Assembly (NCBI GenBank): GCA_965277805.1 | Contig: OZ255842.1 | Location: 3,296,001 to 3,360,000, forward strand | Length of the DNA stretch: 64,000 nucleotides | Direction of reading: 5' to 3' | DNA from: Candidatus Lustribacter sp. | Lineage (GTDB): Bacteria; Vulcanimicrobiota; Vulcanimicrobiia; Vulcanimicrobiales; Vulcanimicrobiaceae | Part shown: one piece after another, positions 1 to 64,000 of the stretch | Position numbering within the stretch: the first letter of the stretch is position 1 | How the letters are laid out: every line of letters begins with the position of its first letter | Translations under genes and position numbers: made by a program | The notes under the pieces: generated by a model | Seen by the model: only the letters and a program-made list of their open reading frames with translations | Told to the model about the DNA's origin: nothing | Database searches by the model: none

Positions 1-1083
1 CTTACGCATTTCTTCGAGCCAAATTTCATGGATGCGCGGATCCTGATCTTCATACTCGATTTGGCTGCCGCCCTCTTTGGTGCTCTTCGAGATCGTGCCT
101 TGGCCGCCGTCTTTGCTCGTGCTGTAGTCGCGCTTCTTCTGCGTGAGCGGATAGCGGGCGTTGCCGCCGCCGATCAGCGCGAGATAACGTGACGGTGTTT
201 GGCTCGTCGTGAAGTGCTGGTGGAACTGGCGCTCGACCGGCGCGAACATCATGCCGGGATACCAATCGACGCGGATGAAATCTTGCTCGCCCTCCTGCCA
301 CAAGAGCGAATAGCCCTTGCCGCTGACGGTGAAGATGTGCGCGCCCGCTTCGTGATGGTGCGCCTTCTTGTACGTGCCCGTCGCGATTTCGGAGGTGTGC
401 GCGTGCATGTTGCCGTTGGCGAGAAGGAACATCAGGTTCATCGAGCCAGCACCGCGCTCGCTCCAGGCGGTCAGTTCGATCGCGCTGAGGTCGGGGACGA
501 AGTTCGTCTCCCACATGTTCTGGCCGGCGCGCACGAGCGAGAGATCGCCGGCGCCGGTGAACCAATCGTCTTTGCCGATGCGGTCTTTGAAGAAGTGCGT
601 GTTCTCGAAGATGAACTCGTCATCGTGATAGATCTTCATCGTCAGCGGCAGCCCGTGCACCGACGCGACGACGGCGCGTTTCTTGCCGTCGCCGTTGTGC
701 AAGCGGTAGCGCACGTTCAACGGGATTGCGAACATGCTGTGCTCTTGCCACTCGAAGCTGTGCGTCTTGCCGTTCGGCAACTCGATCTCGGTGCTGCCGC
801 GGCCTTCGGCGACGTACATCACCTCTTCGTACAGATGGCGCTGTGGCGTCGTCGACATACCCGGCGGGATGTCGATCGCGTAGCAGCTCGCCCAATCGCC
901 GCGGCCGGTCAGGTGAATTGCGACGCCGTTGACGCCGAAGCGCGGCCACGGCTTCGTTTCGACCGTGTGCAGATCGAAGCCCAAGCCTTCGACCACGTGA
1001 ATGCCTTCGCGCTCGATCCAGTCCAAGTAGGGGTCTTGGTAGAGACGAGCCTTCTTAGCGGCGGCCTCAATCGTTGACGTCAT
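1..1083 (-). CDS. Bicupin (gentisate-dioxygenase-like cupin) protein, 3' end runs off the window
   Basis: Manual translation of the minus strand from ATG 1083 (GGAG RBS upstream): MTSTIEAAAKKARLYQDPYLDWIEREG...QRHLYEEVMYVAEGRG...TYKKAHHHEAGAHIF...QFHQHF...EIWLEEMRK. Open to position 1, with two cupin-type motifs. Absent from the ORF track because there is no stop codon in the window. Confidence 0.85.
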   Translation of the reverse strand, partial: MTSTIEAAAKKARLYQDPYLDWIEREGIHVVEGLGFDLHTVETKPWPRFGVNGVAIHLTGRGDWASCYAIDIPPGMSTTPQRHLYEEVMYVAEGRGSTEIELPNGKTHSFEWQEHSMFAIPLNVRYRLHNGDGKKRAVVASVHGLPLTMKIYHDDEFIFENTHFFKDRIGKDDWFTGAGDLSLVRAGQNMWETNFVPDLSAIELTAWSERGAGSMNLMFLLANGNMHAHTSEIATGTYKKAHHHEAGAHIFTVSGKGYSLLWQEGEQDFIRVDWYPGMMFAPVERQFHQHFTTSQTPSRYLALIGGGNARYPLTQKKRDYSTSKDGGQGTISKSTKEGGSQIEYEDQDPRIHEIWLEEMRK

Positions 1084-1128
1084 CACGGCTCCTTCGCAGC
1101 GAACGGGTGTTCGGAGGTTTACTCCGCT

Positions 1129-2283
1129 TTACTCGGTGGTCCTGGTCTCCGGAATGTATCGGATCAGCAGGTAGCTGACCGTCACGGCCGAGAGCGTGAT
1201 GAACAGGAACGCCGACCCGTAGTTCAGCTGGTCGGCGAGGAACGCGAACATCAGCGGGCTCAACGCTTGGCCGCCCTGGCCCGCGAAGCGCCAAATTCCC
1301 AGGAAGGTACCGCGGGCTTCCTCGGGAGCAACGTCGGTGCCGACGGTCTGAATGGAACCGCCGGTCAACGCCTGCAGCGCGACGCCGATCAGGAAAATCG
1401 CGACGTACCACGTCAGGTTCAGGTGCAAGAACGCCGTGAGCGCCAGCGCGAGCGACGAGAACGCGACGCCGGCGAAGCCCGGCACCATCGTGCGCTTGCG
1501 TCCGAACCGGTCCATCATCCAGCCGGCGAGGAAACCGATCGGCAACGAGATCAGCGACGCGCTCGTCGCGAGGTAACCGATCGGGCGCGGTCCGAGCGTA
1601 TAGGCGAACGCCGCGTAGAGATACAGGAGGTCGGCGCCTTGCGGACCGCGCGTCAATCCGGCGAACAGCGCGACACCGAAGTACGGCAGACGCGGCATCA
1701 CCAATTCGCGCAACGACAGCTTCGCAACCGGCGCGCTGCTCGTCCCGTTCGCGCGCTCGCGGCGCGGCGTATCTTTCGCAAAGAGCACCGTGGGAACGAG
1801 CGCGATCAGCGCGAGGCCCGCAAAGACGAGGAACGGAACGCGCGCGCCGAGATCGGTCGCGATGAGGCCGCCGACCACCGGACCCGCCAGCCGGCCGGTA
1901 CTATCCATACCGAACATCCAACTGACCAGCCGTCCGCGCTGCGACGGCGCGGCGCCGTGCGAGATGGCGGCCAAGCGCGCCATGATCCACATCTGCGCCG
2001 CGAAGCCGTTGATGAACCGCAGCACGAGCAATTCGGGAAACGAGTTTGAACCGGCGACGAGAAATCCGGTCGCCGCCGCGAGCAACGGCCCCGCGATCAG
2101 TACGGGACGGCGTCCAAAGCGATCGATCATCCAACCGGATGGAATCGTTCCCGATAAATTCCCGATCAGGAACATCGTTACGACGAGGCTTGCGATGCCG
2201 AAGCTGACGTTGAACGATTTAGCGAGCGTCGGCAGCGCCGGCACCGCGATTCCCGTTCCCAATGCCAAGATCAGTGCCGGCAA
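1129..2283 (-). CDS. MFS transporter
   Basis: About 12 hydrophobic segments; MFS motif A twice (GWMIDRFGRR, GWMMDRFGRKR). The true start may be upstream (in-frame CTG at 2355). Confidence 0.9.
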   Translation of the reverse strand: MPALILALGTGIAVPALPTLAKSFNVSFGIASLVVTMFLIGNLSGTIPSGWMIDRFGRRPVLIAGPLLAAATGFLVAGSNSFPELLVLRFINGFAAQMWIMARLAAISHGAAPSQRGRLVSWMFGMDSTGRLAGPVVGGLIATDLGARVPFLVFAGLALIALVPTVLFAKDTPRRERANGTSSAPVAKLSLRELVMPRLPYFGVALFAGLTRGPQGADLLYLYAAFAYTLGPRPIGYLATSASLISLPIGFLAGWMMDRFGRKRTMVPGFAGVAFSSLALALTAFLHLNLTWYVAIFLIGVALQALTGGSIQTVGTDVAPEEARGTFLGIWRFAGQGGQALSPLMFAFLADQLNYGSAFLFITLSAVTVSYLLIRYIPETRTTE

Positions 2284-2429
2284 ATACGTAGCGAGGAACG
2301 CCTCCCACGAAATCGCCGGGCCTTCGCGCGCCGGAGTTTGTTCCTCCCGGTTCAGTTGAACGTTGCTGCGTAAGACAAAACGCTACGCCGTTCGCACGTC
2401 GAAAGATTTTCCCCTAGATCGGACGCGCG

Positions 2430-3425
2430 TTATAACCAGGAAGCGAATGCCATTCCGACACCGGTGCCGGCGGGCGTGCGATAAACGGGATAATACTGAC
2501 AGAAGTCGTTGCGTAATTCACCGAGCGCACCGCCGACCGTGATCCAATTACGGATCTCCGATGAACCGGAGTTCAACAGTTGAGACGGAATCTTCGCGAG
2601 CGCGCTGCGATCTTGAGAACGCAACGCATCGAGCACAGCGAGATCGAGCGCTTCGTTCGTCACGAAGTGACTCAAGCCGCCCGACGCCAGAATCGCAACG
2701 CGCGCATCGCCCGGCGCGGCTTCGATCGCGCGCCGCAAGGCTTGGCCGAGCGCGTAACACCGCGCGGGCTTCGGCTGATTCGGCGGGTAGTAGCAGTTCA
2801 CCATCACCGGCACGATCGGAATGGTGCGCCCCGCCATGAGGCGCGTGACGACAAAGCCGTACGCATGTCCGAAACCTTGCGCCACCGGGTTCGGCACCGA
2901 CGCCGCCGCCGCGATGTCGAAGCCGTCATCCATCAGGTGATCGATCAGCGCGCGCGCGAGCGCCGGTGCGGTAGCGAGTTCGTAATGCTGGTCCATGCCG
3001 TAACCGACGGAGACCGTTTGCATCCACTTGTATTCCGGATCCGGCGAAATCGCCCAGCGCGTCATCGTCGCCGGCTCGCCGTAGAAGATCGACACGGCCG
3101 GAAAGTTAGCCAAGCTGAACAGCTCTTGTTCGTCGTCGCCGACGATGACCAGCACGTCGGGCGCCACGGCGGCGAGCGCATCCGCCAGGCGGTCGAGATC
3201 GCGCTGCGCGGCCTCGTACTGTTCGTTCCAGCGCGCCGGCACCGCGAGGGGAGCGAACCGTCCGCCGACCAGTTCTTCGATCTCGGCGTAGTCGCGCCGC
3301 ACGCCCTCGGTGTCGTAAAGCTGCGGGTTCTTACGGTCGTTGACGGCGCGCGCTTCCCACTCTTCGGCCATGAGCGCGAGCAACGGCGTGTGCGAGGTAG
3401 CGAAGCCCGCGACCAGTCTAGACAT
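2430..3425 (-). CDS. LigB-family (class III) extradiol ring-cleavage dioxygenase
   Basis: ATSHTP N-terminal His, VIVGDDEQE, GFGHAYG, ASGGLSHF and SGSSEIRNW motifs typical of LigB/DesB-type enzymes. Confidence 0.85.
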   Translation of the reverse strand: MSRLVAGFATSHTPLLALMAEEWEARAVNDRKNPQLYDTEGVRRDYAEIEELVGGRFAPLAVPARWNEQYEAAQRDLDRLADALAAVAPDVLVIVGDDEQELFSLANFPAVSIFYGEPATMTRWAISPDPEYKWMQTVSVGYGMDQHYELATAPALARALIDHLMDDGFDIAAAASVPNPVAQGFGHAYGFVVTRLMAGRTIPIVPVMVNCYYPPNQPKPARCYALGQALRRAIEAAPGDARVAILASGGLSHFVTNEALDLAVLDALRSQDRSALAKIPSQLLNSGSSEIRNWITVGGALGELRNDFCQYYPVYRTPAGTGVGMAFASWL

Positions 3426-4404
3426 GCGCCTGCACCAGCGTCTGCGGGGCGAACAGGTCTTCGATCGCGAGACGGCGCGAACACACGCCCTGTTCGTAGG
3501 CGTAATCGAGGAACGCTTCGAGCGTCACGCGATTGCGGTCGATACCGTAGGGAAAAATATCGTCGCCGATGATGCCTTTCGTGCGCTGGGCGTAATCGGC
3601 GTGCCAGGCGATCGGGAACATCGAGGCGCCCGTATAGAGCGCGCGTTCGACGCTGTTGCGCTTGGCTTCTTCGAAGGCCGCGTAGAGGTTCGCCGCAACC
3701 CACGGCGCGCGGTCCAGGAGCGTTTTCTTAATGACGATCGTGTGCATCACCGGATAGATTCCCGTCTCGCGCACGTATTGCTGCTCGACCTCCATCGTCT
3801 TTTCGAACAGCAGGCGTACGCGCGGGTCGGCGCCGTAACAGCGCGGCGCCTGCGCGCTGATCATCGCATCGATCTCGCCTGCCGGCAGCATGTCGGAGAG
3901 CGCGCGATCGGGGACCGGCGTCAGGCGCAGGCCGGCCGGCAGGCTCAGCGCGACCTTCTCGGTGCGGCCCGGTTCGTCGGCGCCGGCTTGGACCCAATCG
4001 ATCGAGCGCAGATCGATTCCATAGTAGTGCGCCAAGAGGCCGCGCGCGTAGACGGCGGCGGTCTGCGCCCACTCCGGCAATCCGATGCGGCGGCCGGCTA
4101 AGTCGGCCGGGCCTTTGACCGGCCCGCCGTCCAGCACGTAGAACGAACCGTGACGCACCATGCGGTTTGGAAACACCGGGATCGCGATCAGCGAGTCGTC
4201 GCCGTTCGAGCGCATCGCCGCGTACTTCGCAAACGAGATCTCGGCAACGTCGAAGTCGTTGAAGAGCACGCCGCGCAGCAAGATATCGTGATACGAGAGC
4301 TCGAGGTGGTTGAGGGTGATGCCCTCAGCCGTCACGTTACCGGTGATCAGATCGGCGACGTGATCGTAGCGCAGGGTTGCAAGCGAAAGCGCGAGTTTGT
4401 TCAC
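3418..4404 (-). CDS. 4,5-dihydroxyphthalate decarboxylase-like protein (PBP2 fold)
   Basis: YDH, FDVAEIS, AIPVFP.R..RH, GIYPVMHTIVI and YGIDRNRVTLE motifs of the OphC/Pht5 family. Confidence 0.8.
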   Translation of the reverse strand: MNKLALSLATLRYDHVADLITGNVTAEGITLNHLELSYHDILLRGVLFNDFDVAEISFAKYAAMRSNGDDSLIAIPVFPNRMVRHGSFYVLDGGPVKGPADLAGRRIGLPEWAQTAAVYARGLLAHYYGIDLRSIDWVQAGADEPGRTEKVALSLPAGLRLTPVPDRALSDMLPAGEIDAMISAQAPRCYGADPRVRLLFEKTMEVEQQYVRETGIYPVMHTIVIKKTLLDRAPWVAANLYAAFEEAKRNSVERALYTGASMFPIAWHADYAQRTKGIIGDDIFPYGIDRNRVTLEAFLDYAYEQGVCSRRLAIEDLFAPQTLVQAHV

Positions 4405-5348
4405 GTCAGGCGCGCGTAGAGTTCGGCTGCGTCAAACGACTTCGGAATGATTTCGTACTTCGCACAGGCGGTGACGTAGGGCTGCATCTCGCGCGGATCG
4501 GATTCGGTCGCGAAGATCGTTTTGGTCGCCGCAACCGTCGCGCGATCGATGCCGGTGAAGGCCGACGTCAGATCGCCCGCCTCGGAAACATGCGCGTTGC
4601 ACCACACCTGCGCGTCGCGAATGACGCGCACGAATTTCGCCACCGTGTCGCGGTTCTTGGCGATGTAGTCGGCAGTGGCAACCCACGCCGTCTCGAGAAA
4701 GTGCGGCCCGAGCGCGCCGAGGAGGTCGCCCAGCGCGCGCACCTTGCCCGCGCGAACGTCGTCTTTAAGGTACGGCGCGTTCGATACGCCGGCGTCGACG
4801 CGTTTCGCGAGTACCGCCGCGGTTACGGCCGAAAACGGCAACTCGATGAACTTCACCGTCGTGGAGTCGCCGCCGGCCGCGTCGACGAACAACCGCGCGC
4901 CGATCCAGGTCGAATCCTTGATGGCGCCGACCGAGACCGTCTTGCCGTTCAAGTCGCGGCCGGTTCGGATCGGCGAGTCGGGCGACACGACGATTTGCGA
5001 TTCGGAATCGTTTCCGAACGTGTGCAGCCGGTCGGGAAAGATGATCGTGAGCGGGATGCCGTGCGCGTGGGCGGTGATGATCGCCGTCGAGCTGACCTTA
5101 CCGATATCGATCGCGCCCCCGGCGAGCGCCGCCGCGACGGCCGAACCGTTGGTCGCCTTTTGCAGCGTCACGTCGAGTCCGGCGTTCTTGAACAGCCCGT
5201 TGTTCTGGGCGTAGATCAAGGGAGTCACGTCGTTGACCGGATTGCTCGAAACCCGAACTGCCGTCGGCGCGGATTGCGCGTACGCGGTGCGGCCGGTCGC
5301 GAGCAGCAGCGCGCCGCCGGCGATGACGACTTTGCGCGACATGTTCAT
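4401..5348 (-). CDS. ABC substrate-binding protein, NMT1/SsuA/THI5 type
   Basis: Start at MNMSRKVVIAGG (TGATG coupling to the upstream gene). Signal peptide ending AYA-Q; GLF..AGLDV and DLNGKTV motifs. The longer ORF-track start at 5834 overlaps the neighbouring gene. Confidence 0.85.
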   Translation of the reverse strand: MNMSRKVVIAGGALLLATGRTAYAQSAPTAVRVSSNPVNDVTPLIYAQNNGLFKNAGLDVTLQKATNGSAVAAALAGGAIDIGKVSSTAIITAHAHGIPLTIIFPDRLHTFGNDSESQIVVSPDSPIRTGRDLNGKTVSVGAIKDSTWIGARLFVDAAGGDSTTVKFIELPFSAVTAAVLAKRVDAGVSNAPYLKDDVRAGKVRALGDLLGALGPHFLETAWVATADYIAKNRDTVAKFVRVIRDAQVWCNAHVSEAGDLTSAFTGIDRATVAATKTIFATESDPREMQPYVTACAKYEIIPKSFDAAELYARLT

Positions 5349-6292
5349 CACGCCAGCATGATCTCTTCGTAGGAGACCGGGCGTGAGATCACTTTGAATC
5401 GCGCCGCCGACTGCAGCTGCGGTTCGATGCACGAACGCTCGGCCTTCTCCGCGAGGACAGGCAGGACGATCGTGCGGATCGTCTCGATCGGCAGTTTGGT
5501 ATACGTCACCAGGAGCTGCTCGACCGAGGCCGGGTTTGCGTTCACGCGTTTGGCCGTTGCGTAGAGCGCGGAAACGACTTGCTTCACGAGCGCCGGGTTC
5601 TTGGCGATGAAGTCGGCGTGCGCGTACCACACACCGAGCGCCCAATGGCGGCCGAGCGTGCTGTAGACGCCCGGCACCGCGCGCGTATCGGCTTTGGCGG
5701 CCGACGCGAACGGCTCGACCAAACAGCCCGATGCGATCTCCTTGCGCTGCAGGGCCGCGGAAATCGACGCAAACGGGATCTCGACGATCTTCACGCTCGT
5801 GGGGTCGATCTTGTTGTTGGTCATCCATTGCCACACGCCCAGCGTCTGGCTGTCGTTGAGCGAGTTCACCCCGAGCGTCGTGTTGACCAGATCCGCCGCG
5901 TTCTTGATCGGCGAGTCCTTCGCAACGGCGAGAATCACCGGCGCCGGTTCGACGAAGATCGTGCCGACTGCAATGATCCGCAGCGGGATGTTATGGATGA
6001 TCGCGTTCGCGACGCCCTCGGGCGTTGCGCTCGCGATGTCGATGTCTCCGCGCACCACGGCTTCCAGCGTTTCCGCGCCGCGTCCGGTCGTCGTGATCGT
6101 CGCGCTGATCCCGGCTTGTTTGAAAAAGCCCAGCTGATCGGCGAAATATCCTTCGGCTTGCGTCGCCGCGGAGCTCGCCGCGATCCGGATCGTCGAGGTC
6201 TGCGCGCGCACGAGCGCCGGGAATCCCGTCGCGACGGCCGCCCCGGATGCCGCAAGTGCAAGCGCGCGACCGCGCGTGATGGCCGTCTTCAC
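5348..6292 (-). CDS. ABC substrate-binding protein, NMT1/SsuA/THI5 type
   Basis: GTG start at 6292 with GGAG RBS; Tat-like leader ITRGRALALAAS...VRA-Q; paralogous to neighbouring SBPs. Confidence 0.85.
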   Translation of the reverse strand: MKTAITRGRALALAASGAAVATGFPALVRAQTSTIRIAASSAATQAEGYFADQLGFFKQAGISATITTTGRGAETLEAVVRGDIDIASATPEGVANAIIHNIPLRIIAVGTIFVEPAPVILAVAKDSPIKNAADLVNTTLGVNSLNDSQTLGVWQWMTNNKIDPTSVKIVEIPFASISAALQRKEIASGCLVEPFASAAKADTRAVPGVYSTLGRHWALGVWYAHADFIAKNPALVKQVVSALYATAKRVNANPASVEQLLVTYTKLPIETIRTIVLPVLAEKAERSCIEPQLQSAARFKVISRPVSYEEIMLA

Positions 6293-6321
6293 TTCTACCA
6301 CTCCGCTCTGCTGCTGCGCGT

Positions 6322-7539
6322 TTAGGTGACGGTGACTTCGCGTTCGGGAAAGTCGTACGTCGTCGATGCCGCGACGCCTTCGAGCGAGTAACCGAGGTGT
6401 TTCTCGACCGGCAGTTCGATCCACGGCGTGTTCTTCTGCGGGTCGCGCACGACGCCGAGCGGATCGAGTCCGCGTTCGACGCGCTCGACCTGATCGAGCA
6501 GCGTCTTGCGGTACAGGGCCACACCGCGATCGCTCTCGCCGAGGTTCTCGACGCTGTGGTCGGTGATGTCGCCTTGCGAGATCATCACCATCATGTCCTG
6601 AGCATTGAGCACGTCGGGCATGTACTTGCCATCCGGCGTCAGCCACGGGTTTTCCCAGATCGGGCTGTGCGCGCGCGTCGGCTTACCGGTATCGCGCTCG
6701 CGGCAGTTCAGCCAGTAGTGCGTCGTGTGGGTGTCGTCCGCCGGTACGCGGATCTGATACTGGACCCACTCCGCCGTGTACGGCACGACCGCGATTCCCG
6801 GGAAGAGCTGCGGGTGACCGGTCTTCCACTCTTCGGAGTCTTCGGTGTCGCCTTCCCAGAGGCGCTTCTTGATGATGCCGAATTCGAAGAGTTCGAAGTC
6901 GATCTTGGCGTGATGGCGGATCTTCACCGGCGCGAGTCCCAAGCGGCCACGCGCGTAGTTCGTGTACTTCATGTGCAAGTACTCGATGTGCAGCGGGTCG
7001 AGCGTGTTCTCGGCGATTTGCAGCCAGTTGCACGGCATGCGGCTGATGCCGATGTCCCACTCCCAATCGTCGCGCACCATGTGCTCGAACCGCGGCAACA
7101 GCGGCGCCGGAGCCTCGCCGAGATACGCCCACAAAAGGCCTGCCATCTCTTGCACGGGGTAGGCGGCGATCTTGATGCGCGCCTTGAGTTTACTGTTCGC
7201 CGGTTCGGCCGGCGTTTCGACGCAGTTGCCGTTCGCGTCGAACTTCCACGCGTGATACGCGCAGACGAGATGGTTGTCTTCGAGCATCCCGCACGCGAGC
7301 GACGTGCCGCGATGCGGACAGCGCTCGGCGACGAGTCCATAGCTGCCGTCCTCGGTGCGATAGAGCGCGAGGCTTTCACCGAGCACGCGCACGGCGATCA
7401 CCGGATTCTCGGTCAGTTCCGCAACGGCGGCAACCGGCTGCCAAAAGCAGCGCATGTATTTGCCCATCGGCGTCCCCGGCCCGACGAGCGTCAGGCGTTC
7501 CTGACGTTGTTTGCGCGATGCAAGATGATCGACGGCCAC
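6322..7539 (-). CDS. Rieske non-heme iron oxygenase alpha subunit (phthalate 4,5-dioxygenase/LigX-like alpha-only group)
   Basis: Rieske motif CPHRG...CAYH; mononuclear iron motif ENTLDPLHIEYLH and AQD; N-terminal LT.VGPGTPMG...W.P signature. Start placed at GTG 7539 (GAGGG RBS). Confidence 0.9.
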   Translation of the reverse strand: MAVDHLASRKQRQERLTLVGPGTPMGKYMRCFWQPVAAVAELTENPVIAVRVLGESLALYRTEDGSYGLVAERCPHRGTSLACGMLEDNHLVCAYHAWKFDANGNCVETPAEPANSKLKARIKIAAYPVQEMAGLLWAYLGEAPAPLLPRFEHMVRDDWEWDIGISRMPCNWLQIAENTLDPLHIEYLHMKYTNYARGRLGLAPVKIRHHAKIDFELFEFGIIKKRLWEGDTEDSEEWKTGHPQLFPGIAVVPYTAEWVQYQIRVPADDTHTTHYWLNCRERDTGKPTRAHSPIWENPWLTPDGKYMPDVLNAQDMMVMISQGDITDHSVENLGESDRGVALYRKTLLDQVERVERGLDPLGVVRDPQKNTPWIELPVEKHLGYSLEGVAASTTYDFPEREVTVT

Positions 7540-7598
7540 GGCACACCAGCCCTCTGAAGTGAAGGGTTCTTTATTGGACAGGAGTACAGTAATAGAAC

Positions 7599-8225
7599 AT
7601 GCCTCCAGTGTCAAGGCCGACCGCGAGCCTCGAGACGGGCCGCGTACAGCAAAAGGCGCGCACGCGCAAGGCGCTCGTCGACGCCGCGATCGCGTTCGTG
7701 CGTGAGGGGCGCGATTTTTCCGTCGCCGACGTGGCCGATGCGGCGCTCGTCGGACGCGCGACCGCCTACACGTACTTCAAAACGAAAGAATCGCTGCGCG
7801 CGCAAGCGGTGCTCACGTTTGTCGCCAGCAACGACTTCCCGTCGTTCGACGTCGCGTTCGCGCAGACGGCCGATGCCGAAACGCGCGTGCAAGCCGTCGT
7901 GGCGGCGAGCGACAAGTCGATCCGTCTGCACGAAGCACAATACCGCGCGCTCTTGCGCTCCTCGCTCGAAGACGGCCAGGGCGACGAACTGCCCCGGCGC
8001 CCCGCCAACCGCCGGCAGTGGCTAAACGACGCGCTAGCACCGTTGCGCCGCTCACTCACCGATGCCGAATTCGATCGCCTCGTCGGCGCATTGAGCTTGT
8101 GCCTGGGCATCGAAGCACACGTCACGCTGCGCGACGTCTGCGGGTTCAGCGAACCTGAAGCGAGCGCAATAAAAGCCTGGGCCGCCGCCGCCCTCGTAGA
8201 AGCCGCCAAACCCAAACCCCGCTAG
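7599..8225 (+). CDS. TetR/AcrR family transcriptional regulator
   Basis: N-terminal HTH RTRKALVDAA...SVADVADAALVGRATAYTYFKTKE; divergent from the Rieske operon. Confidence 0.92.
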   Translation: MPPVSRPTASLETGRVQQKARTRKALVDAAIAFVREGRDFSVADVADAALVGRATAYTYFKTKESLRAQAVLTFVASNDFPSFDVAFAQTADAETRVQAVVAASDKSIRLHEAQYRALLRSSLEDGQGDELPRRPANRRQWLNDALAPLRRSLTDAEFDRLVGALSLCLGIEAHVTLRDVCGFSEPEASAIKAWAAAALVEAAKPKPR

Positions 8226-8252
8226 CCCCCCTTGTCATTAGTCCTTAGTCCT

Positions 8253-8455
8253 TGTCATTCTGAGCGGAGCCCCGAAGGGGGGCGTAGACGAAGAACGCGC
8301 CACCATCATGGCAATAAGCAAGGGCAATGCCATCATCGGGAGTGCGCTGACTGTCTGGAATTTATCTGGCACATTTGCGGCGTTGCCGTGGCAAATCGCA
8401 CGATATCGGCGCGTCCTTCGTCTGCGCGCCCTACGGCGCTCCGCTCAGGACGACA
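8253..8455. repeat. REP/MITE-like element with about 48-bp imperfect terminal inverted repeats
   Basis: Left arm 8253-8301 TGTCATTCTGAGCGGAGCCCCGAAGGGGGGCGTAGACGAAGAACGCGCC matches the reverse complement of the right arm 8408-8455 (TGTCGTCCTGAGCGGAGCGCCGTAGGGCGCGCAGACGAAGGACGCGCC). About 106-bp less GC-rich spacer; lies between convergent genes. Confidence 0.75.
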
Positions 8456-8486
8456 CTGAAATCACGCAACACTGCTCAAGTTTTGG

Positions 8487-9704
8487 TTAGTCGGTGGGGT
8501 CGCCGGTTAGGCGGTCGCTGTTGCGGAGGGCTGGGAACGCGAGTGCCCAGGTGAGGACGACGCCGAGTGTGGCGACGCCGCCGAGCGCGACGCCGAGGAC
8601 GGGGCCGAAGATTTGCGCGGCCGTGCCCGATTCGAACGAGCCGAGTTGGCCCGACGCGTTGATGAATAAGCTCTCGATCGAATTCACGCGCCCGCGCATT
8701 GCATCGGGCGTGTTGAGCGCCACGAGACCGCGCCGGATCACGACGCTGATCATGTCGCACGCGCCGGCAATCGCCAAGCACGCGATCGAAAGCCAGAGAT
8801 TGCGCGAATAGGCGAACGCGATGATCGCGCAACCGTAGGCCGCGACGGCGAAGAGCATCGTCTTGCCCACGCGCCGGTTGGGCGTGCGCCGCGAGAGCAC
8901 GATCGCCATCACCGATGCACCGATCCCGCTCGCGCTCCGCAGCATTCCGAATGCGACCGCGCCCGAGTGCAGTATCTGCACGGCGTAGACGGGCAAGAGC
9001 GCGGTCGCGCCGCCGAACAGCACGGCGAAGAGGTCGAGCGTGATCGCCCCCATGACGATCGGTTTCGAGCGGATAAAACGCACCCCGTCGAGCGCCGAGT
9101 CCTTCCGGATGCCGGTCGCGCGGATCGTATCGCGAACGTGCAGGATCGAAAAGCCGAACACCGCGGCCAGCGTCAGCGCCCCGGCGAGCACGAATGCCGC
9201 CACCGTCGAGGCTGCGACGATCGCGCCGCCGAGCGCCGGCATCGCGATAACGGCGACCTCGCGCGCCGACGCGTAGGTCGCCTGCACCCGCATGTAGTCT
9301 TCGGTCTCGACGATATTGACGAGGATCGTGCGCTCGGCCGGATTTCCGAATGCGCGTGCGATGCCCTGACAGAACAGCACCGAGAGCACGAGCGGCAAAT
9401 TGTCGACGTGCGCGAGCGCGAGCATTCCGAGCGCAAAGGTGAAGAACGCGGTCGCCGTTGCGGCGATCATCGCAATACGTTTGCGGTTGAAGCGATCGAC
9501 CGCGTGCCCGGCAACGAACACGAGGAACAACTGCGGCGCGAACATCACGAGGCCCACGAGGCCGAGATCGAACGGGCGGTGATGAATGCTGTACACGGTC
9601 CAGGCGACCGCTACGCCGAGGACTTGATTCGCACTTTCGCTCGAAAGAAACGCGAAGAAATATGCCGCAATGTTACGCCGGCTGCTCACCTTGTCGATGC
9701 GCAA
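8487..9704 (-). CDS. MFS transporter (DHA3/MefA-like, MFS_3)
   Basis: Hydrophobic 405 aa; GHAVDRFNRK, LDLFAVLFGGATALLP and TPDAMRGRV motifs. Confidence 0.9.
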   Translation of the reverse strand: MRIDKVSSRRNIAAYFFAFLSSESANQVLGVAVAWTVYSIHHRPFDLGLVGLVMFAPQLFLVFVAGHAVDRFNRKRIAMIAATATAFFTFALGMLALAHVDNLPLVLSVLFCQGIARAFGNPAERTILVNIVETEDYMRVQATYASAREVAVIAMPALGGAIVAASTVAAFVLAGALTLAAVFGFSILHVRDTIRATGIRKDSALDGVRFIRSKPIVMGAITLDLFAVLFGGATALLPVYAVQILHSGAVAFGMLRSASGIGASVMAIVLSRRTPNRRVGKTMLFAVAAYGCAIIAFAYSRNLWLSIACLAIAGACDMISVVIRRGLVALNTPDAMRGRVNSIESLFINASGQLGSFESGTAAQIFGPVLGVALGGVATLGVVLTWALAFPALRNSDRLTGDPTD

Positions 9705-9781
9705 AATTTACGGGCGAAACCATCCGGCACCTGGTAGGGGACGGCGTACGATGGCCGAACCTGCGCGGCGGAGGTCAACTC

Positions 9782-10735
9782 ATGACAATCCGGCGTTCTC
9801 ACTTTCTCTTGGGGGCCGCGGCCGGCGCTGCAGCCTTCTTCCCCGGTCGCCCGGCCCGCGCCGACGATACGCTGCGAATCGGCGCGCTGCTGCTCGACAA
9901 CACCGCCGAAGTGTTCTACGCGCGCGAGCTCGGCATGTTCAAAAAAGCCGGACTGACCGTTGACATCCAAACCTTTCCGAGCGGCGGCGCAGCCTCATCG
10001 GCGCTGGTCGGCGGCGCAGTCGACATCGCGATCGCCGATGCGCTCACGATGGCCGAGGCGCACACGCGCGCAGTCCCGATCACCTACGTCGCACCGGCCA
10101 CGATCTACACGCGCGCCTTCCCGGCCTACGAAATCATGGTCGCCGCCAACGGGCCGATCCACGCCGGGCACGACTTCAACGGGAAGACGCTGGCCACGAA
10201 CGCCCTCAAGAACATCTTACAGGTACCGACGATGGCCTGGATCGACAACAACGGCGGCGACAGCAAGAGCGTGAAGTTCATCGAGGTGCCGTTCCCGACG
10301 ATGGGCGCGGCGATTCTCGACGGCCGCATCGACGGTGCATCGATCTCCGAACCCTTTTTCACCAACGCCATGGCCACGGGCAACTTCCGCAAGATCTCGG
10401 CGGCTGAGAAAGGCCTTGCGCCGGAGTACATGTTCTCCGGCTGGGCGACGACGCTCGACTTCTCCGCAAAACAGCCGGACGTCATCAAGAAGTTCGTGGC
10501 GGTCATGCTCGAGAGCGCGCGCTGGGGAAATGCCAATCGCACACAGAGCGCGCAGATCCTGGTCAGCGTGAACAAGATGTCGCCCGAGGTCGCCAACAAG
10601 ATGGAGCGCTCGTACTACGGTGAGAAGCTTTCACCGGCGCTGCTGCAGCCGGTGATCGACGCCGGCGCGAAATACGGCGCCACCACCAAATCGTTCCCGG
10701 CGAGCGAAGTGATCAGCCCGCTGGCGTTACGCTGA
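9782..10735 (+). CDS. ABC substrate-binding protein, NMT1/SsuA/THI5 type
   Basis: ATG 9782 after GGAGG RBS; Tat-like leader MTIRRSHFLLG...ARA-D; GMFKKAGL and DFNGKTL motifs. Confidence 0.88.
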   Translation: MTIRRSHFLLGAAAGAAAFFPGRPARADDTLRIGALLLDNTAEVFYARELGMFKKAGLTVDIQTFPSGGAASSALVGGAVDIAIADALTMAEAHTRAVPITYVAPATIYTRAFPAYEIMVAANGPIHAGHDFNGKTLATNALKNILQVPTMAWIDNNGGDSKSVKFIEVPFPTMGAAILDGRIDGASISEPFFTNAMATGNFRKISAAEKGLAPEYMFSGWATTLDFSAKQPDVIKKFVAVMLESARWGNANRTQSAQILVSVNKMSPEVANKMERSYYGEKLSPALLQPVIDAGAKYGATTKSFPASEVISPLALR

Positions 10736-12052
10736 CACCATGCTGATGCCCTCGAGTTCGAGCCGTTTCGTCTCGCGCACGAACGTCCACACGAACCAGA
10801 TCGTCACGAGACAGATCGTCCCGTAGATCGCAAACGTCAGCGGCGAGCCGAAGACGTGGATCATCGTCAGAAAGACGAACGATACGGCGAAGTTCGCAAC
10901 CCAGTTCGCGAGCGTGGCGATCGACATCGCGCGGCCCCGTATCGGGAGCGGATAGATCTCGGAGATCAGCAGCCACAAGATCGGCCCGAGGCTGAACGCA
11001 AAGCAGCCGACGTAGACCATGAGCGCCACGAGCGTCACCGCGCCGAGCGACCCGCTCGCTCCGCGCGAGAAGGCGAAGGCGAGCGTGAACAAGGCGATCA
11101 TCATGCCGCCGATCCCGGCGTAAAGCAACGGCTTGCGGCCGATCCGGTCGATCAAGACGATCGCGACGATCGTCATCAGGCAGTTGACGAGATCGACGCC
11201 GAGCGTCGCCAAGATCGACACGGCGTTCGAAGAGAAGCCGGCGAGCTTGAAGATTTGCGGGCCGTAGTAGATGACGGTATTGATTCCGGTGATCTGCTGC
11301 AATATCGCGAGGCCGATGCCGATCCCCAGCGCCCCGCGCACGTGCGGCGAGAGCAGATCGCGCCATTCGCCCTGGTGCGCGCCGAGCGAGCTCTTGATAT
11401 CGGCGATCGCATGCTCGACCTCGCCGGCATCGCGGGTGCGCACCAGGACGTCGCGCGCCAGCGCCTCCTGACCGTGCGCGTAGAGCCAGCGCGGGCTTTC
11501 GGGCATCACGATCATCCCGGCGAGGAGCAAGACCGACGGGATCAGGGCGATGCCGAGCATGGCGGGCCAATTCGCCGACGCCGCAAACGCGTAATCGACG
11601 AGCGCAGCGCTTAGGATGCCGATCGTGATCGCAGACTGATAGAGCGAGACGAGCGCGCCCCGCGTCGCGCGCGGCGCCGCTTCCGAGATGTAGAGCGGCG
11701 CCGCGACGGAACTGATCCCGATGCCGGTCCCGACGATCAGCCGGCCCGCGATCAGCACCGCAATCGACGGCGCGAACGCCGACAGCACGGCACCGACGGC
11801 AAAGACGACGCCCGCGGCGATCAGCGTCCAGCGCCGGCCGAGCCGATCGGCCATTCCGCCGGCCAAAAACGCGCCCACGACCGCGCCGATCAGGACCACG
11901 CTGACGACGGTCTCTTGCATCTGCGTATCGAGCGCGAAGGTCTGCTGGATGAACAGGATCGCGCCGGCGATGACCCCGGTATCGTAGCCGAAGAGCAACC
12001 CTCCCAGCGCCGCGACCGACGAGATCAGGAGCACGTAGCGCGAGGTTGCCAT
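10727..12052 (-). CDS. Sugar porter family MFS transporter (GalP/XylE/IolT-like)
   Basis: GGLLFGYDTGVI, DRLGRR, PESPRWL, QQITGINTVIYY and ETK motifs; start at MATSRY. Confidence 0.93.
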   Translation of the reverse strand: MATSRYVLLISSVAALGGLLFGYDTGVIAGAILFIQQTFALDTQMQETVVSVVLIGAVVGAFLAGGMADRLGRRWTLIAAGVVFAVGAVLSAFAPSIAVLIAGRLIVGTGIGISSVAAPLYISEAAPRATRGALVSLYQSAITIGILSAALVDYAFAASANWPAMLGIALIPSVLLLAGMIVMPESPRWLYAHGQEALARDVLVRTRDAGEVEHAIADIKSSLGAHQGEWRDLLSPHVRGALGIGIGLAILQQITGINTVIYYGPQIFKLAGFSSNAVSILATLGVDLVNCLMTIVAIVLIDRIGRKPLLYAGIGGMMIALFTLAFAFSRGASGSLGAVTLVALMVYVGCFAFSLGPILWLLISEIYPLPIRGRAMSIATLANWVANFAVSFVFLTMIHVFGSPLTFAIYGTICLVTIWFVWTFVRETKRLELEGISMVSA

Positions 12053-12103
12053 GGCCGCGCCCTTCAAGCAGGGAAGCGGCGGGACCCACCGTAGCGCATT
12101 TTC

Positions 12104-13270
12104 ATGCAACGCTTTTTCCGCATCGCTGCCGCGGGCGCGGCCCTCGTCTTGGCCGGTACACCCCTCGGCGCGGGCGCGGCCGACCCGTTCGAGGTCGACG
12201 TGCTGTTGCCGGTGACCGGCAGCGCATCGTTCTACGCGGTCGCGCAGCAGCAGTCACTGCACATTATCGAAACGAACGTCAACAAAGCGGGCGGCATCGG
12301 TGGCCGCCCGCTGAAGTTCGTGATCAACGACGATCAGACCGACGCGAAAGTCGACGTCCAACTCGCGAACCAAATCCTCGCCAAGCACCCCGCAGTGCTG
12401 CTCGGGCCGACGCTAACGGCGCAGTGCAACGCGTTGATGCCGCTCGTCAAGGACGGCCCGGCAACGTGGTGCTTTACGCCCGGCCCCCGTCCGGTCGACG
12501 GCGGCTACGTCTTTGCGTTCGGCGCCGACACATCGCACACGACCGCCGTCTCGATGCGCTATCTGAAAGCCAAAGGCATCACGCGCATCGGCATGATCTC
12601 ATCGACCGATGCCACCGGGCAGGACGGCGACAAGAACATCGACGCCGCCGCGGCCGCGGACGGGGTCACCGTGCTCGATCACGAGCACTTCAACCCGACC
12701 GACATCAGCGTGACCGCGCAGCTCGCGCGCATCAAAGGCATGAGTCCGCAAGCGGTCGTGGTGTGGACGACCGGCACGCCGTTCGGCACGGTTCTGCGCG
12801 GCATTCAAGACGTCGGCATCGACGTGCCGATCCTGTCGACCAACGGCAACATCACCTACGGTCAGATGAAACAGTACAAGGGATTCTTGCCGAAAGACCT
12901 GTGGTTTCCGGGCGCCGCCTTCCTCGATGCCTCGCAGCTTGCCGATAAGGGCGTGATCGCCGCCGTTAAGACATTCAACGACGGCATCGTCGCGCAAGGC
13001 GGCAGCAAGCCGGATTGGGGCAACAACAACTGCTACGACGGCGCGCGGCTGTTCGTCGAAGCGCTGCGGAAGTTCGGCTCGAACACCACCAGCGCCCAAG
13101 TACGCGACTACGTCGCCTCGCAGACGAACTGGCCCGGGATCAACGGCCGCTACAACTTCGTCAAAGAGCCGCAGCGCGGCTTAGGCGACGACTCGGTCGT
13201 GATGGTGCGCTGGAACACCGCAACCGAATCGTGGACCGCACTCAGCAAACCGGGAGGGCTACCGCTCTAG
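12104..13270 (+). CDS. ABC substrate-binding protein, LivJ/branched-chain amino acid type
   Basis: Signal peptide; LLPVTG, NKAGGIGGRPL...DDQ and YDGARL motifs. Confidence 0.88.
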   Translation: MQRFFRIAAAGAALVLAGTPLGAGAADPFEVDVLLPVTGSASFYAVAQQQSLHIIETNVNKAGGIGGRPLKFVINDDQTDAKVDVQLANQILAKHPAVLLGPTLTAQCNALMPLVKDGPATWCFTPGPRPVDGGYVFAFGADTSHTTAVSMRYLKAKGITRIGMISSTDATGQDGDKNIDAAAAADGVTVLDHEHFNPTDISVTAQLARIKGMSPQAVVVWTTGTPFGTVLRGIQDVGIDVPILSTNGNITYGQMKQYKGFLPKDLWFPGAAFLDASQLADKGVIAAVKTFNDGIVAQGGSKPDWGNNNCYDGARLFVEALRKFGSNTTSAQVRDYVASQTNWPGINGRYNFVKEPQRGLGDDSVVMVRWNTATESWTALSKPGGLPL

Positions 13271-13271
13271 T

Positions 13272-13574
13272 TTATTGCGGCGGGCCGCAGTTGTAGTCGA
13301 GCGTCGTGCTGCACACGCGCAGGTTTACGTGCGCGGCCGGGCTTACTTTGACGTTGAACTGTTGCGGCGGAACGTCGTCGGAGCTGACCGAGACGACGGC
13401 CGCGCCGGCCTTCCCAACGGTGAGACGAAAACTCCCGTCGGCGCGCGAGACCGTGTGCGCGCTGCCGATCGCGACCGCCACGCCGGGCAGCGGCTGACCG
13501 GTCGTCCGGTCGGCAATCGACCCGGTCACGATGACGAGCGCAATGGCGAAGATCCCGCTCCAGCGATTCTGCAT
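13272..13574 (-). CDS. Small exported protein with carboxypeptidase-regulatory-like (prealbumin-type beta-sandwich) domain
   Basis: MQNRWSGIFAIALVIVTGSIADRTTGQPLPGVAV...SRADGSFRL pattern; C-terminal CSTTLDYNC. Confidence 0.65.
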   Translation of the reverse strand: MQNRWSGIFAIALVIVTGSIADRTTGQPLPGVAVAIGSAHTVSRADGSFRLTVGKAGAAVVSVSSDDVPPQQFNVKVSPAAHVNLRVCSTTLDYNCGPPQ

Positions 13575-13597
13575 GCGTGAGAACGTGCCGCGCCCGA

Positions 13598-14032
13598 TCA
13601 CGACACTCCTCGGCGATACCGTTCGATGGCATCGAAGAGCCCTTGCGGATCGTCGGTTCCGAGCGTCACGCGCCGGCCATTGCGATAGAACAATTCCACC
13701 GCGCGAAAGCCCGATACGTTCCACAGCCACCCGTGCCACAGCGTCCAATGGATGCCCCAGCCCTCGAAAAGGTTGGTGCGCGTGATCTCGGCATGATCGA
13801 GGTCGGCGAAGCTAACGTGGCCGCCGGGAACGCCGAACGTGAACGACCACAGCACGCCGTTCCGGTCGACCTGCGTCGTCAGCCGGGCGAAACCGAAGAC
13901 GCAAATCGCCACGAACACCAGCAGCGCATACATCGCTTCGGGCAAGCCGTGGTTGGTGAAAACAACGGCGACGATGACGAGCAGCATAACGATACTCCAA
14001 GGGGCCCACTGCCGATGTTCGTATGCCTGCAT
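13598..14032 (-). CDS. Hypothetical membrane protein (two N-terminal TM helices)
   Basis: Non-shadow composition; GWGIH...WLWNVSG...VEL...LGTDDP pattern; GGAAG RBS-like sequence upstream. Confidence 0.7.
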
Positions 14033-14138
14033 CTACCGCTTCCTTACCCCCGTATACGAGCCGAGTTTGGAGTACCAGGAGCGCACAAGCTTTTCCCGCG
14101 ACGGAGATCATCCGCTCCAACGCGGCGAAACCGCGAAC

Positions 14139-15110
14139 ATGGAACAACGCAAACTCGGCACGCAAGGACTAACGGTTTCCGCCCTCGGGCTCGGCTGCAT
14201 GGGAATGACCTACGCATACGGCGCCGCGGACGAAGCCGAATCGATTCGCACCGTGCACCGCGCGATCGAACTCGGCGTAACCTTCTTCGACACCGCCGAA
14301 ATCTACGGTCCGTTCACCAACGAAGAACTCCTCGGGCGCGCAATTGCCGGCAAACGTGCGGGCCTCGTCATCGCAACGAAGTTCGGGTTCAAGTTCGACG
14401 GCCCGGTGCGTTCGCTCGACGGTTCGCCCGCTAACGTGAAGCGCGTGGCCGATGCGTCGCTCAAACGGCTCAACATCGACGTCATCGATCTCTACTACCA
14501 GCACCGCCGCGACCCGAACGTGCCGATCGAAGAAACGGTCGGCGCGATGAAAGAGCTGGTCGAGGCCGGCAAGATCCGCTACCTCGGTTTATCCGAAGTG
14601 GGACCGGAAACGCTGCGCCGCGCAAACGCCGTTCATCCGATCAGCGCGTTGCAAAGCGAATATTCGCTTTGGGAACGCGGCATCGAAGCGGCGATCCTCC
14701 CGACGATCCGGGAACTCGGCATCGGCCTCGTTCCGTACAGCCCGCTGGGTCGCGGCTACCTCACCGGTGCGCTGAAGGTCGCCGACTTGCAAGCCGATGA
14801 CTGGCGCCGCACGAACCCGCGTTTCAGCCCGGAACACGAAGCCCAGAACCTCCGATTGGTCGAGGTCGTGAAGCGGGTGGCCGGCCGCCGCAAAGCGACG
14901 CCCGCGCAAATCGCGCTGGCCTGGGTGCTCGCGCAAGGGAGCGACGTCGCGCCGATCCCGGGCACGAAACGCGTCCGCTACTTGGAAGACAACGTCGGGG
15001 CCGTGAACGTGCATCTCGAACCCGAAGACATGCGCGAACTCGACGCCCTCAAATCCGGCGTCGCGGGCGAGCGCTACGAATCATCGATGATGGCGCAGCT
15101 CGAACGCTAA
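14139..15110 (+). CDS. Aldo/keto reductase
   Basis: [50 protein letters not shown] and PIPGT motifs. Confidence 0.95.
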
Positions 15111-16076
15111 GACTCGACGCGTATCTCGGGCGCGAAGAGGTCGGCGGCGCGTAGCGGCTTTTTCAGCGCCCCATAATGGAGCAGCACGTCGAGGACGGGC
15201 TGCGCGTCCGCCGGCCGCACGCGTTCGCTATACGTCGCGCGCGTGTTGGACGGCGGAATCGGCACGCCGATGTATTTTTCGAGGATCTTCGCGCTCTGCG
15301 CGTGATTCTTGTTGGCCCAGGCGCCGGCTTTGAGAATCACGTCGCAGAAGCGCTGCACGATATCCGGATGCGCTTTGGCAAACGCCGCCGACGTAAAGAA
15401 CGCGCTGATGAGAAACTTGTCGCCGATCGCGTCATAGCACGGCGCCAAGAGCCGTGCATCGGGTCCGTGGATCGCGATGTCCAGGGCCGGTTCGCTCACT
15501 TCGGCCGCGTCGACGCGTCCCGCTTGCATCGCGGCGAGCGCCGCGCTTTCGGGCATCTCGAACCACTTGATCGTCTTCGAGTCGCCGCCGTTCCGGTCGA
15601 TCCACGTTTTCGCGCCGTAGTACCCCATGTTCGAGATGTCGAGCGTCGTCAGCGTTTTGCCGTTGAGATCCGACGCTTTCTTGTAGGGCGAGTCTTTGAG
15701 CACGAAGATCCCGGCGGTCGGCGCGGCGCTCGAATAGATGGCCGATGGGGCGATAATCACGAGCGGCAAGCCTTTTTCGTGCGCGAGCGCAAGACCGGGG
15801 ATCGTCATGCCGCCGATGACGACGTCACCGGCGAGCACAGCCCCGGCGATCGTTGCGGTTGCGTTGAGCGCTTCGGGATGAAGCGTCCAGCCCCGCATCG
15901 GCGTACATGCCGAGATCTTGCGCGTAGTAGATTTCCGCGCCCGAATCGTTGCGCGCGCCGACGATTCGCAGCGGGATAGTCGGAGCTTGCGCTCGGGCGC
16001 GCGCGGGGAAAAACGCGCAGCCGGCCGCGGCCGCCGCGGCCGAACCTCCGAGGCGCAACGCCGTCGAACGATTCAT
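15107..16076 (-). pseudogene. Frameshifted NMT1/SsuA-type ABC substrate-binding protein (pseudogene or sequencing error)
   Basis: The N-terminus with Tat-like leader (ORF 15825-16076) and the rest (ORF 15107-15898) are in different frames. Removing one T in GACGCTTCATCCC (about 15881) gives AGLDAHPEALNATATIAGAVLAG, in register with paralog AGLDVTLQKATNGSAVAAALAGG. Confidence 0.8.
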
Positions 16077-16113
16077 GCCGCGACGCTTCCGCGCGCGAAG
16101 ACGGTGGCCTGCG

Positions 16114-16611
16114 TTAGACGAAGCTGGGCCGTTTGCCGGATTTGTTACCGCAGAACGTCATGTGCACGCTATGCGGAACGTACCACGCGTGGATATCGTA
16201 ATGCGGCATCGACATGCCGGGGTGGCCGTTGGGTTCGTACCAGATGTCGATGTGGTTGATCGTGTACCCCGGGAGCGCTTTGATGCCGTCGAGATCGATG
16301 CCCTTGGCGAACTGCGCCTTCGAGATCATCACTTCGGTGAAGACCGGCTTGCCGTTGTACCAGCCGTAAATCGGACCGAGCGGCCAATCTTTCGCCTTCG
16401 AATAGTGGTAGCCCATCGACGGGATGCAGCCCGCCACGGGAACGACGTCCTTCGGGAGGCCGGCCGGGTGCTTGGGCCCCGGCTGCATCATCATTTTCAT
16501 GATGGTCGGCGTCATGCCCGGCGGTAACTTCATCGGCATGTTCTGCGCGAACGCCGGCGCCGCCAACGCAGCGAGTGCAACAGCCGATAGGAGCATTCGT
16601 CTAAGAAGCAT
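16114..16611 (-). CDS. Secreted Met/His-rich protein (TTHB210/DUF5602-like, putative metal-binding)
   Basis: Signal peptide ending AFA-Q; Met-rich segment; MGYHY and HIDIWYEPNGHPG..PHYDIH motifs. Family call from motif recall only. Confidence 0.7.
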   Translation of the reverse strand: MLLRRMLLSAVALAALAAPAFAQNMPMKLPPGMTPTIMKMMMQPGPKHPAGLPKDVVPVAGCIPSMGYHYSKAKDWPLGPIYGWYNGKPVFTEVMISKAQFAKGIDLDGIKALPGYTINHIDIWYEPNGHPGMSMPHYDIHAWYVPHSVHMTFCGNKSGKRPSFV

Positions 16612-16698
16612 GTCGGGTGTTCCTCAATCGGGTTATAGAGTAAGGGTGGCGATCTTCGACGCCGAGGCACTCGTTCCGGCACGCTCGAAGGGCCGCCG

Positions 16699-17091
16699 GT
16701 GACTTCACGCCCGATCGAGATTGCCGTCGCGCTCGTCAGCCGCGCCGACGGGCGCACGCTGCTGGTGCGCAAACGCGGCACCTCGACGTTCATTCAGCCC
16801 GGCGGCAAGATCGAACCGCGCGAAGAACCCGCGGCCGCCGTGTGCCGCGAGGTGCGCGAGGAACTCGGCCTGCATATCGCTCCGGCCGATCTCACCTATC
16901 TCGGCCGGTTTGAAGACGTTGCCGTGAACGAGCCCGGCACCGTCGTGGCCGAGGCGTTCTCCATCGTCGTCGATGCGCACGTCACGGCCGCCGCAGAAAT
17001 CGAGGAGCTCGCATGGATCGACCCGGCATCTCCCGGCAATCTGACGATCGCACCGCTCACCCGCGATCAGCTCTTGCCGCTGCTCGTCTGA
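16699..17091 (+). CDS. NUDIX hydrolase
   Basis: Nudix box GGKIEPREEPAAAVCREVREELG. Confidence 0.92.
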   Translation: MTSRPIEIAVALVSRADGRTLLVRKRGTSTFIQPGGKIEPREEPAAAVCREVREELGLHIAPADLTYLGRFEDVAVNEPGTVVAEAFSIVVDAHVTAAAEIEELAWIDPASPGNLTIAPLTRDQLLPLLV

Positions 17092-18044
17092 TGATCGATC
17101 GCCGCACCGCGCTCGCGGGACTCGGTGCGCTCGCGCTCGCGCCCGCGCAGGTCGCCGCGCAGACCGCACCGGTAGCCATTCACGCCGGACATCCGCCGAC
17201 CGAAACGGCGGCGCCGGCCCTCTACGCGATTCGCTCGGGCCTCTTCGAGCGGGCCGGTATCGCGCTGACGATCGACAAGATGTCGAGCGGCGCGGCGGTT
17301 GCCGCCGCAGTGGCCGGCGGCGGACTCGACCTCGGCGGCACGAGCATCCTCGCGATCATCATCGGTCACACGCACGGCATTCCGTTCACGCTGATCTCGG
17401 CCGCCAACGTGATGATGTATCCCGAAGCCGACGGCGGATTGCTCGTGCAAGCGAACTCGCCGCTCGCGGGCCCGAAAGACTTCATCGGCAAGACGATCTC
17501 CGCCGCCGCACTGAACGATATCGTCAGCCTCGAGATCTGGACGTGGATGGATCGCGGCGGCGTCGACCCGCACGCGGTAAAGATCGTCGAGATCCCGCAA
17601 CCGGCGGCCCTGGCCGCGCTCGACGCGGGCCGCGTCGACGGCATCGTGCTGACCGGCAGCGCGTACGCCGAAGCGATCGCGAATCCCAAGGTCCGGCTGC
17701 TCTCGCGCGTGGCATCCAATCTCGCGCCGCGCTTCGCGAACACGTGCTGGTTTTCGACCCGCGATTGGGTGACGAAGAACCACGCCGTCGCCGCGCGTTT
17801 CGCGCGCGTCATGAGCGATGCGTCGGCGTACGTGAACGCGCACCCCGACGACACGCTCAAGGACGTGCTCGACTACACCGGCATGGACCGCGCGGCCGCG
17901 CTCAAGATGAAACGCGCCGTCTTCGCGACGGCGCTCAGCCCGGTCGACGTTCAGCCGGTCATCGCGGCCGCGGCGAAATTCAAGATGATCGACAAAGAGT
18001 ATCCGGCCGCCGAGCTCTTCAGCGACGTCGTGCCGCGAGCTTAA
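17091..18044 (+). CDS. ABC substrate-binding protein, NMT1/SsuA/THI5 type
   Basis: TGATG coupling to NUDIX; Tat-like leader MIDRRTALAGL...AA-Q; GLFERAG and DFIGKTI motifs. Confidence 0.88.
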   Translation: MIDRRTALAGLGALALAPAQVAAQTAPVAIHAGHPPTETAAPALYAIRSGLFERAGIALTIDKMSSGAAVAAAVAGGGLDLGGTSILAIIIGHTHGIPFTLISAANVMMYPEADGGLLVQANSPLAGPKDFIGKTISAAALNDIVSLEIWTWMDRGGVDPHAVKIVEIPQPAALAALDAGRVDGIVLTGSAYAEAIANPKVRLLSRVASNLAPRFANTCWFSTRDWVTKNHAVAARFARVMSDASAYVNAHPDDTLKDVLDYTGMDRAAALKMKRAVFATALSPVDVQPVIAAAAKFKMIDKEYPAAELFSDVVPRA

Positions 18045-18913
18045 ACGAAGCGGTAGAGCGCGTTCGGATTGTCGACCAGCATCTTCTGCTGGTTTGCCGC
18101 TTCGGGGACCCAGAGCGGGATCAAATCGACGAGATCGCCGTCGTCGGGCATGATGCCGTGATAGTGGATCGGATGCGGCCAGTTGCTGCCCCAGATGATG
18201 CGGTCGGGCCGCGCGGCGACGACGGTATGGATCAGCGGCAGCAGGTCGCGATGCGGATACGGCTCTTGAGAAAGCCGGTACAAGCTCGCGAGCTTCACGT
18301 AGCAGCGATCGGTATCGAGCAATTGCAGCAGCGCGCGGAATTCGGCCGAATGCGTGCCCTCGGCGACCGGCACGCGCGCCAAGTGATCGAGGATGAAGAC
18401 GTTTTGCACTCGCTCGAGCACCGGCACGACGTCGATGAGTTCACGCGACTCACGGAAGTGCAGCAAGATGTGCCAGCCGAAATCCCGCACCTCGGCGGCG
18501 AGCTGATCCAGCCGCTCGAACGTGATCCCGGCGCCGGACATCGTCGATAGCCGAACGCCGCGAATGCCGCCCGCATCGAGCATCGCGAGCTGATCTTCGC
18601 GCAAGCCCGGCGCGATGACCGCCACGCCGCGGTAGTTGTCGGGATTGCGCGCGATCGCATCGAGGATCGCGCGGTTGTCCGTTCCATGCGCGCCGCCTTG
18701 CACGAGCGCGGCGCGCGTGAACCCGATCGTCGCGAGCATCGCGGCGTAGTCGTCAGCGGTGCAGTCCTCAGGCGTATACGTGCGGGCTTCCGCATACGGG
18801 AAGCGATCGGGGGGGCCGAAGATATGCGCGTGCGTATCGGTCGCGCCCGGCGGCGCCTTGTATGACGGCTTCTTCGTCGCGCGAACGGGGCCGGGGCAAA
18901 CCGGGATCGTCAT
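18041..18913 (-). CDS. Amidohydrolase_2 family, 2-pyrone-4,6-dicarboxylate lactonase (LigI)-like
   Basis: DTHAHIFGP, HGTDN, ILDHLAR, YVKLAS and WGSNWPHP motifs. Confidence 0.88.
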   Translation of the reverse strand: MTIPVCPGPVRATKKPSYKAPPGATDTHAHIFGPPDRFPYAEARTYTPEDCTADDYAAMLATIGFTRAALVQGGAHGTDNRAILDAIARNPDNYRGVAVIAPGLREDQLAMLDAGGIRGVRLSTMSGAGITFERLDQLAAEVRDFGWHILLHFRESRELIDVVPVLERVQNVFILDHLARVPVAEGTHSAEFRALLQLLDTDRCYVKLASLYRLSQEPYPHRDLLPLIHTVVAARPDRIIWGSNWPHPIHYHGIMPDDGDLVDLIPLWVPEAANQQKMLVDNPNALYRFV

Positions 18914-19827
18914 CGCGCCGTAGCGTAACGCGAGGAGACGTCGTCGTAGTAGGCGGCGGCGCCGGGATGCAGCGGCGCGCCCGCGTGCGGAGCGTGACGC
19001 GTGCTGTAAAAGATGTCCTCGCTGACCGCGTGGCTCGCGCTCGAAACGTCGAGCGCCTTGGCGAGACGCTGCACGACGTCATCGGCGAGACCCTCACGCA
19101 CGAGGATCGAGTAGCCCGGATTGGCGAGCGTCGTGACCGTCTTCTCTTGGCCGCGGAACGAACGCGGCGGAACCTCGACGATGTCGAGACAGTACTCTTG
19201 CGCAACGGCTTCGGCCACGTCGCGATCGAGCGAGAGAAACGCGAGATCGTAGATCGCCGAGGCCTGGCCCACGGCCTGGAAGCGCGTGTTCTCGCGCATC
19301 AGCGCGTTCGCGCGGCCGTCCATCCACTGCGCCGTCGACTCGCGCATGACGTTATACATCGTGCCGCCCCACGCCGCGATGTCGCGATCGACATCGACAC
19401 CGTAGTGTTTCAGATACGCGCGCGAGATCTGCCCGGCGATGAAGCCCGGAGTTGCGATGCAGAGGCCCAGTTTCGGCTTCAAGCGCGCGAGATCGGCGAA
19501 TTCTCGCACGCCGGTGTCGGCCTTGACGATGTTGTGGAAGTAATGGCCCGAATGGATCATGCCCGCGAGGCCGCGCACGCCGCGCAGGTTCTCGCCGCGA
19601 AACACGCCGCTCGACCGATCGGCCATCGCGGCCGCCGATGTGAGGCTGACCGTCACGTCGGTTTCACCCGAGGCGAGCCAGCGGCAGGTGTCGATTCCGT
19701 CGCGGCCCTTGCGTTCGAGTTCCGTTTCGAAACCGGCGGCGCGGAAGGCCGCATCGGCCCAGCGCATGATCGTCGCCCAGTTTTCGCCCATGCCCTCGAT
19801 CGAACGCAGCCGGATCTTCTCAGTCAC
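18910..19827 (-). CDS. TAXI-type TRAP solute-binding-fold protein, no evident signal peptide
   Basis: C-terminal PLHPGAAAYY and DDVVQRLAKAL typical of TAXI receptors; GTG start with AGGAG RBS. Confidence 0.75.
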   Translation of the reverse strand: MTEKIRLRSIEGMGENWATIMRWADAAFRAAGFETELERKGRDGIDTCRWLASGETDVTVSLTSAAAMADRSSGVFRGENLRGVRGLAGMIHSGHYFHNIVKADTGVREFADLARLKPKLGLCIATPGFIAGQISRAYLKHYGVDVDRDIAAWGGTMYNVMRESTAQWMDGRANALMRENTRFQAVGQASAIYDLAFLSLDRDVAEAVAQEYCLDIVEVPPRSFRGQEKTVTTLANPGYSILVREGLADDVVQRLAKALDVSSASHAVSEDIFYSTRHAPHAGAPLHPGAAAYYDDVSSRYATAR

Positions 19828-19836
19828 TCGGGTCTC

Positions 19837-20766
19837 CTACAATATCATGGCGCGAACGTCGAAGTTCTTCGCGATCCAGCCGTATTTGACGGCCGCATCG
19901 ATCACCGGCTGCAGCGTCGCCGGATCTAATGACGGCGCGGCAAAGACGGGCGTCATCGTGCGCAGCGTGTCCGGCGACAGCTTCGAAAACCCGGAGATCA
20001 TCGGGATGAGGTCGGCGTAGTGCGCGTTGACATACGGATAGATGCTGGTGAGCACCTCGCCGAAACGCTGCGCCGTCGCGCGGTGGTCCTTCGACCACGT
20101 ATCGACGGTGAACCACGCGGCCGGCATCCAGCGCGCGGCGATCGCGTCGAACGGCGTGCCGAGCACCTTCGCGCCCTGCGCCATCATCGACCCTGTGAAC
20201 GGCTCGAAGATGAACGCCGCATCGAGGTGCTTTGACTCGAGGCCCGGCATCATCGAACGCGGCGGCACTTCCACGAATTGCACTTTGTTGCGGTCGACGC
20301 CGTTCTTGTCGAGCCACGCATAGATAGCAAGGCCGAGCAGATCGTGCAGCTGGTTCAAGCCGACGATCTTGCCGGCAAGATCCGCCGGCACGTGCACGTC
20401 CGAGTTCGCCCCCACCAAGAGACGCGCCGTCGGCGTCGTCGAGCGATAGAGCGTGCCGGGCGCGACCAAGCGAATCGGTATGCCGCGGCTGAACGCTTCC
20501 GCCAGCGTGAAGACGTTCGCGTATGAAACGTTGACCGAACCGCCGATCGCCGCCGCGATCCCGGTGCCGCCCGGTCCGACCGTTTCGACGCTGAGATCGA
20601 GACCGGCATTCTTGAATGCGCCCGACTCGATGCCGCGATAGAATGCCGCCATGTCGGGCGAAACGCCCGGCCCGACGACAATTTTGCCCAGCGGCGCATC
20701 GGCCCCGAGCACGGCAAAGGCACCCGCGAACGCGCCGAATGCGCGCAGCGACTGCGCGCGGTTCAT
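19837..20766 (-). CDS. ABC substrate-binding protein, NMT1/SsuA/THI5 type
   Basis: Leader MNRAQSLRAFG; FKNAGLDL, DLAGKIVG and LQPVIDAAVKYG shared with paralogs. Confidence 0.87.
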   Translation of the reverse strand: MNRAQSLRAFGAFAGAFAVLGADAPLGKIVVGPGVSPDMAAFYRGIESGAFKNAGLDLSVETVGPGGTGIAAAIGGSVNVSYANVFTLAEAFSRGIPIRLVAPGTLYRSTTPTARLLVGANSDVHVPADLAGKIVGLNQLHDLLGLAIYAWLDKNGVDRNKVQFVEVPPRSMMPGLESKHLDAAFIFEPFTGSMMAQGAKVLGTPFDAIAARWMPAAWFTVDTWSKDHRATAQRFGEVLTSIYPYVNAHYADLIPMISGFSKLSPDTLRTMTPVFAAPSLDPATLQPVIDAAVKYGWIAKNFDVRAMIL

Positions 20767-20867
20767 CAAAACCGGCAACGCAAATTCTTCCCTTCTCTCG
20801 TCAAACGCAACATTTCTTCCAGATCAGCACGAGGCACCCTCCGCATGCCGTCAAAGCTACGCACCAC

Positions 20868-22223
20868 GTGGATGCCACGGACGACATCGCAGCTTTTGGT
20901 TACAAGCAGGAGCTGAAGCGCTCGCTCGGCCTCGTCGACCTGCTCACGTACGGTCTCGTCTTCATCGTGCCCATCGCGCCGGTCGCGGTATTCGGCATCG
21001 TGTTCAATGCCAGTCACGGCATGGTTCCGCTCGTCTACGTCATCGGGCTCGTTGCGATGCTCTTCATCGCGCTGAGCTACATGACGATGTCGGCCGCGTT
21101 TCCGGTGGCGGGATCGGTGTACTCCTACACGTCGTTGAGCCTCGGCCCCGCCGCCGGCTTCTTCGCGGGCTGGGCGATTCTGCTCGATTACGTGCTGCTT
21201 CCGACGCTTTCGTACGTGGTCGCGGCGATCGCAATTCAATCGGTGTTCCCGAACGTCTCGGGCCCGCTGTGCATCATCGTCATGATCGTCATCGCGACGG
21301 TCATCAACTATCTTGGTATCGAAGCCACCGCGCGCACGAGCTTCGTGCTGCTCGCGTTCCAGATCTTAATCTTGCTGATCTTCTGCGTGATTGCGTTCGC
21401 AGCGGTCGCACACCACGCCGGCGGGGCGCACTTCTCGCTCGCACCCTTCTACAATCCGGCCGAAGTGACGCCGGCGCTGATCTTCGGCGCGCTCTCGCTC
21501 GCCGTGCTCAGCTTTCTGGGCTTCGATGCGATCTCGACGCTGTCCGAAGAATGCCGCGAGGGACCGCGCATGGTCGGCCGCGCCACCATCCTCGCGCTTT
21601 GCGCCTCGGCCGCGCTGTTCATCGCACAAACGTGGCTCGCGTCGCTCTTCGACTTGGGCCGAACGAGTCTGCCGCCGGGCGCCGCAACCGACGGCGCATT
21701 TTACGACGCGAGCGCGCTGGCCGGCGGCCCGGTGCTCAAGTTTCTGCTCGCCGTGCCGGGCATCTTCATCTCGTCGCTCGCCGGCGCGGTCACGGCGCAA
21801 GCCGCCACCGCGCGCATCCTCTTCGGCATGGCGCGCGACGGCGCGTTACCACGGGCACTCGCCTACATCGACCCCCAACGCAAAGTACCGACGCGGACGG
21901 TCTTGCTGGTCGCGGCGGTCACGCTCGTGACCGGCACGACGCTCGCCGGCCGCCTGGAACTGCTCACCTCGATGGTGAGTTTCGGTGCGCTGCTGGCGTT
22001 TCTGCTGCTCCAGGTGTCGGTCGTGGCGCACTTCATCGTGCGCGAGCGCAGCCGCAACTGGCTCCGCTACCTCGTCTCCCCGGCCGTCGGCTTCGCCATC
22101 ATTGCCTACGTGCTGGTCAATGCCGAAAATAATGCCAAGCTGGCCGCGGTGGCCTGGATGGTGGCCGGGCTCGCTATCTTCGCGGCCTTGCGGTTTGCCG
22201 GCCGGACGGTGCTTCCGCCCTGA
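20868..22223 (+). CDS. APC family amino acid/polyamine permease (PuuP/PlaP-like)
   Basis: FGYKQELKRSL, GSVYSY, FLGFDAISTLSEE and ARILFGMARDG motifs; start at GTG 20868 is approximate. Confidence 0.9.
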   Translation: MDATDDIAAFGYKQELKRSLGLVDLLTYGLVFIVPIAPVAVFGIVFNASHGMVPLVYVIGLVAMLFIALSYMTMSAAFPVAGSVYSYTSLSLGPAAGFFAGWAILLDYVLLPTLSYVVAAIAIQSVFPNVSGPLCIIVMIVIATVINYLGIEATARTSFVLLAFQILILLIFCVIAFAAVAHHAGGAHFSLAPFYNPAEVTPALIFGALSLAVLSFLGFDAISTLSEECREGPRMVGRATILALCASAALFIAQTWLASLFDLGRTSLPPGAATDGAFYDASALAGGPVLKFLLAVPGIFISSLAGAVTAQAATARILFGMARDGALPRALAYIDPQRKVPTRTVLLVAAVTLVTGTTLAGRLELLTSMVSFGALLAFLLLQVSVVAHFIVRERSRNWLRYLVSPAVGFAIIAYVLVNAENNAKLAAVAWMVAGLAIFAALRFAGRTVLPP

Positions 22224-22320
22224 TCGAACGCCCGTTCGCTCGCCGCGCGGGACGCCGTGCGGCTCAAACTCGTCCCATTGTACGGTAGGCCCCAGCCATA
22301 TAAACGCGAGTGTAGAGAGC

Positions 22321-25300
22321 ATGAGTATTCGGGTGGCGCTCCACCACATGACACGCTACACCTACGACCGCCGGGTCAACCTCGGCCCGCAGGTGATCCG
22401 CCTGCGGCCCGCACCGCACTGCCGCACGCCGATCACGGCCTACCGCCTCGACGTGCAGCCGGCGAATCATTTTCTCAACTGGCAGCAAGATCCGCAAGCG
22501 AACTGGCTTGCGCGCGTGCTCGTGCCCGATCCGACAACGGAGCTCTCGGTCACCGTCGACTTGGTCGCCGATCTCGCGGTCATCAACCCGTTCGACTTCT
22601 TTCTCGAAGCGTCGGCCGAGCAGTATCCGTTCGCCTACGATCCGCAACTCGCGCTCGAACTCGCGCCGTATCTCGTCGCGGAACCGCTCGGCCAACGTTT
22701 CGAGAACTACCTCGCGGCGATCGATCGCACGCCGAAGCCGACCACCGCGTTCGTTTTTGGCTTGAACGCCGGATTGCAGCACGACGTGCGATACGTCATT
22801 CGCATGGAACCGGGCGTGCAAACGCCCGATGAAACGCTCGAACTCGGCTCGGGTTCGTGCCGCGACTCCGCCTGGCTGCTCGTCAACTTGCTGCGCCGCC
22901 TCGGGCTCGCGGCGCGTTTTGCATCGGGCTATCTCATCCAGCTGAAAGCCGACGTGCAGGCCCTCGACGGTCCCTCGGGTGCGACGCAAGACTTTACCGA
23001 TCTGCACGCGTGGTGCGAAGTGTATTTGCCGGGCGCCGGATGGGTCGGACTCGATCCGACGTCGGGGCTCTTTGCGGGCGAAGGACACATCCCGCTCGCG
23101 TGCGCGGCGAACCCGTTGTCGGCATCCCCGATCTCCGGCACGGTCGATCCGTGCGAGGTGACGTTCGGCTTCGAGATGTCGGTCACGCGCGTGTACGAAC
23201 CGCCGCGCGTCACCAAACCATACAGCGAAGCGCAGTGGCGCGCGATCGATGCGCTCGGCGAACACGTCGACCAGGCGCTCGAAGCCGGCGACGTGCGCCT
23301 TACGATGGGCGGTGAACCCACGTTCGTTTCCGTCGACGACATGGATGCCGAGGAATGGACGACCGGCGCCGTCGGGCCGACCAAGCGCGACTTCGCCGAT
23401 ACGCTCGTGCGTCGATTGCGCGATCGCTTCGCGCCGGGCGCGGCGCTGCACTACGGTCAGGGCAAGTGGTATCCCGGCGAACCGTTGCCGCGCTGGGCGT
23501 TCGCACTCTACTGGCGCGGCGACGGCAAACCGATGTGGCACGATGCCGATCTCATCGCCCGCGAACGCGCGTCGGCCCAGCCGACGGAAGCCGATGCGGC
23601 CGCACTCGCGCGCGGCGTCGCCGAGCGCATCAACGTCGATCCGGCCTTCGTCGCGCCGGTCTACGAAGATGCGCGCACGCTCGTCGTCAAGGAAGCCGAC
23701 CTGCCGGAAAACGTGACCGCCTTCGATTCCAAGCTGGAAGATCCCGAAGAGCGCGCGCGGTTGGCGCGATCGTTCACGCGCGGCTTGAACGTCCCGGCGG
23801 CGTATGTGCTGCCGGTGCAGCGCTGGAATGCGATTCACGCGGGACGCTGGCGCTCCGAGCACTGGACGACACGGCTCGGCCGTCTGCATCTCGTGCCGGG
23901 CGACTCGCCGGCCGGACTGCGGCTGCCGCTCGCATCGCTGCCGCATCTCGAAGAAAACGATCGTCCGACGGTTGTTCCGCGCGATCCGTTCGCTTCGCTC
24001 GCGCCGCTGCCGGATACGACCGCAGCCGACGATCCGTACGCACCGCCGCAGCAATTCGTCTCGGCCGGCGCGGCCGATCCGCGGCGGATGCAGCAATTCG
24101 TCGAGCAGGGCATCGCGATCGACGGCTCCGTGCGCACCGCGATCTCGATCGAACCGCGCGACGGCCGGTTGTGCGTCTTCATGCCGCCGACGGAATCCGC
24201 GGCGGACTATCTCGAACTGTTGGGCGCGGTCGAGCAGAGCGCCGCCGAACTCGGGCAGCCCGTACACATCGAGGGCTATGCGCCGCCGTACGATCCGCGC
24301 ATCAACGTCATCAAGGTGACGCCGGATCCGGGCGTGATCGAAGTCAACATCCATCCCGCGCGCAGTTGGCGCGACGCCGTCGCGATCACGACCACGATCT
24401 ATGAAGAAGCCCATCAAGCACGTCTGACGACCGAGAAGTTCCAGCTCGACGGCAAACATACCGGCACCGGCGGCGGCAATCACATCGTCGTCGGCGCGGC
24501 AACGCCCGTCGACAGCCCGTTTCTGCGCCGCCCCGATTTGCTCAAGAGCATCGTCGGGTTCTGGCAGAATCACCCCTCGCTTTCGTACATGTTTTCAGGG
24601 CTCTTCATCGGGCCCACGAGTCAGGCGCCGCGCGTCGATGAAGCGCGGCTGGACTCGCTCTACGAACTCGAGATCGCGTTCTCCGAGGTGCCGCCGCGTT
24701 CGAGCGCGCGCGTCTCGCCGTGGCTCGTCGATCGCATCTTTCGCAATCTCCTGATCGACGTTACCGGCAGCACGCACCGCACCGAGATCTGTATCGACAA
24801 GCTCTACTCACCCGACGGTCCGGCCGGACGCCTCGGGCTGGTAGAATTCCGCTCGTTCGAAATGCCGCCGCACGCCGAGATGAGCCTCGCGCAGCAACTC
24901 CTGATCCGCGCCTTGATGGCGCGCTTCTGGGACGAACCCTACGACGCCGGTCTCGTGCGCTGGGGCACCGCCCTGCACGATCGCTTCATGCTGCCGCAGT
25001 TCGTGTGGACCGATTTCCTCGACGTGCTGCGCGATCTCAAAGCGCACGGCTTCACCTTCGACCCGGCGTGGTTCCAACCGCATTGGGAGTTTCGCTTCCC
25101 CCGCTATGGAAGCGTCCAATACGACGGCGTGAAGCTGGAATTGCGCGGCGCGCTCGAACCCTGGAACGTAATGGGCGAAGAAGGTACCGCCGGCGGAACC
25201 GTACGCTATGTGGACGGCTCGGTCGAGCGTCTTGAAGTAACGATTTCCGGGTTCACGGCCGGCCGGCACCACGTGATCGTCAACGGCCGGCGCGTGCCGC

Positions 25301-25632
25301 TCACGGCGACCGCGATCGACGCGGCCGTCGGCGGCGTACGCTATCGCGCGTGGCGCGGTCCGCACGCGCTCCACCCCACGATCGCGCCGCACGGACCGCT
25401 CGTCTGCGAGATTTGGGATGAGGCCGTGTCGCGTTCGCTCGGCGGCTGCACGTATCACATCACGCATCCGGGCGGCCGCAATTACACGACCTTTCCCGTC
25501 AACGCCTACGAGGCGGAAGGCCGGCGGCTCGCGCGCTTCGAGCCGTTCGGCTTTACGCCGGGCGTTTTCGTGCCGCCGGCGCTGACGCCGAACCCGGATT
25601 TTCCGCACACGCTCGATCTGCGGCGTCGCTAG
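22321..25632 (+). CDS. Transglutaminase-like domain fused to DUF2126 putative amidoligase
   Basis: Bact_transglu_N start; triad motifs GSCRD / DLHAW / GLDPT; LTMGGEPTF, TPDPGVIEVN, GTGGGNH and EFRSFEMPPH of DUF2126. Confidence 0.92.
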   Translation: MSIRVALHHMTRYTYDRRVNLGPQVIRLRPAPHCRTPITAYRLDVQPANHFLNWQQDPQANWLARVLVPDPTTELSVTVDLVADLAVINPFDFFLEASAEQYPFAYDPQLALELAPYLVAEPLGQRFENYLAAIDRTPKPTTAFVFGLNAGLQHDVRYVIRMEPGVQTPDETLELGSGSCRDSAWLLVNLLRRLGLAARFASGYLIQLKADVQALDGPSGATQDFTDLHAWCEVYLPGAGWVGLDPTSGLFAGEGHIPLACAANPLSASPISGTVDPCEVTFGFEMSVTRVYEPPRVTKPYSEAQWRAIDALGEHVDQALEAGDVRLTMGGEPTFVSVDDMDAEEWTTGAVGPTKRDFADTLVRRLRDRFAPGAALHYGQGKWYPGEPLPRWAFALYWRGDGKPMWHDADLIARERASAQPTEADAAALARGVAERINVDPAFVAPVYEDARTLVVKEADLPENVTAFDSKLEDPEERARLARSFTRGLNVPAAYVLPVQRWNAIHAGRWRSEHWTTRLGRLHLVPGDSPAGLRLPLASLPHLEENDRPTVVPRDPFASLAPLPDTTAADDPYAPPQQFVSAGAADPRRMQQFVEQGIAIDGSVRTAISIEPRDGRLCVFMPPTESAADYLELLGAVEQSAAELGQPVHIEGYAPPYDPRINVIKVTPDPGVIEVNIHPARSWRDAVAITTTIYEEAHQARLTTEKFQLDGKHTGTGGGNHIVVGAATPVDSPFLRRPDLLKSIVGFWQNHPSLSYMFSGLFIGPTSQAPRVDEARLDSLYELEIAFSEVPPRSSARVSPWLVDRIFRNLLIDVTGSTHRTEICIDKLYSPDGPAGRLGLVEFRSFEMPPHAEMSLAQQLLIRALMARFWDEPYDAGLVRWGTALHDRFMLPQFVWTDFLDVLRDLKAHGFTFDPAWFQPHWEFRFPRYGSVQYDGVKLELRGALEPWNVMGEEGTAGGTVRYVDGSVERLEVTISGFTAGRHHVIVNGRRVPLTATAIDAAVGGVRYRAWRGPHALHPTIAPHGPLVCEIWDEAVSRSLGGCTYHITHPGGRNYTTFPVNAYEAEGRRLARFEPFGFTPGVFVPPALTPNPDFPHTLDLRRR

Positions 25633-25639
25633 CGCAAAC

Positions 25640-28153
25640 GTGGCCAATGCAGCTCCGCTCTTCGGTGAAGAGGCCCTCGGACGTTACGACGAGTTGATCG
25701 ACGGCTCGGGCGCCGTGCGTCCGCACTGGCAGCGTTTGGCCGCGGCCTTCGCCGCGATGGGACCGGACGAATACCGGCATCGCATCGAGTCGGCCACGCG
25801 CATGGTGCGCGAAAACGGCGTCACGTACAACGCATACGACGAAGCGTCGGGGCTCGACCGGCTCTGGCAACTCGACATCGCACCGTTCGTCGTCAGCGCC
25901 GGCGATTGGGCGATCATCGAAGCCGCCGCCGGGCAGCGCGCGCGGCTGGCCAACGCGATCCTGCACGATCTCTACGGCGAGCAGCGCCTTCTGCGCGAGG
26001 GGATCGTGCCGCCGCACCTCGTGCTCGGTCATCCGCAGTATCTGCGCGCGCTGCAAGGCGTGGTTCCGCCGAACGGCGTGCACGTTCACCTCTACTCGAT
26101 GGACATCGCGCGGATGCCCAACGGTTCGTGGACCGTCCACGCCAGCCGCGCCGATGCGCCGACCGGGCTCGGCTACGCGCTCGAAAACCGCGTCGTCGTC
26201 AGCCAGACGTTTCCGGAACTCTTCGGCGATCTCGGCGTCCAGCGTTTAGCGACGTTTTTCCGGCATCATCGCGACGCCGTCGTGAACCTCGCCGGCGGCG
26301 TCGCCGGTCACGCCGTTCTTCTCACGCCCGGTCCGTACAACGAAGCCTATTTCGAACACGCGTATCTGGCGCGCTACTTAGGTCTCGAACTCGTCGAAGG
26401 CGACGATCTCTCCGTGCGCGAGGGCATGGTCTATCTGCGCACGCTGGGCGGCCTCGAGCGCGTCTCGGTCATCTTCCGCCGGCTCGACTCCGACTTCGCC
26501 GATCCGCTCGAGCTGCGCGCGGATTCCGCTCTCGGCGTTCCCGGTCTCGTGGAAGCGATTCGCGCCGGCAACGTCGTCATGGCAAACGCGCTTGGCGGCG
26601 GCGTCGTCGAATCTCCGGCACTCGATGCCTATCTGCCGAACGTTGCGCGCGCGCTGTTCGGCGAAGATCTGCTCTGCCGCGACATTCCCACGGTCTGGTG
26701 CGGCACGTCGTGGGGCCGTGCCGAAGGGCTCGCGCGCCTGCGCACAGGGATCGTTCGCAGCGCGTTCGACGCCTGGCCGATCTTTTCGCGCGGCTCGTCG
26801 GCGCGTTCGGGCAGCGATCTCGGCGCCGACGAAATCGTCGCCGTGGCCGACACGATCGAGCGGCGCGGGGCGACGATGGTCGTTCAGGATCTCGTTCCGC
26901 TGGGCGTCGCACCGACGTTCGAACGCGGGAACTTCACCTCGCGGCCGATGACGCTGCGCGTCTTTGCGGCCTGGACGCCCAACGGTTACGTGGTGATGCC
27001 GGGCGGGCTGGCCCGCATCGCGAGCGACGATTCCGTGCGCGCGATCTCGATGCAGTCGGGCTCGGCCAGCAAGGATGTGTGGGCGCTCGCCAGCGGTCCG
27101 GTCGACACGTTTAGCCTGTTGCGGCCGCCGACGGCGCGCGTGGAGATCCGACGCTCCGGAAACGAAGCGCCGAGCCGCGCGATGGACAATCTGTTTTGGC
27201 TCGCGCGATACGCCGAGCGCCTCGAGCATTTGGTTCGCGTTCTGCGCGCGGTGGTGATCCGGTTGGCCGGCGACGGCGGGTCGACCACCACGATGACGGC
27301 CGTCGCGCTCGTGCAGCGTTTGCTGCTCCCGCTCAAGTACGTCACCGAGGAAGCCGTCGAGGAAGCCGTTGCGGGCAACGATGCCGCGCTGCGCGACGAA
27401 GTCGACGACGTCATCTTCGGCAAGGAGCTGATCGGACTGCAGCGGCTGCTCCAGCGCGTCGCGCGGACGGCGTGGGCCGCGCGCGACCGGCTCTCGCTCG
27501 ATACGTGGCGCGCCATCTACGCGCTGACCACGCGCGATACGCCCGACGACACGCCCGATGCGTTCGGCTGGGCCGGCGCGCTCGCATATCTCGACATGCT
27601 GATCCGGCGCACCGCCGCGCTTTCCGGCCTGGCCGATGAAAACATGACGCGCGGCAACAACTGGCTCTTCTTCGATCTCGGACGTCGCATCGAGCGCACG
27701 CTCGCCGCGTGCGACGTGCTGCGCCGCACGCTCACCGTTGCCGACGAGCGTGAGAGCGGCGCGATTCAGGTCGCACTCGAAATCGCGGACAGCGCGATGA
27801 CCTATTCGTACCGCTACCAGAACGCGTTTCAAGCCGCGCCGGCGATCGATCTGCTCTTGCTCGATGCGAGCAACCCGCGCGCCGTCGCATTTCAGATCGA
27901 TGCGATCGCGCGGCACACCGGCGATCTGCCGATGATCACCGAGGCGCAGCAGCACGCGCAGGGTCGCATGATCGCGCTGAGCCTGAAGGCGGAGATCGCC
28001 TCGGCCGACGCGTACGCCCTGGCAACGATCGGCGCCGGACGCGAGCGGACGGCGTTGATCGCGCAGCTGGACGCGACCGAGGGCGCGGTCTCGCGGATTG
28101 CCGAAGTCGTCGGCGACGCCTACCTGCAGCATCTGCGGCGCTACCGCGCGTGA
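25640..28153 (+). CDS. Circularly permuted type 2 ATP-grasp protein fused to alpha-E (DUF403) domain
   Basis: APTGLGYALENR, LTPGPYNEAYFEHAYLARYLG, DPLELRADS.LGVPGL, MPGGLAR and KDVW; alpha-E motifs LFWLARYAER and LGRRIER. Confidence 0.92.
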   Translation: MANAAPLFGEEALGRYDELIDGSGAVRPHWQRLAAAFAAMGPDEYRHRIESATRMVRENGVTYNAYDEASGLDRLWQLDIAPFVVSAGDWAIIEAAAGQRARLANAILHDLYGEQRLLREGIVPPHLVLGHPQYLRALQGVVPPNGVHVHLYSMDIARMPNGSWTVHASRADAPTGLGYALENRVVVSQTFPELFGDLGVQRLATFFRHHRDAVVNLAGGVAGHAVLLTPGPYNEAYFEHAYLARYLGLELVEGDDLSVREGMVYLRTLGGLERVSVIFRRLDSDFADPLELRADSALGVPGLVEAIRAGNVVMANALGGGVVESPALDAYLPNVARALFGEDLLCRDIPTVWCGTSWGRAEGLARLRTGIVRSAFDAWPIFSRGSSARSGSDLGADEIVAVADTIERRGATMVVQDLVPLGVAPTFERGNFTSRPMTLRVFAAWTPNGYVVMPGGLARIASDDSVRAISMQSGSASKDVWALASGPVDTFSLLRPPTARVEIRRSGNEAPSRAMDNLFWLARYAERLEHLVRVLRAVVIRLAGDGGSTTTMTAVALVQRLLLPLKYVTEEAVEEAVAGNDAALRDEVDDVIFGKELIGLQRLLQRVARTAWAARDRLSLDTWRAIYALTTRDTPDDTPDAFGWAGALAYLDMLIRRTAALSGLADENMTRGNNWLFFDLGRRIERTLAACDVLRRTLTVADERESGAIQVALEIADSAMTYSYRYQNAFQAAPAIDLLLLDASNPRAVAFQIDAIARHTGDLPMITEAQQHAQGRMIALSLKAEIASADAYALATIGAGRERTALIAQLDATEGAVSRIAEVVGDAYLQHLRRYRA

Positions 28154-29028
28154 GCACATACATCGTCCGCCACCGGACCACGTACACCTACGAATCCGAC
28201 GTCGCCTACTCGCGCATCGTCGCCCATCTCGTCCCGCGCGAGACGCCGCGCCAGCAGCGGCTCTTTACCGAGGTGACCGTCGAGCCGAAACCGCTCAAGC
28301 GCTTCGAGCGCACGGATTTTTTCGGCAACACCACCAGCTGGTGCATCATCGACGAGCCGCACGACGAACTCGACGTCACCGCCGAGAGCCGCGTGTCGGT
28401 CGAACCGATACCGAACTACACGTTGGTGCCGGGGACCGCCTGGGAGGACGTCCGCTCGTCGTTCGAGCCGCCGCAACCGCCGGACATGTTCGACGTCGTG
28501 CAGTTCACGTTCGATACGCCCCTGACGGAAAGCGATCGCGGTGTCGTCTCGTATGCGCGCCGGAGCTTTACGCCCGGGCGCAAGCTCTTCGCCGCGGTCC
28601 TCGACCTCAACTCGCGCATTCATGCCGACTTCGCGTTCGACAAGAAAGCGACCGACACGCACACGACGGTCAAAGAAGCCTTTGCGTTACGGGCGGGTGT
28701 CTGCCAAGATCTCGCCCACGTCGGCATTTCGTGCGTGCGCTCGATGGGCCTCGCCGCGCGCTACGTCAGCGGCTATTTGCGCACGCATCCGCCGCCGGGG
28801 CGCGAACGTCTCATCGGCGCGGATGCCAGCCACGCGTGGTTTTCGGTCTGGATCCCGCCCTTCGGCTGGGTCGACTTCGACCCCACCAACGACATGCTGC
28901 CCAGCAGCGAACACATCACCGTTGCCTGGGGCCGCGAATACGGCGACGTGACGCCGATCCACGGCATCATCACCGGCGGAAGCGAGCACGAAGTCGACGT
29001 CGCCGTCGACGTGATCCCCGAACTCTAG
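28150..29028 (+). CDS. Transglutaminase-like protein
   Basis: H.T.Y.Y N-domain; triad GVCQD / SHAW / FDPTN; AWGREYGDV.P; GTGA overlap with the upstream gene. Confidence 0.93.
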   Translation: MSTYIVRHRTTYTYESDVAYSRIVAHLVPRETPRQQRLFTEVTVEPKPLKRFERTDFFGNTTSWCIIDEPHDELDVTAESRVSVEPIPNYTLVPGTAWEDVRSSFEPPQPPDMFDVVQFTFDTPLTESDRGVVSYARRSFTPGRKLFAAVLDLNSRIHADFAFDKKATDTHTTVKEAFALRAGVCQDLAHVGISCVRSMGLAARYVSGYLRTHPPPGRERLIGADASHAWFSVWIPPFGWVDFDPTNDMLPSSEHITVAWGREYGDVTPIHGIITGGSEHEVDVAVDVIPEL

Positions 29029-30035
29029 TCGTTGATGACGGACAACCCGAAGATCGAAGGTAAGCCCGTGACGATCTGCTTGAACGAATCGCCGTAGTCG
29101 CTCGACATCCATACGGAACCGTCGCTCATGCCGGCGAGGAACGACCCGGCGGTGCGGCGATCCGTCGTGACCGCACGCGGCGAGGGCAGAATCATTTCCG
29201 GCAAACCGCCGCCGCTGAGCATCGTCCAGTGCTTGCCCTGATCTTCGCTGCGGAAGAGTCCGGCGTTCGCGCCCTGCGGGCCGCGCCACGTGAGCGGCGG
29301 ACCGGCCGATGCCGCGGTGAAGAGCACGTTGGGCTTCGATGAATCGACGGCCAGCTGCGACATGTACCTGCGGCTGAGGCCGTCGTTGGCCAACGTGAAG
29401 TGCTCGCCGCCGTCCTCGCTGCGGAAACAGCCTTTGCCGCTCGTCGTGACGATCACGTCGGCGTTGTCGGGCATCACGGTGACGGTGTGCGAATCGAATT
29501 CCGCCCCGTTCTTGATCGTCGCCCACGTTTCGCCGCCGTCAACCGAGCGGATGATGTAGCCTTCTTCGATCGCGCCGAAGATGCGCTTGGGATCGCTGCG
29601 CGAGAGCCCGAGGCCTTTGACGTGCGCGATGTAAGGCGGACCGGGGAACGTCCATTCTTTGGTTTCGGGCATCGTGTGCATCTGCTCGCTGAACGTCCAC
29701 GACTCACCGTAGTCGACGCTCTTGAAGACGGCCGCCGGTCCGGTCCCGACGTAGATTTCACCGGTGTCCGGATGCTGCGCGATGCACCAGCATTGCTTGA
29801 AGATGATGCCGTTGTTCTTCTCGGCCCACGTCTTGCCGCCATCGTCGGACCGGAAGACGCCGCCGCGCCCGGTAACGGCGTAGCGCCGGTTCGGCAAACG
29901 ATGATCGGCGAGGATCGGCCACACGCGTCCTTGACCCTGCAGGCCCACCGGCTGCACGTCGCGCACGGCGCCGTTGAGGCGGCCCGCAAAGAGACCGTTT
30001 TCGGTGGAAACGTAGAGCGTCGACTCGTCGGCCAT
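29025..30035 (-). CDS. BNR/Asp-box beta-propeller protein (WD40/YVTN-like), no signal peptide
   Basis: Repeated S.D.G..W Asp boxes (SDDGGKTW, SVDYGESW, SVDGGETW, SEDGGEHF, SEDQGKHW, SSDYGDSF). Confidence 0.85.
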   Translation of the reverse strand: MADESTLYVSTENGLFAGRLNGAVRDVQPVGLQGQGRVWPILADHRLPNRRYAVTGRGGVFRSDDGGKTWAEKNNGIIFKQCWCIAQHPDTGEIYVGTGPAAVFKSVDYGESWTFSEQMHTMPETKEWTFPGPPYIAHVKGLGLSRSDPKRIFGAIEEGYIIRSVDGGETWATIKNGAEFDSHTVTVMPDNADVIVTTSGKGCFRSEDGGEHFTLANDGLSRRYMSQLAVDSSKPNVLFTAASAGPPLTWRGPQGANAGLFRSEDQGKHWTMLSGGGLPEMILPSPRAVTTDRRTAGSFLAGMSDGSVWMSSDYGDSFKQIVTGLPSIFGLSVIND

Positions 30036-30051
30036 GTTCGTATCTCCGGGA

Positions 30052-30963
30052 TTATGCGGAAGCGGGATGGAGCGCCGACCGCGCACAACTGACGACGAAA
30101 TCGGTGAGGCGATCGCTCAGCAAGTGCTCGTCGATGCCGCTCGCGTTCAGATGCGCGATTTGCGAAACGTGGTTGTGATGCGGTAAGTAGAGCACGTTCG
30201 GCCACCGGCCGTCGCGCTCGAAGAATGCTTGGGCGAGATTCCACGACTGACGGTGGGCACCCGGCGCGTCGAACTCCGAGATCGAAATCATCACCGGCAA
30301 ACCCGACGCCACGAGCCCCGGGACGCACGATGCCTCGGCGCGCGCCTGCGCGTCGTTGCCGAAGTAGGCGACGACGTGCGGCGCCGACGCGCTGAACTCG
30401 TACGATCCCGACATCAGCACGATCCCGTTGACGCCGCCGCCGGGCCGCGCGTGCAGATCGGGTCGCGCACCGTAGCACGCCACGTGCGTCGCGCCGGCGG
30501 ATTGTCCCAGCAGCGTGATCGCGTCCGGATCGCCGCCGTACGGCGCGATATTTGCCCGCACCCAGTCAACGGCCGCGCCGACGTCGGCCGCACCGGCGGG
30601 ATATTTGTGGGCCGGCGCGAGGCGATAGGTCATCGTAACGCCGACGAAACCGTTGCGCGCCGCCCACACGCCGACGTTGTCGTTGTACGGTGTTCCCGGC
30701 GTGCGCTTGTCGCCGCCGATGTAGGCGCCGCCGTGAACGAAGAGCACCACCGGCCGCGCGCCGGCGGCCTCGGCCGGAGCGAAGATGTCCAGCCGATGGC
30801 GCGGGTCGGGCCCGTACTGCTCGTCGCGCACCACGCGCAAGTTCGCATACGGCTCCGTTTCGTGATACGGGGTCAGCACCGCGCGCACCGCGGCGCCCTC
30901 TTCGGGAGCGAGCGGCACGCTGAGCTTTATCGCGGCCACCGCGCGGATCAGGTCTTCACGCAT
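30052..30963 (-). CDS. Alpha/beta hydrolase (HSL-type esterase/formamidase-like)
   Basis: HGGAY oxyanion motif, GQSAG nucleophile elbow, HNH near the C-terminus. Confidence 0.9.
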   Translation of the reverse strand: MREDLIRAVAAIKLSVPLAPEEGAAVRAVLTPYHETEPYANLRVVRDEQYGPDPRHRLDIFAPAEAAGARPVVLFVHGGAYIGGDKRTPGTPYNDNVGVWAARNGFVGVTMTYRLAPAHKYPAGAADVGAAVDWVRANIAPYGGDPDAITLLGQSAGATHVACYGARPDLHARPGGGVNGIVLMSGSYEFSASAPHVVAYFGNDAQARAEASCVPGLVASGLPVMISISEFDAPGAHRQSWNLAQAFFERDGRWPNVLYLPHHNHVSQIAHLNASGIDEHLLSDRLTDFVVSCARSALHPASA

Positions 30964-31891
30964 GATTCATCACCAGTTTATCAACCGTAATCGGTTGGGC
31001 AAGCATTTTGTACTTCACGGCCGCATCGAAGATCGACTGCAGGGCGGGCACTTCGAAGGTCAGCGCATAGCTCTTGGCCCCGATGTCTTGCTGCTGACCG
31101 GTATACTTCGTGATGATCGCCGTGGCTTGCTTGGCGTTTTTGGGATCGTTGGCCCAACGCGCGGCCTTGCGCATCGATTCGGCGAAGGCGCTCACGGTTT
31201 GCGGGTTCTGCGCGATCCAGTCGTTCGTGCCGAACCAGGCCGACACGATGATCCGCGGGTTGCCGAGGCCGTCGAAGGGGTTGCCGAGCGTGCGAATCTG
31301 CGGCCGCACCTGGGTCAACATCGGGTCGGTGAGCGTGGCGGCGTCGACCGTGCCGCGTTCGAGTGCCGGAGCGACTTGCGCCGGCACCAGCTCGACGAAC
31401 TTGACCGCGGTCGAGTCGCCGCCATTGCGGTCGATCCAGGCGTTGAGCGCCAAGCGGATGAGCCCGCTCAAGCTGATCGTCCCGACCGTCTTGCCGCTGA
31501 GATCCTTGGCCGTCTTGATCGGGCTCGACGGCCACACCACGAACGCGTTGGAGGGGTTGCTGTTCACCGCCACGGCCGCCGGCGAAATCCAGCTGATCGG
31601 GATGCCGTGTTCGCGCGCTTGCGCGAGGGTGAGCGTGTTGGCGATGCCGATCTGCGCGTTCCCGGTGGCGATCGCCTCGATCGCCGCTTGACCCTTCGTC
31701 AAGTTCGTGATCTCGACGTCCAAACCGGCGCGCTTGAACATGCCCGTTTCCTGTGCGAAAAACGCCTGGAATCCGTCGGCATCGATGACGATGACGTGGA
31801 GCTTCGCCGGCGTTGCGGCGCGCAGCATCTTCGAGCGCACGGCCGCCAGCGCGGACATCAGGCTCGTAACGAAAGCAGCGCGGCGCATCAT
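30956..31891 (-). CDS. ABC substrate-binding protein, NMT1/SsuA/THI5 type
   Basis: Tat-like leader MMRRAAFVTS; GMFKRAGLDV and DLSGKTVG motifs. Confidence 0.87.
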   Translation of the reverse strand: MMRRAAFVTSLMSALAAVRSKMLRAATPAKLHVIVIDADGFQAFFAQETGMFKRAGLDVEITNLTKGQAAIEAIATGNAQIGIANTLTLAQAREHGIPISWISPAAVAVNSNPSNAFVVWPSSPIKTAKDLSGKTVGTISLSGLIRLALNAWIDRNGGDSTAVKFVELVPAQVAPALERGTVDAATLTDPMLTQVRPQIRTLGNPFDGLGNPRIIVSAWFGTNDWIAQNPQTVSAFAESMRKAARWANDPKNAKQATAIITKYTGQQQDIGAKSYALTFEVPALQSIFDAAVKYKMLAQPITVDKLVMNHA

Positions 31892-31897
31892 GGTGTC

Positions 31898-33364
31898 CTA
31901 CCGAACGTCGAAGGCGAGGTGATACGCCGGATAACGCTCGCCCGGATGGTCGCGCGCGTTGAGCATCGGCTGCAAGAAGTAGCCGCCGGCAACGGCGTTG
32001 ACGTCGGCCGGCGTTCCGGGACCGAGAATTTGACCCGTATAGATCGTGGGATACAAGTCGATGTAGTGGCGCCCGATGCGGCCGGGCGCGCGAATCGTGA
32101 TCGCGACGTCGCCTTGGCTGTTGAAGCCGCACGCGTAGCCCAAGTAGCCGTTGTCGAGATCGAGCGTATACGTGTTGCCGGTTTCCGACCAGCCGATGCC
32201 GGTGAGATGAATCGACACCGGGTCGCCGGGGTGAACGGCGGCGGGCGCGATCGGATCGAGCTCCGGCAAAATCGAATATGCGACCGTCGCCTCAACCGAT
32301 GCGTCGGGCCCGCTCGCGGCGCGCGCGACGATGTGGTGCGGACCTCCCAGATCCGCCGGCGTTTTCACGTGCAGCACGAACGCGCCGCCGGCGTCGCTGC
32401 GCACGGTCGTGAGGGGACCGCGCTGCGTTTCCCAGCCGGTCGCGCTCAAGCGGTTTCCGACGACGGTCTCCCATTCGACCGCGATCGCGCTCGCGGGGGC
32501 AAAGCCGCTGCCGTGCAGCGTGAGCGGGCTGCCGACGGCGCCGCTCGTGTAGTCGACATCGAGGTGCGGCGTGCCGGGTAGCGGCGGCGGATCGACCGCG
32601 ACCGCGCGCGGCAAGGCTTGCGCAGCTGCCGGCGCTGTCGCGAGCGCCGGTCCGCCAACGATGCGGAAACGCGCCGCGAGAATCATCGGGATGATCGCCT
32701 GATAGTCGGGGCTCTGCTGCAAGTTGAGGTAGGGGCCGGCGTGACCTTCGATCGCTTGCAGCGTGTGGAAACCGGGTTCACCGCTGGCGCGGATCGTCAC
32801 GCGTGCCGTGCCGTGCGTCGTGATGCCGGAGAGCCAGCCGGTTTGCGCGCCGTCGTAGAGCAGATGCCACACGGCTTGATAGAAGCGGTAACCGATCCCG
32901 GTCATCGTGATCGTGATCGGCGTGCCGGACGGACCGGAAACCGGTTGCATGGTCAGGTGCGGGATCACGGTGAAGCCCTGATGCGCGACAAGCGCGCCGC
33001 CGCTTTCGGGATGCAGTTCCACGTCGTGGATGTAACCGAAATCTTCCGGTACGGTGAAACGCGCGGTCAACGCTCCGGCGGCGTCGCTCGATGCGACCAG
33101 CAGCGTTTGCGCCGATTCGGGCGCAACGATGCCGTAGAACTTCGGGCCCTCGACGCGCCAGTTCGGACGCGCGCTGCGCCATACCAGCGCGAAGCGCGCC
33201 CCGGGCGGCAGGCCCGTGGCGCGTGCGATCACCGTCGTTCCGACCTTCGCCGCGACCGGTGCGAACGTCAGACGCGCCTCGCTACTCTGCGCGGTCGCAG
33301 CGGAAACGACGGCGCAGCACAGGGCTGCCGCCGCGGTTAGCACCGCGAGCGGCCGGCGAATCAT
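31898..33364 (-). CDS. Secreted hypothetical protein with four Ig/IPT-like modules (A-B-A-B internal duplication)
   Basis: Signal peptide ending ATA-Q; repeated blocks SDAAGAL..FTVPEDFG.IH / SDAGGAF..VKTPADLGG.H and TGIGY..YD...GW....G....IRASG..GFH / TGIGW..LD...GY....G....IRAPG..GRH. Confidence 0.8.
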   Translation of the reverse strand: MIRRPLAVLTAAAALCCAVVSAATAQSSEARLTFAPVAAKVGTTVIARATGLPPGARFALVWRSARPNWRVEGPKFYGIVAPESAQTLLVASSDAAGALTARFTVPEDFGYIHDVELHPESGGALVAHQGFTVIPHLTMQPVSGPSGTPITITMTGIGYRFYQAVWHLLYDGAQTGWLSGITTHGTARVTIRASGEPGFHTLQAIEGHAGPYLNLQQSPDYQAIIPMILAARFRIVGGPALATAPAAAQALPRAVAVDPPPLPGTPHLDVDYTSGAVGSPLTLHGSGFAPASAIAVEWETVVGNRLSATGWETQRGPLTTVRSDAGGAFVLHVKTPADLGGPHHIVARAASGPDASVEATVAYSILPELDPIAPAAVHPGDPVSIHLTGIGWSETGNTYTLDLDNGYLGYACGFNSQGDVAITIRAPGRIGRHYIDLYPTIYTGQILGPGTPADVNAVAGGYFLQPMLNARDHPGERYPAYHLAFDVR

Positions 33365-33897
33365 TTCGCGGCCGCGGGGTCCGTCTTCGCGACGATCTGC
33401 AAAACGGCGACGCCGACTTCCTGACCGATCGGCGCGAACGCGGCGGTATGCCCCGCGTTGTCCGTGGCCGCGGCCGTCCAGGTGAGCGTGCCCGTCGGAT
33501 GGTCGTGCGAGACCGGGTACGCCGCTGCGAAGTAGAGGGCGTGGCTGGGCACCGGAACGTTCGGCGGCGGATGCGGCTGATACACGAGCGGGACCTTCGC
33601 GCCTTCACCGGTGGTGACGACGACTTTGACCCCGCGCTGCGTGATTTGCTCACCCGTTAGCGGGACGCCGTTCGCATCGGCCACCACGGCCCGGAAGATG
33701 ATCGTGTCGCCGGGCGCAAAGACGCTCTGCGTCACGCACAACGCGCCCTGCACGCCTTTGCCTTGCCGAGCGCTCGTGACGACGTCGGCATTGAGGCGCA
33801 GCGCCGCGGCACCCGGGGCCGATTGTGCGGAAGCGGGCAGCGCACCGGTACAAAGACCCAAGAATGCGGAGACGGCGAGGCCGATGAGAATTCGCAT
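33361..33897 (-). CDS. Secreted hypothetical beta-sandwich protein
   Basis: Signal peptide ending ASA-Q; CVTQSVF..GDTIIFR, YQPHPP and HPTG motifs; ATGA overlap with the downstream gene. Confidence 0.78.
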   Translation of the reverse strand: MRILIGLAVSAFLGLCTGALPASAQSAPGAAALRLNADVVTSARQGKGVQGALCVTQSVFAPGDTIIFRAVVADANGVPLTGEQITQRGVKVVVTTGEGAKVPLVYQPHPPPNVPVPSHALYFAAAYPVSHDHPTGTLTWTAAATDNAGHTAAFAPIGQEVGVAVLQIVAKTDPAAAK

Positions 33898-33938
33898 GTG
33901 GCGATACTTGGTTCGGCCGACATGGAAACCTTCTGCCG

Positions 33939-34880
33939 TCAGGTCAATGCGGCCGGAATTTTCTCACGAAAATGTTCGAACGTGGCGCGCAGACCACTCG
34001 CGAGATCCGTCTCGGCCGTCCAGTCGAGTTCGCGCGCCGCCTTTGCGCAGTCGAAGTACACGTCCCGGATATCTCCCGGCCGTCGCGGCGCGTGATCGAT
34101 CGGCGCGCTGAACCCGCTGGCCGAACACAACGCCTCGTAGATCGCGTTGACCGACGTCTTCCGTCCGGTCCCGATCGCGTAGATCTCACCCGACCCGCGC
34201 TTGAGTGCGGCGAGGTTCGCGCGAACGACATCTCCCACGTACACGTAGTCGCGCGTCTGCTCGCCGTCCCAATCGATTCGCACGCCGTTTCGCGCAAGAA
34301 ATTTTCCGATGAAGATCGCGATGACTCCGGCTTCGCCGTTCGGGTCCTGCCGAGGTCCGTAGACGTTGCCGTAGCGCAGCGCGGTGAAGTCGAGCCCATG
34401 TTCGGCCTGATAGAAGCGCAGGTAGTGCTCCGCGACCATTTTGGTGATGCCGTATGGAGAGACCGGGCGCTGTGGTGAAGCCTCGGTCACCGGCAGTTGC
34501 GCGAGATCTCCGTACGTGGCGGCGCTCGATGCGAAGATCACCTTTCGCGTTCCGGACGCCACCGCGGCATCGAGCACGTTGAGCAATCCGATCACGTTCA
34601 CTCCGGCGTCGAATTGCGGATCGCGCGATCCGATTGCGACGCTGTGTTGCGCCGCATGGTGACAGACGATCTCCGGATTGAACTCGTGAAATATTCTTTT
34701 GACGCCGGCGTCGCGGATATCCAAGTGCACGAACGACGCGCGCGAGTCGACGTTTTCGCGCCGTCCGCCACCATGCTGCCACAGGTTGTCGATCACGACG
34801 ACGTCGTGCGAACGGGCAACGAGCGCATCGACGATGTGTGAGCCGATGAATCCGGCTCCGCCGGTGACGATTATCCGCAT
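33939..34880 (-). CDS. NAD-dependent epimerase, UDP-glucose 4-epimerase-like
   Basis: TGGAGFIGS, SSAATYG, YGITK and RYGNVYGPRQDP..EAGVIAIF motifs. Confidence 0.93.
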   Translation of the reverse strand: MRIIVTGGAGFIGSHIVDALVARSHDVVVIDNLWQHGGGRRENVDSRASFVHLDIRDAGVKRIFHEFNPEIVCHHAAQHSVAIGSRDPQFDAGVNVIGLLNVLDAAVASGTRKVIFASSAATYGDLAQLPVTEASPQRPVSPYGITKMVAEHYLRFYQAEHGLDFTALRYGNVYGPRQDPNGEAGVIAIFIGKFLARNGVRIDWDGEQTRDYVYVGDVVRANLAALKRGSGEIYAIGTGRKTSVNAIYEALCSASGFSAPIDHAPRRPGDIRDVYFDCAKAARELDWTAETDLASGLRATFEHFREKIPAALT

Positions 34881-34940
34881 GACAATAGATATTCACACCA
34901 AACGAAGGTAGCGCCAAGATGCTCGCGGCCCACACGTACT

Positions 34941-34954
34941 AGGACCTTCGTCCC
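34941..34954. promoter_or_regulatory. DosR-box-like 14-bp site AGGACCTTCGTCCC
   Basis: Pseudo-palindrome, 11/14 match to GGGACTTTAGTCCC; lies between the divergent epimerase and sensor kinase. Confidence 0.55.
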
Positions 34955-35096
34955 CATCAAATTCTTGGGCACGTAAACCTTTCGCCAAGCACGTTTCCCG
35001 GCGCATACCGATGCTGTACATATGTTCTGACGTGTTCCTAAATTGCGCATGGCTAGCGACTAACCGCTCATTAACTCACTCGGCGCGGACGCAGCG

Positions 35097-37022
35097 ATGA
35101 ACTTCCGGCGCTGGCTGGCGATTCTCGTGCTCGTACCGCTCGTTCTCGTCGTCTGCACAACCGCCGGCCTCATCGCCCTCGCTCAGGCAACGCGTCAAGC
35201 CGAAGGCGACGCCCAACGCGTCTCGGAGCTCTATTCGAGCGTCTCCGAACTCACGCTGAGCCTGCTGCAATTGGAGCTGCAAGCGCGAGCGTATGTCTCA
35301 ACCGGCGATGTTAGCGATCTCGACGCCTATGAGGGCACGCGCCAAGCCTTCGACTTCCAAATGACACATCTGTACGCCGACTCGCGTCCCGAACCGGTCC
35401 TCGCAGCTCAAGTTCCGGGGTTGGAACGCCTCGCTCGGCAGACGCTCGCGCAATTGGATGCGGCCGTGCGCACCCGGCAGGCAAGCCGGCTCCCGCAAAG
35501 CGATCGCGGCGGAACGGAAATGTTCTCGGTTGCTCAAAAACAATTCGCGGACACCGCGTATCAACTCCGCGCGCGCCGTCTGGGCGGGCTCACGCACCTT
35601 TGGGACGAAGGCGCGGCCCTCATCGCAGTGGCGCTCACGTGCGGTCTCTGCGTCACGATCGTCTTGGCAATCGTGGCGCGCCGTCATCTCGCGCGCCGGA
35701 TCGAGTACGTCGAGCGCCGGGCGCACGCATACGAGACGAAGGACGATGCGGCAGCCCTTCCCCCGGTCGGCGGCGGCGACGAAATCGCCCACCTCGACGA
35801 CGCGCTGCGAACGATGGCGTCGACCATCCGCACGCGGGAATCCGAGCTGCGGGTCGCGCTGGGCGAAGCCGAGGCGGCCTCACGGGCGAAGTCGGCATTC
35901 GTCGCAACGATCAGCCACGAAATCCGGACCCCGCTCAACGGCGTGATCGGGATGAGCGAGCTGTTGGCGGAAGCCGACCTCGCGCCGCCGCTCCGCGAAT
36001 ACGTTGAAACCATCAGTACGTCGAGCAAGCTGCTGCTCGAGCTGATCAACGGCATCCTCGACTTCTCGAAGCTGTCGGCGGGGGCGCTGACGCTAAACGC
36101 CGGCCCGGTCATGGTCGAGCCGCTCGTTCGCGAAACGGCTGCGCTTTTTTCGCGGCAAGCGCGGGACGCGGGCCTGGATTTGCGCGTCGACATTGCGGCA
36201 AACGTCCCCCTGACGGTGGACGCCGACGCGTTGCGCTTGCGGCAGATTCTCGCCAATCTCATCGGAAATGCCGTGAAGTTTACGCCGGCCGGGTCCGTCA
36301 CGGTCTCGGTCGCAGGGGGCCCGATCATCGACGAACGGTCGACGCTGTGCTTCGACGTGATCGATACCGGGGTCGGAATAGACCCCTCGATGCAAGAGAC
36401 GATCTTCGAGCCCTTTCGGCAAGCCGACATGTCCACGACCCGCCGCTTCGGCGGCACGGGACTCGGACTATCGATCTCGCGCCACCTGGCCGCGATGATG
36501 AACGGCTCGATCGCGGTACGCAGCACCCCCGGCTCGGGCACGACCTTCTCCCTCAGCGTCCCGTTACGCGTCCTCTCGGCCGTTGCCGCCGCGTCGCCGG
36601 CCGGCGGCCCTCCATCGAACGCCGCCGGCGACGAGCGCCACGAAGCCGTCCTGCTGGTCGAGGACAACGAAGTCAACCAACGCGTCGCCACGCGCATGCT
36701 GCAGCGTTTGGGGCTCCACAGCGACGTCGCAGCCAACGGCAGCGAAGCGCTTGGCAGGCTGGAACGTTCGCGCTACGACCTCGTCTTCATGGATTTGCAG
36801 ATGCCGGTGATGGACGGCTTTGAAGCATCAACGGAACTGCGGCGCCGGGAGCAAGCGACCGGCGGACACGTTCCGATCATTGCAATGACCGCCAACGCGC
36901 TGCCGGAGGACCGGGAGGCCTGTTTCGCAGCCGGCATGGACGACCACGTTGCCAAGCCGGTGACGCTCGCCGAACTGCGCCGCGTCGTGCAGCGATGGCT
37001 TCCGGAACACGCCGACGCATGA
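35097..37022 (+). CDS. Hybrid sensor histidine kinase (CHASE3-like sensor, HAMP, HisKA, HATPase, REC)
   Basis: Two TM helices; [32 protein letters not shown]; receiver VEDNEVN...FMDLQMP...AKP. Confidence 0.95.
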
Positions 37023-37231
37023 AAGAAACGAAAGGATCAGCCGTGAAAATTTCTGATATCGCCCGGTTACTTGGTAGGCCGGAGGTCCAACAGCACGATC
37101 GCGCAGCTATACATCGGTGCTACTGGCGTTGCGGGTGTGAAGCCGTCAACGTCCGCGGTCTCTGTTACGAGGAGGGCTGGTCGTTCATGCCGTGCAGCCG
37201 GCATCCGTCCGCCGCCTGCGGTTCGTCCTAG
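37019..37231 (+). CDS. Small Cys/His-rich hypothetical protein
   Basis: ATGA overlap with the kinase stop (alternative GTG at 37043 with AAGGA RBS); W.CGC...C..H pattern; fills the gap exactly. Confidence 0.5.
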
Positions 37232-37788
37232 GCGTCGCCGCTGTGATCGGTTTCACGGTCGAGCACGCGGACCAGCAGCTCTGAGCGCGATTTCGTTCCG
37301 GCCTTCCGCAGAATGTTCTTCACATGGTCGCCAACCGTGCCCTCGCTGATGAACAGATCGGCCGCGATTCGGGGGCTGCTGTAGCCCTTCAGGATGAATC
37401 CGAGAACTTCGCTTTCCCGGTTGGTCAACTTGAATCTCTTGCTCGCCAATGCAAGCGAGTTACTGCGCGCCCCGATGTCCTCGAGAAACGCCGCCACGTA
37501 GCCGTCGAGCTCTCCGGTGAGCGGGACCACGCGAAGCATCAGACCGGCCCCGAGTTCTTCATAGGCCGGCTCGCGGAACGCGCCGGCCAGTTTGCGTTCC
37601 CTCAGATGCGCCAGGCTTGCCCCCAGAAGCTTGCTGTTGACCAGATTCGGCGAGGAAAATTCCACTTGACCGCTGCGGTTCACGATGAAAAATTTCGGCG
37701 CATCCCGGCGCTGCAAGCGTGCGAGCGCCCGCTCGCCACGCGAGTTCACTGGCTCCTCATATTCATCGGATCTGCGGGCGATAGACAC
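37228..37788 (-). CDS. LuxR-family HTH transcriptional regulator
   Basis: LTNRESEVL..ILKGYSS..IA..LFISEGTVGDHVKNI..K motif; no receiver domain. Confidence 0.88.
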   Translation of the reverse strand: MSIARRSDEYEEPVNSRGERALARLQRRDAPKFFIVNRSGQVEFSSPNLVNSKLLGASLAHLRERKLAGAFREPAYEELGAGLMLRVVPLTGELDGYVAAFLEDIGARSNSLALASKRFKLTNRESEVLGFILKGYSSPRIAADLFISEGTVGDHVKNILRKAGTKSRSELLVRVLDRETDHSGDA

Positions 37789-37859
37789 TGACTCAGCAAC
37801 TCTCCATTAGAACCGACCCTCGTACGGCAACAATGCTGCGCATTGTATACGGTTCCTAC

Positions 37860-37873
37860 CGCACGAACGTCCC
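37860..37873. promoter_or_regulatory. DosR-box-like 14-bp site (reverse complement GGGACGTTCGTGCG)
   Basis: About 72 bp upstream of the LuxR gene, similar to the offset of the epimerase site. Confidence 0.45.
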
Positions 37874-38148
37874 GACTCGTTGAGTAAGGCGCATTCTTTT
37901 GCCCATTCAGCGTGCCGCGAAACGCGCGTAAGGCTGGGATGGATGGCTACAGCGTAATGCTTTTGTATGGACCGTTGCAATGGACTATTGACCCAAGCAA
38001 CGCGCAGACAAATGGGCATTTTCAGTGCCAATATCCCGTGTTCGGGGGAGTGCGCGCGATATCTGGTCCCGGGTATTTAGTTACATATCTTCCTGCAACG
38101 CGACGTACCTAACGTCGCAGGTCCACCTAAATTCCTAGGAGCCTACAA

Positions 38149-38787
38149 ATGCCGCCGCAACTGACAAATCGCACGCTGATCATTGAAAGCCAAGCTCTCT
38201 TCGCGAAGGCACTGGCTCAAGTGCTCTCACTGGATTCGTCGATAGAAGTCGTCGGCGATGCCGTTTCGGTAAGCGAAGCCTACATCGCCTCGACGCGTCC
38301 GGATATTATCCTGATCGATATCGACGGCGGCCTCGTCGATCTAACCGAAGCGGTAACGTGCAGTCGCAAAGTATCGCCGAATGTGAAAATTTGCACCTTG
38401 TCGATGCACTTGCAACCCGACGTAATGCAACGTTGTCTCAACGCCGGCGTCGACGGTTATATCGTCAAGGACGTTTCGCCTAACGAATTCATGCGCGCCA
38501 TCAAATCGGTCGCATCGGGCGAAACCTACGTCGACCCGCGCATCGCCGGTCGTCTGCTGCGCAGGCGATCGAGCCCCCAGCGTTACCCCGATCCCTGCGA
38601 TCTTTCGATGCGCGAAGTCGAAGTCGTCCGGTTGATCGTCGCCGGGATGTCGAACAAGGAAATCAGTTCGAACCTGCACCTCTCCGAAAAAACGATCAAA
38701 AATCACGTCAGCCGGATCTTTACCAAGTTCAATTGTACGGCGCGCACGCAGGCAGCAGTATATGCGCTGCGCTCGGGGTTAGTCTGA
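38149..38787 (+). CDS. NarL/DevR-type response regulator (REC + LuxR HTH)
   Basis: LIDID phospho-site, YIVKD; HTH LSMREVEV...SNKEI...LSEKTIKNHVSRIF...RTQAA; AGGAG RBS. Confidence 0.93.
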   Translation: MPPQLTNRTLIIESQALFAKALAQVLSLDSSIEVVGDAVSVSEAYIASTRPDIILIDIDGGLVDLTEAVTCSRKVSPNVKICTLSMHLQPDVMQRCLNAGVDGYIVKDVSPNEFMRAIKSVASGETYVDPRIAGRLLRRRSSPQRYPDPCDLSMREVEVVRLIVAGMSNKEISSNLHLSEKTIKNHVSRIFTKFNCTARTQAAVYALRSGLV

Positions 38788-38802
38788 ACGCGGGGTTAAG
38801 GG

Positions 38803-38816
38803 TTACCAAAAGTCCC
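38803..38816. promoter_or_regulatory. DosR-box-like 14-bp site (reverse complement GGGACTTTTGGTAA)
   Basis: About 72 bp upstream of the REC-only gene at 38888. Confidence 0.45.
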
Positions 38817-38887
38817 TTGTGCGATGCACCGCATGTGCGTAACGTCACATCGTGCATCCACCCTCAACTCGCGAAGCCTCCGGGAAT

Positions 38888-39304
38888 ATGAAGTCGATCC
38901 CACTCGGGATCATTGAGCCGCAGCGACTCTTCGCACCGTTCCTGAACCAGGTGCTATCCGAAGCCGGCTTCAGCGTCGTCATCTCGCTCGAAAGCCTTTC
39001 GCTCGACGAACTCGGGCGCAACGAACCGACGGTGGTATTCATCGATATCGACTTCATCGAAGTTGATCCGATCAATGCACTGCGCCAAATACGGCAGATC
39101 GTACCCAACGCTACGGTCTGCGCGTATACCGGCCGCGCCGACGAAGGCTGGGCGGCAGCGTGTATTCGGGCCGGCGCCAACTGCGTGATCAGCAAATCTG
39201 CTGCACCCACGGAGATCGTGGCCGGCATTCAGCGCGCGATGCGCGTCGGGTCGTACGTCGATCGCCGCTTCGACGGCGAAGACGAGTCCTCCGAAGAAAT
39301 TTAG
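38888..39304 (+). CDS. Stand-alone NarL-type receiver domain protein (no HTH)
   Basis: IIEPQ, FIDID, AGANCVISKS and GSYVDRR; similar to the REC of 38149-38787; acidic tail. Confidence 0.82.
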   Translation: MKSIPLGIIEPQRLFAPFLNQVLSEAGFSVVISLESLSLDELGRNEPTVVFIDIDFIEVDPINALRQIRQIVPNATVCAYTGRADEGWAAACIRAGANCVISKSAAPTEIVAGIQRAMRVGSYVDRRFDGEDESSEEI

Positions 39305-39340
39305 TCGCAACCGTTACGGTCGAAAAGTCGTGCCGCCCTT

Positions 39341-39354
39341 AGGACGTTCGACTC
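39341..39354. promoter_or_regulatory. DosR-box-like 14-bp site AGGACGTTCGACTC
   Basis: Directly upstream of the priming glycosyltransferase operon. Confidence 0.4.
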
Positions 39355-39381
39355 TCTAAGCCTCACTGTCACTGCGCTACG

Positions 39382-40875
39382 ATGGGTGCCTCTACCCGAA
39401 CGACGCAGGGACCACACGTGAGCGCAAGTGTCAGTGGAGAAGCGACCACTTCTTACCACACTCCGAGCCTAACCATTGCGCCGACCAAACGCCGGCCGAA
39501 AGTTTTCGGTCGCCGCTGGGCGGCATTGCTCGTCGTCACCGACGTCACGATGTTTCTCTTGGCAGCCCTGACGGCAACCGAAATCGTCAAAGCCGGCAGC
39601 TACGTGCCGGCACCGGCCGACAGCATCCTGGTATCGACGATGATCTATGCGGCCTTCTGGCTCATCATCTTCGAACGTCTGGGACTGTATCGCCAATCGT
39701 TCGCGACGACGGTCAAGGACGAAATCTACTATACGGCCGCGGCGCTCGCGCTCGGCGCGCTACCGCAGTTTCTGCTCTTCACCTTCGTGCCGTCCGTATC
39801 GTCGTCGCGCTCCGTGCTGCTATTATCCGTGGCCATCGCTTCGGTGACAGTCGGGACCACTCGAGCCCTATTGCACCTTTCGCGCGCTCGTCTCAGCGAA
39901 CAATTTCCGCCGCGCATCGCCGTCGTCGGTCACGCCTCGCGGCTCGACTCGGCGTTGCAATCGCTCAATTTTCCGCCCAGCACGCGCGTGCTGCCCTTGA
40001 TCGAGCCCGACGTCGAGTCGACCTTGCTCGATCTCAACCTCACGCAAGACGAAAACCTCAACCGCGTGCCGTGGCTGCGCCAAGCGCGGGCCTGGGGCGC
40101 CGACACGATCCTCATGACCGAGATCCTGCCGCCGCACGTGTTGCCGCTACTGCTGGAAACCACGGCCCGGGACCGCATTAAAATCGCGTTTGCTCCGCCG
40201 CGCCTGTGCGCCCATGCCTATGAGTACACGCTCCGCACCGACGGTCATCAAGCGCTCATCGTGCCCTTCCGGCTCAGCGCGTGCCGTCCGATTGCGCGCG
40301 TCACCAAGCGCGCCTTCGATCTCGTTCTTGCCTCGGTCGCACTGATCGTCGCGACGCCGGTGATGCTGGCGGCGGCGGTGGCTATTTTGATCGATTCCGG
40401 CCACCCCATTTTCTTCACCCAGTCGCGCGTCGGGCGCAACGGCCAGGTGTTCGAAGTCCTGAAATTCCGCACGATGCGCGTCGACGCCGAAGGCGTGTCC
40501 GGTCCGGTTTGGGCGAGCGCGCGCGATCCGCGCAAAACTCGCCTCGGCTCGTTCTTACGCCGCACGAGCATCGATGAACTACCGCAGATCTTGAACGTGC
40601 TGCGCGGTGAGATGTCGATCGTCGGTCCGCGACCGGAACGCCCGGTTTTCGTGGAAGACTTTCGCCGCCAGCTGCCGCGCTACGACGAACGCCACCTCGT
40701 CCGCCCGGGGATCACCGGTTGGTCGCAAGTACACATGAAACGCGTGCTGTCCGTGAGCGACGTTTCGGAGAAACTAAGCCACGATCTGTTTTACGTCGAG
40801 AACTGGTCCTTCTTCATGGACGTGTCCGTCGTCGTGAAGACGGCAGCGGAGTTTTTGTTTCACCGGGCGGCGTAA
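39382..40875 (+). CDS. Priming sugar transferase (WcaJ/WbaP-type polyprenyl glycosylphosphotransferase)
   Basis: N-terminal TM helices; KRAFD, KFRTM, DPR.T..G.FLRRTSIDELPQ, GEMSIVGPRPE and PGITGWSQV motifs. Confidence 0.95.
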   Translation: MGASTRTTQGPHVSASVSGEATTSYHTPSLTIAPTKRRPKVFGRRWAALLVVTDVTMFLLAALTATEIVKAGSYVPAPADSILVSTMIYAAFWLIIFERLGLYRQSFATTVKDEIYYTAAALALGALPQFLLFTFVPSVSSSRSVLLLSVAIASVTVGTTRALLHLSRARLSEQFPPRIAVVGHASRLDSALQSLNFPPSTRVLPLIEPDVESTLLDLNLTQDENLNRVPWLRQARAWGADTILMTEILPPHVLPLLLETTARDRIKIAFAPPRLCAHAYEYTLRTDGHQALIVPFRLSACRPIARVTKRAFDLVLASVALIVATPVMLAAAVAILIDSGHPIFFTQSRVGRNGQVFEVLKFRTMRVDAEGVSGPVWASARDPRKTRLGSFLRRTSIDELPQILNVLRGEMSIVGPRPERPVFVEDFRRQLPRYDERHLVRPGITGWSQVHMKRVLSVSDVSEKLSHDLFYVENWSFFMDVSVVVKTAAEFLFHRAA

Positions 40876-42191
40876 TGCCGCGGTCCGGAGCGCCCGGCCT
40901 AGCCAGCCAAGCAGGGCTGGTCTTCTTCGGAAATTCGAGCGGCTACCTCGTTGCGATCGTGACCGGCATCGTCGTGGCGCGCACGCTCGGCCCCGCCGGC
41001 AAAGGCGTCGCGGCATATGCCATGCTCGTAATGTCCGTGTTTACGACGTTCGGCAGCGGCGTACAGTCCGGCATCATGCATGCTTGCGGACGTAACGCGC
41101 AGCCGCAAATCATCGCCTACGGAACCGCCCTGCGGCTGCTCGGGCTCGTGATGCTTCCGGCCGCCCTCGCCCTCGGTGTGGCCGCCGTGGTCGACCCGCA
41201 ACACGCCTCGTTGGCGTATGTGGCCTGCGCGGTCCCGTTTGCCGTCTACTGTCAGATCGCCAATGCCATCTTCATGCTGCACGGCGACATCCGTTCGACC
41301 GTCATCCAAGCCGCGATACCGCCGTTCGGCGTCGCCCTATTCACGATTCCGGCGCTGACGCTCCTTCACGGTGGTTTATCGGCGGTATTGGGTATTTGGT
41401 CCCTCATGTTTGCGGTGTCCGCCTGCTACGCGATGGTCCGACTGGGCCACTACCTGCCCCCCCTCACGCTTGCGGGCGGCCGCGACGCGCTCAGGGACCA
41501 GGCCTTGTACGGGCTAAAAAGCGGCGCGACATCGCTGGCTGGTTTTCTCAACTTGCGCGTCGACGTCTTTGTGATCGGCGCGATGCTCGACGCACGTACG
41601 CTGGGTATATACAGCCTCGCAGTGGCGACCGGCGAGCTGATGTGGCAGTTGAGCCGCCCGCTCGCGTTCAGCGCGATGGGCCGCGTCGCGGCCGCCGACC
41701 GCGAGCAGGCGATAGCGCTGACCTCCACCATCACGCGTTCAATCGTCGCGCTCGAAGCCGGACTCGGTGCACTGCTCTTTCTCGTCGCCCCCGCGGCAAT
41801 TGCGCTGGTGTATGGCCGGCAATATGCCGAATCGGCCACGATCGTTCGCGCGCTCATCCCCGGGCTTATCCTATATGCTGCGCAAATGCCGCTCGGGTTC
41901 TTCGTTTCGGCCAAAGATGGGAGGCCGTTCGCAATGCTGACGGTTCAAACGGTCTCTGTCTTTGCATGTGCGGCAATCAGCGTCCTCACGATCCCGTATC
42001 TGAACGTCCTCGGCGCCGCACTTGCTACCGTCGTGACCTATGGCGCAACCTGGTTTGCGACAGCGCTCCTCTTTGCGCACAGCACCGGCACGCCGTTGGC
42101 ACGCTTCACGTTCGTACGTGGCCCCGACCTCGAGCACGTCGGGCAGATGCTGCGGAGGCTCCTGCAGCCTCGCCGGGTCGCGGCGCAGTGA
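40875..42191 (+). CDS. Wzx-type oligosaccharide flippase
   Basis: TAATG coupling; ARTLGPAGKG, LRVDVF and LGIYSLA motifs; multi-TM. Confidence 0.85.
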   Translation: MPRSGAPGLASQAGLVFFGNSSGYLVAIVTGIVVARTLGPAGKGVAAYAMLVMSVFTTFGSGVQSGIMHACGRNAQPQIIAYGTALRLLGLVMLPAALALGVAAVVDPQHASLAYVACAVPFAVYCQIANAIFMLHGDIRSTVIQAAIPPFGVALFTIPALTLLHGGLSAVLGIWSLMFAVSACYAMVRLGHYLPPLTLAGGRDALRDQALYGLKSGATSLAGFLNLRVDVFVIGAMLDARTLGIYSLAVATGELMWQLSRPLAFSAMGRVAAADREQAIALTSTITRSIVALEAGLGALLFLVAPAAIALVYGRQYAESATIVRALIPGLILYAAQMPLGFFVSAKDGRPFAMLTVQTVSVFACAAISVLTIPYLNVLGAALATVVTYGATWFATALLFAHSTGTPLARFTFVRGPDLEHVGQMLRRLLQPRRVAAQ

Positions 42192-43462
42192 TGCGCCGGT
42201 ATTTCGTTTGGGCGCTCCTCGCGTGCGTGATGGTCCTCGTTGCAATGGGCGCGGCAGTGCTCTCTCCGTCTTCTTCCGCCGGCTCCGCGCTGAGAATCGC
42301 CGCGCGCGCGACCAAGGGCGCTGCCGCCCGGCTGATTTCCACGTTAGGGACCTCGGGCAGCGCCGCGTCGGCAGCAGCGTCCGCGCAGGGTTCGACCCTG
42401 ACCGTTACGCCCGGTGGTCCCGGCCCGGGCGGCTTACAGAATGGACTAGAATATGCGGCGACCTTCCGGCCATATGGCGCAAATTCGGTATGGAACAGGC
42501 GCATCTCGGACCACCCGCTCATCGCGCAATTCAGCGCCGGCGTCCTCGAGCATCAATTTCCCGCCGGGAAAAACGACCGCCCGTTCCGTTCGAACGAAGC
42601 GGGCATCTATGACTACGGTCATCCAATTTTTTACGCGGCGGCGTCGGATCCGCTGGTGAACACCCGCTGCAACCAGTACTGCGGAACCTTTCCGCCGCGA
42701 ATTCGCATACCAGCCAAAGCACGGCCGGCCGGAGGCACCGACGCGCACTTCGAAATCATCCAGCCCGACGGTACCGACATTGGGATGTGGGCGACCAATG
42801 GCACCCCCAAGCGCGATTGGCAGTCCGGCGATACTGTCACCGCTGGCAATATCTCGAATTGCGGCAGCTTCTTCACCGGACCTGGCACGATGCCGGCTGG
42901 CCCGGCTCCGACTGCCGGCGGCGCGTGTCTGCGTGCCGGTGAAATCACTGCGGCAGAACTTCTCGCAGGGCACATCAATCACGCGCTCTTTGCCGCCGGT
43001 GCGTGCGCGCACGGCCGCCAATACCCGGCCGTGCCAGAAGCGTCGACGAACGAATGCACGAGCGGGATCGGTCCACCGTTGGGAGCGCGCGAGTGGTACG
43101 ACGTGCCATGTACTGATACGCAAGCGAATTCGCGTTTGCGGCCCTGGGAGAAAGCCATCCTGTGCGCGCTACACGATTATGGCGCGTACATGGAAGACAG
43201 CGGCGGCGGCGGTGGTACGTACTTCACCGGAATCGGCGTCGACGGAACCGAGTCAACCGAATCGGCGTTCGACTTCGGGCAGCCCGACCCGTTTTCAGCG
43301 CTTGCTTCGCAGGGCTGGTACTCGATCACGATTCCGAACGCCGACAAACAAGGCACGGCACGCGCGCGCTGGGTCGGCGCCGACGTTTGGAATCCACCCG
43401 GCGTCGACTTTCCTCATCACATACATTGGCTTGCGCCTTGCTCCGCGCAAGGGACCTGCTAG
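42191..43462 (+). CDS. Membrane-anchored/secreted Cys-rich hypothetical protein (paralog of 49366-50649)
   Basis: TGATG coupling; N-terminal hydrophobic helix, Ser/Ala linker, then a domain ending HIHWLAPCSAQGTC. Confidence 0.85.
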   Translation: MRRYFVWALLACVMVLVAMGAAVLSPSSSAGSALRIAARATKGAAARLISTLGTSGSAASAAASAQGSTLTVTPGGPGPGGLQNGLEYAATFRPYGANSVWNRRISDHPLIAQFSAGVLEHQFPAGKNDRPFRSNEAGIYDYGHPIFYAAASDPLVNTRCNQYCGTFPPRIRIPAKARPAGGTDAHFEIIQPDGTDIGMWATNGTPKRDWQSGDTVTAGNISNCGSFFTGPGTMPAGPAPTAGGACLRAGEITAAELLAGHINHALFAAGACAHGRQYPAVPEASTNECTSGIGPPLGAREWYDVPCTDTQANSRLRPWEKAILCALHDYGAYMEDSGGGGGTYFTGIGVDGTESTESAFDFGQPDPFSALASQGWYSITIPNADKQGTARARWVGADVWNPPGVDFPHHIHWLAPCSAQGTC

Positions 43463-43509
43463 GCGGGCCGTACCGGGCCCGGCACGAAATGAAGACCGGT
43501 CCAATGCGA

Positions 43510-44916
43510 TCATGCTGAACTTGCGATTCGGCGTTGATCCAGTTGACTCAAATACGCGCTCCGGACAAACGCGCCAAGCAAAAACGCGGCCCATAGATAC
43601 TTGTAGAACATCAAATCAAGCGAGAGCGAATTCACGAAAAGTCCGAGCATCCCGGCCTCAACTGCCCTCCGCGCACTGAAAAGTGCCGGTGAAGAACGCG
43701 GTATCATGCGAGCGATGCGAAACTGGAAAAACCAGGCGGCGAGCACCAACGCGAGGCCGATGATGCCTAGTTCGACAGCGTTGCTCGCGATCAGACTGTG
43801 CGAATCTTGCGACCACGGGGCGATGAGGCGACCGTGCGCGTTGGCGAGGTACGATTGCGTGTAAGCGAGTCGGAACTGGTCCGCGCCGATTCCGAACCAC
43901 GGGCGATGCTTGAATGCATCTAACGCGATGCCCCAGATCGAGTAGCGGCCGCCCGCCTCAGCCTGGCCGGGATCGGTGAACCGGATCCAGACGTTGGGAA
44001 ACGGTATGCTAGCCAACAACCCGGCCCCGGCGATCAGACTTAATTGTACCCGCTCGCCGTAAAAAATCATCAGATAAACCCACATGATGGCGATCGCGAT
44101 GAACGAGCCGCGGGTACCACTGACGAACACGGCAGCGAACATCACCAGCAGTGCCCCGGCGAAAAGCACTTTACGCCAGCCCTTGAAATGGAGCATCGCA
44201 ACGAGAGCCAAGGCGATCGGCATGAGTAGTGCAGCTGAGAAGTGGTCGGCGTTCACATACGACGTGTCGTTCATCTTGATGGCCAGGCGGCCGTTCGCAG
44301 TAGCGCCACTAATGCGGCTGGGCGCATGCTGGAAGATCCAGACGCCGAAAGCAGCGAACGCCGTTCCGCCGCCCAATGCCGCACCGAGAATTGCCCACAG
44401 TTCGCCCTCGCTTATTCGGATCATCGACGCGATGACGAAGATAAGGAACAGCTCGATAGTCGCCGTGAGGACCTCGTTATGGTACATCGGAACTTCCGAC
44501 CACATATACGACGCAACGCTCCAGCCCAAATACGCCGCCCATGCTATCGCCACCGCCGGTGCGCCGATGACGCGACGCCGGTCGGTCAGCACGAGCACCA
44601 TCGCGATCGCCGACGCCAATCCGAGAAATTTCGTGATCGTGCCTCCGCCGGTCTGTAAAAGCGTATCGAACGGCACGACAAAAACGTAGGCGCATAGTGG
44701 AAACAGGACCGGACGCGCGAAGCAAAGCGACGCCGCCGCGGCACCGATCGCTGCGAGTATCGCGAGCTTGACCGGAAAGTTGAGGTTCGCTAACCCCTGA
44801 CCCGAGACCACGAGCCCGAGAAGCACCGCCAACGCGAGCAGCAGTAGGAGAGGCAATCGGCCAATGCGAGGCAGCTGCCGTATCGAGAAAGAGCTCGCGC
44901 TGTTTGCTGGTTGCAT
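43510..44916 (-). CDS. O-antigen ligase/Wzy polymerase family protein
   Basis: Multi-TM; NADH, SGTRG, GRYSIW...P.FGIG and SHS motifs of the Wzy_C domain; start approximate. Confidence 0.85.
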   Translation of the reverse strand: MQPANSASSFSIRQLPRIGRLPLLLLLALAVLLGLVVSGQGLANLNFPVKLAILAAIGAAAASLCFARPVLFPLCAYVFVVPFDTLLQTGGGTITKFLGLASAIAMVLVLTDRRRVIGAPAVAIAWAAYLGWSVASYMWSEVPMYHNEVLTATIELFLIFVIASMIRISEGELWAILGAALGGGTAFAAFGVWIFQHAPSRISGATANGRLAIKMNDTSYVNADHFSAALLMPIALALVAMLHFKGWRKVLFAGALLVMFAAVFVSGTRGSFIAIAIMWVYLMIFYGERVQLSLIAGAGLLASIPFPNVWIRFTDPGQAEAGGRYSIWGIALDAFKHRPWFGIGADQFRLAYTQSYLANAHGRLIAPWSQDSHSLIASNAVELGIIGLALVLAAWFFQFRIARMIPRSSPALFSARRAVEAGMLGLFVNSLSLDLMFYKYLWAAFLLGAFVRSAYLSQLDQRRIASSA

Positions 44917-45030
44917 TCGATGCCCAGCGTATCCCGTCGTGAGTAGCTCGGGCAGGGCCCATTGGGGTAGTCTTGTGGTCCCTCTCGTCCAAGGTGCGCC
45001 CAATGCGCAGCCACAATTGCGCTCACTACG

Positions 45031-45954
45031 ATGCTGCAGACGTTATACCGGCACGATGGGTGGGCCATCGGACTCATCCGCGCCGGCGCCGCCGCGCTGA
45101 TTGCGGGTGGCATTCCGCCGATCGAGTGGTTGCATCTACACGACCGGCGCGCCTTTGCGGCCGATCCGTTTCTCATCGAAGAAGGCGGCAGTCGATTCTG
45201 TTTCTTCGAGGCATTGCCGTATGCGACTAATCGCGGCAAGATCGCGTATGCGGTACTCGACGGCCAACCGGGGAGGCCGCAGGTTCACGACGCCATCGTC
45301 GCGCCGTTTCATCTCTCCTATCCCTATCTGCTGCGGCACGAGGGCGAGATTTTGTGCATTCCGGAAGCCGGCGAGAGCGGGCGCGTGATCGCGTATGCCG
45401 CACGCAACTTCCCCGACGGCTGGTACGAGCGCCACACCCTCATCAACGGCTTTGCAGGCGTCGATCCGACGATCTTCCGGCACAACGGCCGCTGGTGGAT
45501 GCTGGCGACGGACGGCCGCGCGCATTGGAATGCGGAACTGCACGCCTGGTACGCCGATGAGTTGTTCGGCACGTGGAAGCCGCACCCGGGGAATCCGGTC
45601 AAGCGCGACCTCGCGGGCACGCGTCCGGCCGGACGTCCGTTCGTCATCGAAGGCCGGACCTATCGTCCGTCACAAGACTGCACGCTCCGCTACGGGCGCC
45701 GGCTCATCGTCAACGAGCTGCTCGAACTATCGCCCGACGGTTTTCGCGAACGCGCGGTGAGCATCGTCGAACCGGATCCGGCCGGACCTTTTGCCGACGG
45801 GCTGCACACGGCCAACGTGTGCGGCGACGTCATCGCCGTCGACGGCAATCACCTGCACTTCGAAGCGCGTCAGGCGGCGCGGGCCATCGTCGCGCGCCTG
45901 CGCGGGTTCCGCGCCAAAAGGCCCCTCAGCAATCCGGCGCCCCAAGCGATCTGA
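45031..45954 (+). CDS. Five-bladed beta-propeller protein resembling the GINT1 (glucosamine inositolphosphorylceramide transferase) N-terminal/GH43-like domain
   Basis: ADPFL, HLSYPYL, IPE, VDPT, HPGNPV, RPAG, RPSQDC..YG and LHT motifs. Confidence 0.75.
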   Translation: MLQTLYRHDGWAIGLIRAGAAALIAGGIPPIEWLHLHDRRAFAADPFLIEEGGSRFCFFEALPYATNRGKIAYAVLDGQPGRPQVHDAIVAPFHLSYPYLLRHEGEILCIPEAGESGRVIAYAARNFPDGWYERHTLINGFAGVDPTIFRHNGRWWMLATDGRAHWNAELHAWYADELFGTWKPHPGNPVKRDLAGTRPAGRPFVIEGRTYRPSQDCTLRYGRRLIVNELLELSPDGFRERAVSIVEPDPAGPFADGLHTANVCGDVIAVDGNHLHFEARQAARAIVARLRGFRAKRPLSNPAPQAI

Positions 45955-46862
45955 CAGGCGGGGAAAAACACGAATGAGGCCGCCGTGACGAGCGCGCTCT
46001 CCGACCGCGGCCGCGCAAGCCAAATCCCGATCGCGTAGCATGCGAACAGCGCGGCGACGAGCCGGCGCGACGGCGTGAGCAGCAGCAGCGCGGCAGCGAC
46101 GAGCGCGAACGGCGGCAGCAGATGCCGCATACGGAGCTCGTTCGGATGGCGGCGCAGCGTTTGCGCGCGCCAATAACCGTAGTTGCCCCACTGCCGAATC
46201 GCGGCGAAGGGGCCGCGTTTGACGCGATACGCGCTGATCGCCGGGACTTGTAACGTGAGGTAACCGAGTTGCCGGAGGCGCGCGGCCAGTTCCGCATCCT
46301 CGTTCGCCTTCCAGCGCTCGTCAAAGCCGCCCGCCGCCGCCAGCGCCTGCTGACGCCAGGCGCCCAAGTAAACGTTATTCGTTTGGCGCACCGCCGCAGC
46401 GCGCCGGAATCCGGCGCCGCCTAGGCCGAACGGATTCGTATAAAGCGCGACGACCAGTGCGCGCTCGAACGATGATTCGGGTTGCGGAACCTGGCAGCCG
46501 CCGACGCATCCAACCGTCGGGGGCGCGGCTTCGAACGCCTCGAGAATCGTCCGGATGTAGTCCGGTGCGTACGTCGTGTGCGCGTCGAGGCGGATGATGA
46601 TTTCGTCCGGCCGCGCATGTTCGATGCCGGCATTGAGCGACGCCGGAATCGAGCGCCGCGAATTGCTGACGACCATGCCGACGATTTCCGAGCCGGCAAA
46701 CCAGCGTTCCGCGAACTCGCGGCTGCCGTCGTCCGAACCGTTATCGACGATCACGAAGAACAGCCGGTCGAAGCCGACGTCTTGCGCGTCGAGACTCGCG
46801 AGAACGTCGCCGAGATTTTCGATCTCGTTGTAAACCGGCATGACGAGGGTCGCGCACAACAT
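45870..46862 (-). CDS. GT2 glycosyltransferase (ExoA-like)
   Basis: MPVYNE, DNGSDD, IRLDAH, NEDAEL..R and QW..YG.WR motifs. Confidence 0.9.
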   Translation of the reverse strand: MLCATLVMPVYNEIENLGDVLASLDAQDVGFDRLFFVIVDNGSDDGSREFAERWFAGSEIVGMVVSNSRRSIPASLNAGIEHARPDEIIIRLDAHTTYAPDYIRTILEAFEAAPPTVGCVGGCQVPQPESSFERALVVALYTNPFGLGGAGFRRAAAVRQTNNVYLGAWRQQALAAAGGFDERWKANEDAELAARLRQLGYLTLQVPAISAYRVKRGPFAAIRQWGNYGYWRAQTLRRHPNELRMRHLLPPFALVAAALLLLTPSRRLVAALFACYAIGIWLARPRSESALVTAASFVFFPACQIAWGAGLLRGLLARNPRRRATMARAA

Positions 46863-46901
46863 GATAAGGGAATTCTAAACCTTCGCGAACGCTCGCTTAG
46901 A

Positions 46902-46948
46902 GTGCCGGACGGCCCCGCACCGCCGGGCCGCCTTGGGGCTTTTGGGCC
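46902..46948. promoter_or_regulatory. Two DosR-box-like 14-bp sites (rc GGGCCGTCCGGCAC at 46902-46915; GGGGCTTTTGGGCC at 46935-46948)
   Basis: In the divergent GT2/acyltransferase intergenic region; both keep C5 and G10. Confidence 0.35.
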
Positions 46949-47005
46949 CTCCCACAGCCCGCGAAAAATGCGACACTTCCCCTAGCCGACGACGGGGAGG
47001 GCAGT

Positions 47006-48109
47006 TTGGTATTTCGAAACGTGCAGGCGTTGCGCGCTGCAGCGGCGCTGCTGGTCGTCGGCGTGCATGTCGGGAATGCAAACGGTTTCGAAGCGCGCTA
47101 TCTGTCACCGTCTCCGGTACTCACGCACGTCCTCGGCACGGCCGGCTGGTACGGCGTCGACTTGTTCTTCGTCATTAGCGGTTTCATCATGACGGTAACG
47201 ACCTGGTCGCTCTTCGGGAGCGCGAAGAACGGGTTCACGTTCTTGTTGCGGCGGATAACGCGCATCTATCCACCTTACTGGGTCGCCTTGGTGCCGATCC
47301 TGATCGTCTATCTGCTTCGCCCCGGCTTGGTCGACTCACACGCCGCCGGCCCGCCGAATATCTTGGCGTCTTTTTTACTGTTTCCTCAGAACGGCGAGCC
47401 ATTGCTGCTCGTGTCGTGGACCCTCGTCTTCGAGATGGCGTTCTACCTGGTATTTGCCGTCGCCCTGATGTTTGGACGCCGTCGATTGCCGGTCGTTTTG
47501 ACGCTATGGACATTGGGAATTGTATTTGCCGCCTGGCAGTGGTCGAGCAGTCCGAACGCTGCGCTGCGCTTTCTCGGCAACCCCCTACCGATCGAGTTCC
47601 TATTTGGGATCGGTACCGGGACACTCGTGATGCGAGGCATCTTGAAACGCCCCGCCCTGGCGATCGCAGTAGGGCTCCTTCCGGTGGTCGTGCTCATGAT
47701 TCACGATACCGTCGGCAAAGGTCTCGATCCGACGCTCTGGGGCCGCGCCGTCGGAGCGGGTTTCGGATTCGCCGCGATTCTTTACGGCGCGGTCGTGCTC
47801 GAGAAGGCGCGCAGCGTGATTTTTCCGCGCTGGCTCGATGCACTCGGTGACGCCTCATACGCGATGTATCTCTGGCACATCCCGGTGCTCACGGCACTGG
47901 GACTGCTCGTCGCACATCTACACGCGCGGAGCGTCCTCTCGCACATCGTGCTGCTAGCGGTCGCTTTTGGCTCGGTGATCGCCGTCTCGCTTGCGATCTT
48001 CCGCTTTATCGAGCGTCCGTTGACCCGCGCGCTGCACCGCGCGATCACGCCGCACCGGGCGCGGCCACGTACGCGACGGCTGCCCGTTTCGGCGGCGGTG
48101 CTCGAATGA
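47006..48109 (+). CDS. Acyltransferase_3 family O-acyltransferase (ExoZ-like)
   Basis: QALRAAAA..VV..H, GVDLFFVISGF, RRITRIYP, WTL.FE..FY and GDASYAMYLWH motifs. Confidence 0.92.
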   Translation: MVFRNVQALRAAAALLVVGVHVGNANGFEARYLSPSPVLTHVLGTAGWYGVDLFFVISGFIMTVTTWSLFGSAKNGFTFLLRRITRIYPPYWVALVPILIVYLLRPGLVDSHAAGPPNILASFLLFPQNGEPLLLVSWTLVFEMAFYLVFAVALMFGRRRLPVVLTLWTLGIVFAAWQWSSSPNAALRFLGNPLPIEFLFGIGTGTLVMRGILKRPALAIAVGLLPVVVLMIHDTVGKGLDPTLWGRAVGAGFGFAAILYGAVVLEKARSVIFPRWLDALGDASYAMYLWHIPVLTALGLLVAHLHARSVLSHIVLLAVAFGSVIAVSLAIFRFIERPLTRALHRAITPHRARPRTRRLPVSAAVLE

Positions 48110-49398
48110 GCGCGATCGCCAAATCACCGGCGAAATGGTGGCCGGCCGCAGCCGCGGTCATCGCGGGCATCCTCATCCGCGTTGCGCTGCTTCCCGGCAA
48201 AGGTTTTCCCGACGATATCTCGGCGTTCGAACAGTGGGCGCTTGCCCTTGGTACGACCGGAACGGCGGGTTTCTATGCCGACACGAGCGGCTTGCGCTAC
48301 CCGGTGCTGGACTACCCGCCCGGATACATGTACGTTCTGCTGCTCGTCGGAAAGCTGTACACGCAGCTGTGCCACTGCAGCACGGATGACGGGCTGCTGC
48401 TGAAAATCCTCGAGAAACTGCCGGCCGTTCTGGCCGACTTCGGCGTCGCGTTCGCGACCTATGGCATCGCCCGGACGATCGCCACCGAACGCCGCGCCCG
48501 AGTGGCCGCCGCCGCGGTTTTGGTGCTGCCGCCGCTGTGGATCGTTTCCGCGTACTGGGGACAAGTCGATTCGGTCGCGTGCTTCGCGCTGCTGCTCACC
48601 TTATGGGCTGCCGCCGGCCGGCGCTGGATCGTGATGTGGACGCTCTTTGCCTGCACCGTGCTGATTAAACCGCAAGCTGCGCCGCTGCTGCCGTTACTGC
48701 TCGTGTGGGAATGGCGCGCCGGAGGAACGCCGGCACGGTTCGCGGCCGGTCTCGGATCGGCCGCGATCATCGCCTATCTGAGTACGCTCCCGTTCATGGC
48801 GGACCACGCACCGGTTGCCGCGTTCCGCTGGCTGCTCGAACGATACACCAACGGCATCAGCAAATATCCGTACAACACGACCGGCGGTTTCACGCTTTAC
48901 GGCATCTCGGGAAATTATTATCAAAGCGACGCGCAGACGGTCCTCGGTCTACCGCTGCACACCTGGGGTATAGCGCTCTTTCTCGCCCTGCTGGCCGGCG
49001 TCACCGTGAAGCTGAACGTTCTGCTGCGTGAATCACCGGCGCGCTTACAACTGCTGACTTCCGCCTACGTCGTGCTGGCCGGGTTTTTCGTGTTGAGCAC
49101 GCGCATGCACGAGCGGTACCTGATGCCGGCCCTCGTGGTCGGCGCAATCGTGGCCTGCGCCGACCGGCGGCACGCCTTTACCGTGCTCGCATTTGCGGCG
49201 ACCTTCAGCGTCAACTGCGCCTTCATCCTGAGCGGATTTTACGGCGGCGCGCACCATCCGTTGACGCTGCTGGTGGCACACGTCTGCTCAGCGGTCAACG
49301 TGGCGACGTTCCTCGTTGTCGCCGCCACGTTTTTCGCAACGCGCGCGCCACAACCGGAGGCCCGTCTAACAGGTCCCCTGCGCGCTGCATGGCGCTAG
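48106..49398 (+). CDS. GT-C superfamily membrane glycosyltransferase (mannosyltransferase-like)
   Basis: D...F..W, DYPPGY, KLP...AD, WGQVDS, KPQ and MHERY motifs. Confidence 0.8.
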   Translation: MSAIAKSPAKWWPAAAAVIAGILIRVALLPGKGFPDDISAFEQWALALGTTGTAGFYADTSGLRYPVLDYPPGYMYVLLLVGKLYTQLCHCSTDDGLLLKILEKLPAVLADFGVAFATYGIARTIATERRARVAAAAVLVLPPLWIVSAYWGQVDSVACFALLLTLWAAAGRRWIVMWTLFACTVLIKPQAAPLLPLLLVWEWRAGGTPARFAAGLGSAAIIAYLSTLPFMADHAPVAAFRWLLERYTNGISKYPYNTTGGFTLYGISGNYYQSDAQTVLGLPLHTWGIALFLALLAGVTVKLNVLLRESPARLQLLTSAYVVLAGFFVLSTRMHERYLMPALVVGAIVACADRRHAFTVLAFAATFSVNCAFILSGFYGGAHHPLTLLVAHVCSAVNVATFLVVAATFFATRAPQPEARLTGPLRAAWR

Positions 49399-50649
49399 CC
49401 AGTGAATGTGATCGACGAAATCGACGCCGCTGGGATTCCAGGGGCTTGCACCGACCCAGCGCGTCCCCTGCGCGCTGCCGTACGACTGCACCTTGATCGA
49501 CGACCAGCCTTGCGCGGCCAGCGTTGCGAAAGGGCTGATATAGTTCGGCCCATTGAAGTCATACCACGGTTCTTCGTCTTCGACGCCGGCGCCGGTTCCG
49601 GTAAAGTACGTGCCGCCACCGCCGTTATCGCCCATGTAGCCGCCGTAGACGTTGAGCGCGCAGAGAATTGCCTTCTCCCAGGGGTGCAGCGCAGCGTTTG
49701 CCTGGGTCGTCGAGCACGGGACGTCATACCATTCGCGTCCGCCGAGGGGCGGTCCGACGCCGCTCGTGCACTGCTGCGTCGAGGCGCCGTTTTCCGCCGG
49801 ATACTGCGCACCGATCGCGCATTGGCCGGTGATGATGATCGCATGATTGATCTGACCGGCAATCAACTCCGCCGCCGTTATGATGCCGGCATTGGTGCAG
49901 TAACCGGCCGCGGTCGGACCCGGTCCCGCGCTGAGCCAACCGGAAGCGCTTACGATCGAGCCGCAGTTGGCAGTATTGGACGCAGAAAGCGTTTGCCCCG
50001 ACTGCCAGTTACCGGCGGGCTTCGTTACGCCCCACATGCTGATGTCCGTGCCGTCGGGCTGCACCACGTCCAAATGTGAATCGCTTCCGCCCGCGGGCCG
50101 CGCGACGGCAGGGATGTGAATCGTTGCGGGCATGCCGCCGTTGTCGGGCGCGCCGCAATAGAGCGTGCACTTCACCGAAACGAGCGGGTCGGTAGCCGTT
50201 GCGATGAAACGCGGATGGCCGTAGTCGTAAATGCCGGCCTCGTTGGCCCGGATCGTCTGGGTGTTCAGGCCCCCAGGAAACTGATTTGCAACGATCGCTG
50301 CGCTCGAGGCAAGGTATGTCGGATGCGCTGAGACTTTGTTATTGAAGGGCGAGGTCGACGCGTACGGCGTAAAACTGACCGGGTAGTCCTGCGCGTTTAC
50401 AAAAACGGCCGTGCTAAACGCTGTCGCCGACCCCCCGGTTGCCGTCGCGGCCGGCGCCGGCCCCTGCGTCGGCGTCGCGCCGGCTACCACCGGCGTCGTG
50501 GTTGGTGAATTGGCCGGCGTCGTCACTGGAACCGTACCGCCGGTTGCCGGCAGGGCTTGCGGGGCGCTCGTGCCGCCTCCGCCCCCACCGCACCCGGCAA
50601 GGAGGCAAAGCAGCAAGAGACGACTCGTATGTGCGGGTCCTAAAAGCAT
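49366..50649 (-). CDS. Cys-rich hypothetical lipoprotein (paralog of 42191-43462)
   Basis: Lipobox LLAG-C followed by a Gly run; Thr/Pro-rich linker; domain ending HIHWLAPCSAQGTC; start approximate. Confidence 0.85.
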   Translation of the reverse strand: MLLGPAHTSRLLLLCLLAGCGGGGGGTSAPQALPATGGTVPVTTPANSPTTTPVVAGATPTQGPAPAATATGGSATAFSTAVFVNAQDYPVSFTPYASTSPFNNKVSAHPTYLASSAAIVANQFPGGLNTQTIRANEAGIYDYGHPRFIATATDPLVSVKCTLYCGAPDNGGMPATIHIPAVARPAGGSDSHLDVVQPDGTDISMWGVTKPAGNWQSGQTLSASNTANCGSIVSASGWLSAGPGPTAAGYCTNAGIITAAELIAGQINHAIIITGQCAIGAQYPAENGASTQQCTSGVGPPLGGREWYDVPCSTTQANAALHPWEKAILCALNVYGGYMGDNGGGGTYFTGTGAGVEDEEPWYDFNGPNYISPFATLAAQGWSSIKVQSYGSAQGTRWVGASPWNPSGVDFVDHIHWLAPCSAQGTC

Positions 50650-50822
50650 ACTTGCGCATGGTGCCTGATGCCCCGCCAAAACACCGACAGACAAGCAAGC
50701 AAACTTTACACAACCATTCCCCGAACGGGCCTTGCAATTTCGAAAATGTCCTGCACGCTTGCCTGCACGCTCGAATGGAGAATAAACAAACGAGCCCGGC
50801 CCGTCAATAGTCGCGCCGCGCG

Positions 50823-50836
50823 GGGACTTTTAGCCC
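50823..50836. promoter_or_regulatory. DosR-box-like 14-bp site GGGACTTTTAGCCC
   Basis: In the divergent lipoprotein/GT2 intergenic region, 37 bp upstream of the GT2 start. Confidence 0.5.
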
Positions 50837-50872
50837 TGTAGCAGGCGGGTGGCATTCCTTACACTTTGATCG

Positions 50873-51880
50873 ATGGAGACGGAGAGCGCCCCCGAACTGA
50901 GCATCGTCGTCCCGGTCTTCAACGAAGAAGGGAACGTCGGCGAACTCGTTCGGCGGATCAACGGCATTTTGACCGCCCTGCCGGGACGGCCGGCGTTCGA
51001 GATGTGCTTCGTCAACGACGGGAGCAGTGACGGCACCCTGGCGCAATTGCAGCGCGCAGCGGAAGAGTATCCGGGCGTCGTGATCGTCAATCTCTCGCGC
51101 AACTTCGGGCATCAAATCGCCGCCACCGCCGGCCTCGACATCGCCCGGGGCGATGCGGTCGTCCTCATGGACGGCGACCTGCAAGATCCGCCCGAACTCA
51201 TCGCCCAATTCGTTGCCAAGTGGCGCGAAGGCTACGACGTCGTCTACGCGACTCGGCGCACGCGGCGCGGCGAGAGCGTGTTCAAACTCGTCACGGCGAA
51301 GGTCTTCTACCGCGTCATCAAGGCGATGACCAACGTATCCATACCGGTCGATACGGGCGATTTCCGATTGATGAGCCGCCGCGTCGTCGACGCACTCGGC
51401 CGCACCCGCGAGCGTCACCGCTTCTTACGCGGACTGGTCAGCTGGGTCGGCTACCGTCAAATCGGCATCGAATACGATCGGGCCGAACGCCACTCCGGCC
51501 AAACGAAATATCCGCTTTCCAAGATGCTCAAGTTTGCGATCGACGGGATCACATCGTTTTCACAAATCCCGTTGCGCATATCCACCTATCTTGGGTTCGC
51601 GACGAGCACGTTTGCCTTTCTTTACGCCATCGTCGTGCTCGCCTTGCAGTTCGCTCATCTGAACTTTCCGGGTTACACCTCGACGATGCTGGCCATCCTC
51701 TTCATCGGCGGCATTCAGCTCGTCGGAATCGGCATTTTAGGCGAGTATGTCGGCCGCATTTACGACGAGATCAAAGCGCGTCCGCTCTATCTCATCGCCG
51801 ACCTCCAGCGCTCGCCGGCACGCGTCAACCTCACGGTGCAGACATACGCTCGCGATGCCCGTGAAGTGATGGTGAGTTGA
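50873..51880 (+). CDS. GT2 polyprenol-phosphate glycosyltransferase (GtrB/ArnC-like)
   Basis: VPVFNEE, NDGSSD, LSRNFGHQ, MDGDLQDPP, TGDFRLM, two C-terminal TM helices and GEYVGRIY..K.RP.Y. Confidence 0.93.
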   Translation: METESAPELSIVVPVFNEEGNVGELVRRINGILTALPGRPAFEMCFVNDGSSDGTLAQLQRAAEEYPGVVIVNLSRNFGHQIAATAGLDIARGDAVVLMDGDLQDPPELIAQFVAKWREGYDVVYATRRTRRGESVFKLVTAKVFYRVIKAMTNVSIPVDTGDFRLMSRRVVDALGRTRERHRFLRGLVSWVGYRQIGIEYDRAERHSGQTKYPLSKMLKFAIDGITSFSQIPLRISTYLGFATSTFAFLYAIVVLALQFAHLNFPGYTSTMLAILFIGGIQLVGIGILGEYVGRIYDEIKARPLYLIADLQRSPARVNLTVQTYARDAREVMVS

Positions 51881-53556
51881 CCACTGCGGCGGCGGTCCGG
51901 TTCCGTGGTCTTTCGCGCGACGCCGTCTTAACCAACACCTTCAGGGTGCTCGCACTGGCCGTCATCGTGGCCGGAATCCTGTTGCGTTTTTCGGGCTTGG
52001 AGCGAAAGCTTTACAGTTACGATGAAGCGACGACGTCGCTGCGCGCCGCGGGCTACACGCTCGAAGACTACTACGGCGGCGCCTTCGACGGCCGCGTCGT
52101 GCCGAATTCATCGTTCCTCGCCTATCAGCACGTCACCGGGGCGAAAGACGCTGCCGCTGCCGTCCGTTCGCTGGCAGTCGAAGATCCGCAGCATCCGCCG
52201 CTGTACTATCTCCTCGAGCGTGCTTGGTCGAACGCATTCGGCGATACGGTCGCGCAACGCCGGGCCGTGTCGGCGGTCGCGGGAACGCTGTTGCTCGGTG
52301 CCGTCTTTTGGCTCTGCGTCGAAATTTTCGGATCGGTCGATGCAGGTCTGATCGGCGCAGCGCTGATGGCCGTTTCACCGTTCTTCGTCATCTATTCGCA
52401 GCAAGCGCGGGAGTACGCGCTCTGGGGGCTTTGCATCGCGGTCGCCAGCGCCGTTCTCGTGCGGGCGATGCGCGGCGAAACACTGAGCTGGCTCTGGTAC
52501 GCTGCGGCTGCGGCACTCGGACTGTATACCGATCTGATTTTCGCCTACGTTCTGGCCGGGCACGCGCTCTACGTGGCCGCCGTTGCCGTGCACGAGCGCA
52601 CGGTTCGCCCTGTCGTGCGTTTTGCGATTGCGGCGGCCGCCGCGCTCGCGGCATACGCGCCGTGGTTGCTGGCGGTCTATCGCGGGCGCAACCTGCTCAC
52701 GAACAACGACTATCTCGGCGCGGCGTTGCCGGCGAAGATCTTCGCGCTCAAGTGGATCTTCAATACCGGAGCGGTCTTCTTCGACCTCGACTACCAGCAC
52801 GTCGCCGCGGCGGTGCTGCTCGTGCCGATCTTCGCACTCGTGCTCGCCGCCTTCGTCGCCTTGGCGAAATACGCGCCGGCGCGCATTTGGGTGCCGGTAT
52901 ACGCACTCGGCGCGACGACCGCGCTGGCATTTCTGCTGCCCGATCTCGTGCGGCACGAAAGCCGGTCGACCGTCGCGCGCTACCTCCTGCCGGCGTGGCT
53001 TGCGATCGAATTGGCCGTCGCCTACCTCCTCGCCGGCGGCTTGCAGAACGCGCGGCCGTTTCCGCGGCGGCTGATGTCACTGCTCGCATTCTGCGCGCTC
53101 GCCGTGTGCGGCCTCGCCTCGGTGTCGGCCGACGCGCGCGGAGAGACGAGTTGGGCCGAGGGCAAGAGCATTGCCGGGCTCGGACCGATATCGCGCATCG
53201 TCAACGCTACCGCGCATCCGACGGTGGTCTACATTGCCGATCCCGCGCGATTCGATTTCGCGTCGCTCGCGCTGAGCAACGAACTGCGGCCCGACGCCGG
53301 CGTGCAGCAATTCGTCTTCGGCCGCAGCGGGGCGCGCGTCGCCGGCACGCCGGGTACGTTCGTACTCGACCCGACAGCGCGCGTACGCGAATCGCTCGCG
53401 CAATCCGGCCTCGTTTTACGGCAGGTCTATGCCGACGGCGACACCGGTCCCGCGGCTATTCGCGACCTGCGAGCGCAGACCGCGGTTCTGCGGCGCGATC
53501 AGGGTGAAGACGTCAGTGGCTTATCGCTCTGGAGCGCGGCGCGGAGGGCGCCATGA
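51877..53556 (+). CDS. GT-C (GT39/ArnT/PMT_2-like) membrane glycosyltransferase
   Basis: YSYDE, QHPPLYY and YSQQAREYAL motifs; multi-TM. Confidence 0.85.
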   Translation: MTTAAAVRFRGLSRDAVLTNTFRVLALAVIVAGILLRFSGLERKLYSYDEATTSLRAAGYTLEDYYGGAFDGRVVPNSSFLAYQHVTGAKDAAAAVRSLAVEDPQHPPLYYLLERAWSNAFGDTVAQRRAVSAVAGTLLLGAVFWLCVEIFGSVDAGLIGAALMAVSPFFVIYSQQAREYALWGLCIAVASAVLVRAMRGETLSWLWYAAAAALGLYTDLIFAYVLAGHALYVAAVAVHERTVRPVVRFAIAAAAALAAYAPWLLAVYRGRNLLTNNDYLGAALPAKIFALKWIFNTGAVFFDLDYQHVAAAVLLVPIFALVLAAFVALAKYAPARIWVPVYALGATTALAFLLPDLVRHESRSTVARYLLPAWLAIELAVAYLLAGGLQNARPFPRRLMSLLAFCALAVCGLASVSADARGETSWAEGKSIAGLGPISRIVNATAHPTVVYIADPARFDFASLALSNELRPDAGVQQFVFGRSGARVAGTPGTFVLDPTARVRESLAQSGLVLRQVYADGDTGPAAIRDLRAQTAVLRRDQGEDVSGLSLWSAARRAP

Positions 53557-54383
53557 TCGCCGCACACTCGTTCCTGCCGCTGGTGTCGATCGTCGTTCCG
53601 ACGAAAGACCGGCCCGAAGAGATCGCGCGCATGCTCCGTTCGGTGCGTGCACAGCCGACCCGGCCCCTCGAAGTCATCGTGGTGGACCAATCGGCTCGCG
53701 CCTACGAACTCGAGCCGTTTCCGGAGCTTTTGCACGTGCACGACCCGCGAATCGGCGGCGCCTCGGCGGCACGCAATTACGGCATCGGGATCGCCGCCGG
53801 AGAAGTCATCCTATTTCTCGACGACGACGTCGTGCTCGAATCGGACTGCGTTGGCGAAATCGCGCGCGCGTTCGCGTCACGCCCCGAACTCGTGGGCGCC
53901 CAGTGCGCGATTCACAATCCGTGGGACGACGCGCCGCCCTCGCTCTACGACGTTTCGACGCGCATCTTCGAACACGGCTTCTTCGATTCGCGGCCGAAGA
54001 AGCGTCGCGGCGAGGCGATTCCGCGCTTGATCGACGGTTTGGCCTCGGCCTACCGCTACGATCTGCTGCGTTACGAAAACTTCGATGAAAACTTGCCGGG
54101 ATATAGCCTGGCCGAAGATTGGGATCTCACCAAGCGCGCGGCCCGTCACGGCGCGCTCACGATCGTGCCCGAGGCGCGCGTGCGCCACCTGCACTCATCC
54201 ACCAATCGCCACGATGCGACGGCCTACATGGCGCTGCGCCGCACCAACATTCTCTATCTCTACGAAAAACTCGAGGCGGCGCGCGACCTGCGCAACCGGT
54301 TCTGGAAACAGTGGTGGATCTTCGGCGAAACCTTGCGCGGGCTCAGGCTCGGGCGGAAGCGACGGCAACGTCGTCTTCGCTGA
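53553..54383 (+). CDS. GT2 glycosyltransferase
   Basis: SIVVPT, VVDQS, ARN.G, FLDDD and FDE...Y..AED motifs. Confidence 0.9.
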   Translation: MIAAHSFLPLVSIVVPTKDRPEEIARMLRSVRAQPTRPLEVIVVDQSARAYELEPFPELLHVHDPRIGGASAARNYGIGIAAGEVILFLDDDVVLESDCVGEIARAFASRPELVGAQCAIHNPWDDAPPSLYDVSTRIFEHGFFDSRPKKRRGEAIPRLIDGLASAYRYDLLRYENFDENLPGYSLAEDWDLTKRAARHGALTIVPEARVRHLHSSTNRHDATAYMALRRTNILYLYEKLEAARDLRNRFWKQWWIFGETLRGLRLGRKRRQRRLR

Positions 54384-55599
54384 CGGTCTCCACCCGGCGC
54401 AACACCGGCTCGATCGCGATGCTCCGGTACGCCGCTAACAGCTCCGACCCGATCGAGCGCCAATCGTACTCGGTAACGCGCCGGTTGGCCGCTGACACGA
54501 GCGTATAGCGCGCGCCTTCCGACGACAACAGCCCCGCGAGCGCATCGGCAAAATTAAGCGGTTCGTCGCGGACCATCAACTCGACCCCCGGACTGCACTT
54601 GAGACCGAACGCGCCGGCGGTCGTCGTGAGCACCGGACGCCCCGCAGCCCACGCCTCGAGGATGCGCAGCCGCGTTCCGCTGCTCGCGACGATCGGCGCC
54701 GCAACGACGGTCGCCGCTGCCAGATGTTCGTCCATCGATGCCGGGTTTGCCACCGCCTCGACGTTCGGGTAGCGCTGCAGCTCCGCTTCGAGCGCCGGGC
54801 TCATGCGTCCGGCGACGCGCACGACGACGAACGGAATGATCGCGCGCAGGCGCGGCAAGCCGGTGCGCAAGAACCAGCGCAACCCGAGGACGTTCGGGCG
54901 CCAATCCATGCTGCCGGTGATCAGCACGGTGCACGGGTCGGGCTGAACCGAACGGAGCGGCGCGTAATGCGCGATGTCGACGCCGTTGGCTACGATTGCC
55001 GCTTTCGACCGCACGCCCGGTGCGAAACGCTCGAAGTCGGCCAGATCCCCTTCGGCACACGTCGCGACGAGTGCCGCGCGATCGATCAGCGCCCGTTCTT
55101 GGCTGCGCACCCGCATCGCATCGAACATCAGCGCAACGCGCGCCGCCGGCGATTCGGTGAGCGCGCGCCGGCTCAACAGCGCGGACTCGCAATTGTGAGC
55201 GTTGTAGACGATCGGGATCGCGTCCAGGCGCGGCAATGCGGCCCGCATCGGCAAGTCGGTTTGAATCGCAACATAGGGAAAGCGTCCGAGGCGATTGGCA
55301 ACGTACTCGCGCAGCGCCGGACTCGCCCAGCCGGCGGTGAGCGTCGATTCGCCTGGCAGCACCGCACGCGCGAGACGGCCGAAACCGCCGCGTGAATTCG
55401 TACCGCGCGGGAAGCTCGCGTAATCGTCGACGATGGCGGCGAAATCAGCCGGGATCGCGCCCGGCTCGTCGGCAACGACGAGATCGACCGCATAGCGCTT
55501 CGAGAGCGCATCGATCATCCAGTAGTTGCGCAGCAATGCACCGCCGTTACGCAACCATGGCGCTTGACCGCACAGGAATAAAACTCGGGGCTTAGCCAT
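54343..55599 (-). CDS. GT4 glycosyltransferase
   Basis: NAHNCE, NGVD, GSMDWRPN and GTRLRILEAWAAG motifs; start at MAKPRVLF. Confidence 0.9.
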   Translation of the reverse strand: MAKPRVLFLCGQAPWLRNGGALLRNYWMIDALSKRYAVDLVVADEPGAIPADFAAIVDDYASFPRGTNSRGGFGRLARAVLPGESTLTAGWASPALREYVANRLGRFPYVAIQTDLPMRAALPRLDAIPIVYNAHNCESALLSRRALTESPAARVALMFDAMRVRSQERALIDRAALVATCAEGDLADFERFAPGVRSKAAIVANGVDIAHYAPLRSVQPDPCTVLITGSMDWRPNVLGLRWFLRTGLPRLRAIIPFVVVRVAGRMSPALEAELQRYPNVEAVANPASMDEHLAAATVVAAPIVASSGTRLRILEAWAAGRPVLTTTAGAFGLKCSPGVELMVRDEPLNFADALAGLLSSEGARYTLVSAANRRVTEYDWRSIGSELLAAYRSIAIEPVLRRVETVSEDDVAVASARA

Positions 55600-56686
55600 A
55601 ACGTTCTCCGGGCGCATAGAGTGCGAGATACGATTGGTGCTGACGGCGAATGTGGAAGTCGCGCTCGAAACGCGCTCGAGCTGCGCAACCCAATCGCCGG
55701 CGAAGTTCCGGATCGTGCCGCAGCGTGAGGAGCGCATCGCGCAGCGCGGCCGGCTGCCGCGCCGGCACCAGCAGCGCGCTCTCTCCGTCCGTCACCGCGG
55801 CGCGAGTTGCGCCGACGTCGGTTGCCACGATCGCGCAGCCCGCGCGCATGGCCTCGAGTAATGCGAGGCTCAAGCCCTCCGCGTGGGAGGCCTGAACGTA
55901 GACGTCCAGGCCCGCGAGATAGCCTTCGGACTGCTCGATATAGCCGGCGTAGTGCACGTTGCTGCCGGCAGCCTGTACGCGCGAGGTCAGGGTCCCCGCT
56001 CCGGCCACCGCAAAGACGGTGTCCGGATCGGGAAAGTCCGCGGCAACTGCCAAGAAGTCGAGGATGCCCTTCTCCTCGTTGAGGCGGCCGAGCGTTCCGG
56101 CCACGAAACTGCCGATGCGAACGGCGGGCGCGCGCGTTGCCGCCGCATCGGAATCCGCGACCGCGTTGAGCACGTGCCGGCGCGTTCCGAGCGGTGTAAT
56201 CCGCGGCAGCATGCCGGCGTCGGGTACCGTCGTTACATCGCTGAACATCGCGGTCCAGCGGTCGACCGTATTGTAGAGCCGGAGCTTTGGTCCGGTGTCG
56301 ACCCAACCGTGACACGTGCTGACGATGCGGACGCCGCGGATGCGGCCGGCGAGCCGCGCCGCACGCGCGATGATGTTCGCGCGGTAACCGTGCGAGTGAA
56401 CGACGTCGACGGGCCGGCGCGCGAAGTGTTGACCGAGCTTCGTGATCGCGCTGTCGAAACCGTGCGAGTAGTGATTGCTCAAGCTCGCGACCGGAAATCC
56501 CTCAGCGGCAAGCACCAGTCCGAGCTCGCTCGGAGAGAAGGTGACCAGCGACGGTTCGACGTTTCCGCTTGCACGCTGTTCGCGCATGAGCAACGCGACG
56601 ACACGTTCTTTGCCCCACAAATAACGATTGCCGCCGTTCATTGCATCGACGAGGTGGGCGACGCGAAGCGCCCTCGATTCCGCCAC
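55592..56686 (-). CDS. GT4 glycosyltransferase
   Basis: HSHGYR, TCHGW, GRL..EKG and EGLSLALLEAM..G...VATDVG motifs. Confidence 0.92.
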   Translation of the reverse strand: MAESRALRVAHLVDAMNGGNRYLWGKERVVALLMREQRASGNVEPSLVTFSPSELGLVLAAEGFPVASLSNHYSHGFDSAITKLGQHFARRPVDVVHSHGYRANIIARAARLAGRIRGVRIVSTCHGWVDTGPKLRLYNTVDRWTAMFSDVTTVPDAGMLPRITPLGTRRHVLNAVADSDAAATRAPAVRIGSFVAGTLGRLNEEKGILDFLAVAADFPDPDTVFAVAGAGTLTSRVQAAGSNVHYAGYIEQSEGYLAGLDVYVQASHAEGLSLALLEAMRAGCAIVATDVGATRAAVTDGESALLVPARQPAALRDALLTLRHDPELRRRLGCAARARFERDFHIRRQHQSYLALYAPGERYG

Positions 56687-56744
56687 TCGCTCAGACTAGC
56701 GTAGGCCCCGTCAACGGCCAACGGCCGGAAGATGCAAGAGTACG

Positions 56745-56758
56745 GGGTCTTTCGGCAC
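56745..56758. promoter_or_regulatory. DosR-box-like 14-bp site GGGTCTTTCGGCAC
   Basis: In the divergent GT4/GT2 intergenic region. Confidence 0.45.
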
Positions 56759-56797
56759 TGGAGCGAATTGCTTGCTTCGTGGTCAGATAAGGGGCCG

Positions 56798-57877
56798 ATG
56801 CGCACACTCCCGCGCCGTCTCCCCGTTAGTCTCGTGGTCCCGGCCTACAACAGCGAACGTTTCATTCGTGCCGCACTAGAGAGTGCCGCCGGACGGCAGT
56901 CGCATACGCCTTCCGAGATCATCGTGGTCGACGATGGATCAACCGATCGCACCGGCGATGTCGCTGCGGAATTCGGCGCACGCGTGATCCGTCTGCCCGC
57001 GAATTTCGGGCCCGCGGCAGCGCGCAACGCCGGCGCGATCGCCGCGCGCCAGCCGTGGCTCGCGTTTCTCGACGCCGATGACGTATGGCTCAACGGCAAA
57101 CTTGCGGCGCAGTGGGAAGCGATCGAGCGCTGGCCCGAAGCCGGTTTCTGTTTCACCGACTACGACGTGGTGAGCGCCGAAGGCGCGATATCGGCACACG
57201 AGATGACCAGCGACGGCGGTTACGCGTACGGCCAGGCAAGTGCGCGTTACGGGTGCGCGGTCCGCTTCGATTGCGGGGCCTTAGCCGAACCGCTGGCGCG
57301 CTCGATGTTCGTCCGTCAATCGTCGGTGCTCGTGCGGCGATCGCTCTTCATCACCAGCGGCGGCTACGACGAGCGCATGCGCCTTTCCGAGGACTACGAG
57401 TTCTTCTTGCGCCTGACCGGTCATGCGCCGGCCGTCTCGATCGAGCGCCCGCTCGTCATCTATCACCGGCGCGATAGCTCGCTATCGGTCGATCCGCTGG
57501 CCGAAGTCGCATCGATCGATCGCATGTGGGGATCGATCCTCGACCGCCCGGCCCGCTACCCGGCCGGGATCGCCCGCTTGATCGAAGCGCGGCGGCCGGC
57601 CATGCTGCAAAAAGGGTGCCGCATCGCGTTGCGTCTGGGCCGCTTTGACGCCGCGATCGGGTTCGCGCGAGCGGCGGCGGCCGTGCGGATTTCGCCGGCT
57701 GCCGTGCTTTTGCTCGCCCTCGCGCACGCGCTGAACAATGCGAGCGGACGGAGTTGCTTCCGCACCCTCAGGTCGCTCTGGCGCGCTCGTCCGGCGCGGC
57801 CGTCGTGCCTAGGACGGCTGCGGCACGTGGCGTCGCAGGCGGTGATAAAACAGCCGCACGTCGTCGGCCGTCACTAG
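56798..57877 (+). CDS. GT2 glycosyltransferase
   Basis: VPAYN, VDDGSTD, AARN.G, FLDADD and SEDYE motifs; ATG 56798 after AAGGGG. Confidence 0.9.
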   Translation: MRTLPRRLPVSLVVPAYNSERFIRAALESAAGRQSHTPSEIIVVDDGSTDRTGDVAAEFGARVIRLPANFGPAAARNAGAIAARQPWLAFLDADDVWLNGKLAAQWEAIERWPEAGFCFTDYDVVSAEGAISAHEMTSDGGYAYGQASARYGCAVRFDCGALAEPLARSMFVRQSSVLVRRSLFITSGGYDERMRLSEDYEFFLRLTGHAPAVSIERPLVIYHRRDSSLSVDPLAEVASIDRMWGSILDRPARYPAGIARLIEARRPAMLQKGCRIALRLGRFDAAIGFARAAAAVRISPAAVLLLALAHALNNASGRSCFRTLRSLWRARPARPSCLGRLRHVASQAVIKQPHVVGRH

Positions 57878-59167
57878 CCACTGTTCGCGTAATCCGATTC
57901 CGGTCTTGCGCCGGAAGTACAGCGACTTGAACGCGACCACACCGACGTAGGTGACGGTCGTCGCCGCCGCGGCACCGTTCATCCCGAACCTCGGAAGCAA
58001 GAATAGCGTCAGCACCGCGCACAGCACCGCCGACGTTCCTTGAATCGCGAATATCAACAATGGCCGCCGTACTTGGACCAGGATGAAGTACCCGAGAAAC
58101 GTCTCGACGGCGTAGACCACGAGTCCCGGCAGGAGGATCCGCAAAACCGTTCCAGCACCGGCGAATGCGGCGCCGTACACGTGCACGATCAGCCACGGCC
58201 CGGCGACGAAGAGTACGACGCCGAGCCCTACCTGCAGCGCCACCATGCTGCGCATCAAGGCGGCAGTGAGCTTGGCCGCTTCAGCAAACGCATCGCCGGC
58301 AATATTTTCGAGCGCGGCCCAAATCACCGGCAAGCTGAGGCTCCACAGCAGCTCGCCGGTCGAAACGGCCAGGGTGTAGATGCCGAGCAACCGCGGTCCC
58401 AGCAGCGCGCTGATCAAGAACACATCGATGCGAAGATTGATGTAGCCGGCAACCGTTGCCAAGCTCGACCGGCTCCCGAAGTTCAGCTGCTCGCGAATCA
58501 GGAAGGCTAGCGAGTGTTCGTTCCGGCTCGGACCGGAGCGCGCGATGCGGCGCCGTAACACGAGCGCCGTGTAACCTGCAGCAGCGGCTTGCGCTACGAT
58601 CCAGAGCGCCAAGGCCTGATAGCTCGAGACGTGCCAGATCACCAGCGCGGCGATGACAACAGCGCTGAAAGCGACCGAGGTGATCGCCCCCTGCCAGGCA
58701 ACCGCCGCGGTCGCGCCCATGGCGAGCAGCAATCCGCGGCCACCCTGCGCGTAAAGCGCAAACGGAATTGCCAGCGCCGCGCCTAGCAACGGGCGCTGCG
58801 AGGGCGCGATGAGCCCAATTGCGAGCGCGACGAGCGCGCACGGGATTGCCGCCGCCGCGACGACGCCGATCGTCGCCGCGTAGATGCGCGCAATCGAGTC
58901 GGTTTTGCGGCCGGCTTGCATGAGGACCGCGCCGGTGATGCCGTCGGTACCGATCAGCACCATCGAAAGCGCGATGACGGCATACGCGAGCACGGCTTTG
59001 CCGTCGGGGCCGAGCGTGCGCGCCTGGGCTATGCCGGCGGCAATGCCCGCCAGTTGCCCGAGCACGCCGACCGAGAACAACCCGGCGATGCGCCGCAGCA
59101 GCGACCGCGACCGGGCGAGCCCGGCCGGCGCGGCCTGCGGCTCAGCGCTGGGGAGCGGGTCGCGCAA
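57809..59167 (-). CDS. Wzx-type oligosaccharide flippase (paralog of 40875-42191)
   Basis: ARTLGPDGK, NLRIDVF and LGIYTLAVSTGEL motifs; multi-TM. Confidence 0.85.
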   Translation of the reverse strand: MRDPLPSAEPQAAPAGLARSRSLLRRIAGLFSVGVLGQLAGIAAGIAQARTLGPDGKAVLAYAVIALSMVLIGTDGITGAVLMQAGRKTDSIARIYAATIGVVAAAAIPCALVALAIGLIAPSQRPLLGAALAIPFALYAQGGRGLLLAMGATAAVAWQGAITSVAFSAVVIAALVIWHVSSYQALALWIVAQAAAAGYTALVLRRRIARSGPSRNEHSLAFLIREQLNFGSRSSLATVAGYINLRIDVFLISALLGPRLLGIYTLAVSTGELLWSLSLPVIWAALENIAGDAFAEAAKLTAALMRSMVALQVGLGVVLFVAGPWLIVHVYGAAFAGAGTVLRILLPGLVVYAVETFLGYFILVQVRRPLLIFAIQGTSAVLCAVLTLFLLPRFGMNGAAAATTVTYVGVVAFKSLYFRRKTGIGLREQWLVTADDVRLFYHRLRRHVPQPS

Positions 59168-60065
59168 TGTGTCTGAACAGACGCAGCGTGTCCTCGACCA
59201 TGCCGCGCTTGTTGTGCCAGAGCCAGTGGCGCATCGCTATGTAGCACGCGATACGTTCGCGCTGGTCGAGCGAAGCGCGAGCGATCCCCGCGCAGAGCTC
59301 CCAGAACCAGCGAAAGTGCGGCGTCTGATTGATCAACTTTCCGCGGCTGTTCAGATCGAACCACGCGGCCCGGTCGTCGAGGGTCGGATTCGACAAGACG
59401 GAGCCGCCGGCGTGGTAACGCTCGAAGAACAGATACTCCGGGATCTCGACGATGCGTCCGCGCAATGCGATCTCTCCAAGCAAGATCATGTCGGCCGCGA
59501 TGTAGGCCCCGAGCAAATTCGTCTCGCGCAGCGCCGACGTACGGAACAGGCCGAACACCGGGTCGCACATCGACCCCTCGTCGCAGCGGTACGCATACTT
59601 CGCGAACCGCTGGCTCGGGCGCGGCTCGCCCAGTTCCAAGCTGTGTTCCCGGGTGTCGATTTGCCGGCCGTCGGCATCGATCATGATCATCCGCGGGTAA
59701 GCGAGCACCACGTCCGGCGCCGCATCGAGTACCTCGACGCACCGCTGGATATTCGTCGGCGCGAGCACGTCGTCGTGGGCCGCGTGCCGGAAATAGCGCC
59801 CGCGCGCGAGGTGAATAACGCGGTTGTAGTTTGCAGCGGCACCGAGATTCTGCTCGTTGCGAAAGTATTTGATGCGCGGATCGCTTTCCGCGTAGCGGCG
59901 GCAGATCGCTTCCGTCGCATCGGTCGATGCGTTGTCGGAGATGAGCAACTCGAAATCGCGGTACGTTTGATCCAAGATCGAACGCAGCGCCTCTTCGAGA
60001 TAGCGCGCTCCATTGTACACCGGCATCCCGATCGTGACGGCCGGATTGCGTACTTCGTCCGTCAT
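59142..60065 (-). CDS. GT2 glycosyltransferase
   Basis: IGMPVYNG, SDNASTD, N.GAAAN and AHDD motifs. Confidence 0.92.
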   Translation of the reverse strand: MTDEVRNPAVTIGMPVYNGARYLEEALRSILDQTYRDFELLISDNASTDATEAICRRYAESDPRIKYFRNEQNLGAAANYNRVIHLARGRYFRHAAHDDVLAPTNIQRCVEVLDAAPDVVLAYPRMIMIDADGRQIDTREHSLELGEPRPSQRFAKYAYRCDEGSMCDPVFGLFRTSALRETNLLGAYIAADMILLGEIALRGRIVEIPEYLFFERYHAGGSVLSNPTLDDRAAWFDLNSRGKLINQTPHFRWFWELCAGIARASLDQRERIACYIAMRHWLWHNKRGMVEDTLRLFRHIARPAPQR

Positions 60066-60066
60066 C

Positions 60067-60984
60067 TTACGCCGGCTGGAAAATCAGGCCGTTGCGATCG
60101 GCCCGCGTTTGGCCATCGAAACGTGCGGCGATTTCATCCGGAACGCGCGCGCCGTCGCACAGGCGTTTGAAATCGCGCAGCGACGTGCCGGCGGGAGCCG
60201 AGTCGACGTTGGGTGCCCCGCGCCCGGCGATGACGTCTTCGATGTCGATCGTCCGGAAGTCGAAACTGTAGCGGGTGCGGCCGCTCGTGTTTGCGACCGT
60301 CGAGTGCATCTGCGCGCCCGAAAACGCAATCGCGCCCCCGGGCGGGAACACCAAGCGCACCTCGGGTTGCAATTCGAGTTCCTCCAGCGCGTGCGGCTGC
60401 CAGCGGGTGTCGCTCTTGACGTGCTGCGCGGCATTTTTCCGCTGATTGGTATTCCAATCATAGTAGTCGAAGAGGCGCGAGTCGTTGACGACGCCCCGCT
60501 CCCAATAACGCGGATGAAATGCCATCCCGCTCTCCGATGAGAATTCGTAGATCGGCATCCACCAGTTCACTTGCTGGAACGGCGACGACCACCACGTGTC
60601 GCGATGCGGATGGTGCGCGTAGGCGACGCCGGAGGTCAAATAGCCGTGCGAGGTCGAGATGCGCAGACGCGGGACGTCTAAATAGGTCGTCTCGGGATCG
60701 CAGCCGGACGCGGCAAGGCGGGCGGCAATCTCAGCCCACGACACGGGGTGATGGATGAACTCCGGCTTCACGCGGCCCAGGATGGCGGCGAACTCTTCGA
60801 CCGGCATGTGATGCTGCGCGAGGCACGGATCCACGTCCGGAAAGGCTTCCTCGAGCATGAGCCGGGCGTGCTTGACGATTTGGAGATCCGCATCGAAACG
60901 CGTGAGCAAGAACACGCGTCCCTCATAGATGCGGCGCCGGCGCTCGGCCTCGTCGAAGGAAGGATCGATCTCGATCGTGTTCAC
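60067..60984 (-). CDS. Putative 2-oxoglutarate/Fe(II)-dependent oxygenase (DSBH fold)
   Basis: H-x-D (HRDTW), distal His (QMHST) and R-x-S (RYSFDFR) motifs. Confidence 0.7.
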   Translation of the reverse strand: MNTIEIDPSFDEAERRRRIYEGRVFLLTRFDADLQIVKHARLMLEEAFPDVDPCLAQHHMPVEEFAAILGRVKPEFIHHPVSWAEIAARLAASGCDPETTYLDVPRLRISTSHGYLTSGVAYAHHPHRDTWWSSPFQQVNWWMPIYEFSSESGMAFHPRYWERGVVNDSRLFDYYDWNTNQRKNAAQHVKSDTRWQPHALEELELQPEVRLVFPPGGAIAFSGAQMHSTVANTSGRTRYSFDFRTIDIEDVIAGRGAPNVDSAPAGTSLRDFKRLCDGARVPDEIAARFDGQTRADRNGLIFQPA

Positions 60985-62186
60985 GCAATTGCTCCTAAGG
61001 GCGCATCGGCCGTGATGACCCGCGAATAGATCTCGAGCGACTCGAGCTTCTCGGCCACCTCGTTGCGGTAGATCGAGTTCATGACGATCACCTCATCGGG
61101 CGGCTCGTTGCGCAGCCGCTCGGGGGCCACGATTTCCTTACCGCTTCCGATGAGGAACTTACCGTGCCGGTAGGGGTTCACGTCGGTCACGTAGGCGATC
61201 TCGTCGTCGATTTTCAGCGTCGTCATGAACGCCACGCACTTGGAGCCGGAACCCCAGATGGCGATGCGCTTCCCGAGCCGGCCGGCGCGCTCGAAGTACT
61301 CGCTCCACGCCGCCACCGTTTCGCCCACGTTCCGCTCGAAGGTTTCGATGTCGCTTAGGATGTCGGCCGGCTGATCCAGCGTTAGGGAGTAACGCGGGCC
61401 GGGCCGTTCGGCCGTTTTTGCTTCCAGCATCAGGTACTGATCGTCGTATCCGACGCGAACGTCCGTGACGTCGAAGCGTTGCGCTTCGAATGCGCGGGCC
61501 AGCGAACCCGGCGTGAAGTAGCCGCAATGTTCGAAGTAGATGTCCCAGTATGCGGTGTCGCGCAGGATCCGGCGCATCTCGGGCAGCTCGAAAAATATCG
61601 GCGTGGGCCGGTTACCGACCGCGTCTCGAATCGTCCGCAAAAAGCCCGCGACATCGGGAATGTGCTCGAGTGCATGGCGGCAAGCGATGAAGTCCGCCGG
61701 AATCGAGGCGTGCTGCGGGCCGTAGAATTCGTTCAAGAAGGTGACGTTTTCGGCAGCGACGCCGGTGAGGCGCTCGTGAACCGACGTCGAGTCGATGCCG
61801 ATGCCGCGCACGCGGCCGAGTTCGGCCATGCGCGCGAGGAACGTCCCTTTGCCGCAACCGATTTCGACGACGAGCTTCCCGAACAGATCGTGGTCGGCGA
61901 GCAGGCGTTCGATCAGCGCGTCTTCGAATTCCGAGAAGGTGGCGGAAAACGTTTGGGTTTCCTCGTACGCCGGATCGTAGCGCAGGCGCTTGAGATCGAA
62001 GGCCGTGTTGGTGATGTAGCCGCACACGTCGCAGACGGCGATCCGCAGGTCGCCGCGCGGGAACGCCCGTCCGGCTTCGCGTGATTCCGTCACGAGACAG
62101 CTGTTCACCGGGATGTTGTCCACGCTGTAAAAAAGCTGGAGCGCCTCGCTCGCACAGCTCGGGCAGAAACCGCTAACCGGTCGCAT
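60981..62186 (-). CDS. SAM-dependent NDP-sugar C-methyltransferase-like protein
   Basis: CxxC...CxxC, EIGCGKG, RHALEH, IYFEHCGYF, WGSGSK and DVNPYRHG motifs. Confidence 0.85.
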   Translation of the reverse strand: MRPVSGFCPSCASEALQLFYSVDNIPVNSCLVTESREAGRAFPRGDLRIAVCDVCGYITNTAFDLKRLRYDPAYEETQTFSATFSEFEDALIERLLADHDLFGKLVVEIGCGKGTFLARMAELGRVRGIGIDSTSVHERLTGVAAENVTFLNEFYGPQHASIPADFIACRHALEHIPDVAGFLRTIRDAVGNRPTPIFFELPEMRRILRDTAYWDIYFEHCGYFTPGSLARAFEAQRFDVTDVRVGYDDQYLMLEAKTAERPGPRYSLTLDQPADILSDIETFERNVGETVAAWSEYFERAGRLGKRIAIWGSGSKCVAFMTTLKIDDEIAYVTDVNPYRHGKFLIGSGKEIVAPERLRNEPPDEVIVMNSIYRNEVAEKLESLEIYSRVITADAPLGAIA

Positions 62187-63465
62187 GTTCAACGTCCTTT
62201 GGTTCGAAGCGAAGTTCGGGAATCGGGATTACGAACGTTCCGCCGCCGGCGCGATAAGCGGCCTGCTGCGTCATGATCTCCTCGGCGAAGTTCCAAGCGA
62301 GGATCAAGAGCACGTCGGGCGGATCCTTGAGAATTTCTGCCGGATCGACGATCGGAATGTGGCTACCGCCCATATAGCGGCCGATCTTGAACGGGTTGAG
62401 ATCCGCCACGTAGTCGACGAGGCTCGAGTCGATGCCGAAATAACTGAGGAGGGTGTTCGCCTTGGCGGCTGCACCGTAGGCCGCGATGCGCTTGCCGTCA
62501 GCCTTGAGCGTGCGCAGCGTCGTCATGACCCGCCCTTTGAGGGCGTCGATACGCTCTGCAAAGTCACGGTAGAAGGCGAAATCGAGCAGCCCCGTTTCCT
62601 GTTCGGCCGCCAGCAGTTCGCGCACGCTGTCTTCGACCGCTTTGAACGGCGAGACGAAGACGCGCAGCGATCCGCCGTGAATCCGCGTGCGCTCGACCCG
62701 GTTCAAGTACAAGCCGTGGCTGCGAAACAAACGGTCGAGCGAGGTAACCGAGAAATAACACAGATGCTGATGATAGATCGTGTCGAATTCGCGGTGTTCG
62801 ATCAGGTCGGCAACGTACGGACATTCGATGACGGCCGTCCCGGTCGGCGCGAGCAGCGTGACGATGCCGTCGACGAAGCCGTTCAGGTCGGCAACGTGAG
62901 CCAGAACGTTGTTGGCTAAGAACAGATCGGCGCTCAGCCCGGCACTGTTCAGTTCGCGCGCGAGCCGGGCGGTGAAGAAGTCGTTGATCGTCGGGATGCC
63001 CTGCGTGTTGGCGGAGCCGGCCGGGCCGTCGGCGGGATCGATGCCGAGAACCGGGATGTCGTGCTCTTGAAAAACGCGCAGCATATAGCCGTCGTTACTC
63101 GCGGCCTCGATGACCAGGCTCGTGGGGCCGAGGCGCTTGCGGGCAATCAAATCCTCCGCGCTGTCCGCGAAATGCTTCATCAACGAGGGCGAGACCGACG
63201 AGAAATACGGATACGAGCGGCAGAACAGAATGCTCGGATCGACGGTCTGAGCGATCTGCACGAGCGAGCACGCCGGGCAGAACAGCACGTCGAGAGGAAC
63301 GATGTGTTCGGGTTCGCCCAACTGCTCGGCCGTCGGAAGCGCGTCGGCGAGCGGCGTGGATCCGAGGGAGAGAACGGGCCGGAGCCCGCTCTCTCCGCAC
63401 GAACGGCAGGCGGTGATGTTCGTGTAGACTGCGGCGGTTTCGCCGGCGAGCTCAGCCTGCAGCAA
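62173..63465 (-). CDS. SAM-dependent NDP-hexose C-methyltransferase (TylCIII/NovU-like)
   Basis: CRSC...CPAC, ASNDG, NNVLAHV, DTIYHQH..YFS, YGAAAK and LAWNF motifs. Confidence 0.9.
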   Translation of the reverse strand: MLQAELAGETAAVYTNITACRSCGESGLRPVLSLGSTPLADALPTAEQLGEPEHIVPLDVLFCPACSLVQIAQTVDPSILFCRSYPYFSSVSPSLMKHFADSAEDLIARKRLGPTSLVIEAASNDGYMLRVFQEHDIPVLGIDPADGPAGSANTQGIPTINDFFTARLARELNSAGLSADLFLANNVLAHVADLNGFVDGIVTLLAPTGTAVIECPYVADLIEHREFDTIYHQHLCYFSVTSLDRLFRSHGLYLNRVERTRIHGGSLRVFVSPFKAVEDSVRELLAAEQETGLLDFAFYRDFAERIDALKGRVMTTLRTLKADGKRIAAYGAAAKANTLLSYFGIDSSLVDYVADLNPFKIGRYMGGSHIPIVDPAEILKDPPDVLLILAWNFAEEIMTQQAAYRAGGGTFVIPIPELRFEPKDVEHATG

Positions 63466-64000
63466 CGGGCACCTCCGTTTGCGAACGCGCCGTCAGCCAG
63501 CGCAACCCTTCGTCGACGCGTCCGGAGTCGATCAGGCTTTGCAGCTTCGCGATCCGTTTGTAGCGCGGTCCTTCGAAGTCGTCGAGGGAAAGTCCGAGTT
63601 GCGTGTACGTCTTGTAGAGTTCGCGCGCGCCGCGGCGGGCATTCCAGATCATCGGTGTCTTGGGGAAGGTGCGCGCGTATTTATCGCAGTTGACGCGGTA
63701 CGTGCGCGAATCGGCGTTATTGCCGGCGGCGAACTCCACCCGCGAGCCGGGAACCGTATCCCGCACGATTTCGGCGAGATCGCGAACCAGGTAGTTGTCC
63801 TCGGTGCGGCCCACGTTGAAAACTTCGTTGTGGATCAAAGCGCGCGGCGCTTCGAGCACCGCTGCCATGGCCCGCGAGATGTCTTCGATGTGGACGATCG
63901 GACGCCACGCCATCCCGTCGCTTTTCATGTAGACGGTGCCTTGAGTGACCGCATACGCCACGAGGTTGTTCAACACCAAATCGAATCGCAAGCGGGGCGA
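63452..64000 (-). CDS. NAD-dependent nucleotide-sugar epimerase/dehydratase, 5' part beyond the window
   Basis: SPRLRFDLVLNNL, SDG..WRP.VHIEDI and D.RTYRV motifs; frame open to 64000. Confidence 0.88.
   Translation of the reverse strand, partial: SPRLRFDLVLNNLVAYAVTQGTVYMKSDGMAWRPIVHIEDISRAMAAVLEAPRALIHNEVFNVGRTEDNYLVRDLAEIVRDTVPGSRVEFAAGNNADSRTYRVNCDKYARTFPKTPMIWNARRGARELYKTYTQLGLSLDDFEGPRYKRIAKLQSLIDSGRVDEGLRWLTARSQTEVPVAAG

What the first reader, a model, noticed from the sequence alone, without database searches (positions are those of the whole stretch)
31898..33897. Uncharacterised two-gene secreted system: small beta-sandwich plus duplicated Ig-like protein with His/Cys motifs
Seen: two translationally coupled (ATGA) genes, both with cleavable signal peptides. 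The 488-aa protein is an A-B-A-B duplication whose modules each end in a His motif (YIHD, GFHT, GPHH, GRHY), with TTHG, YACGFNSQGD and DHPGE..P.YH segments that look like conserved functional loops. The 178-aa partner has one mature Cys and YQPHPP/HDHP. I recognise no named family. Inference: a periplasmic heterodimer with a metal site (Cu/Fe) or an inter-subunit Cys link, perhaps a new metalloenzyme or metal/ligand-capture module feeding the adjacent SBP and hydrolases.
Basis: partly seen in the sequence, partly recalled or inferred. Interest (0 to 1): 0.7.

Follow-up and report, generated by a model that had tools for sequence, protein, structure and literature searches.

The report
Unnamed secreted pair wired to respiration
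Two overlapping genes encode a small and a large secreted all-beta protein of a widespread, unnamed family that in other bacteria is repeatedly fused or adjacent to respiratory electron-transfer proteins, so it may be the working part of an undescribed periplasmic redox system.

Summary
The observation largely holds. Two ATGA-overlapping minus-strand genes (178 aa, 488 aa) encode proteins with N-terminal signal-like segments. The large one is an A-B-A-B duplication of Ig/TIG-like domains. Neither belongs to a Pfam, NCBIfam or PDB-sequence family. The pair is a strict cassette: the small gene lies directly upstream in 74 of 80 related loci from at least six phyla, and the other six lack upstream DNA. 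No other neighbour is conserved. Each protein keeps one mature cysteine (C54; C412). Over 90 large-subunit sequences the strict non-Gly/Pro invariants (W392, N397, N405, Y410, C412, Y442, D472, H473) sit in domain 4. The small protein's histidines and the TTHG histidine are not conserved. New here: relatives link the pair to five kinds of electron-transfer partner. These are a cytochrome c fused to the small subunit, rquA plus NapC/NirT, a Rieske/cytochrome b-c unit, a DoxD-like membrane protein between the two genes, and a DsrO/DsrP-like FeS/NrfD module. My best reading (about 0.5) is a periplasmic heteromeric redox module of unknown substrate and cofactor. The window's copy has no such partner nearby. 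The link to the adjacent binding protein and hydrolases is lineage-specific. Complex prediction gave only weak support.

The parts
33361..33897 (-). Small subunit gene, 178 aa (P0002): signal-like N-terminus plus one Ig/MG2-like beta-sandwich
   Evidence: ORF and translation. Sub-threshold MG2 hits in 14 of 39 family members. A homolog lies directly upstream of the big gene in 74 of 80 loci.
31898..33364 (-). Large subunit gene, 488 aa (P0001): signal-like N-terminus plus four Ig/TIG-like domains (A-B-A-B)
   Evidence: ORF and translation. AF2 model with pLDDT 84.6 and pTM 0.79, all-beta. Duplication shown by hhalign.
33361..33364 (-). ATGA overlap: stop of the small gene and start of the large gene
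   Evidence: Sequence read directly.
33826..33897 (-). Presumed Sec signal peptide of the small subunit (residues 1-24, ending ASA)
   Evidence: By eye from the translation. No predictor was run.
33290..33364 (-). Presumed Sec signal peptide of the large subunit (residues 1-25, ending ATA)
   Evidence: By eye. The model is disordered over residues 1-27.
33736..33738 (-). Codon of C54, the only mature Cys of the small subunit
   Evidence: Invariant in 39 of 39 and present in 118 of 119. Coordinates checked.
32966..33274 (-). Domain 1 (residues 31-133), type A
   Evidence: Strands in the model. D1 vs D3 gives E 2.8e-23.
32660..32959 (-). Domain 2 (residues 136-235), type B, without Cys/His at the positions of the D4 site
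   Evidence: Model. D2 vs D4 gives E 3.6e-21, and the hhalign pairing shows S179 opposite C412 and S218 opposite H473.
32270..32566 (-). Domain 3 (residues 267-365), type A
   Evidence: Model. Best structural matches are MG domains of C5/C3, Z 9.7-9.8.
31901..32257 (-). Domain 4 (residues 370-488), type B, carrying nearly all strict invariants
   Evidence: W392, N397, N405, Y410, C412, Y442, D472 and H473 are invariant in 90 of 90. The D4-only model has pLDDT 77.9, with a low-confidence loop over residues 445-480.
32129..32131 (-). Codon of C412 (in YACGFN), the only mature Cys of the large subunit
   Evidence: Invariant in 90 of 90. Coordinates checked.
31943..31951 (-). Codons of D472-H473-P474 (DHPG loop)
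   Evidence: Invariant in 90 of 90. Coordinates checked.

Best explanation
The two genes encode the subunits of a secreted (periplasmic) heteromer of a widespread, unnamed family. It most likely acts as the redox-active, substrate-facing module of a respiratory or redox-maintenance system. It would exchange electrons with the quinone pool or with c-type cytochromes through whichever adaptor the host supplies.

Shown:
- The strict two-gene cassette.
- The all-beta four-domain duplicated architecture.
- One invariant mature cysteine in each subunit.
- Concentration of the invariant polar and aromatic residues in domain 4.
- Recurrent fusion or operon linkage of relatives to five different electron-transfer partners.

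Inferred:
- The two proteins bind each other.
- The working site lies on the B-C, C'-E and F-G loops at the D3-proximal pole of domain 4 (W392, N397, C412, Y442, D472, H473), possibly completed by C54 of the small subunit. This follows from strand order in the models and the usual up-down topology of Ig-like sandwiches. No coordinates were available to me.
- Because export appears to be Sec-type, the cofactor would be one acquired in the periplasm (copper is the obvious candidate), or the chemistry would be thiol-based (disulfide or persulfide).

Unknown: the substrate and the direction of electron flow. The rquA linkage in two alphaproteobacteria hints at a need for low-potential quinol, that is, a reductase. 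The window's own copy has no adjacent partner and would have to use carriers encoded elsewhere.
For: Cassette. A small-subunit homolog lies immediately upstream on the same strand in 74 of 80 loci. The other 6 start within 86 nt of the big gene. In the Deinococcota sample it is present in 42 of 46 loci; 3 of the 4 without are cut by a contig end. Only these two genes and their antisense shadow ORFs are shared by more than 13 of 80 loci.

Conservation..

Electron-transfer links:
(a) The small subunit is fused C-terminally to a class I cytochrome c (PF00034, E 1e-10 to 1e-13) in L042 (Calidithermus chliarophilus DSM 9957), L020, L039, L121/L109 and L110.
(b) rquA (NF038261, 276 and 279 bits, cut-off 175), then a NapC/NirT tetrahaem cytochrome (TIGR02161, E 1e-69), then small, then big, in L051 and L052. 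L056 has a dihaem cytochrome c, NapC, then the pair. L049 has a cytochrome c gene directly downstream.
(c) A Rieske protein plus a cytochrome b/c fusion lie upstream in the Chloroflexota locus L058.
(d) A 185-193 aa membrane protein with a weak DoxD match lies between small and big in 7 Deinococcota loci.
(e) A DsrO-like 4Fe-4S protein (about 175 bits, cut-off 200), a NrfD/DsrP-like membrane protein and a 188-aa anchored protein precede small and big in L116, with no other candidate catalytic subunit on that strand. The DsrO-like and DsrP-like genes also precede the pair in L115, L118 and L125.

Partner types are clade-specific on a quick tree, and the cytochrome c fusion needs two changes. 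CXXCH genes are rare in these loci overall: 16 of 719 called genes.

The eLife 2018 paper PMC5953543 (passages read) reports that rquA is often linked to respiratory genes.

Complex prediction: median ipSAE 0.56, best control 0.00, weak support.
Against: - Most loci show no redox neighbour: 66 of the 74 loci of the first set, 5 of the 16 long-flank Deinococcota loci, and the window itself.
- No known cofactor-binding motif is present. There is no CXXCH in the window's proteins and no cupredoxin-type C-x(2-4)-H-x(2-4)-M pattern after C412.
- Only one histidine (H473) plus the repeated GxH histidine H433 are kept in domain 4.
- The GxH histidines occur in all four domains and tolerate R or N in 1-3 of 90 sequences. 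They may be structural.
- All fold matches are generic Ig/MG/FN3-like: Z <= 9.8 for the whole model, Z <= 8.2 for D4, and Foldseek found nothing at E <= 0.001 for D4.
- The DoxD match is weak: PF04173 at 24.7 bits in 1 of 3 tested, NF041179 far below its cut-off. The DsrO and DsrP matches are below NCBIfam cut-offs.
- Linkage to electron carriers would also fit an accessory role (assembly, tethering, protection) rather than catalysis.
- The complex prediction is weak, and one of three runs scored 0.01.
Confidence: 0.5

Rival explanations
1. The pair is a non-redox binding or scaffold protein of the cell envelope. An array of Ig/TIG/MG-like domains recognises a glycan, a protein or a surface. 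The cysteines form a structural inter-subunit disulfide. Occasional linkage to respiratory genes reflects tethering or protection of those complexes, or chance synteny.
For: - The architecture is all-beta Ig-like. The best structural matches are S-layer proteins, adhesins, MG domains and carbohydrate-enzyme accessory domains.
- Many invariant residues are aromatic, Asn or Asp, as in sugar- or Ca-binding sites.
- Most loci lack redox neighbours.
- In the window and in L119 and L124 a BNR/Sortilin-like propeller lies nearby.
Against: - Structural Ig-like arrays rarely keep 30-50% identity and dozens of invariant residues across six phyla.
- Five different electron-transfer partners appear in separate clades, including in-frame cytochrome c fusions. 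The DsrO/DsrP-like operon read in full (L116) has no other candidate catalytic subunit.
Confidence: 0.22
2. The pair is a thiol-based sulfur carrier or sulfur-compound oxidoreductase that works like SoxYZ or a thiosulfate:quinone oxidoreductase partner. C54 and/or C412 would carry a persulfide or sulfur-oxyanion adduct that cytochromes or quinone modules oxidise or reduce. This is a special case of the best explanation, with cysteine rather than metal chemistry.
For: - There are two beta-sandwich subunits, each with a single invariant periplasmic Cys.
- Partner families are ones best known from sulfur metabolism: DoxD-like and DsrO/DsrP-like proteins, and an octahaem tetrathionate-reductase-family cytochrome divergent in L056.
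- SoxYZ chains are among the top Foldseek rows for D4, but at E 0.008-0.02. VIA gives Z 7.6, rmsd 2.8 over 87 residues.
Against: - The SoxY hallmark, a C-terminal GGCGG arm, is absent. The small protein ends ...AKTDPAAAK, and C54 lies near the N-terminus of the mature protein.
- The fold matches are not significant.
- No sox, sulfurtransferase or sulfite genes were seen beside the pair.
- Family names such as 'polysulphide reductase NrfD' do not indicate a substrate.
Confidence: 0.13
3. One reading: a metal- or ligand-capture module that feeds the adjacent NMT1-type binding protein, esterase and BNR hydrolase.
For: In the window the five genes are tightly packed on one strand. The gap from the big gene to the binding-protein gene is 6 nt, and the following genes overlap. 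L001 and L002 keep this order.
Against: The arrangement is confined to the closest relatives. The esterase recurs only in L001 and L002. NMT1-type proteins recur only in Eremiobacterota-type loci and in varying positions. No transporter permease or ATPase lies beside them in the window. In other phyla the pair has entirely different neighbours.
Confidence: 0.05
4. An alpha-2-macroglobulin-like thioester or protease-trap relative. The MG-like domains and the C412-G-F-N415 segment recall the CGEQ thioester motif.
For: Foldseek's top rows are bacterial alpha-2-macroglobulins and complement C3/C4/C5 (E about 1e-12 to 1e-9, but TM <= 0.19). Sub-threshold MG2 hits occur in 14 of 39 small proteins.
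Against: There is no thioester (TED) domain, no bait region and no CGEQ. The protein has 488 aa against about 1,500. The MG2 scores are below the Pfam cut-off (best E 0.00043; window 15.2 bits against 32.8). Q417 is not conserved.
Confidence: 0.03

Closest known systems
Periplasmic oxidoreductases wired to the quinone pool by interchangeable adaptors (NapC/NirT/NrfH tetrahaem cytochromes; NrfC/NrfD-, PsrB/PsrC-, DsrO/DsrP-type modules; soluble cytochrome c)
   Same: Relatives of the pair sit in operons directly behind such adaptors or are fused to cytochrome c. The adaptor differs between clades while the secreted pair stays the same. This is the pattern known for respiratory enzymes (recalled general knowledge; the NrfD review PMC8076601 was read in passages only).
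   Different: Known catalytic partners are molybdo-, haem-, FeS- or copper enzymes of named families. This pair has no such family or motif and is built only of Ig-like domains. No activity is known. The window's copy has no adaptor nearby.
SoxYZ sulfur-carrier heterodimer
   Same: It has two small beta-sandwich proteins encoded side by side, periplasmic, with a functionally essential single Cys, serviced by cytochromes (recalled). There is weak structural resemblance to D4 (Foldseek E 0.008-0.02; VIA Z 7.6, rmsd 2.8, 87 aligned).
   Different: The pair has no C-terminal GGCGG arm and its Cys positions differ. The large subunit has four domains. There was no detectable sequence relation in the PDB sequence searches and no sox neighbours.
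IPT/TIG (E-set) and macroglobulin MG domains
   Same: The fold class of all five domains. Some homologs reach the TIG model (P0195 31.2 bits, P0202 33.7 bits, cut-off 20.9). Four of the 120 listed hits carry PF01833. MG domains of C3/C5 are the best VIA matches to D3 (Z 9.7-9.8, rmsd 2.5, 93 aligned).
   Different: The window's proteins do not reach either Pfam threshold. These domain names describe a fold, not a function. The D4 invariants have no counterpart that I know of in those families.
Thiosulfate:quinone oxidoreductase DoxDA / DoxX-family membrane proteins
   Same: In one Deinococcota subfamily a 185-193 aa multi-helix membrane protein with a DoxD match is encoded between the two genes.
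   Different: The match is weak: PF04173 at 24.7 bits in 1 of 3 tested, and NF041179 at 20-23 bits against a cut-off of 300. There is no DoxA. This gene is absent from the window's subfamily.
Copper sites built from Cys/His in beta-sandwich proteins (cupredoxins; CuA; inter-subunit CuA-like site of PmoD): recalled, not tested
   Same: These are secreted beta-sandwich proteins with Cys and His as the conserved candidates for ligands, and electron exchange with cytochromes.
   Different: The cupredoxin ligand spacing is absent after C412 (read directly). There is no conserved Met: M467 varies. No cupredoxin appears among the listed fold matches. No copper-handling genes were seen beside the pair.

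Membership tests
IPT/TIG domain (PF01833) | Pfam model match at or above the gathering score (20.9 bits) | tested here: not met
   P0001 gave no Pfam family at E<=0.1. Some distant homologs do pass (P0195 31.2 bits, P0202 33.7 bits), so the relation is at fold or superfamily level only.
Alpha-2-macroglobulin / MG2 (PF01835) | MG2 model match at or above the gathering score (32.8 bits) | tested here: not met
   P0002 scores 15.2 bits, E 0.028. 14 of 39 family members match only at E between 0.00043 and 0.1.
Alpha-2-macroglobulin / complement thioester proteins | CGEQ thioester motif within a helical TED domain, and a bait region | tested here: not met
   The only mature Cys is in YACGFNSQGD, inside a beta-sandwich domain. 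The model has no helical domain. Q417 is not conserved.
SoxY/SoxZ | C-terminal GGCGG carrier arm on SoxY | tested here: not met
   The small protein ends ...VAKTDPAAAK, with C54 near the N-terminus of the mature chain.
SoxY/SoxZ | Significant structural or sequence match to solved SoxYZ | tested here: inconclusive
   Foldseek E 0.008-0.02 for D4. VIA Z 7.6, rmsd 2.8, 87 aligned. Not found by the PDB sequence and profile searches.
Cupredoxin (type 1 copper) | Ligand pattern His ... Cys-x(2-4)-His-x(2-4)-Met near the C-terminus | tested here: not met
   C412 is followed by GFNSQGDVAITIRAPGRIGRH. The next His is 21 residues on, and there is no conserved Met.
Cupredoxin (type 1 copper) | Cupredoxin fold match | tested here: inconclusive
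   No cupredoxin appears among the rows listed. An absence from the lists does not exclude the fold.
Class I cytochrome c (PF00034) | CXXCH haem-binding motif and Pfam match | tested here: not met
   The window's two proteins have no CXXCH. The motif and Pfam match exist only in the C-terminal extension of small subunits of L020, L039, L042, L110 and L121.
Quinone-pool-linked periplasmic oxidoreductase (functional class) | Operon linkage or fusion to a quinol-interacting or cytochrome adaptor | tested here: inconclusive
   Met in relatives: 8 of 74 loci of the first set, 11 of 16 long-flank Deinococcota loci, and 3 of 30 short-flank loci. Not met in the window, where the ORFs I scanned between 21985 and 43462 show none.
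Quinone-pool-linked periplasmic oxidoreductase (functional class) | Bound redox cofactor and catalytic activity | not testable with these tools
   This needs purification, metal analysis, spectroscopy and assays.

The most novel reading that the evidence does not exclude
The pair is the catalytic core of a previously unrecognised class of periplasmic respiratory oxidoreductase. Its active site is built on the loops of an Ig-like domain (C412, H473, D472, Y410, Y442) together with a cysteine from a second small subunit. It would be either an inter-subunit copper centre or a redox-active thiol pair. Evolution has plugged this core onto at least five different quinone-pool or cytochrome adaptors and spread it by horizontal transfer among soil and saline-soil bacteria of many phyla.
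Probability: 0.33. Interest if true: 0.85.

Novelty: categorically new. Interest (0 to 1): 0.72.

Why it matters
If the reading is right, this family would add a new catalytic building block to the known set of bacterial respiratory modules. The family is sizeable: 609 representatives at 50% identity and 41 of 301 sampled Deinococcota genomes, but it is patchy elsewhere. A new module could imply an unrecognised electron acceptor or donor in soils, peat and saline sediments.

The rquA-NapC-pair operon would also be a candidate use of rhodoquinol by a periplasmic acceptor, beyond the fumarate reduction it is known for (abstracts and passages).

The case is directly testable. One carrier, Calidithermus chliarophilus DSM 9957, is a cultured type strain whose small subunit already carries its own cytochrome c.

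If the reading is wrong, the family is still a strictly coupled, highly conserved secreted pair with no annotation. That alone justifies a family definition.

Tried and rejected
- Sequence family searches: no Pfam, NCBIfam or PDB-sequence family for either protein, as single sequences or as profiles.
- ESM Atlas: only unnamed or TIG/MG2-labelled clusters.
- Fold searches with the whole model and with domain 4 alone: only generic Ig-like, MG and FN3 matches. Foldseek found nothing at E<=0.001 for D4.
- hhalign of the small protein against each domain of the large one: no relation, probabilities <= 1.2.
- Longer family members for fused domains: 17 were scanned. None had a cytochrome domain. One had a sub-threshold Cu_amine_oxidN1 hit (22.4 bits, cut-off 24.2).
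- A 559-aa CarboxypepD_reg/Vgb_lyase-like protein next to the pair in L003: followed up and found only in L002 and, distantly, L067. It is absent from the window.
- Promoter and terminator scan of 28800-35200: nothing above shuffles.
- Complex prediction: weak support only. ipSAE runs 0.60, 0.56 and 0.01, best control 0.00, partner pLDDT at least 73, runs agree in at least 89% of contacts. No contacts were given, so the C54-C412 idea could not be examined.
- Earlier findings of this scan: nothing.
- Literature: three full-text searches and passages of three papers gave no description of this pair. Supplements of PMC5953543, which list rquA neighbours, were not opened and may name the NapC-type gene.
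- The careful tree search did not finish. The tree cited is the quick IQ-TREE run of 89 rows. It leaves out L020, L039, L115 and L125: the first two were not in my input list, and the last two failed my length filter.
Full report
**What is in the window**

On the minus strand, ORF 33361..33897 (178 aa, P0002) and ORF 31898..33364 (488 aa, P0001) overlap by ATGA. Both begin with a hydrophobic segment ending ASA or ATA, which I take by eye to be Sec signal peptides. No predictor was run, and the twin-arginine-like RR of P0001 is not conserved in alignment A1. Outside these segments each protein has a single cysteine: C54 and C412.

Upstream, 41 nt away, lies an NAD-dependent sugar epimerase. Downstream on the same strand follow an NMT1/SsuA-type binding protein (6-nt gap), an alpha/beta-hydrolase esterase, and a BNR/Sortilin-like propeller. 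Other ORFs I scanned between 21985 and 43462 encode:
- transglutaminase / circularly permuted ATP-grasp proteins
- a hybrid histidine kinase
- LuxR-type regulators
- a sugar transferase

None is an electron-transfer protein. The genome is a single 5.53-Mb contig with one copy of the large gene.

**No named family**

P0001 has no Pfam family at E<=0.1. Its only NCBIfam hit is a sub-threshold Ig-like domain (24.7 bits, cut-off 45). P0002 has only a sub-threshold MG2 hit (15.2 bits, cut-off 32.8). Searches of PDB sequences with the single proteins and with profiles found nothing meaningful.

Sources name the homologs 'hypothetical protein'. In Calidithermus chliarophilus the large protein is WP_157202854.1, 'hypothetical protein'. 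The small one, which carries an extra domain there, is WP_245587687.1, 'c-type cytochrome'.

**Size and spread of the family**

- The large protein has 549 hits at E<=0.001 among 8,000 scored candidates.
- It has 609 representatives at 50% identity in 1.84 billion proteins, of which 84 reach E<=1e-30.
- The small protein found 19 relatives as a single query and 875 as a profile.
- In species-representative genomes, 111 stretches encode a relative. The best 80 come from Eremiobacterota/Vulcanimicrobiota, Deinococcota (mostly Trueperaceae), Acidobacteriota, Alphaproteobacteria, Chloroflexota, Verrucomicrobiota, Limnochordia and others.

The distribution is patchy:
- 1 of 201 sampled genomes of the window's phylum (the window's own)
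- 2 of 301 in the order of one alphaproteobacterial carrier
- 41 of 301 Deinococcota, with up to four copies per genome

On a quick tree the window's clade is nested among Deinococcota sequences (unrooted, careful search unfinished). Together with the patchiness, this suggests horizontal spread.

**A strict two-gene cassette**

A profile of the small protein finds a homolog directly upstream, on the same strand, in 74 of 80 loci. The six without (L005, L021, L025, L030, L040, L043) have at most 85 nt of DNA upstream of the match. In the Deinococcota sample it is found in 42 of 46 loci. Three of the four without are cut by contig ends, and L126 appears to be an orphan.

All-against-all clustering of ORFs in the 80 loci shows that only these two genes (77 and 74 loci) and their antisense shadow ORFs are widely shared. 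The next clusters that are not antisense shadows of the two genes reach 10 loci, and those I checked belong to the acidobacterial loci. Homologs of the window's esterase and epimerase occur only in L001 and L002. NMT1-type proteins occur only in Eremiobacterota-type loci.

**Architecture**

The AlphaFold2 model (pLDDT 84.6, pTM 0.79) shows four beta-sandwich domains: about 31-133, 136-235, 267-365 and 370-488. Profile-profile comparison confirms the A-B-A-B duplication:
- N half vs C half: probability 99.95, E 1e-38
- D1 vs D3: E 2.8e-23
- D2 vs D4: E 3.6e-21

Structural neighbours are generic. MG domains of complement C5/C3 match D3 (Z 9.7-9.8, rmsd 2.5, 93 aligned). Other matches are S-layer, adhesin and glycosidase accessory domains. 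Domain 4 folded alone (pLDDT 77.9) gives Z <= 8.2 and no Foldseek match at E<=0.001. SoxYZ, a CARDB domain and superoxide reductase are among the non-significant top rows. Some homologs reach the Pfam TIG model. The small protein is not detectably related to any domain of the large one.

**Conservation**

In 48 sequences from at least six phyla, and then in 90 sequences that add two divergent Deinococcota paralog groups, the strict invariants other than Gly/Pro are W62, W392, N397, N405, Y410, C412, Y442, D472 and H473. All but W62 lie in domain 4.

They occupy the same strand position in all four domains, so they may be structural. H184 of 'TTHG' varies. In the paralogous domain 2, the hhalign pairing places S179 and S218 opposite C412 and H473, so D2 looks like a degenerate copy.

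In the small protein only C54 and G136 are invariant, and its histidines are not conserved. The Cys is present in 118 of 119 small-domain ORFs.

From the strand order of the models (A, B, C, C', E, F, G as in domain 2) and the alternating direction of strands in Ig-like sandwiches, I infer the following. W392 and N397 lie on the B-C loop. C412-N415 lie on the C'-E loop. Y442 and D472-P474 lie on the long, low-confidence F-G loop. All would sit at the same, D3-proximal pole of domain 4. This is an inference.

**Do the two proteins bind?**

Translational coupling and strict co-occurrence argue for it. Complex prediction with my alignments gave ipSAE 0.60, 0.56 and 0.01 (median 0.56), against 0.00 for the best of three controls. 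Partner pLDDT was at least 73, and the runs agreed in at least 89% of contacts. The tool calls this weak support and gives no contacts.

**The new lead: electron-transfer partners in relatives**

(a) Cytochrome c fusion. The small subunit carries a C-terminal class I cytochrome c domain (PF00034, E 1e-10 to 1e-13, one CXXCH) in L042 (Calidithermus chliarophilus DSM 9957), L020 (= L106), L039, L121/L109 and L110. These belong to the same major clade as the window's protein, and the fusion needs two changes on the quick tree.

(b) rquA and NapC/NirT. In Alphaproteobacteria, L051 (Zhengella sp.) and L052 (Salaquimonas sp.) encode, in order and closely spaced:
- rquA (NF038261, 275.6 and 278.8 bits, cut-off 175)
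- a NapC/NirT-family tetrahaem cytochrome (TIGR02161, E about 1e-69, below its own cut-off of 310.6 bits)
- the small gene
- the large gene

L056 (Bauldia sp.) has a dihaem cytochrome c, NapC/NirT, then the pair, with an octahaem tetrathionate-reductase-family cytochrome (TIGR04315, 408 bits, cut-off 375) divergent. L049 has a cytochrome c gene directly downstream, followed by nuoA. A fifth relative from that order (L084) has no such neighbour.

(c) Rieske / cytochrome b-c. In the Chloroflexota locus L058, a Rieske protein and a cytochrome b/c fusion lie upstream on the same strand.

(d) DoxD-like membrane protein. In one divergent Deinococcota subfamily, a 185-193 aa multi-helix membrane protein lies between the small and large genes in 7 loci (L117, L119, L120, L121, L122, L123, L124). 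Its DoxD match is weak: PF04173 at 24.7 bits (cut-off 22.7) in 1 of 3 tested, and NF041179 at 20-23 bits (cut-off 300).

(e) DsrO/DsrP-like module. In another subfamily (L115, L116, L118, L125) the pair follows a DsrO-like 4Fe-4S protein (174-177 bits, cut-off 200) and a NrfD/DsrP-like membrane protein (PF03916, E 1e-32 to 1e-39). In L116, read in full, a 188-aa C-terminally anchored protein lies between the module and the small gene. No molybdo-enzyme or cytochrome is present on that strand there.

Counts:
- 8 of the 74 loci of the first set have a partner.
- 11 of the 16 long-flank Deinococcota loci have one. I chose these 16 from the 34 places that had not been given loci.
- 3 of the 30 short-flank loci have one.
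- The window itself has none.

Genes with a CXXCH motif are otherwise rare in these loci (16 of 719 called genes), and most of those 16 are the partners listed above.

**Interpretation**

Interchangeable quinone-pool or cytochrome adaptors in front of a constant secreted module is the pattern of periplasmic respiratory enzymes. This is general knowledge. The NrfD review PMC8076601 was read in passages only and does not list this arrangement. In L116, the DsrO/DsrP-like operon I read in full, the pair is the only candidate for the substrate-facing part.

The rquA linkage suggests a demand for low-potential quinol. The eLife paper PMC5953543 reports linkage of rquA to respiratory genes (passages). 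The ISME J paper PMC11707229 describes rquA as sparse and horizontally spread (passages).

I therefore read the pair as a periplasmic heteromeric redox module. Because export looks Sec-type, a cofactor would have to be acquired in the periplasm. Copper liganded by C412, H473 and perhaps C54 is one option. A redox-active inter-subunit thiol pair or persulfide carrier is another.

Nothing here shows a metal, an activity or a substrate. The majority of loci, including the window, give no contextual hint. A non-redox binding or scaffold role remains a serious rival.

**Novelty and literature**

Three full-text searches and the scan's own records gave no description of this pair. The supplementary neighbour tables of PMC5953543 were not opened. 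The family has no Pfam or NCBIfam model. I rate it as a new kind of secreted two-protein module, with a moderately supported link to respiration and an open mechanism.

Noticed in passing
window 21985-29028 (+): A cluster encodes a DUF2126/transglutaminase fusion (1215 aa), a circularly permuted ATP-grasp plus Alpha-E protein (837 aa) and a transglutaminase-like protein (292 aa). It is adjacent to the operon on the opposite strand.
   Followed up: no
window 29025-30086 (-); L119 3086-4201 (-); L124 9519-10934 (+): A BNR/Sortilin-Vps10-like propeller (NCBIfam F510_1955 family, sub-threshold) ends the window's gene string. Distant homologs (phmmer E 6e-14 and 3e-16) lie near the pair in two Deinococcota loci of the DoxD-like subfamily.
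   Followed up: partly
L053 4764-5270 and 5286-5786 (+): A Vicinamibacterales locus carries two tandem copies of the small-subunit gene upstream of one large gene. Both copies keep the invariant Cys.
   Followed up: no
L121 (G646:C1:1180400-1200000): One Deinococcota genome holds two pairs about 10 kb apart. One has a cytochrome c fusion and one has the DoxD-like gene between the subunits.
   Followed up: partly
L055, L059, L063, L064, L066, L074, L080: In Acidobacteriota-type loci the pair sits between a divergent 477-aa amidohydrolase and genes resembling dihydropyrimidine dehydrogenase subunits (Fer4_20 + Pyr_redox_2; DHO_dh + Fer4_21). This looks like clade synteny with a pyrimidine-catabolism cluster.
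   Followed up: no
L100 (G740:C208), and G735:C139, G677:C15: Some Deinococcota copies of the large gene contain in-frame stops (1 TAG, 1 TAG, 2 TGA). They may be pseudogenes or assembly errors.
   Followed up: no
L003 6525-8204 (+); L002 626-2302 (+); L067 1483-3153 (-): A roughly 555-aa CarboxypepD_reg plus Vgb_lyase/SGL-like propeller protein, carrying a single CXXCH in L003 and L067, lies near the pair in these loci. L042 11512-13383 (-) has a 622-aa propeller protein with weaker matches to the same Pfam families and no CXXCH. No such protein is in the window.
   Followed up: partly
L057 148-582 (+): An Rrf2-family regulator (the superfamily model TIGR00738 passes its cut-off) lies directly upstream of the pair in a Dehalococcoidales contig.
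   Followed up: no
L126 5961-7436 (-): This is the only large-subunit gene with intact upstream DNA and no detectable small-subunit gene. It sits on a long branch in the tree.
   Followed up: no

Follow-up and report, generated by a model that had tools for sequence, protein, structure and literature searches.

The window, the 64,000-nucleotide stretch analysed here, derives from an uncultured soil bacterium and contains a polysaccharide gene cluster, most operons of which are preceded by a 14-base signal resembling the mycobacterial DosR box. According to Pfam, the polysaccharide biosynthesis genes (39382 to 57877; about seven transcription units) encode a priming transferase, a flippase, a Wzy-like polymerase, a GINT1_N-like protein, four GT2 and two GT1 proteins, a PMT_2-like protein, an acyltransferase and three proteins without a Pfam family. 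Ten of these genes were syntenic with those of a congener, G005, at 50 to 72% amino-acid identity. The candidate binder of the signal is a NarL/FixJ-family response regulator of 212 amino acids (38149 to 38787, plus strand; Pfam Response_reg and GerE). Divergent from it lies the gene for LuxR186 (37228 to 37788, minus strand), a protein with a GerE-type helix-turn-helix (HTH) and a PAS-like N-terminal domain (Pfam, GerE only), which was considered as a rival or auxiliary binder. A single-domain receiver protein (38852 to 39304, plus strand; Pfam Response_reg) has a pocket, IIEPQ, of the same atypical type as that of the regulator, and the synteny of its gene with the regulator extends to G005 and a second family. 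A hybrid histidine kinase (35097 to 37022, plus strand; Pfam CHASE3, HisKA, HATPase_c and receiver domain) was not present in the G005 locus; there, upstream of the regulator, a prolyl oligopeptidase is encoded.

Identification of the motif

The original prediction listed ten related 14-mers as copies of one motif. The presence, coordinates and strands of all ten were confirmed, and those at 34941, 38803 (minus strand), 39341, 46935, 50823 and 56745 withstood analysis as a single motif, whereas those at 37860, 38105, 44969 and 46902 (all minus strand) were at background level and were rejected as operator sites. With the dyad GGGACNNNNGTCCC as a yardstick, 34941 had one mismatch, 37860 and 50823 had two each and the other listed sites were not close. 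Across the window, 279 sites have three or fewer mismatches to this dyad and 1775 have four or fewer, so that by this yardstick the weaker listed sites occur at chance density.

An unsupervised search of these gaps and the orthologous ones returned the same motif from the syntenic locus of G005. The G005 gaps alone gave GGGACTTTTGTCTC, with a score of 87.9 against 75.9 ± 2.6 in 20 shuffles (maximum, 79.8). The gaps of the genome of this window (G000) gave GGGACTTTTGGCCC, which was not significant (85.0, a value that 4 of 40 sets drawn at random from real intergenic DNA equalled or exceeded; average of these sets, 79.4 ± 3.6), and a joint search of both genomes scored 165.3 against 121.0 ± 2.6. 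The predicted enrichment over background was absent from G000 taken alone and present between genomes in both directions; the motif rests on comparison between genomes, and G000 by itself does not establish it. A G005-only matrix placed five of the eight G000 gaps in the top 0.1 to 0.3% of 1559 intergenic regions and the others at 1.2%, 7% and 74%, "intergenic" being approximate because genes (4609) were called with a crude GC3-based caller. Conversely, with a G000-only matrix, seven of the eight G005 gaps ranked within the top 5.2% when set against 1551 regions outside the locus, none of which exceeded the best score of two of these gaps. The de novo search and these two rankings are the only tests free of circularity and hand-picking. 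Matches to the pattern RGGNCBTTYGNYHC, which was derived from these sites, numbered 29 in the G005 genome, with 6 within 22 kb of the locus, and the putative regulon looks local to the polysaccharide locus.

The 15 sites of G000 and G005 combined gave the 14-bp consensus rGGaCtTTyGnCyC, in which two inverted GGGnC-type half-sites are separated by four bases and the centre is T-rich. Positions 7 and 8 were TT in 13 of 15 sites, the left half was better conserved than the right, and G10 and C14 were each kept in 14 of 15. The DosR/DevR box of Mycobacterium tuberculosis is given the consensus TTSGGGACTWWAGTCCCSAA in PMC2275270. The proposed likeness to the DosR core held for the outer positions (G-G-G-n-C ... 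G-n-C-C-C, with 5-4-5 spacing) and failed at the centre, which is TTTY and non-palindromic here as opposed to the palindromic TWWA of the DosR consensus.

Site A (AGGACCTTCGTCCC; 34941 to 34954, plus strand) lies in the divergent gap between an epimerase gene (33939 to 34880, minus strand) and the hybrid histidine kinase gene. It was the best match of its gap, at 15.6 bits and in the top 0.1% with the G005-only matrix, to which all percentages for individual sites refer (1559 intergenic regions). In the close relative G003 it was changed at the variable positions 6 and 11 only, and no TAnnnT was found at an offset of 22 to 24 on either side. In the LuxR186/regulator divergent gap (37789 to 38148), the same matrix chose neither 37860 nor 38105 and selected a previously unlisted site B (TGGACTATTGACCC; 37981 to 37994, plus strand; top 1.2%), 168 bp upstream of the regulator start. 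Site B was identical in G003, its position agrees with a cluster of matches upstream of regulator orthologs and its counterpart in G005, AGGTCTATTGACTC, lies upstream of the LuxR186 ortholog; read toward LuxR186, it is followed by TTGCAA, 18 nt and TACGCT. Support for site C (GGGACTTTTGGTAA on the minus strand; 38803 to 38816), between the regulator and single-domain receiver genes, was weak (9.0 bits, top 7%); its 15.2 bits with the 15-site matrix are circular, as are the high ranks of all G000 sites with that matrix, which contains them. The sequence GGGACTTTT occurs seven times in the 5.53-Mb genome, two of these being site C and the site at 50823. On the plus strand site C adjoins TTGTGC (38817 to 38822), followed after 17 nt by TAACGT (38840 to 38845).

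Site D (AGGACGTTCGACTC; 39341 to 39354, plus strand), upstream of the priming sugar transferase gene (Bac_transf), was the best match of its gap (top 0.2%) and is followed by TCTAAG, 17 nt and TACGAT (39378 to 39383). It was identical in G003 though the surrounding gap was 11.7% diverged, and the orthologous G005 gap (e) has GGGACGTTCGGCTC. Site F (GGGGCTTTTGGGCC; 46935 to 46948, plus strand), in the GT2a/acyltransferase divergent gap, was likewise the best match of its gap (top 0.3%) and identical in G003. It is followed by CTCCCA, 17 nt and GACACT (46972 to 46977), which is not a strict TAnnnT. A matrix built from hand-picked G005 sites gave it 13.7 bits, against 5.2 bits for 46902. Site G (GGGACTTTTAGCCC; 50823 to 50836, plus strand), in the divergent gap between a gene for an unknown 442-aa protein (minus strand) and GT2b (plus strand), was again best in its gap (top 0.2%) and unchanged in G003; TGTAGC, 17 nt and TACACT (50860 to 50865) follow, the last lying 7 nt from the ATG at 50873. 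On the opposite strand a generic promoter scan found TTGACG-17-TATTCT (50807 to 50779), 16 nt from the site. Site H (GGGTCTTTCGGCAC; 56745 to 56758, plus strand), at the GT1b/GT2d divergent start, was the best match of its gap (top 0.3%), had no -10-like hexamer at offset 22 to 24 and has the counterpart GGGTCTTTTGCCTC in the orthologous G005 gap (g). It lies inside the longest GT2d frame (start, 56732); the protein alignment of this frame to G005 starts only at residue 29, and the true GT2d start may therefore be downstream of the site.

Nothing was found with the G005-only matrix in the Wzy/GINT1 gap (44969), and the claim that every gap has a site was thus borne out for seven of eight, one of them through 37981. 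The claim that the first 34 kb have none was roughly upheld: positions 1 to 34000 had six matches of at least 10 bits with the 15-site matrix (best, 13.4 bits), all within crude gene calls. Overall, these comparisons indicated that the locus carries a real, locus-specific predicted operator of 14 bp, with one copy in seven of the eight operon-start gaps between 34.9 and 56.8 kb.

Orthologous promoters had been expected to conserve the motif, and the sites at 39341, 56745 and 37981 were kept in G005 (e, g and b, respectively), where the proteins are 50 to 72% identical. In G003, 3 changes were detected in 98 site positions, and 5 in 56 positions of the four unsupported sites (37860, 38105, 44969 and 46902); five of the eight gaps had diverged by 9 to 12% and the remaining three by 1 to 4%. 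Among 59 Eremiobacterota regulator loci, 26 had a match of at least 11 bits in the interval 20 to 350 bp upstream of the regulator, where about 1.04 would be expected from the rate in the G000 genome, the genomes being related and not independent. The DosR-box-like dyad thus recurs not only at polysaccharide operon starts of both congeners but also, across the phylum, in front of the regulator gene. A match in the GT87/PMT_2 divergent gap was detected in 18 of the 59 loci. The 14-mer form is not universal, since the loci of family f2 (L035 to L038, 66 kb) had a single match of at least 11 bits.

The candidate binder and its relatives

In comparisons with PDB sequences, the regulator scored 112.5 bits with VraR and 105.7 bits with DevR. 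The description of it as DevR-like was apt for the recognition helix and not for descent: it is no nearer to DevR than to VraR, and its assignment as a DevR ortholog was rejected. The alignment superposed its EKTIKN on the EKTVKN of DevR, as originally proposed, and the residues aligned to K179, K182 and N183 were identical. In PMC4082495 and PMC13486717 these are described as the base-contacting residues of DevR, which read the GGGACT and TGTCCC elements. The helix LSEKTIKNHVS was found in 20 of 21 aligned regulators, the exception being a sequence with an apparently broken frame. A solved relative, 7x1k, also has EKTVKN, so a GGGAC box cannot be predicted from the triad alone. A rival candidate binder is a paralog encoded at C1:2713260-2713874 of this genome, which is 67% identical and has an identical recognition helix.

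All 21 aligned receivers lacked the second acidic pocket residue, with E[SGK]Q (DR in one) in place of the usual DD, while Asp, Ser and Lys were present. Dependence on acetyl phosphate is consequently doubtful and, the pocket being atypical, classical phosphorylation is unlikely to be the input of the regulator. Among LuxR-type matrix regulators, VpsT of Vibrio cholerae and CsgD have receiver-like domains that are not phosphorylated. The regulator resembles them in combining a receiver-like domain with a LuxR HTH, in its atypical phospho-acceptor pocket and in appearing, by prediction, to act directly on polysaccharide operons. It differs from them in retaining Asp, Ser and Lys, and it matched the VpsT structure 3kln mostly in the HTH only (36 to 38 bits). 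The VpsT-type c-di-GMP motif is W[FLM][TS]R; unlike VpsT, the regulator has no Trp anywhere in its sequence and hence no such motif.

Proposed mechanism and alternatives

A TAnnnT at offset 22 to 24 was detected at 5 of the 15 sites (B, C, D and G of G000 and e of G005), against 7 of 131 intergenic matrix matches elsewhere in the genome, and the other 10 sites had none at the expected distance. Several sites adjoin weak -35-like hexamers, with TAnnnT 23 nt downstream, an arrangement that suggests activation. These promoters were read by eye, and a generic sigma-70 scan listed none of them. A -10-like TAnnnT at 23 nt would put the centre of the site at about -42.5; PMC13486717 gives -43.5 as the centre of the hspX DosR box, which likewise lies beside a suboptimal -35. 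In other genera, site centres appeared near -56.5 and -66.5. The most likely reader of the box would be a dimer of the regulator encoded at 38149 to 38787, through a recognition helix with the three base-contacting residues of DosR/DevR. The regulator would recruit RNA polymerase and turn on the polysaccharide operons and the neighbouring receiver and LuxR186 genes, probably together with its own gene. We estimate a probability of roughly 0.6 that the candidate operator in seven of the eight gaps is read by a dimer of this regulator and activates the polysaccharide operons.

In enterobacteria, RcsB acts with RcsA at capsule (cps) promoters. The present locus is similar in that a NarL-family regulator, with predicted control here, accompanies a capsule/exopolysaccharide cluster, a gene for a LuxR-type protein without a receiver lies beside that of the regulator and the auxiliary gene's own promoter has a site (site B toward LuxR186). 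The differences are an unrelated box sequence, the PAS-like domain of LuxR186 and the weak match of the regulator to RcsB (38.8 bits). By analogy, LuxR186 could read the motif, either by itself or in a heterodimer with the regulator, in which case the strong GGGAC half and the weaker half would each serve a different partner; we consider this possibility unlikely. A LuxR-type HTH gene adjoins the regulator in G000 and G005, in family f2 and in numerous more distant Eremiobacterota loci, and auxiliary factors that work with RcsB are described in PMC7913699. The site is intrinsically asymmetric in its TT and better-conserved left half, and the right half in a distant group consistently reads G[GA]TTC, which does not complement GGGAC; orienting every site by its better half can, however, create part of this asymmetry. 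Foldseek matched an AF2 model of LuxR186 (pLDDT, 74.3; pTM, 0.45) best to the ligand-sensing VqmA and EL222 (E values of 7e-5 to 4e-4), yet the structural match was weak, with TM scores of only 0.30 to 0.37. Moreover, the motif persists although LuxR186 homologs vary in their recognition helix ([SA]E[SG]T[VA]xDH), and LuxR186 lacks both Lys of the DosR triad. In loci L041 to L058 a search within 2.5 kb found no LuxR186-like HTH, and 8 of these 18 have the upstream site, which points to the regulator as the common denominator.

The same protein and site might instead serve in repression or anti-activation, overlapping or flanking core promoters so that the locus is silent until the regulator is released by a signal; we regard this as distinctly improbable. 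The sites lie 28 to 60 bp from annotated start codons and, given normal transcript leaders, would overlap core promoters, and the 10 sites without a -10 at activator distance also fit such a role. Where a -10-like hexamer is present, however, the site lies upstream of it, replacing a poor -35, and the sites of other genera precede good TATAAT or TTGnnn promoters, at positions of roughly -56 to -66.

A core promoter element, such as the -35 box of an ECF-type sigma factor, is a very improbable identity for the motif. GGGACTT is similar to GGAAC-type -35 boxes and the sites are near gene starts, but a second conserved half (G10 and C14) lies four bases away, as in dimer sites, and there is no conservation 16 to 17 nt downstream of GGGAC. 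The sites also face either way with respect to the downstream gene, site C being inverted, and a scan of 32 window proteins detected no sigma factor. That the G+C-rich 14-mers have no function and are alike by chance or shared promoter ancestry is barely credible: the null-range score of G000 alone, the many loose dyad matches in the window and the possible common descent of orthologous promoters (D/e and H/g) would allow it, but gaps A, F and G rank in the top 0.1 to 0.3% with the G005-only matrix without having an orthologous G005 gap, the reciprocal test on G005 holds, the positions of matches are clustered across 59 loci of several genera and divergence in G003 is lower within sites than around them.

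Likeness to the DosR system

Activation by the local regulator would share with DosR/DevR a NarL/FixJ-type protein with the same base-contacting triad, the outer half-site positions and, compared with hspX, a site apparently beside a weak -35. Unlike the DosR system, this locus has no DosS/DosT-type kinase, the local CHASE3 hybrid not being conserved in G005, and the receiver is without the second acidic pocket residue. The genes beside the predicted sites are glycan genes, in agreement with the original prediction of a glycan rather than a dormancy programme, and the putative targets are glycosyltransferase and polysaccharide export genes as opposed to the hypoxia genes of DosR.

Gene content of the polysaccharide locus

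Pfam searches located a polysaccharide biosynthesis cluster that begins at 33.9 kb and reaches at least 60 kb of the window (G000:C1:3296001-3360000), within a single-contig genome of 5.53 Mb and ∼64% G+C. The cluster includes an NAD-dependent epimerase (33939-34880, minus strand), a hybrid histidine kinase with CHASE3, HisKA, HATPase and receiver domains (35097-37022, plus strand), a GerE-only protein termed LuxR186 (37228-37788, minus strand), a 212-aa NarL/FixJ response regulator, referred to here as the regulator (38149-38787, plus strand), and a single-domain receiver (38852-39304, plus strand). A priming sugar transferase, a flippase, a Wzy-like polymerase, a GINT1_N-like protein, four GT2 and two GT1 proteins, a PMT_2-like protein and an acyltransferase were also detected, together with a secreted protein that matched no family (42191-43462) and two further cluster proteins without a family.

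Candidate operators within the genome

The original prediction placed DosR-box-like 14-mers at ten positions in the operon-start gaps of this cluster, and all ten were present where they had been reported. The sites were initially compared with a loose dyad, GGGACNNNNGTCCC, by counting mismatches across the window. The closest were 34941 (1 mismatch) and 37860 and 50823 (2 mismatches each). The window contained 279 matches with up to 3 mismatches and 1,775 with up to 4, so most of the proposed sites were unremarkable by this yardstick, and the mismatch count was dropped as a discriminator because it was too permissive. A count of the word GGGACTTTT, with 7 occurrences in 5.53 Mb of which two lie in gaps of the polysaccharide locus, gave the first hint of something real.

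Motif discovery with a small, purpose-written EM motif finder on the eight gaps of this genome yielded GGGACTTTTGGCCC with a score of 85.0. This score exceeded those of 20 mononucleotide shuffles (76.0 ± 3.1; maximum, 81.6) but was not clearly above those of 40 length-matched sets of randomly chosen real intergenic sequences (79.4 ± 3.6; maximum, 88.9). As 4 of these 40 sets reached 85.0, enrichment over real intergenic DNA was not clearly shown in this genome alone, where the evidence was suggestive but not significant. Two other explanations of the sites were discarded. A reading as ECF-type promoters was rejected, as was one as hairpins or terminators, since self-complementarity was no more than 4 to 5 bp and a generic scan put no terminator there.

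Conservation of the sites in related genomes

The locus is syntenic but rearranged in a congener (G005), in which the regulator is 71% identical and the other proteins are 50 to 72% identical. The EM finder applied to eight G005 gaps alone produced GGGACTTTTGTCTC with a score of 87.9, compared to 75.9 ± 2.6 (maximum, 79.8), and the gaps of the two genomes together scored 165.3, compared to 121.0 ± 2.6. A matrix built from G005 only was then scanned over the 1,559 intergenic regions of G000 obtained with a crude gene call (4,609 genes). The best matches in gaps A (34941), D (39341), G (50823), F (46935) and H (56745) ranked in the top 0.1%, 0.2%, 0.2%, 0.3% and 0.3% of these regions, respectively, while those in gaps B (37981) and C (38803) were in the top 1.2% and 7%. 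The best match in gap E (44968) lay at 74%, which amounts to no match at all. G005 lacks gaps orthologous to A, F and G, and hence this ranking was not a simple consequence of promoter homology. In the reverse test with a G000-only matrix, seven of eight G005 gaps fell in the top 5.2% of 1,551 nonlocus G000 regions, and two were exceeded by none of them.

Six of the ten predicted sites (A, C, D, F, G and H) were therefore retained and four (37860rc, 38105rc, 44969rc and 46902rc) were not; one site, B, had been missed, and seven of the eight gaps carry a site where each had been thought to. Three pairs of sites were orthologous footprints: AGGACGTTCGACTC at 39341 and GGGACGTTCGGCTC in G005, upstream of the priming transferase; GGGTCTTTCGGCAC at 56745 and GGGTCTTTTGCCTC, in the gap between GT1b and GT2d; and TGGACTATTGACCC at 37981 and AGGTCTATTGACTC, upstream of LuxR186. 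A very close relative (G003) differed at 3 of 98 positions in the seven supported sites, every change being at a variable motif position, and at 5 of 56 positions in the four unsupported sites; divergence of the gaps was 9 to 12% in five of the eight and 1 to 4% in the remaining three. We consider the feature to be real: a conserved, locus-specific predicted operator that belongs to a known type but comes from an uncultured phylum. Such a pairing of a dyad operator with a NarL-family regulator encoded nearby is an expected kind of system.

An earlier matrix from six G005 sites gave 79 genome matches of at least 13 bits, and the 26-kb locus contained 6 of these where ∼0.37 would be expected; the matrix was kept as a pointer only, because its sites had been chosen by eye. 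A block, TGCTTGC(T/A)TCGTGGTC, was common to the 3′ side of site H (56769-56784) and of G005 site g (∼101-116 of fetched locus L032). Its distance from the site differs by 16 nt between the two, which is not a multiple of three and makes coding conservation of the block unlikely.

Resemblance of the motif to the DosR box

The 15 sites (7 from G000 and 8 from G005) gave the consensus rGGaCtTTyGnCyC, with G at positions 2 (15/15), 3 (14/15) and 10 (14/15), C at positions 5 (14/15), 12 (11/15) and 14 (14/15) and T at positions 7 (13/15) and 8 (15/15). In the available part of PMC2275270, the DosR consensus is TTSGGGACTWWAGTCCCSAA, and its palindromic box is GGGACTWWAGTCCC. The core of this consensus and the outer positions of the motif share a 5-4-5 dyad, and motif positions 2, 3, 5, 10, 12 and 14 agree with the box in 11 to 15 of the 15 sites. 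In contrast, the box has WW at positions 7 and 8 and A at position 9, where the motif has TT and Y, and the motif is mixed at position 11. The TTTY center is nonpalindromic and the left half is more conserved than the right, although part of this asymmetry may be an artifact, as the better half of every site was used to set its orientation.

Position of the sites relative to promoters

Several sites were followed by a −10-like hexamer. A 17-nt spacing separated TTGTGC from TAACGT (38840-38845) at site C (plus strand), TCTAAG from TACGAT (39378-39383) at site D, TGTAGC from TACACT (50860-50865) at site G and CTCCCA from GACACT (46972-46977) at site F. Site B, directed toward LuxR186 on the minus strand, had TTGCAA, 18 nt and TACGCT (37951-37956), and G005 site e had a 16-nt spacing and TACAAT at offset 22. 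A strict TAnnnT at offsets 22 to 24 was found for 5 of the 15 sites, compared to 12 of 588 matrix matches elsewhere in the genome and 7 of 131 intergenic ones. If these hexamers are −10 boxes, the site would span −49 to −36 and substitute for a poor −35 element, and transcription is predicted to start at about 38852, 39390, 46984 and 50872 on the plus strand. The accessible text of PMC13486717 describes a DosR box at hspX that is centered at −43.5 with a suboptimal −35 element adjacent. The spacing and the likeness to hspX favor class-II-type activation by the predicted operator, which we hold loosely because the generic promoter scan listed none of the site-adjacent promoters, 10 of the 15 sites had no −10-like hexamer at the expected offset, and site centers in other genera lay at about −56.5 at the regulator promoter and about −66.5 at the PMT_2 promoter, where a second half-site also lies 20 bp closer to the PMT_2 gene start. 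Site G is 16 nt from a canonical TTGACG-17-TATTCT promoter that the generic scan placed on the opposite strand, and thus it may serve both directions.

The −10-like hexamers at 38840-38845 and 50860-50865 end only 6 to 7 nt before the annotated start codons (GTG at 38852 and ATG at 50873), which implies leaderless transcripts unless translation really starts further downstream; codon 13 of the receiver gene at 38852 is an in-frame ATG. The start codon of the regulator gene is preceded, at a distance of 32 bp, by a perfect inverted repeat, GCGACGT-N5-ACGTCGC (38099-38117), which incorporates the proposed site 38105rc. Both arms are kept in G003, in which two loop bases are changed, and the repeat may be a separate operator or a 5′-untranslated hairpin.

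Distribution in Eremiobacterota

The 15-site matrix, which includes the G000 sites and is therefore not independent for this genome, was run on 66 Eremiobacterota loci around regulator homologs (354 kb). It detected 67 matches of at least 11 bits, or 0.189 per kb, compared to 0.0535 per kb in the G000 genome. A match lay 20 to 350 bp upstream of the regulator in 26 of the 59 loci with full flanks, versus ∼1.04 expected, and ∼1.45 kb downstream in 18 of the 59; only 15 of 60 matches were elsewhere. The downstream cluster corresponds to the divergent gap between GT87-like and PMT_2-like glycosyltransferase genes. This positional clustering indicated a conserved association of regulator, motif and envelope-glycan genes among genomes that are kin rather than independent samples. 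The association was not universal, as the four loci of family f2 (66 kb) gave one match. Their promoters carry GGGA/TCCC arrangements that are related to the 14-mer but different. A separate motif search on 28 regions upstream of regulator orthologs (among them locus L020 of genome G036) found conserved CCC-N7/8-GGGAT and ATATGGGnCTTTCCC blocks whose distance to TGnTATAA-type −10 boxes is constant in families f2 and f3. These blocks were rejected as instances of the same 14-mer, being related elements but not identical in form.

More distant relatives (L060 to L100, ∼4525-4660) show a tandem arrangement in their GT87|PMT_2 gap: after the full site comes a conserved ATGGT(T/C)C block, centered ∼20 bp downstream of the site center, and then a TTGGC-like −35 element and TATAAT.

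The regulator as the predicted reader of the site

The regulator has the NarL/FixJ architecture of a receiver (Response_reg, 43.4 bits; cutoff, 30.2) and a GerE helix-turn-helix (72.9 bits; cutoff, 23.5), and its full-length PDB matches include VraR, DevR, NarL and DesR. Its helix LSEKTIKNHVS is present in 20 of 21 aligned regulators, the exception diverging where the frame seems broken, and a HMMER alignment places EKTIKN on EKTVKN of DevR. According to the available parts of PMC4082495 and PMC13486717, K179, K182 and N183 of DevR read GGGACT and TGTCCC; the backbone-contacting N167, K168 and T180 named in the latter are also identical in the regulator alignment. The other candidate, LuxR186, has EGTVGD at the place of this helix, which is variable among its homologs. 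Furthermore, 18 loci (L041 to L058) had no LuxR186-like helix-turn-helix within 2.5 kb, and the site upstream of the regulator was retained in 8 of them despite this absence. Helix conservation, the DevR alignment, the variability of the LuxR186 helix and these 18 loci favor the regulator as the predicted reader.

The proposal of a DevR-like regulator acting on operators at polysaccharide operons was supported as far as a shared reading head is concerned but not with respect to orthology. VraR chains (112.5 and 111.9 bits) scored above DevR (105.7 bits), and LiaR- and VraR-type chains outranked DosR when the DNA-binding domain alone was used. EKTVKN is also found in another solved relative, 7x1k. 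Both points, together with a paralog of the regulator, call for caution in naming the reader.

A G000 paralog is 67% identical to the regulator and has an identical recognition helix. Its neighbors are LrgA/LrgB-like genes downstream and a second GerE-only protein, after which comes an HD_5 (HD-GYP-type) protein. The surrounding 20 kb contained only 3 matches of at least 10 bits, one of these inside the paralog gene, and no second site cluster. The paralog region (G000:C1:2708000-2720000; L119) has a lower G+C content, 54 to 61%, and the matrix match within the coding sequence of the paralog is a strong one (15.6 bits). The LuxR-type neighbor of the regulator is ∼340 aa long in other families (L035 to L038, L059 and L093) and ∼190 aa long in G000, G003 and G005, where the short form retains only the domain adjacent to the helix-turn-helix.

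Input signal and relation to known systems

The receiver of the regulator retains the Asp, Ser and Lys residues in the 21 aligned sequences, all of which have E[SGK]Q (DR in one) in place of the usual DD of a complete phospho-acceptor pocket. The second acidic pocket residue is absent from both the regulator (IIESQ) and the single-domain receiver (IIEPQ); more distant orthologs have Gly or Lys at that position. The hybrid kinase is absent from the G005 locus and hence lies outside the conserved module. LuxR186 would, with modest confidence, combine a PAS-like domain with a helix-turn-helix, resembling VqmA and EL222. The atypical pockets, the nonconserved kinase and the PAS-like LuxR186 make classical phosphotransfer control uncertain, and a ligand or partner protein would be as probable an input.

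The predicted mode of action resembles that of DosR in its reading head and, less clearly, in its box and in the geometry of its promoters. The locus is not a member of the DosR system, since orthology, kinases, regulon and acidic pocket all fail. No DosS/DosT-type GAF/heme kinase was found at the locus, where the sole kinase is the CHASE3-HisKA-HATPase-REC hybrid, and the flanking putative targets are polysaccharide genes, unlike the hypoxia regulon of DosR. The same superfamily includes RcsB with RcsA, and VpsT/CsgD, which regulate capsule or matrix, and the resemblance to them would be functional. In an RcsB/RcsA-type pair, a regulator and a receiver-less LuxR partner bind one asymmetric box as a heterodimer; of this, the locus showed gene adjacency and site asymmetry. 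Regulators of the VpsT/CsgD type have a c-di-GMP-binding motif, W[FLM][TS]R, in the receiver-like domain; the 212-aa regulator contains no Trp.

A rather improbable scheme would have the regulator act as a phosphorylation-independent pseudo-receiver protein that reads the strong GGGAC half of an intrinsically asymmetric box while the PAS-like LuxR186 reads the other, in a ligand-gated RcsAB-like heterodimer serving as a conserved, Eremiobacterota-wide master switch for envelope glycan synthesis. The single-domain receiver shares the atypical pocket and, in this scheme, would be a decoy or titrator.

Comparative genomics points to a candidate regulator-operator pair with a small, locus-bound putative regulon for cell envelope polysaccharide. 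A DosR-type reading head (Lys, Lys and Asn on a GGGAC half-site) would be used outside Actinobacteria for quite a different program. To our knowledge, Eremiobacterota (WPS-2) has almost no cultured members, and a literature search, judged partly by titles and abstracts, found no work on transcriptional regulation in this phylum. The operator could predict coregulated glycan genes in its metagenome-assembled genomes.

Minor observations on locus proteins

The proteins at 42191-43462 and 49366-50694 matched no Pfam family; a signal-like N terminus is present in the former at least. The 442-aa protein of the two matched the G003 counterpart of the 423-aa one with 50 to 55% identity. Many locus orthologs in G003 (L033/L034), including Bac_transf, the acyltransferase, PMT2 and GT1b, aligned as two or three fragments whose frames differ, which looks like assembly frameshift errors rather than biology.
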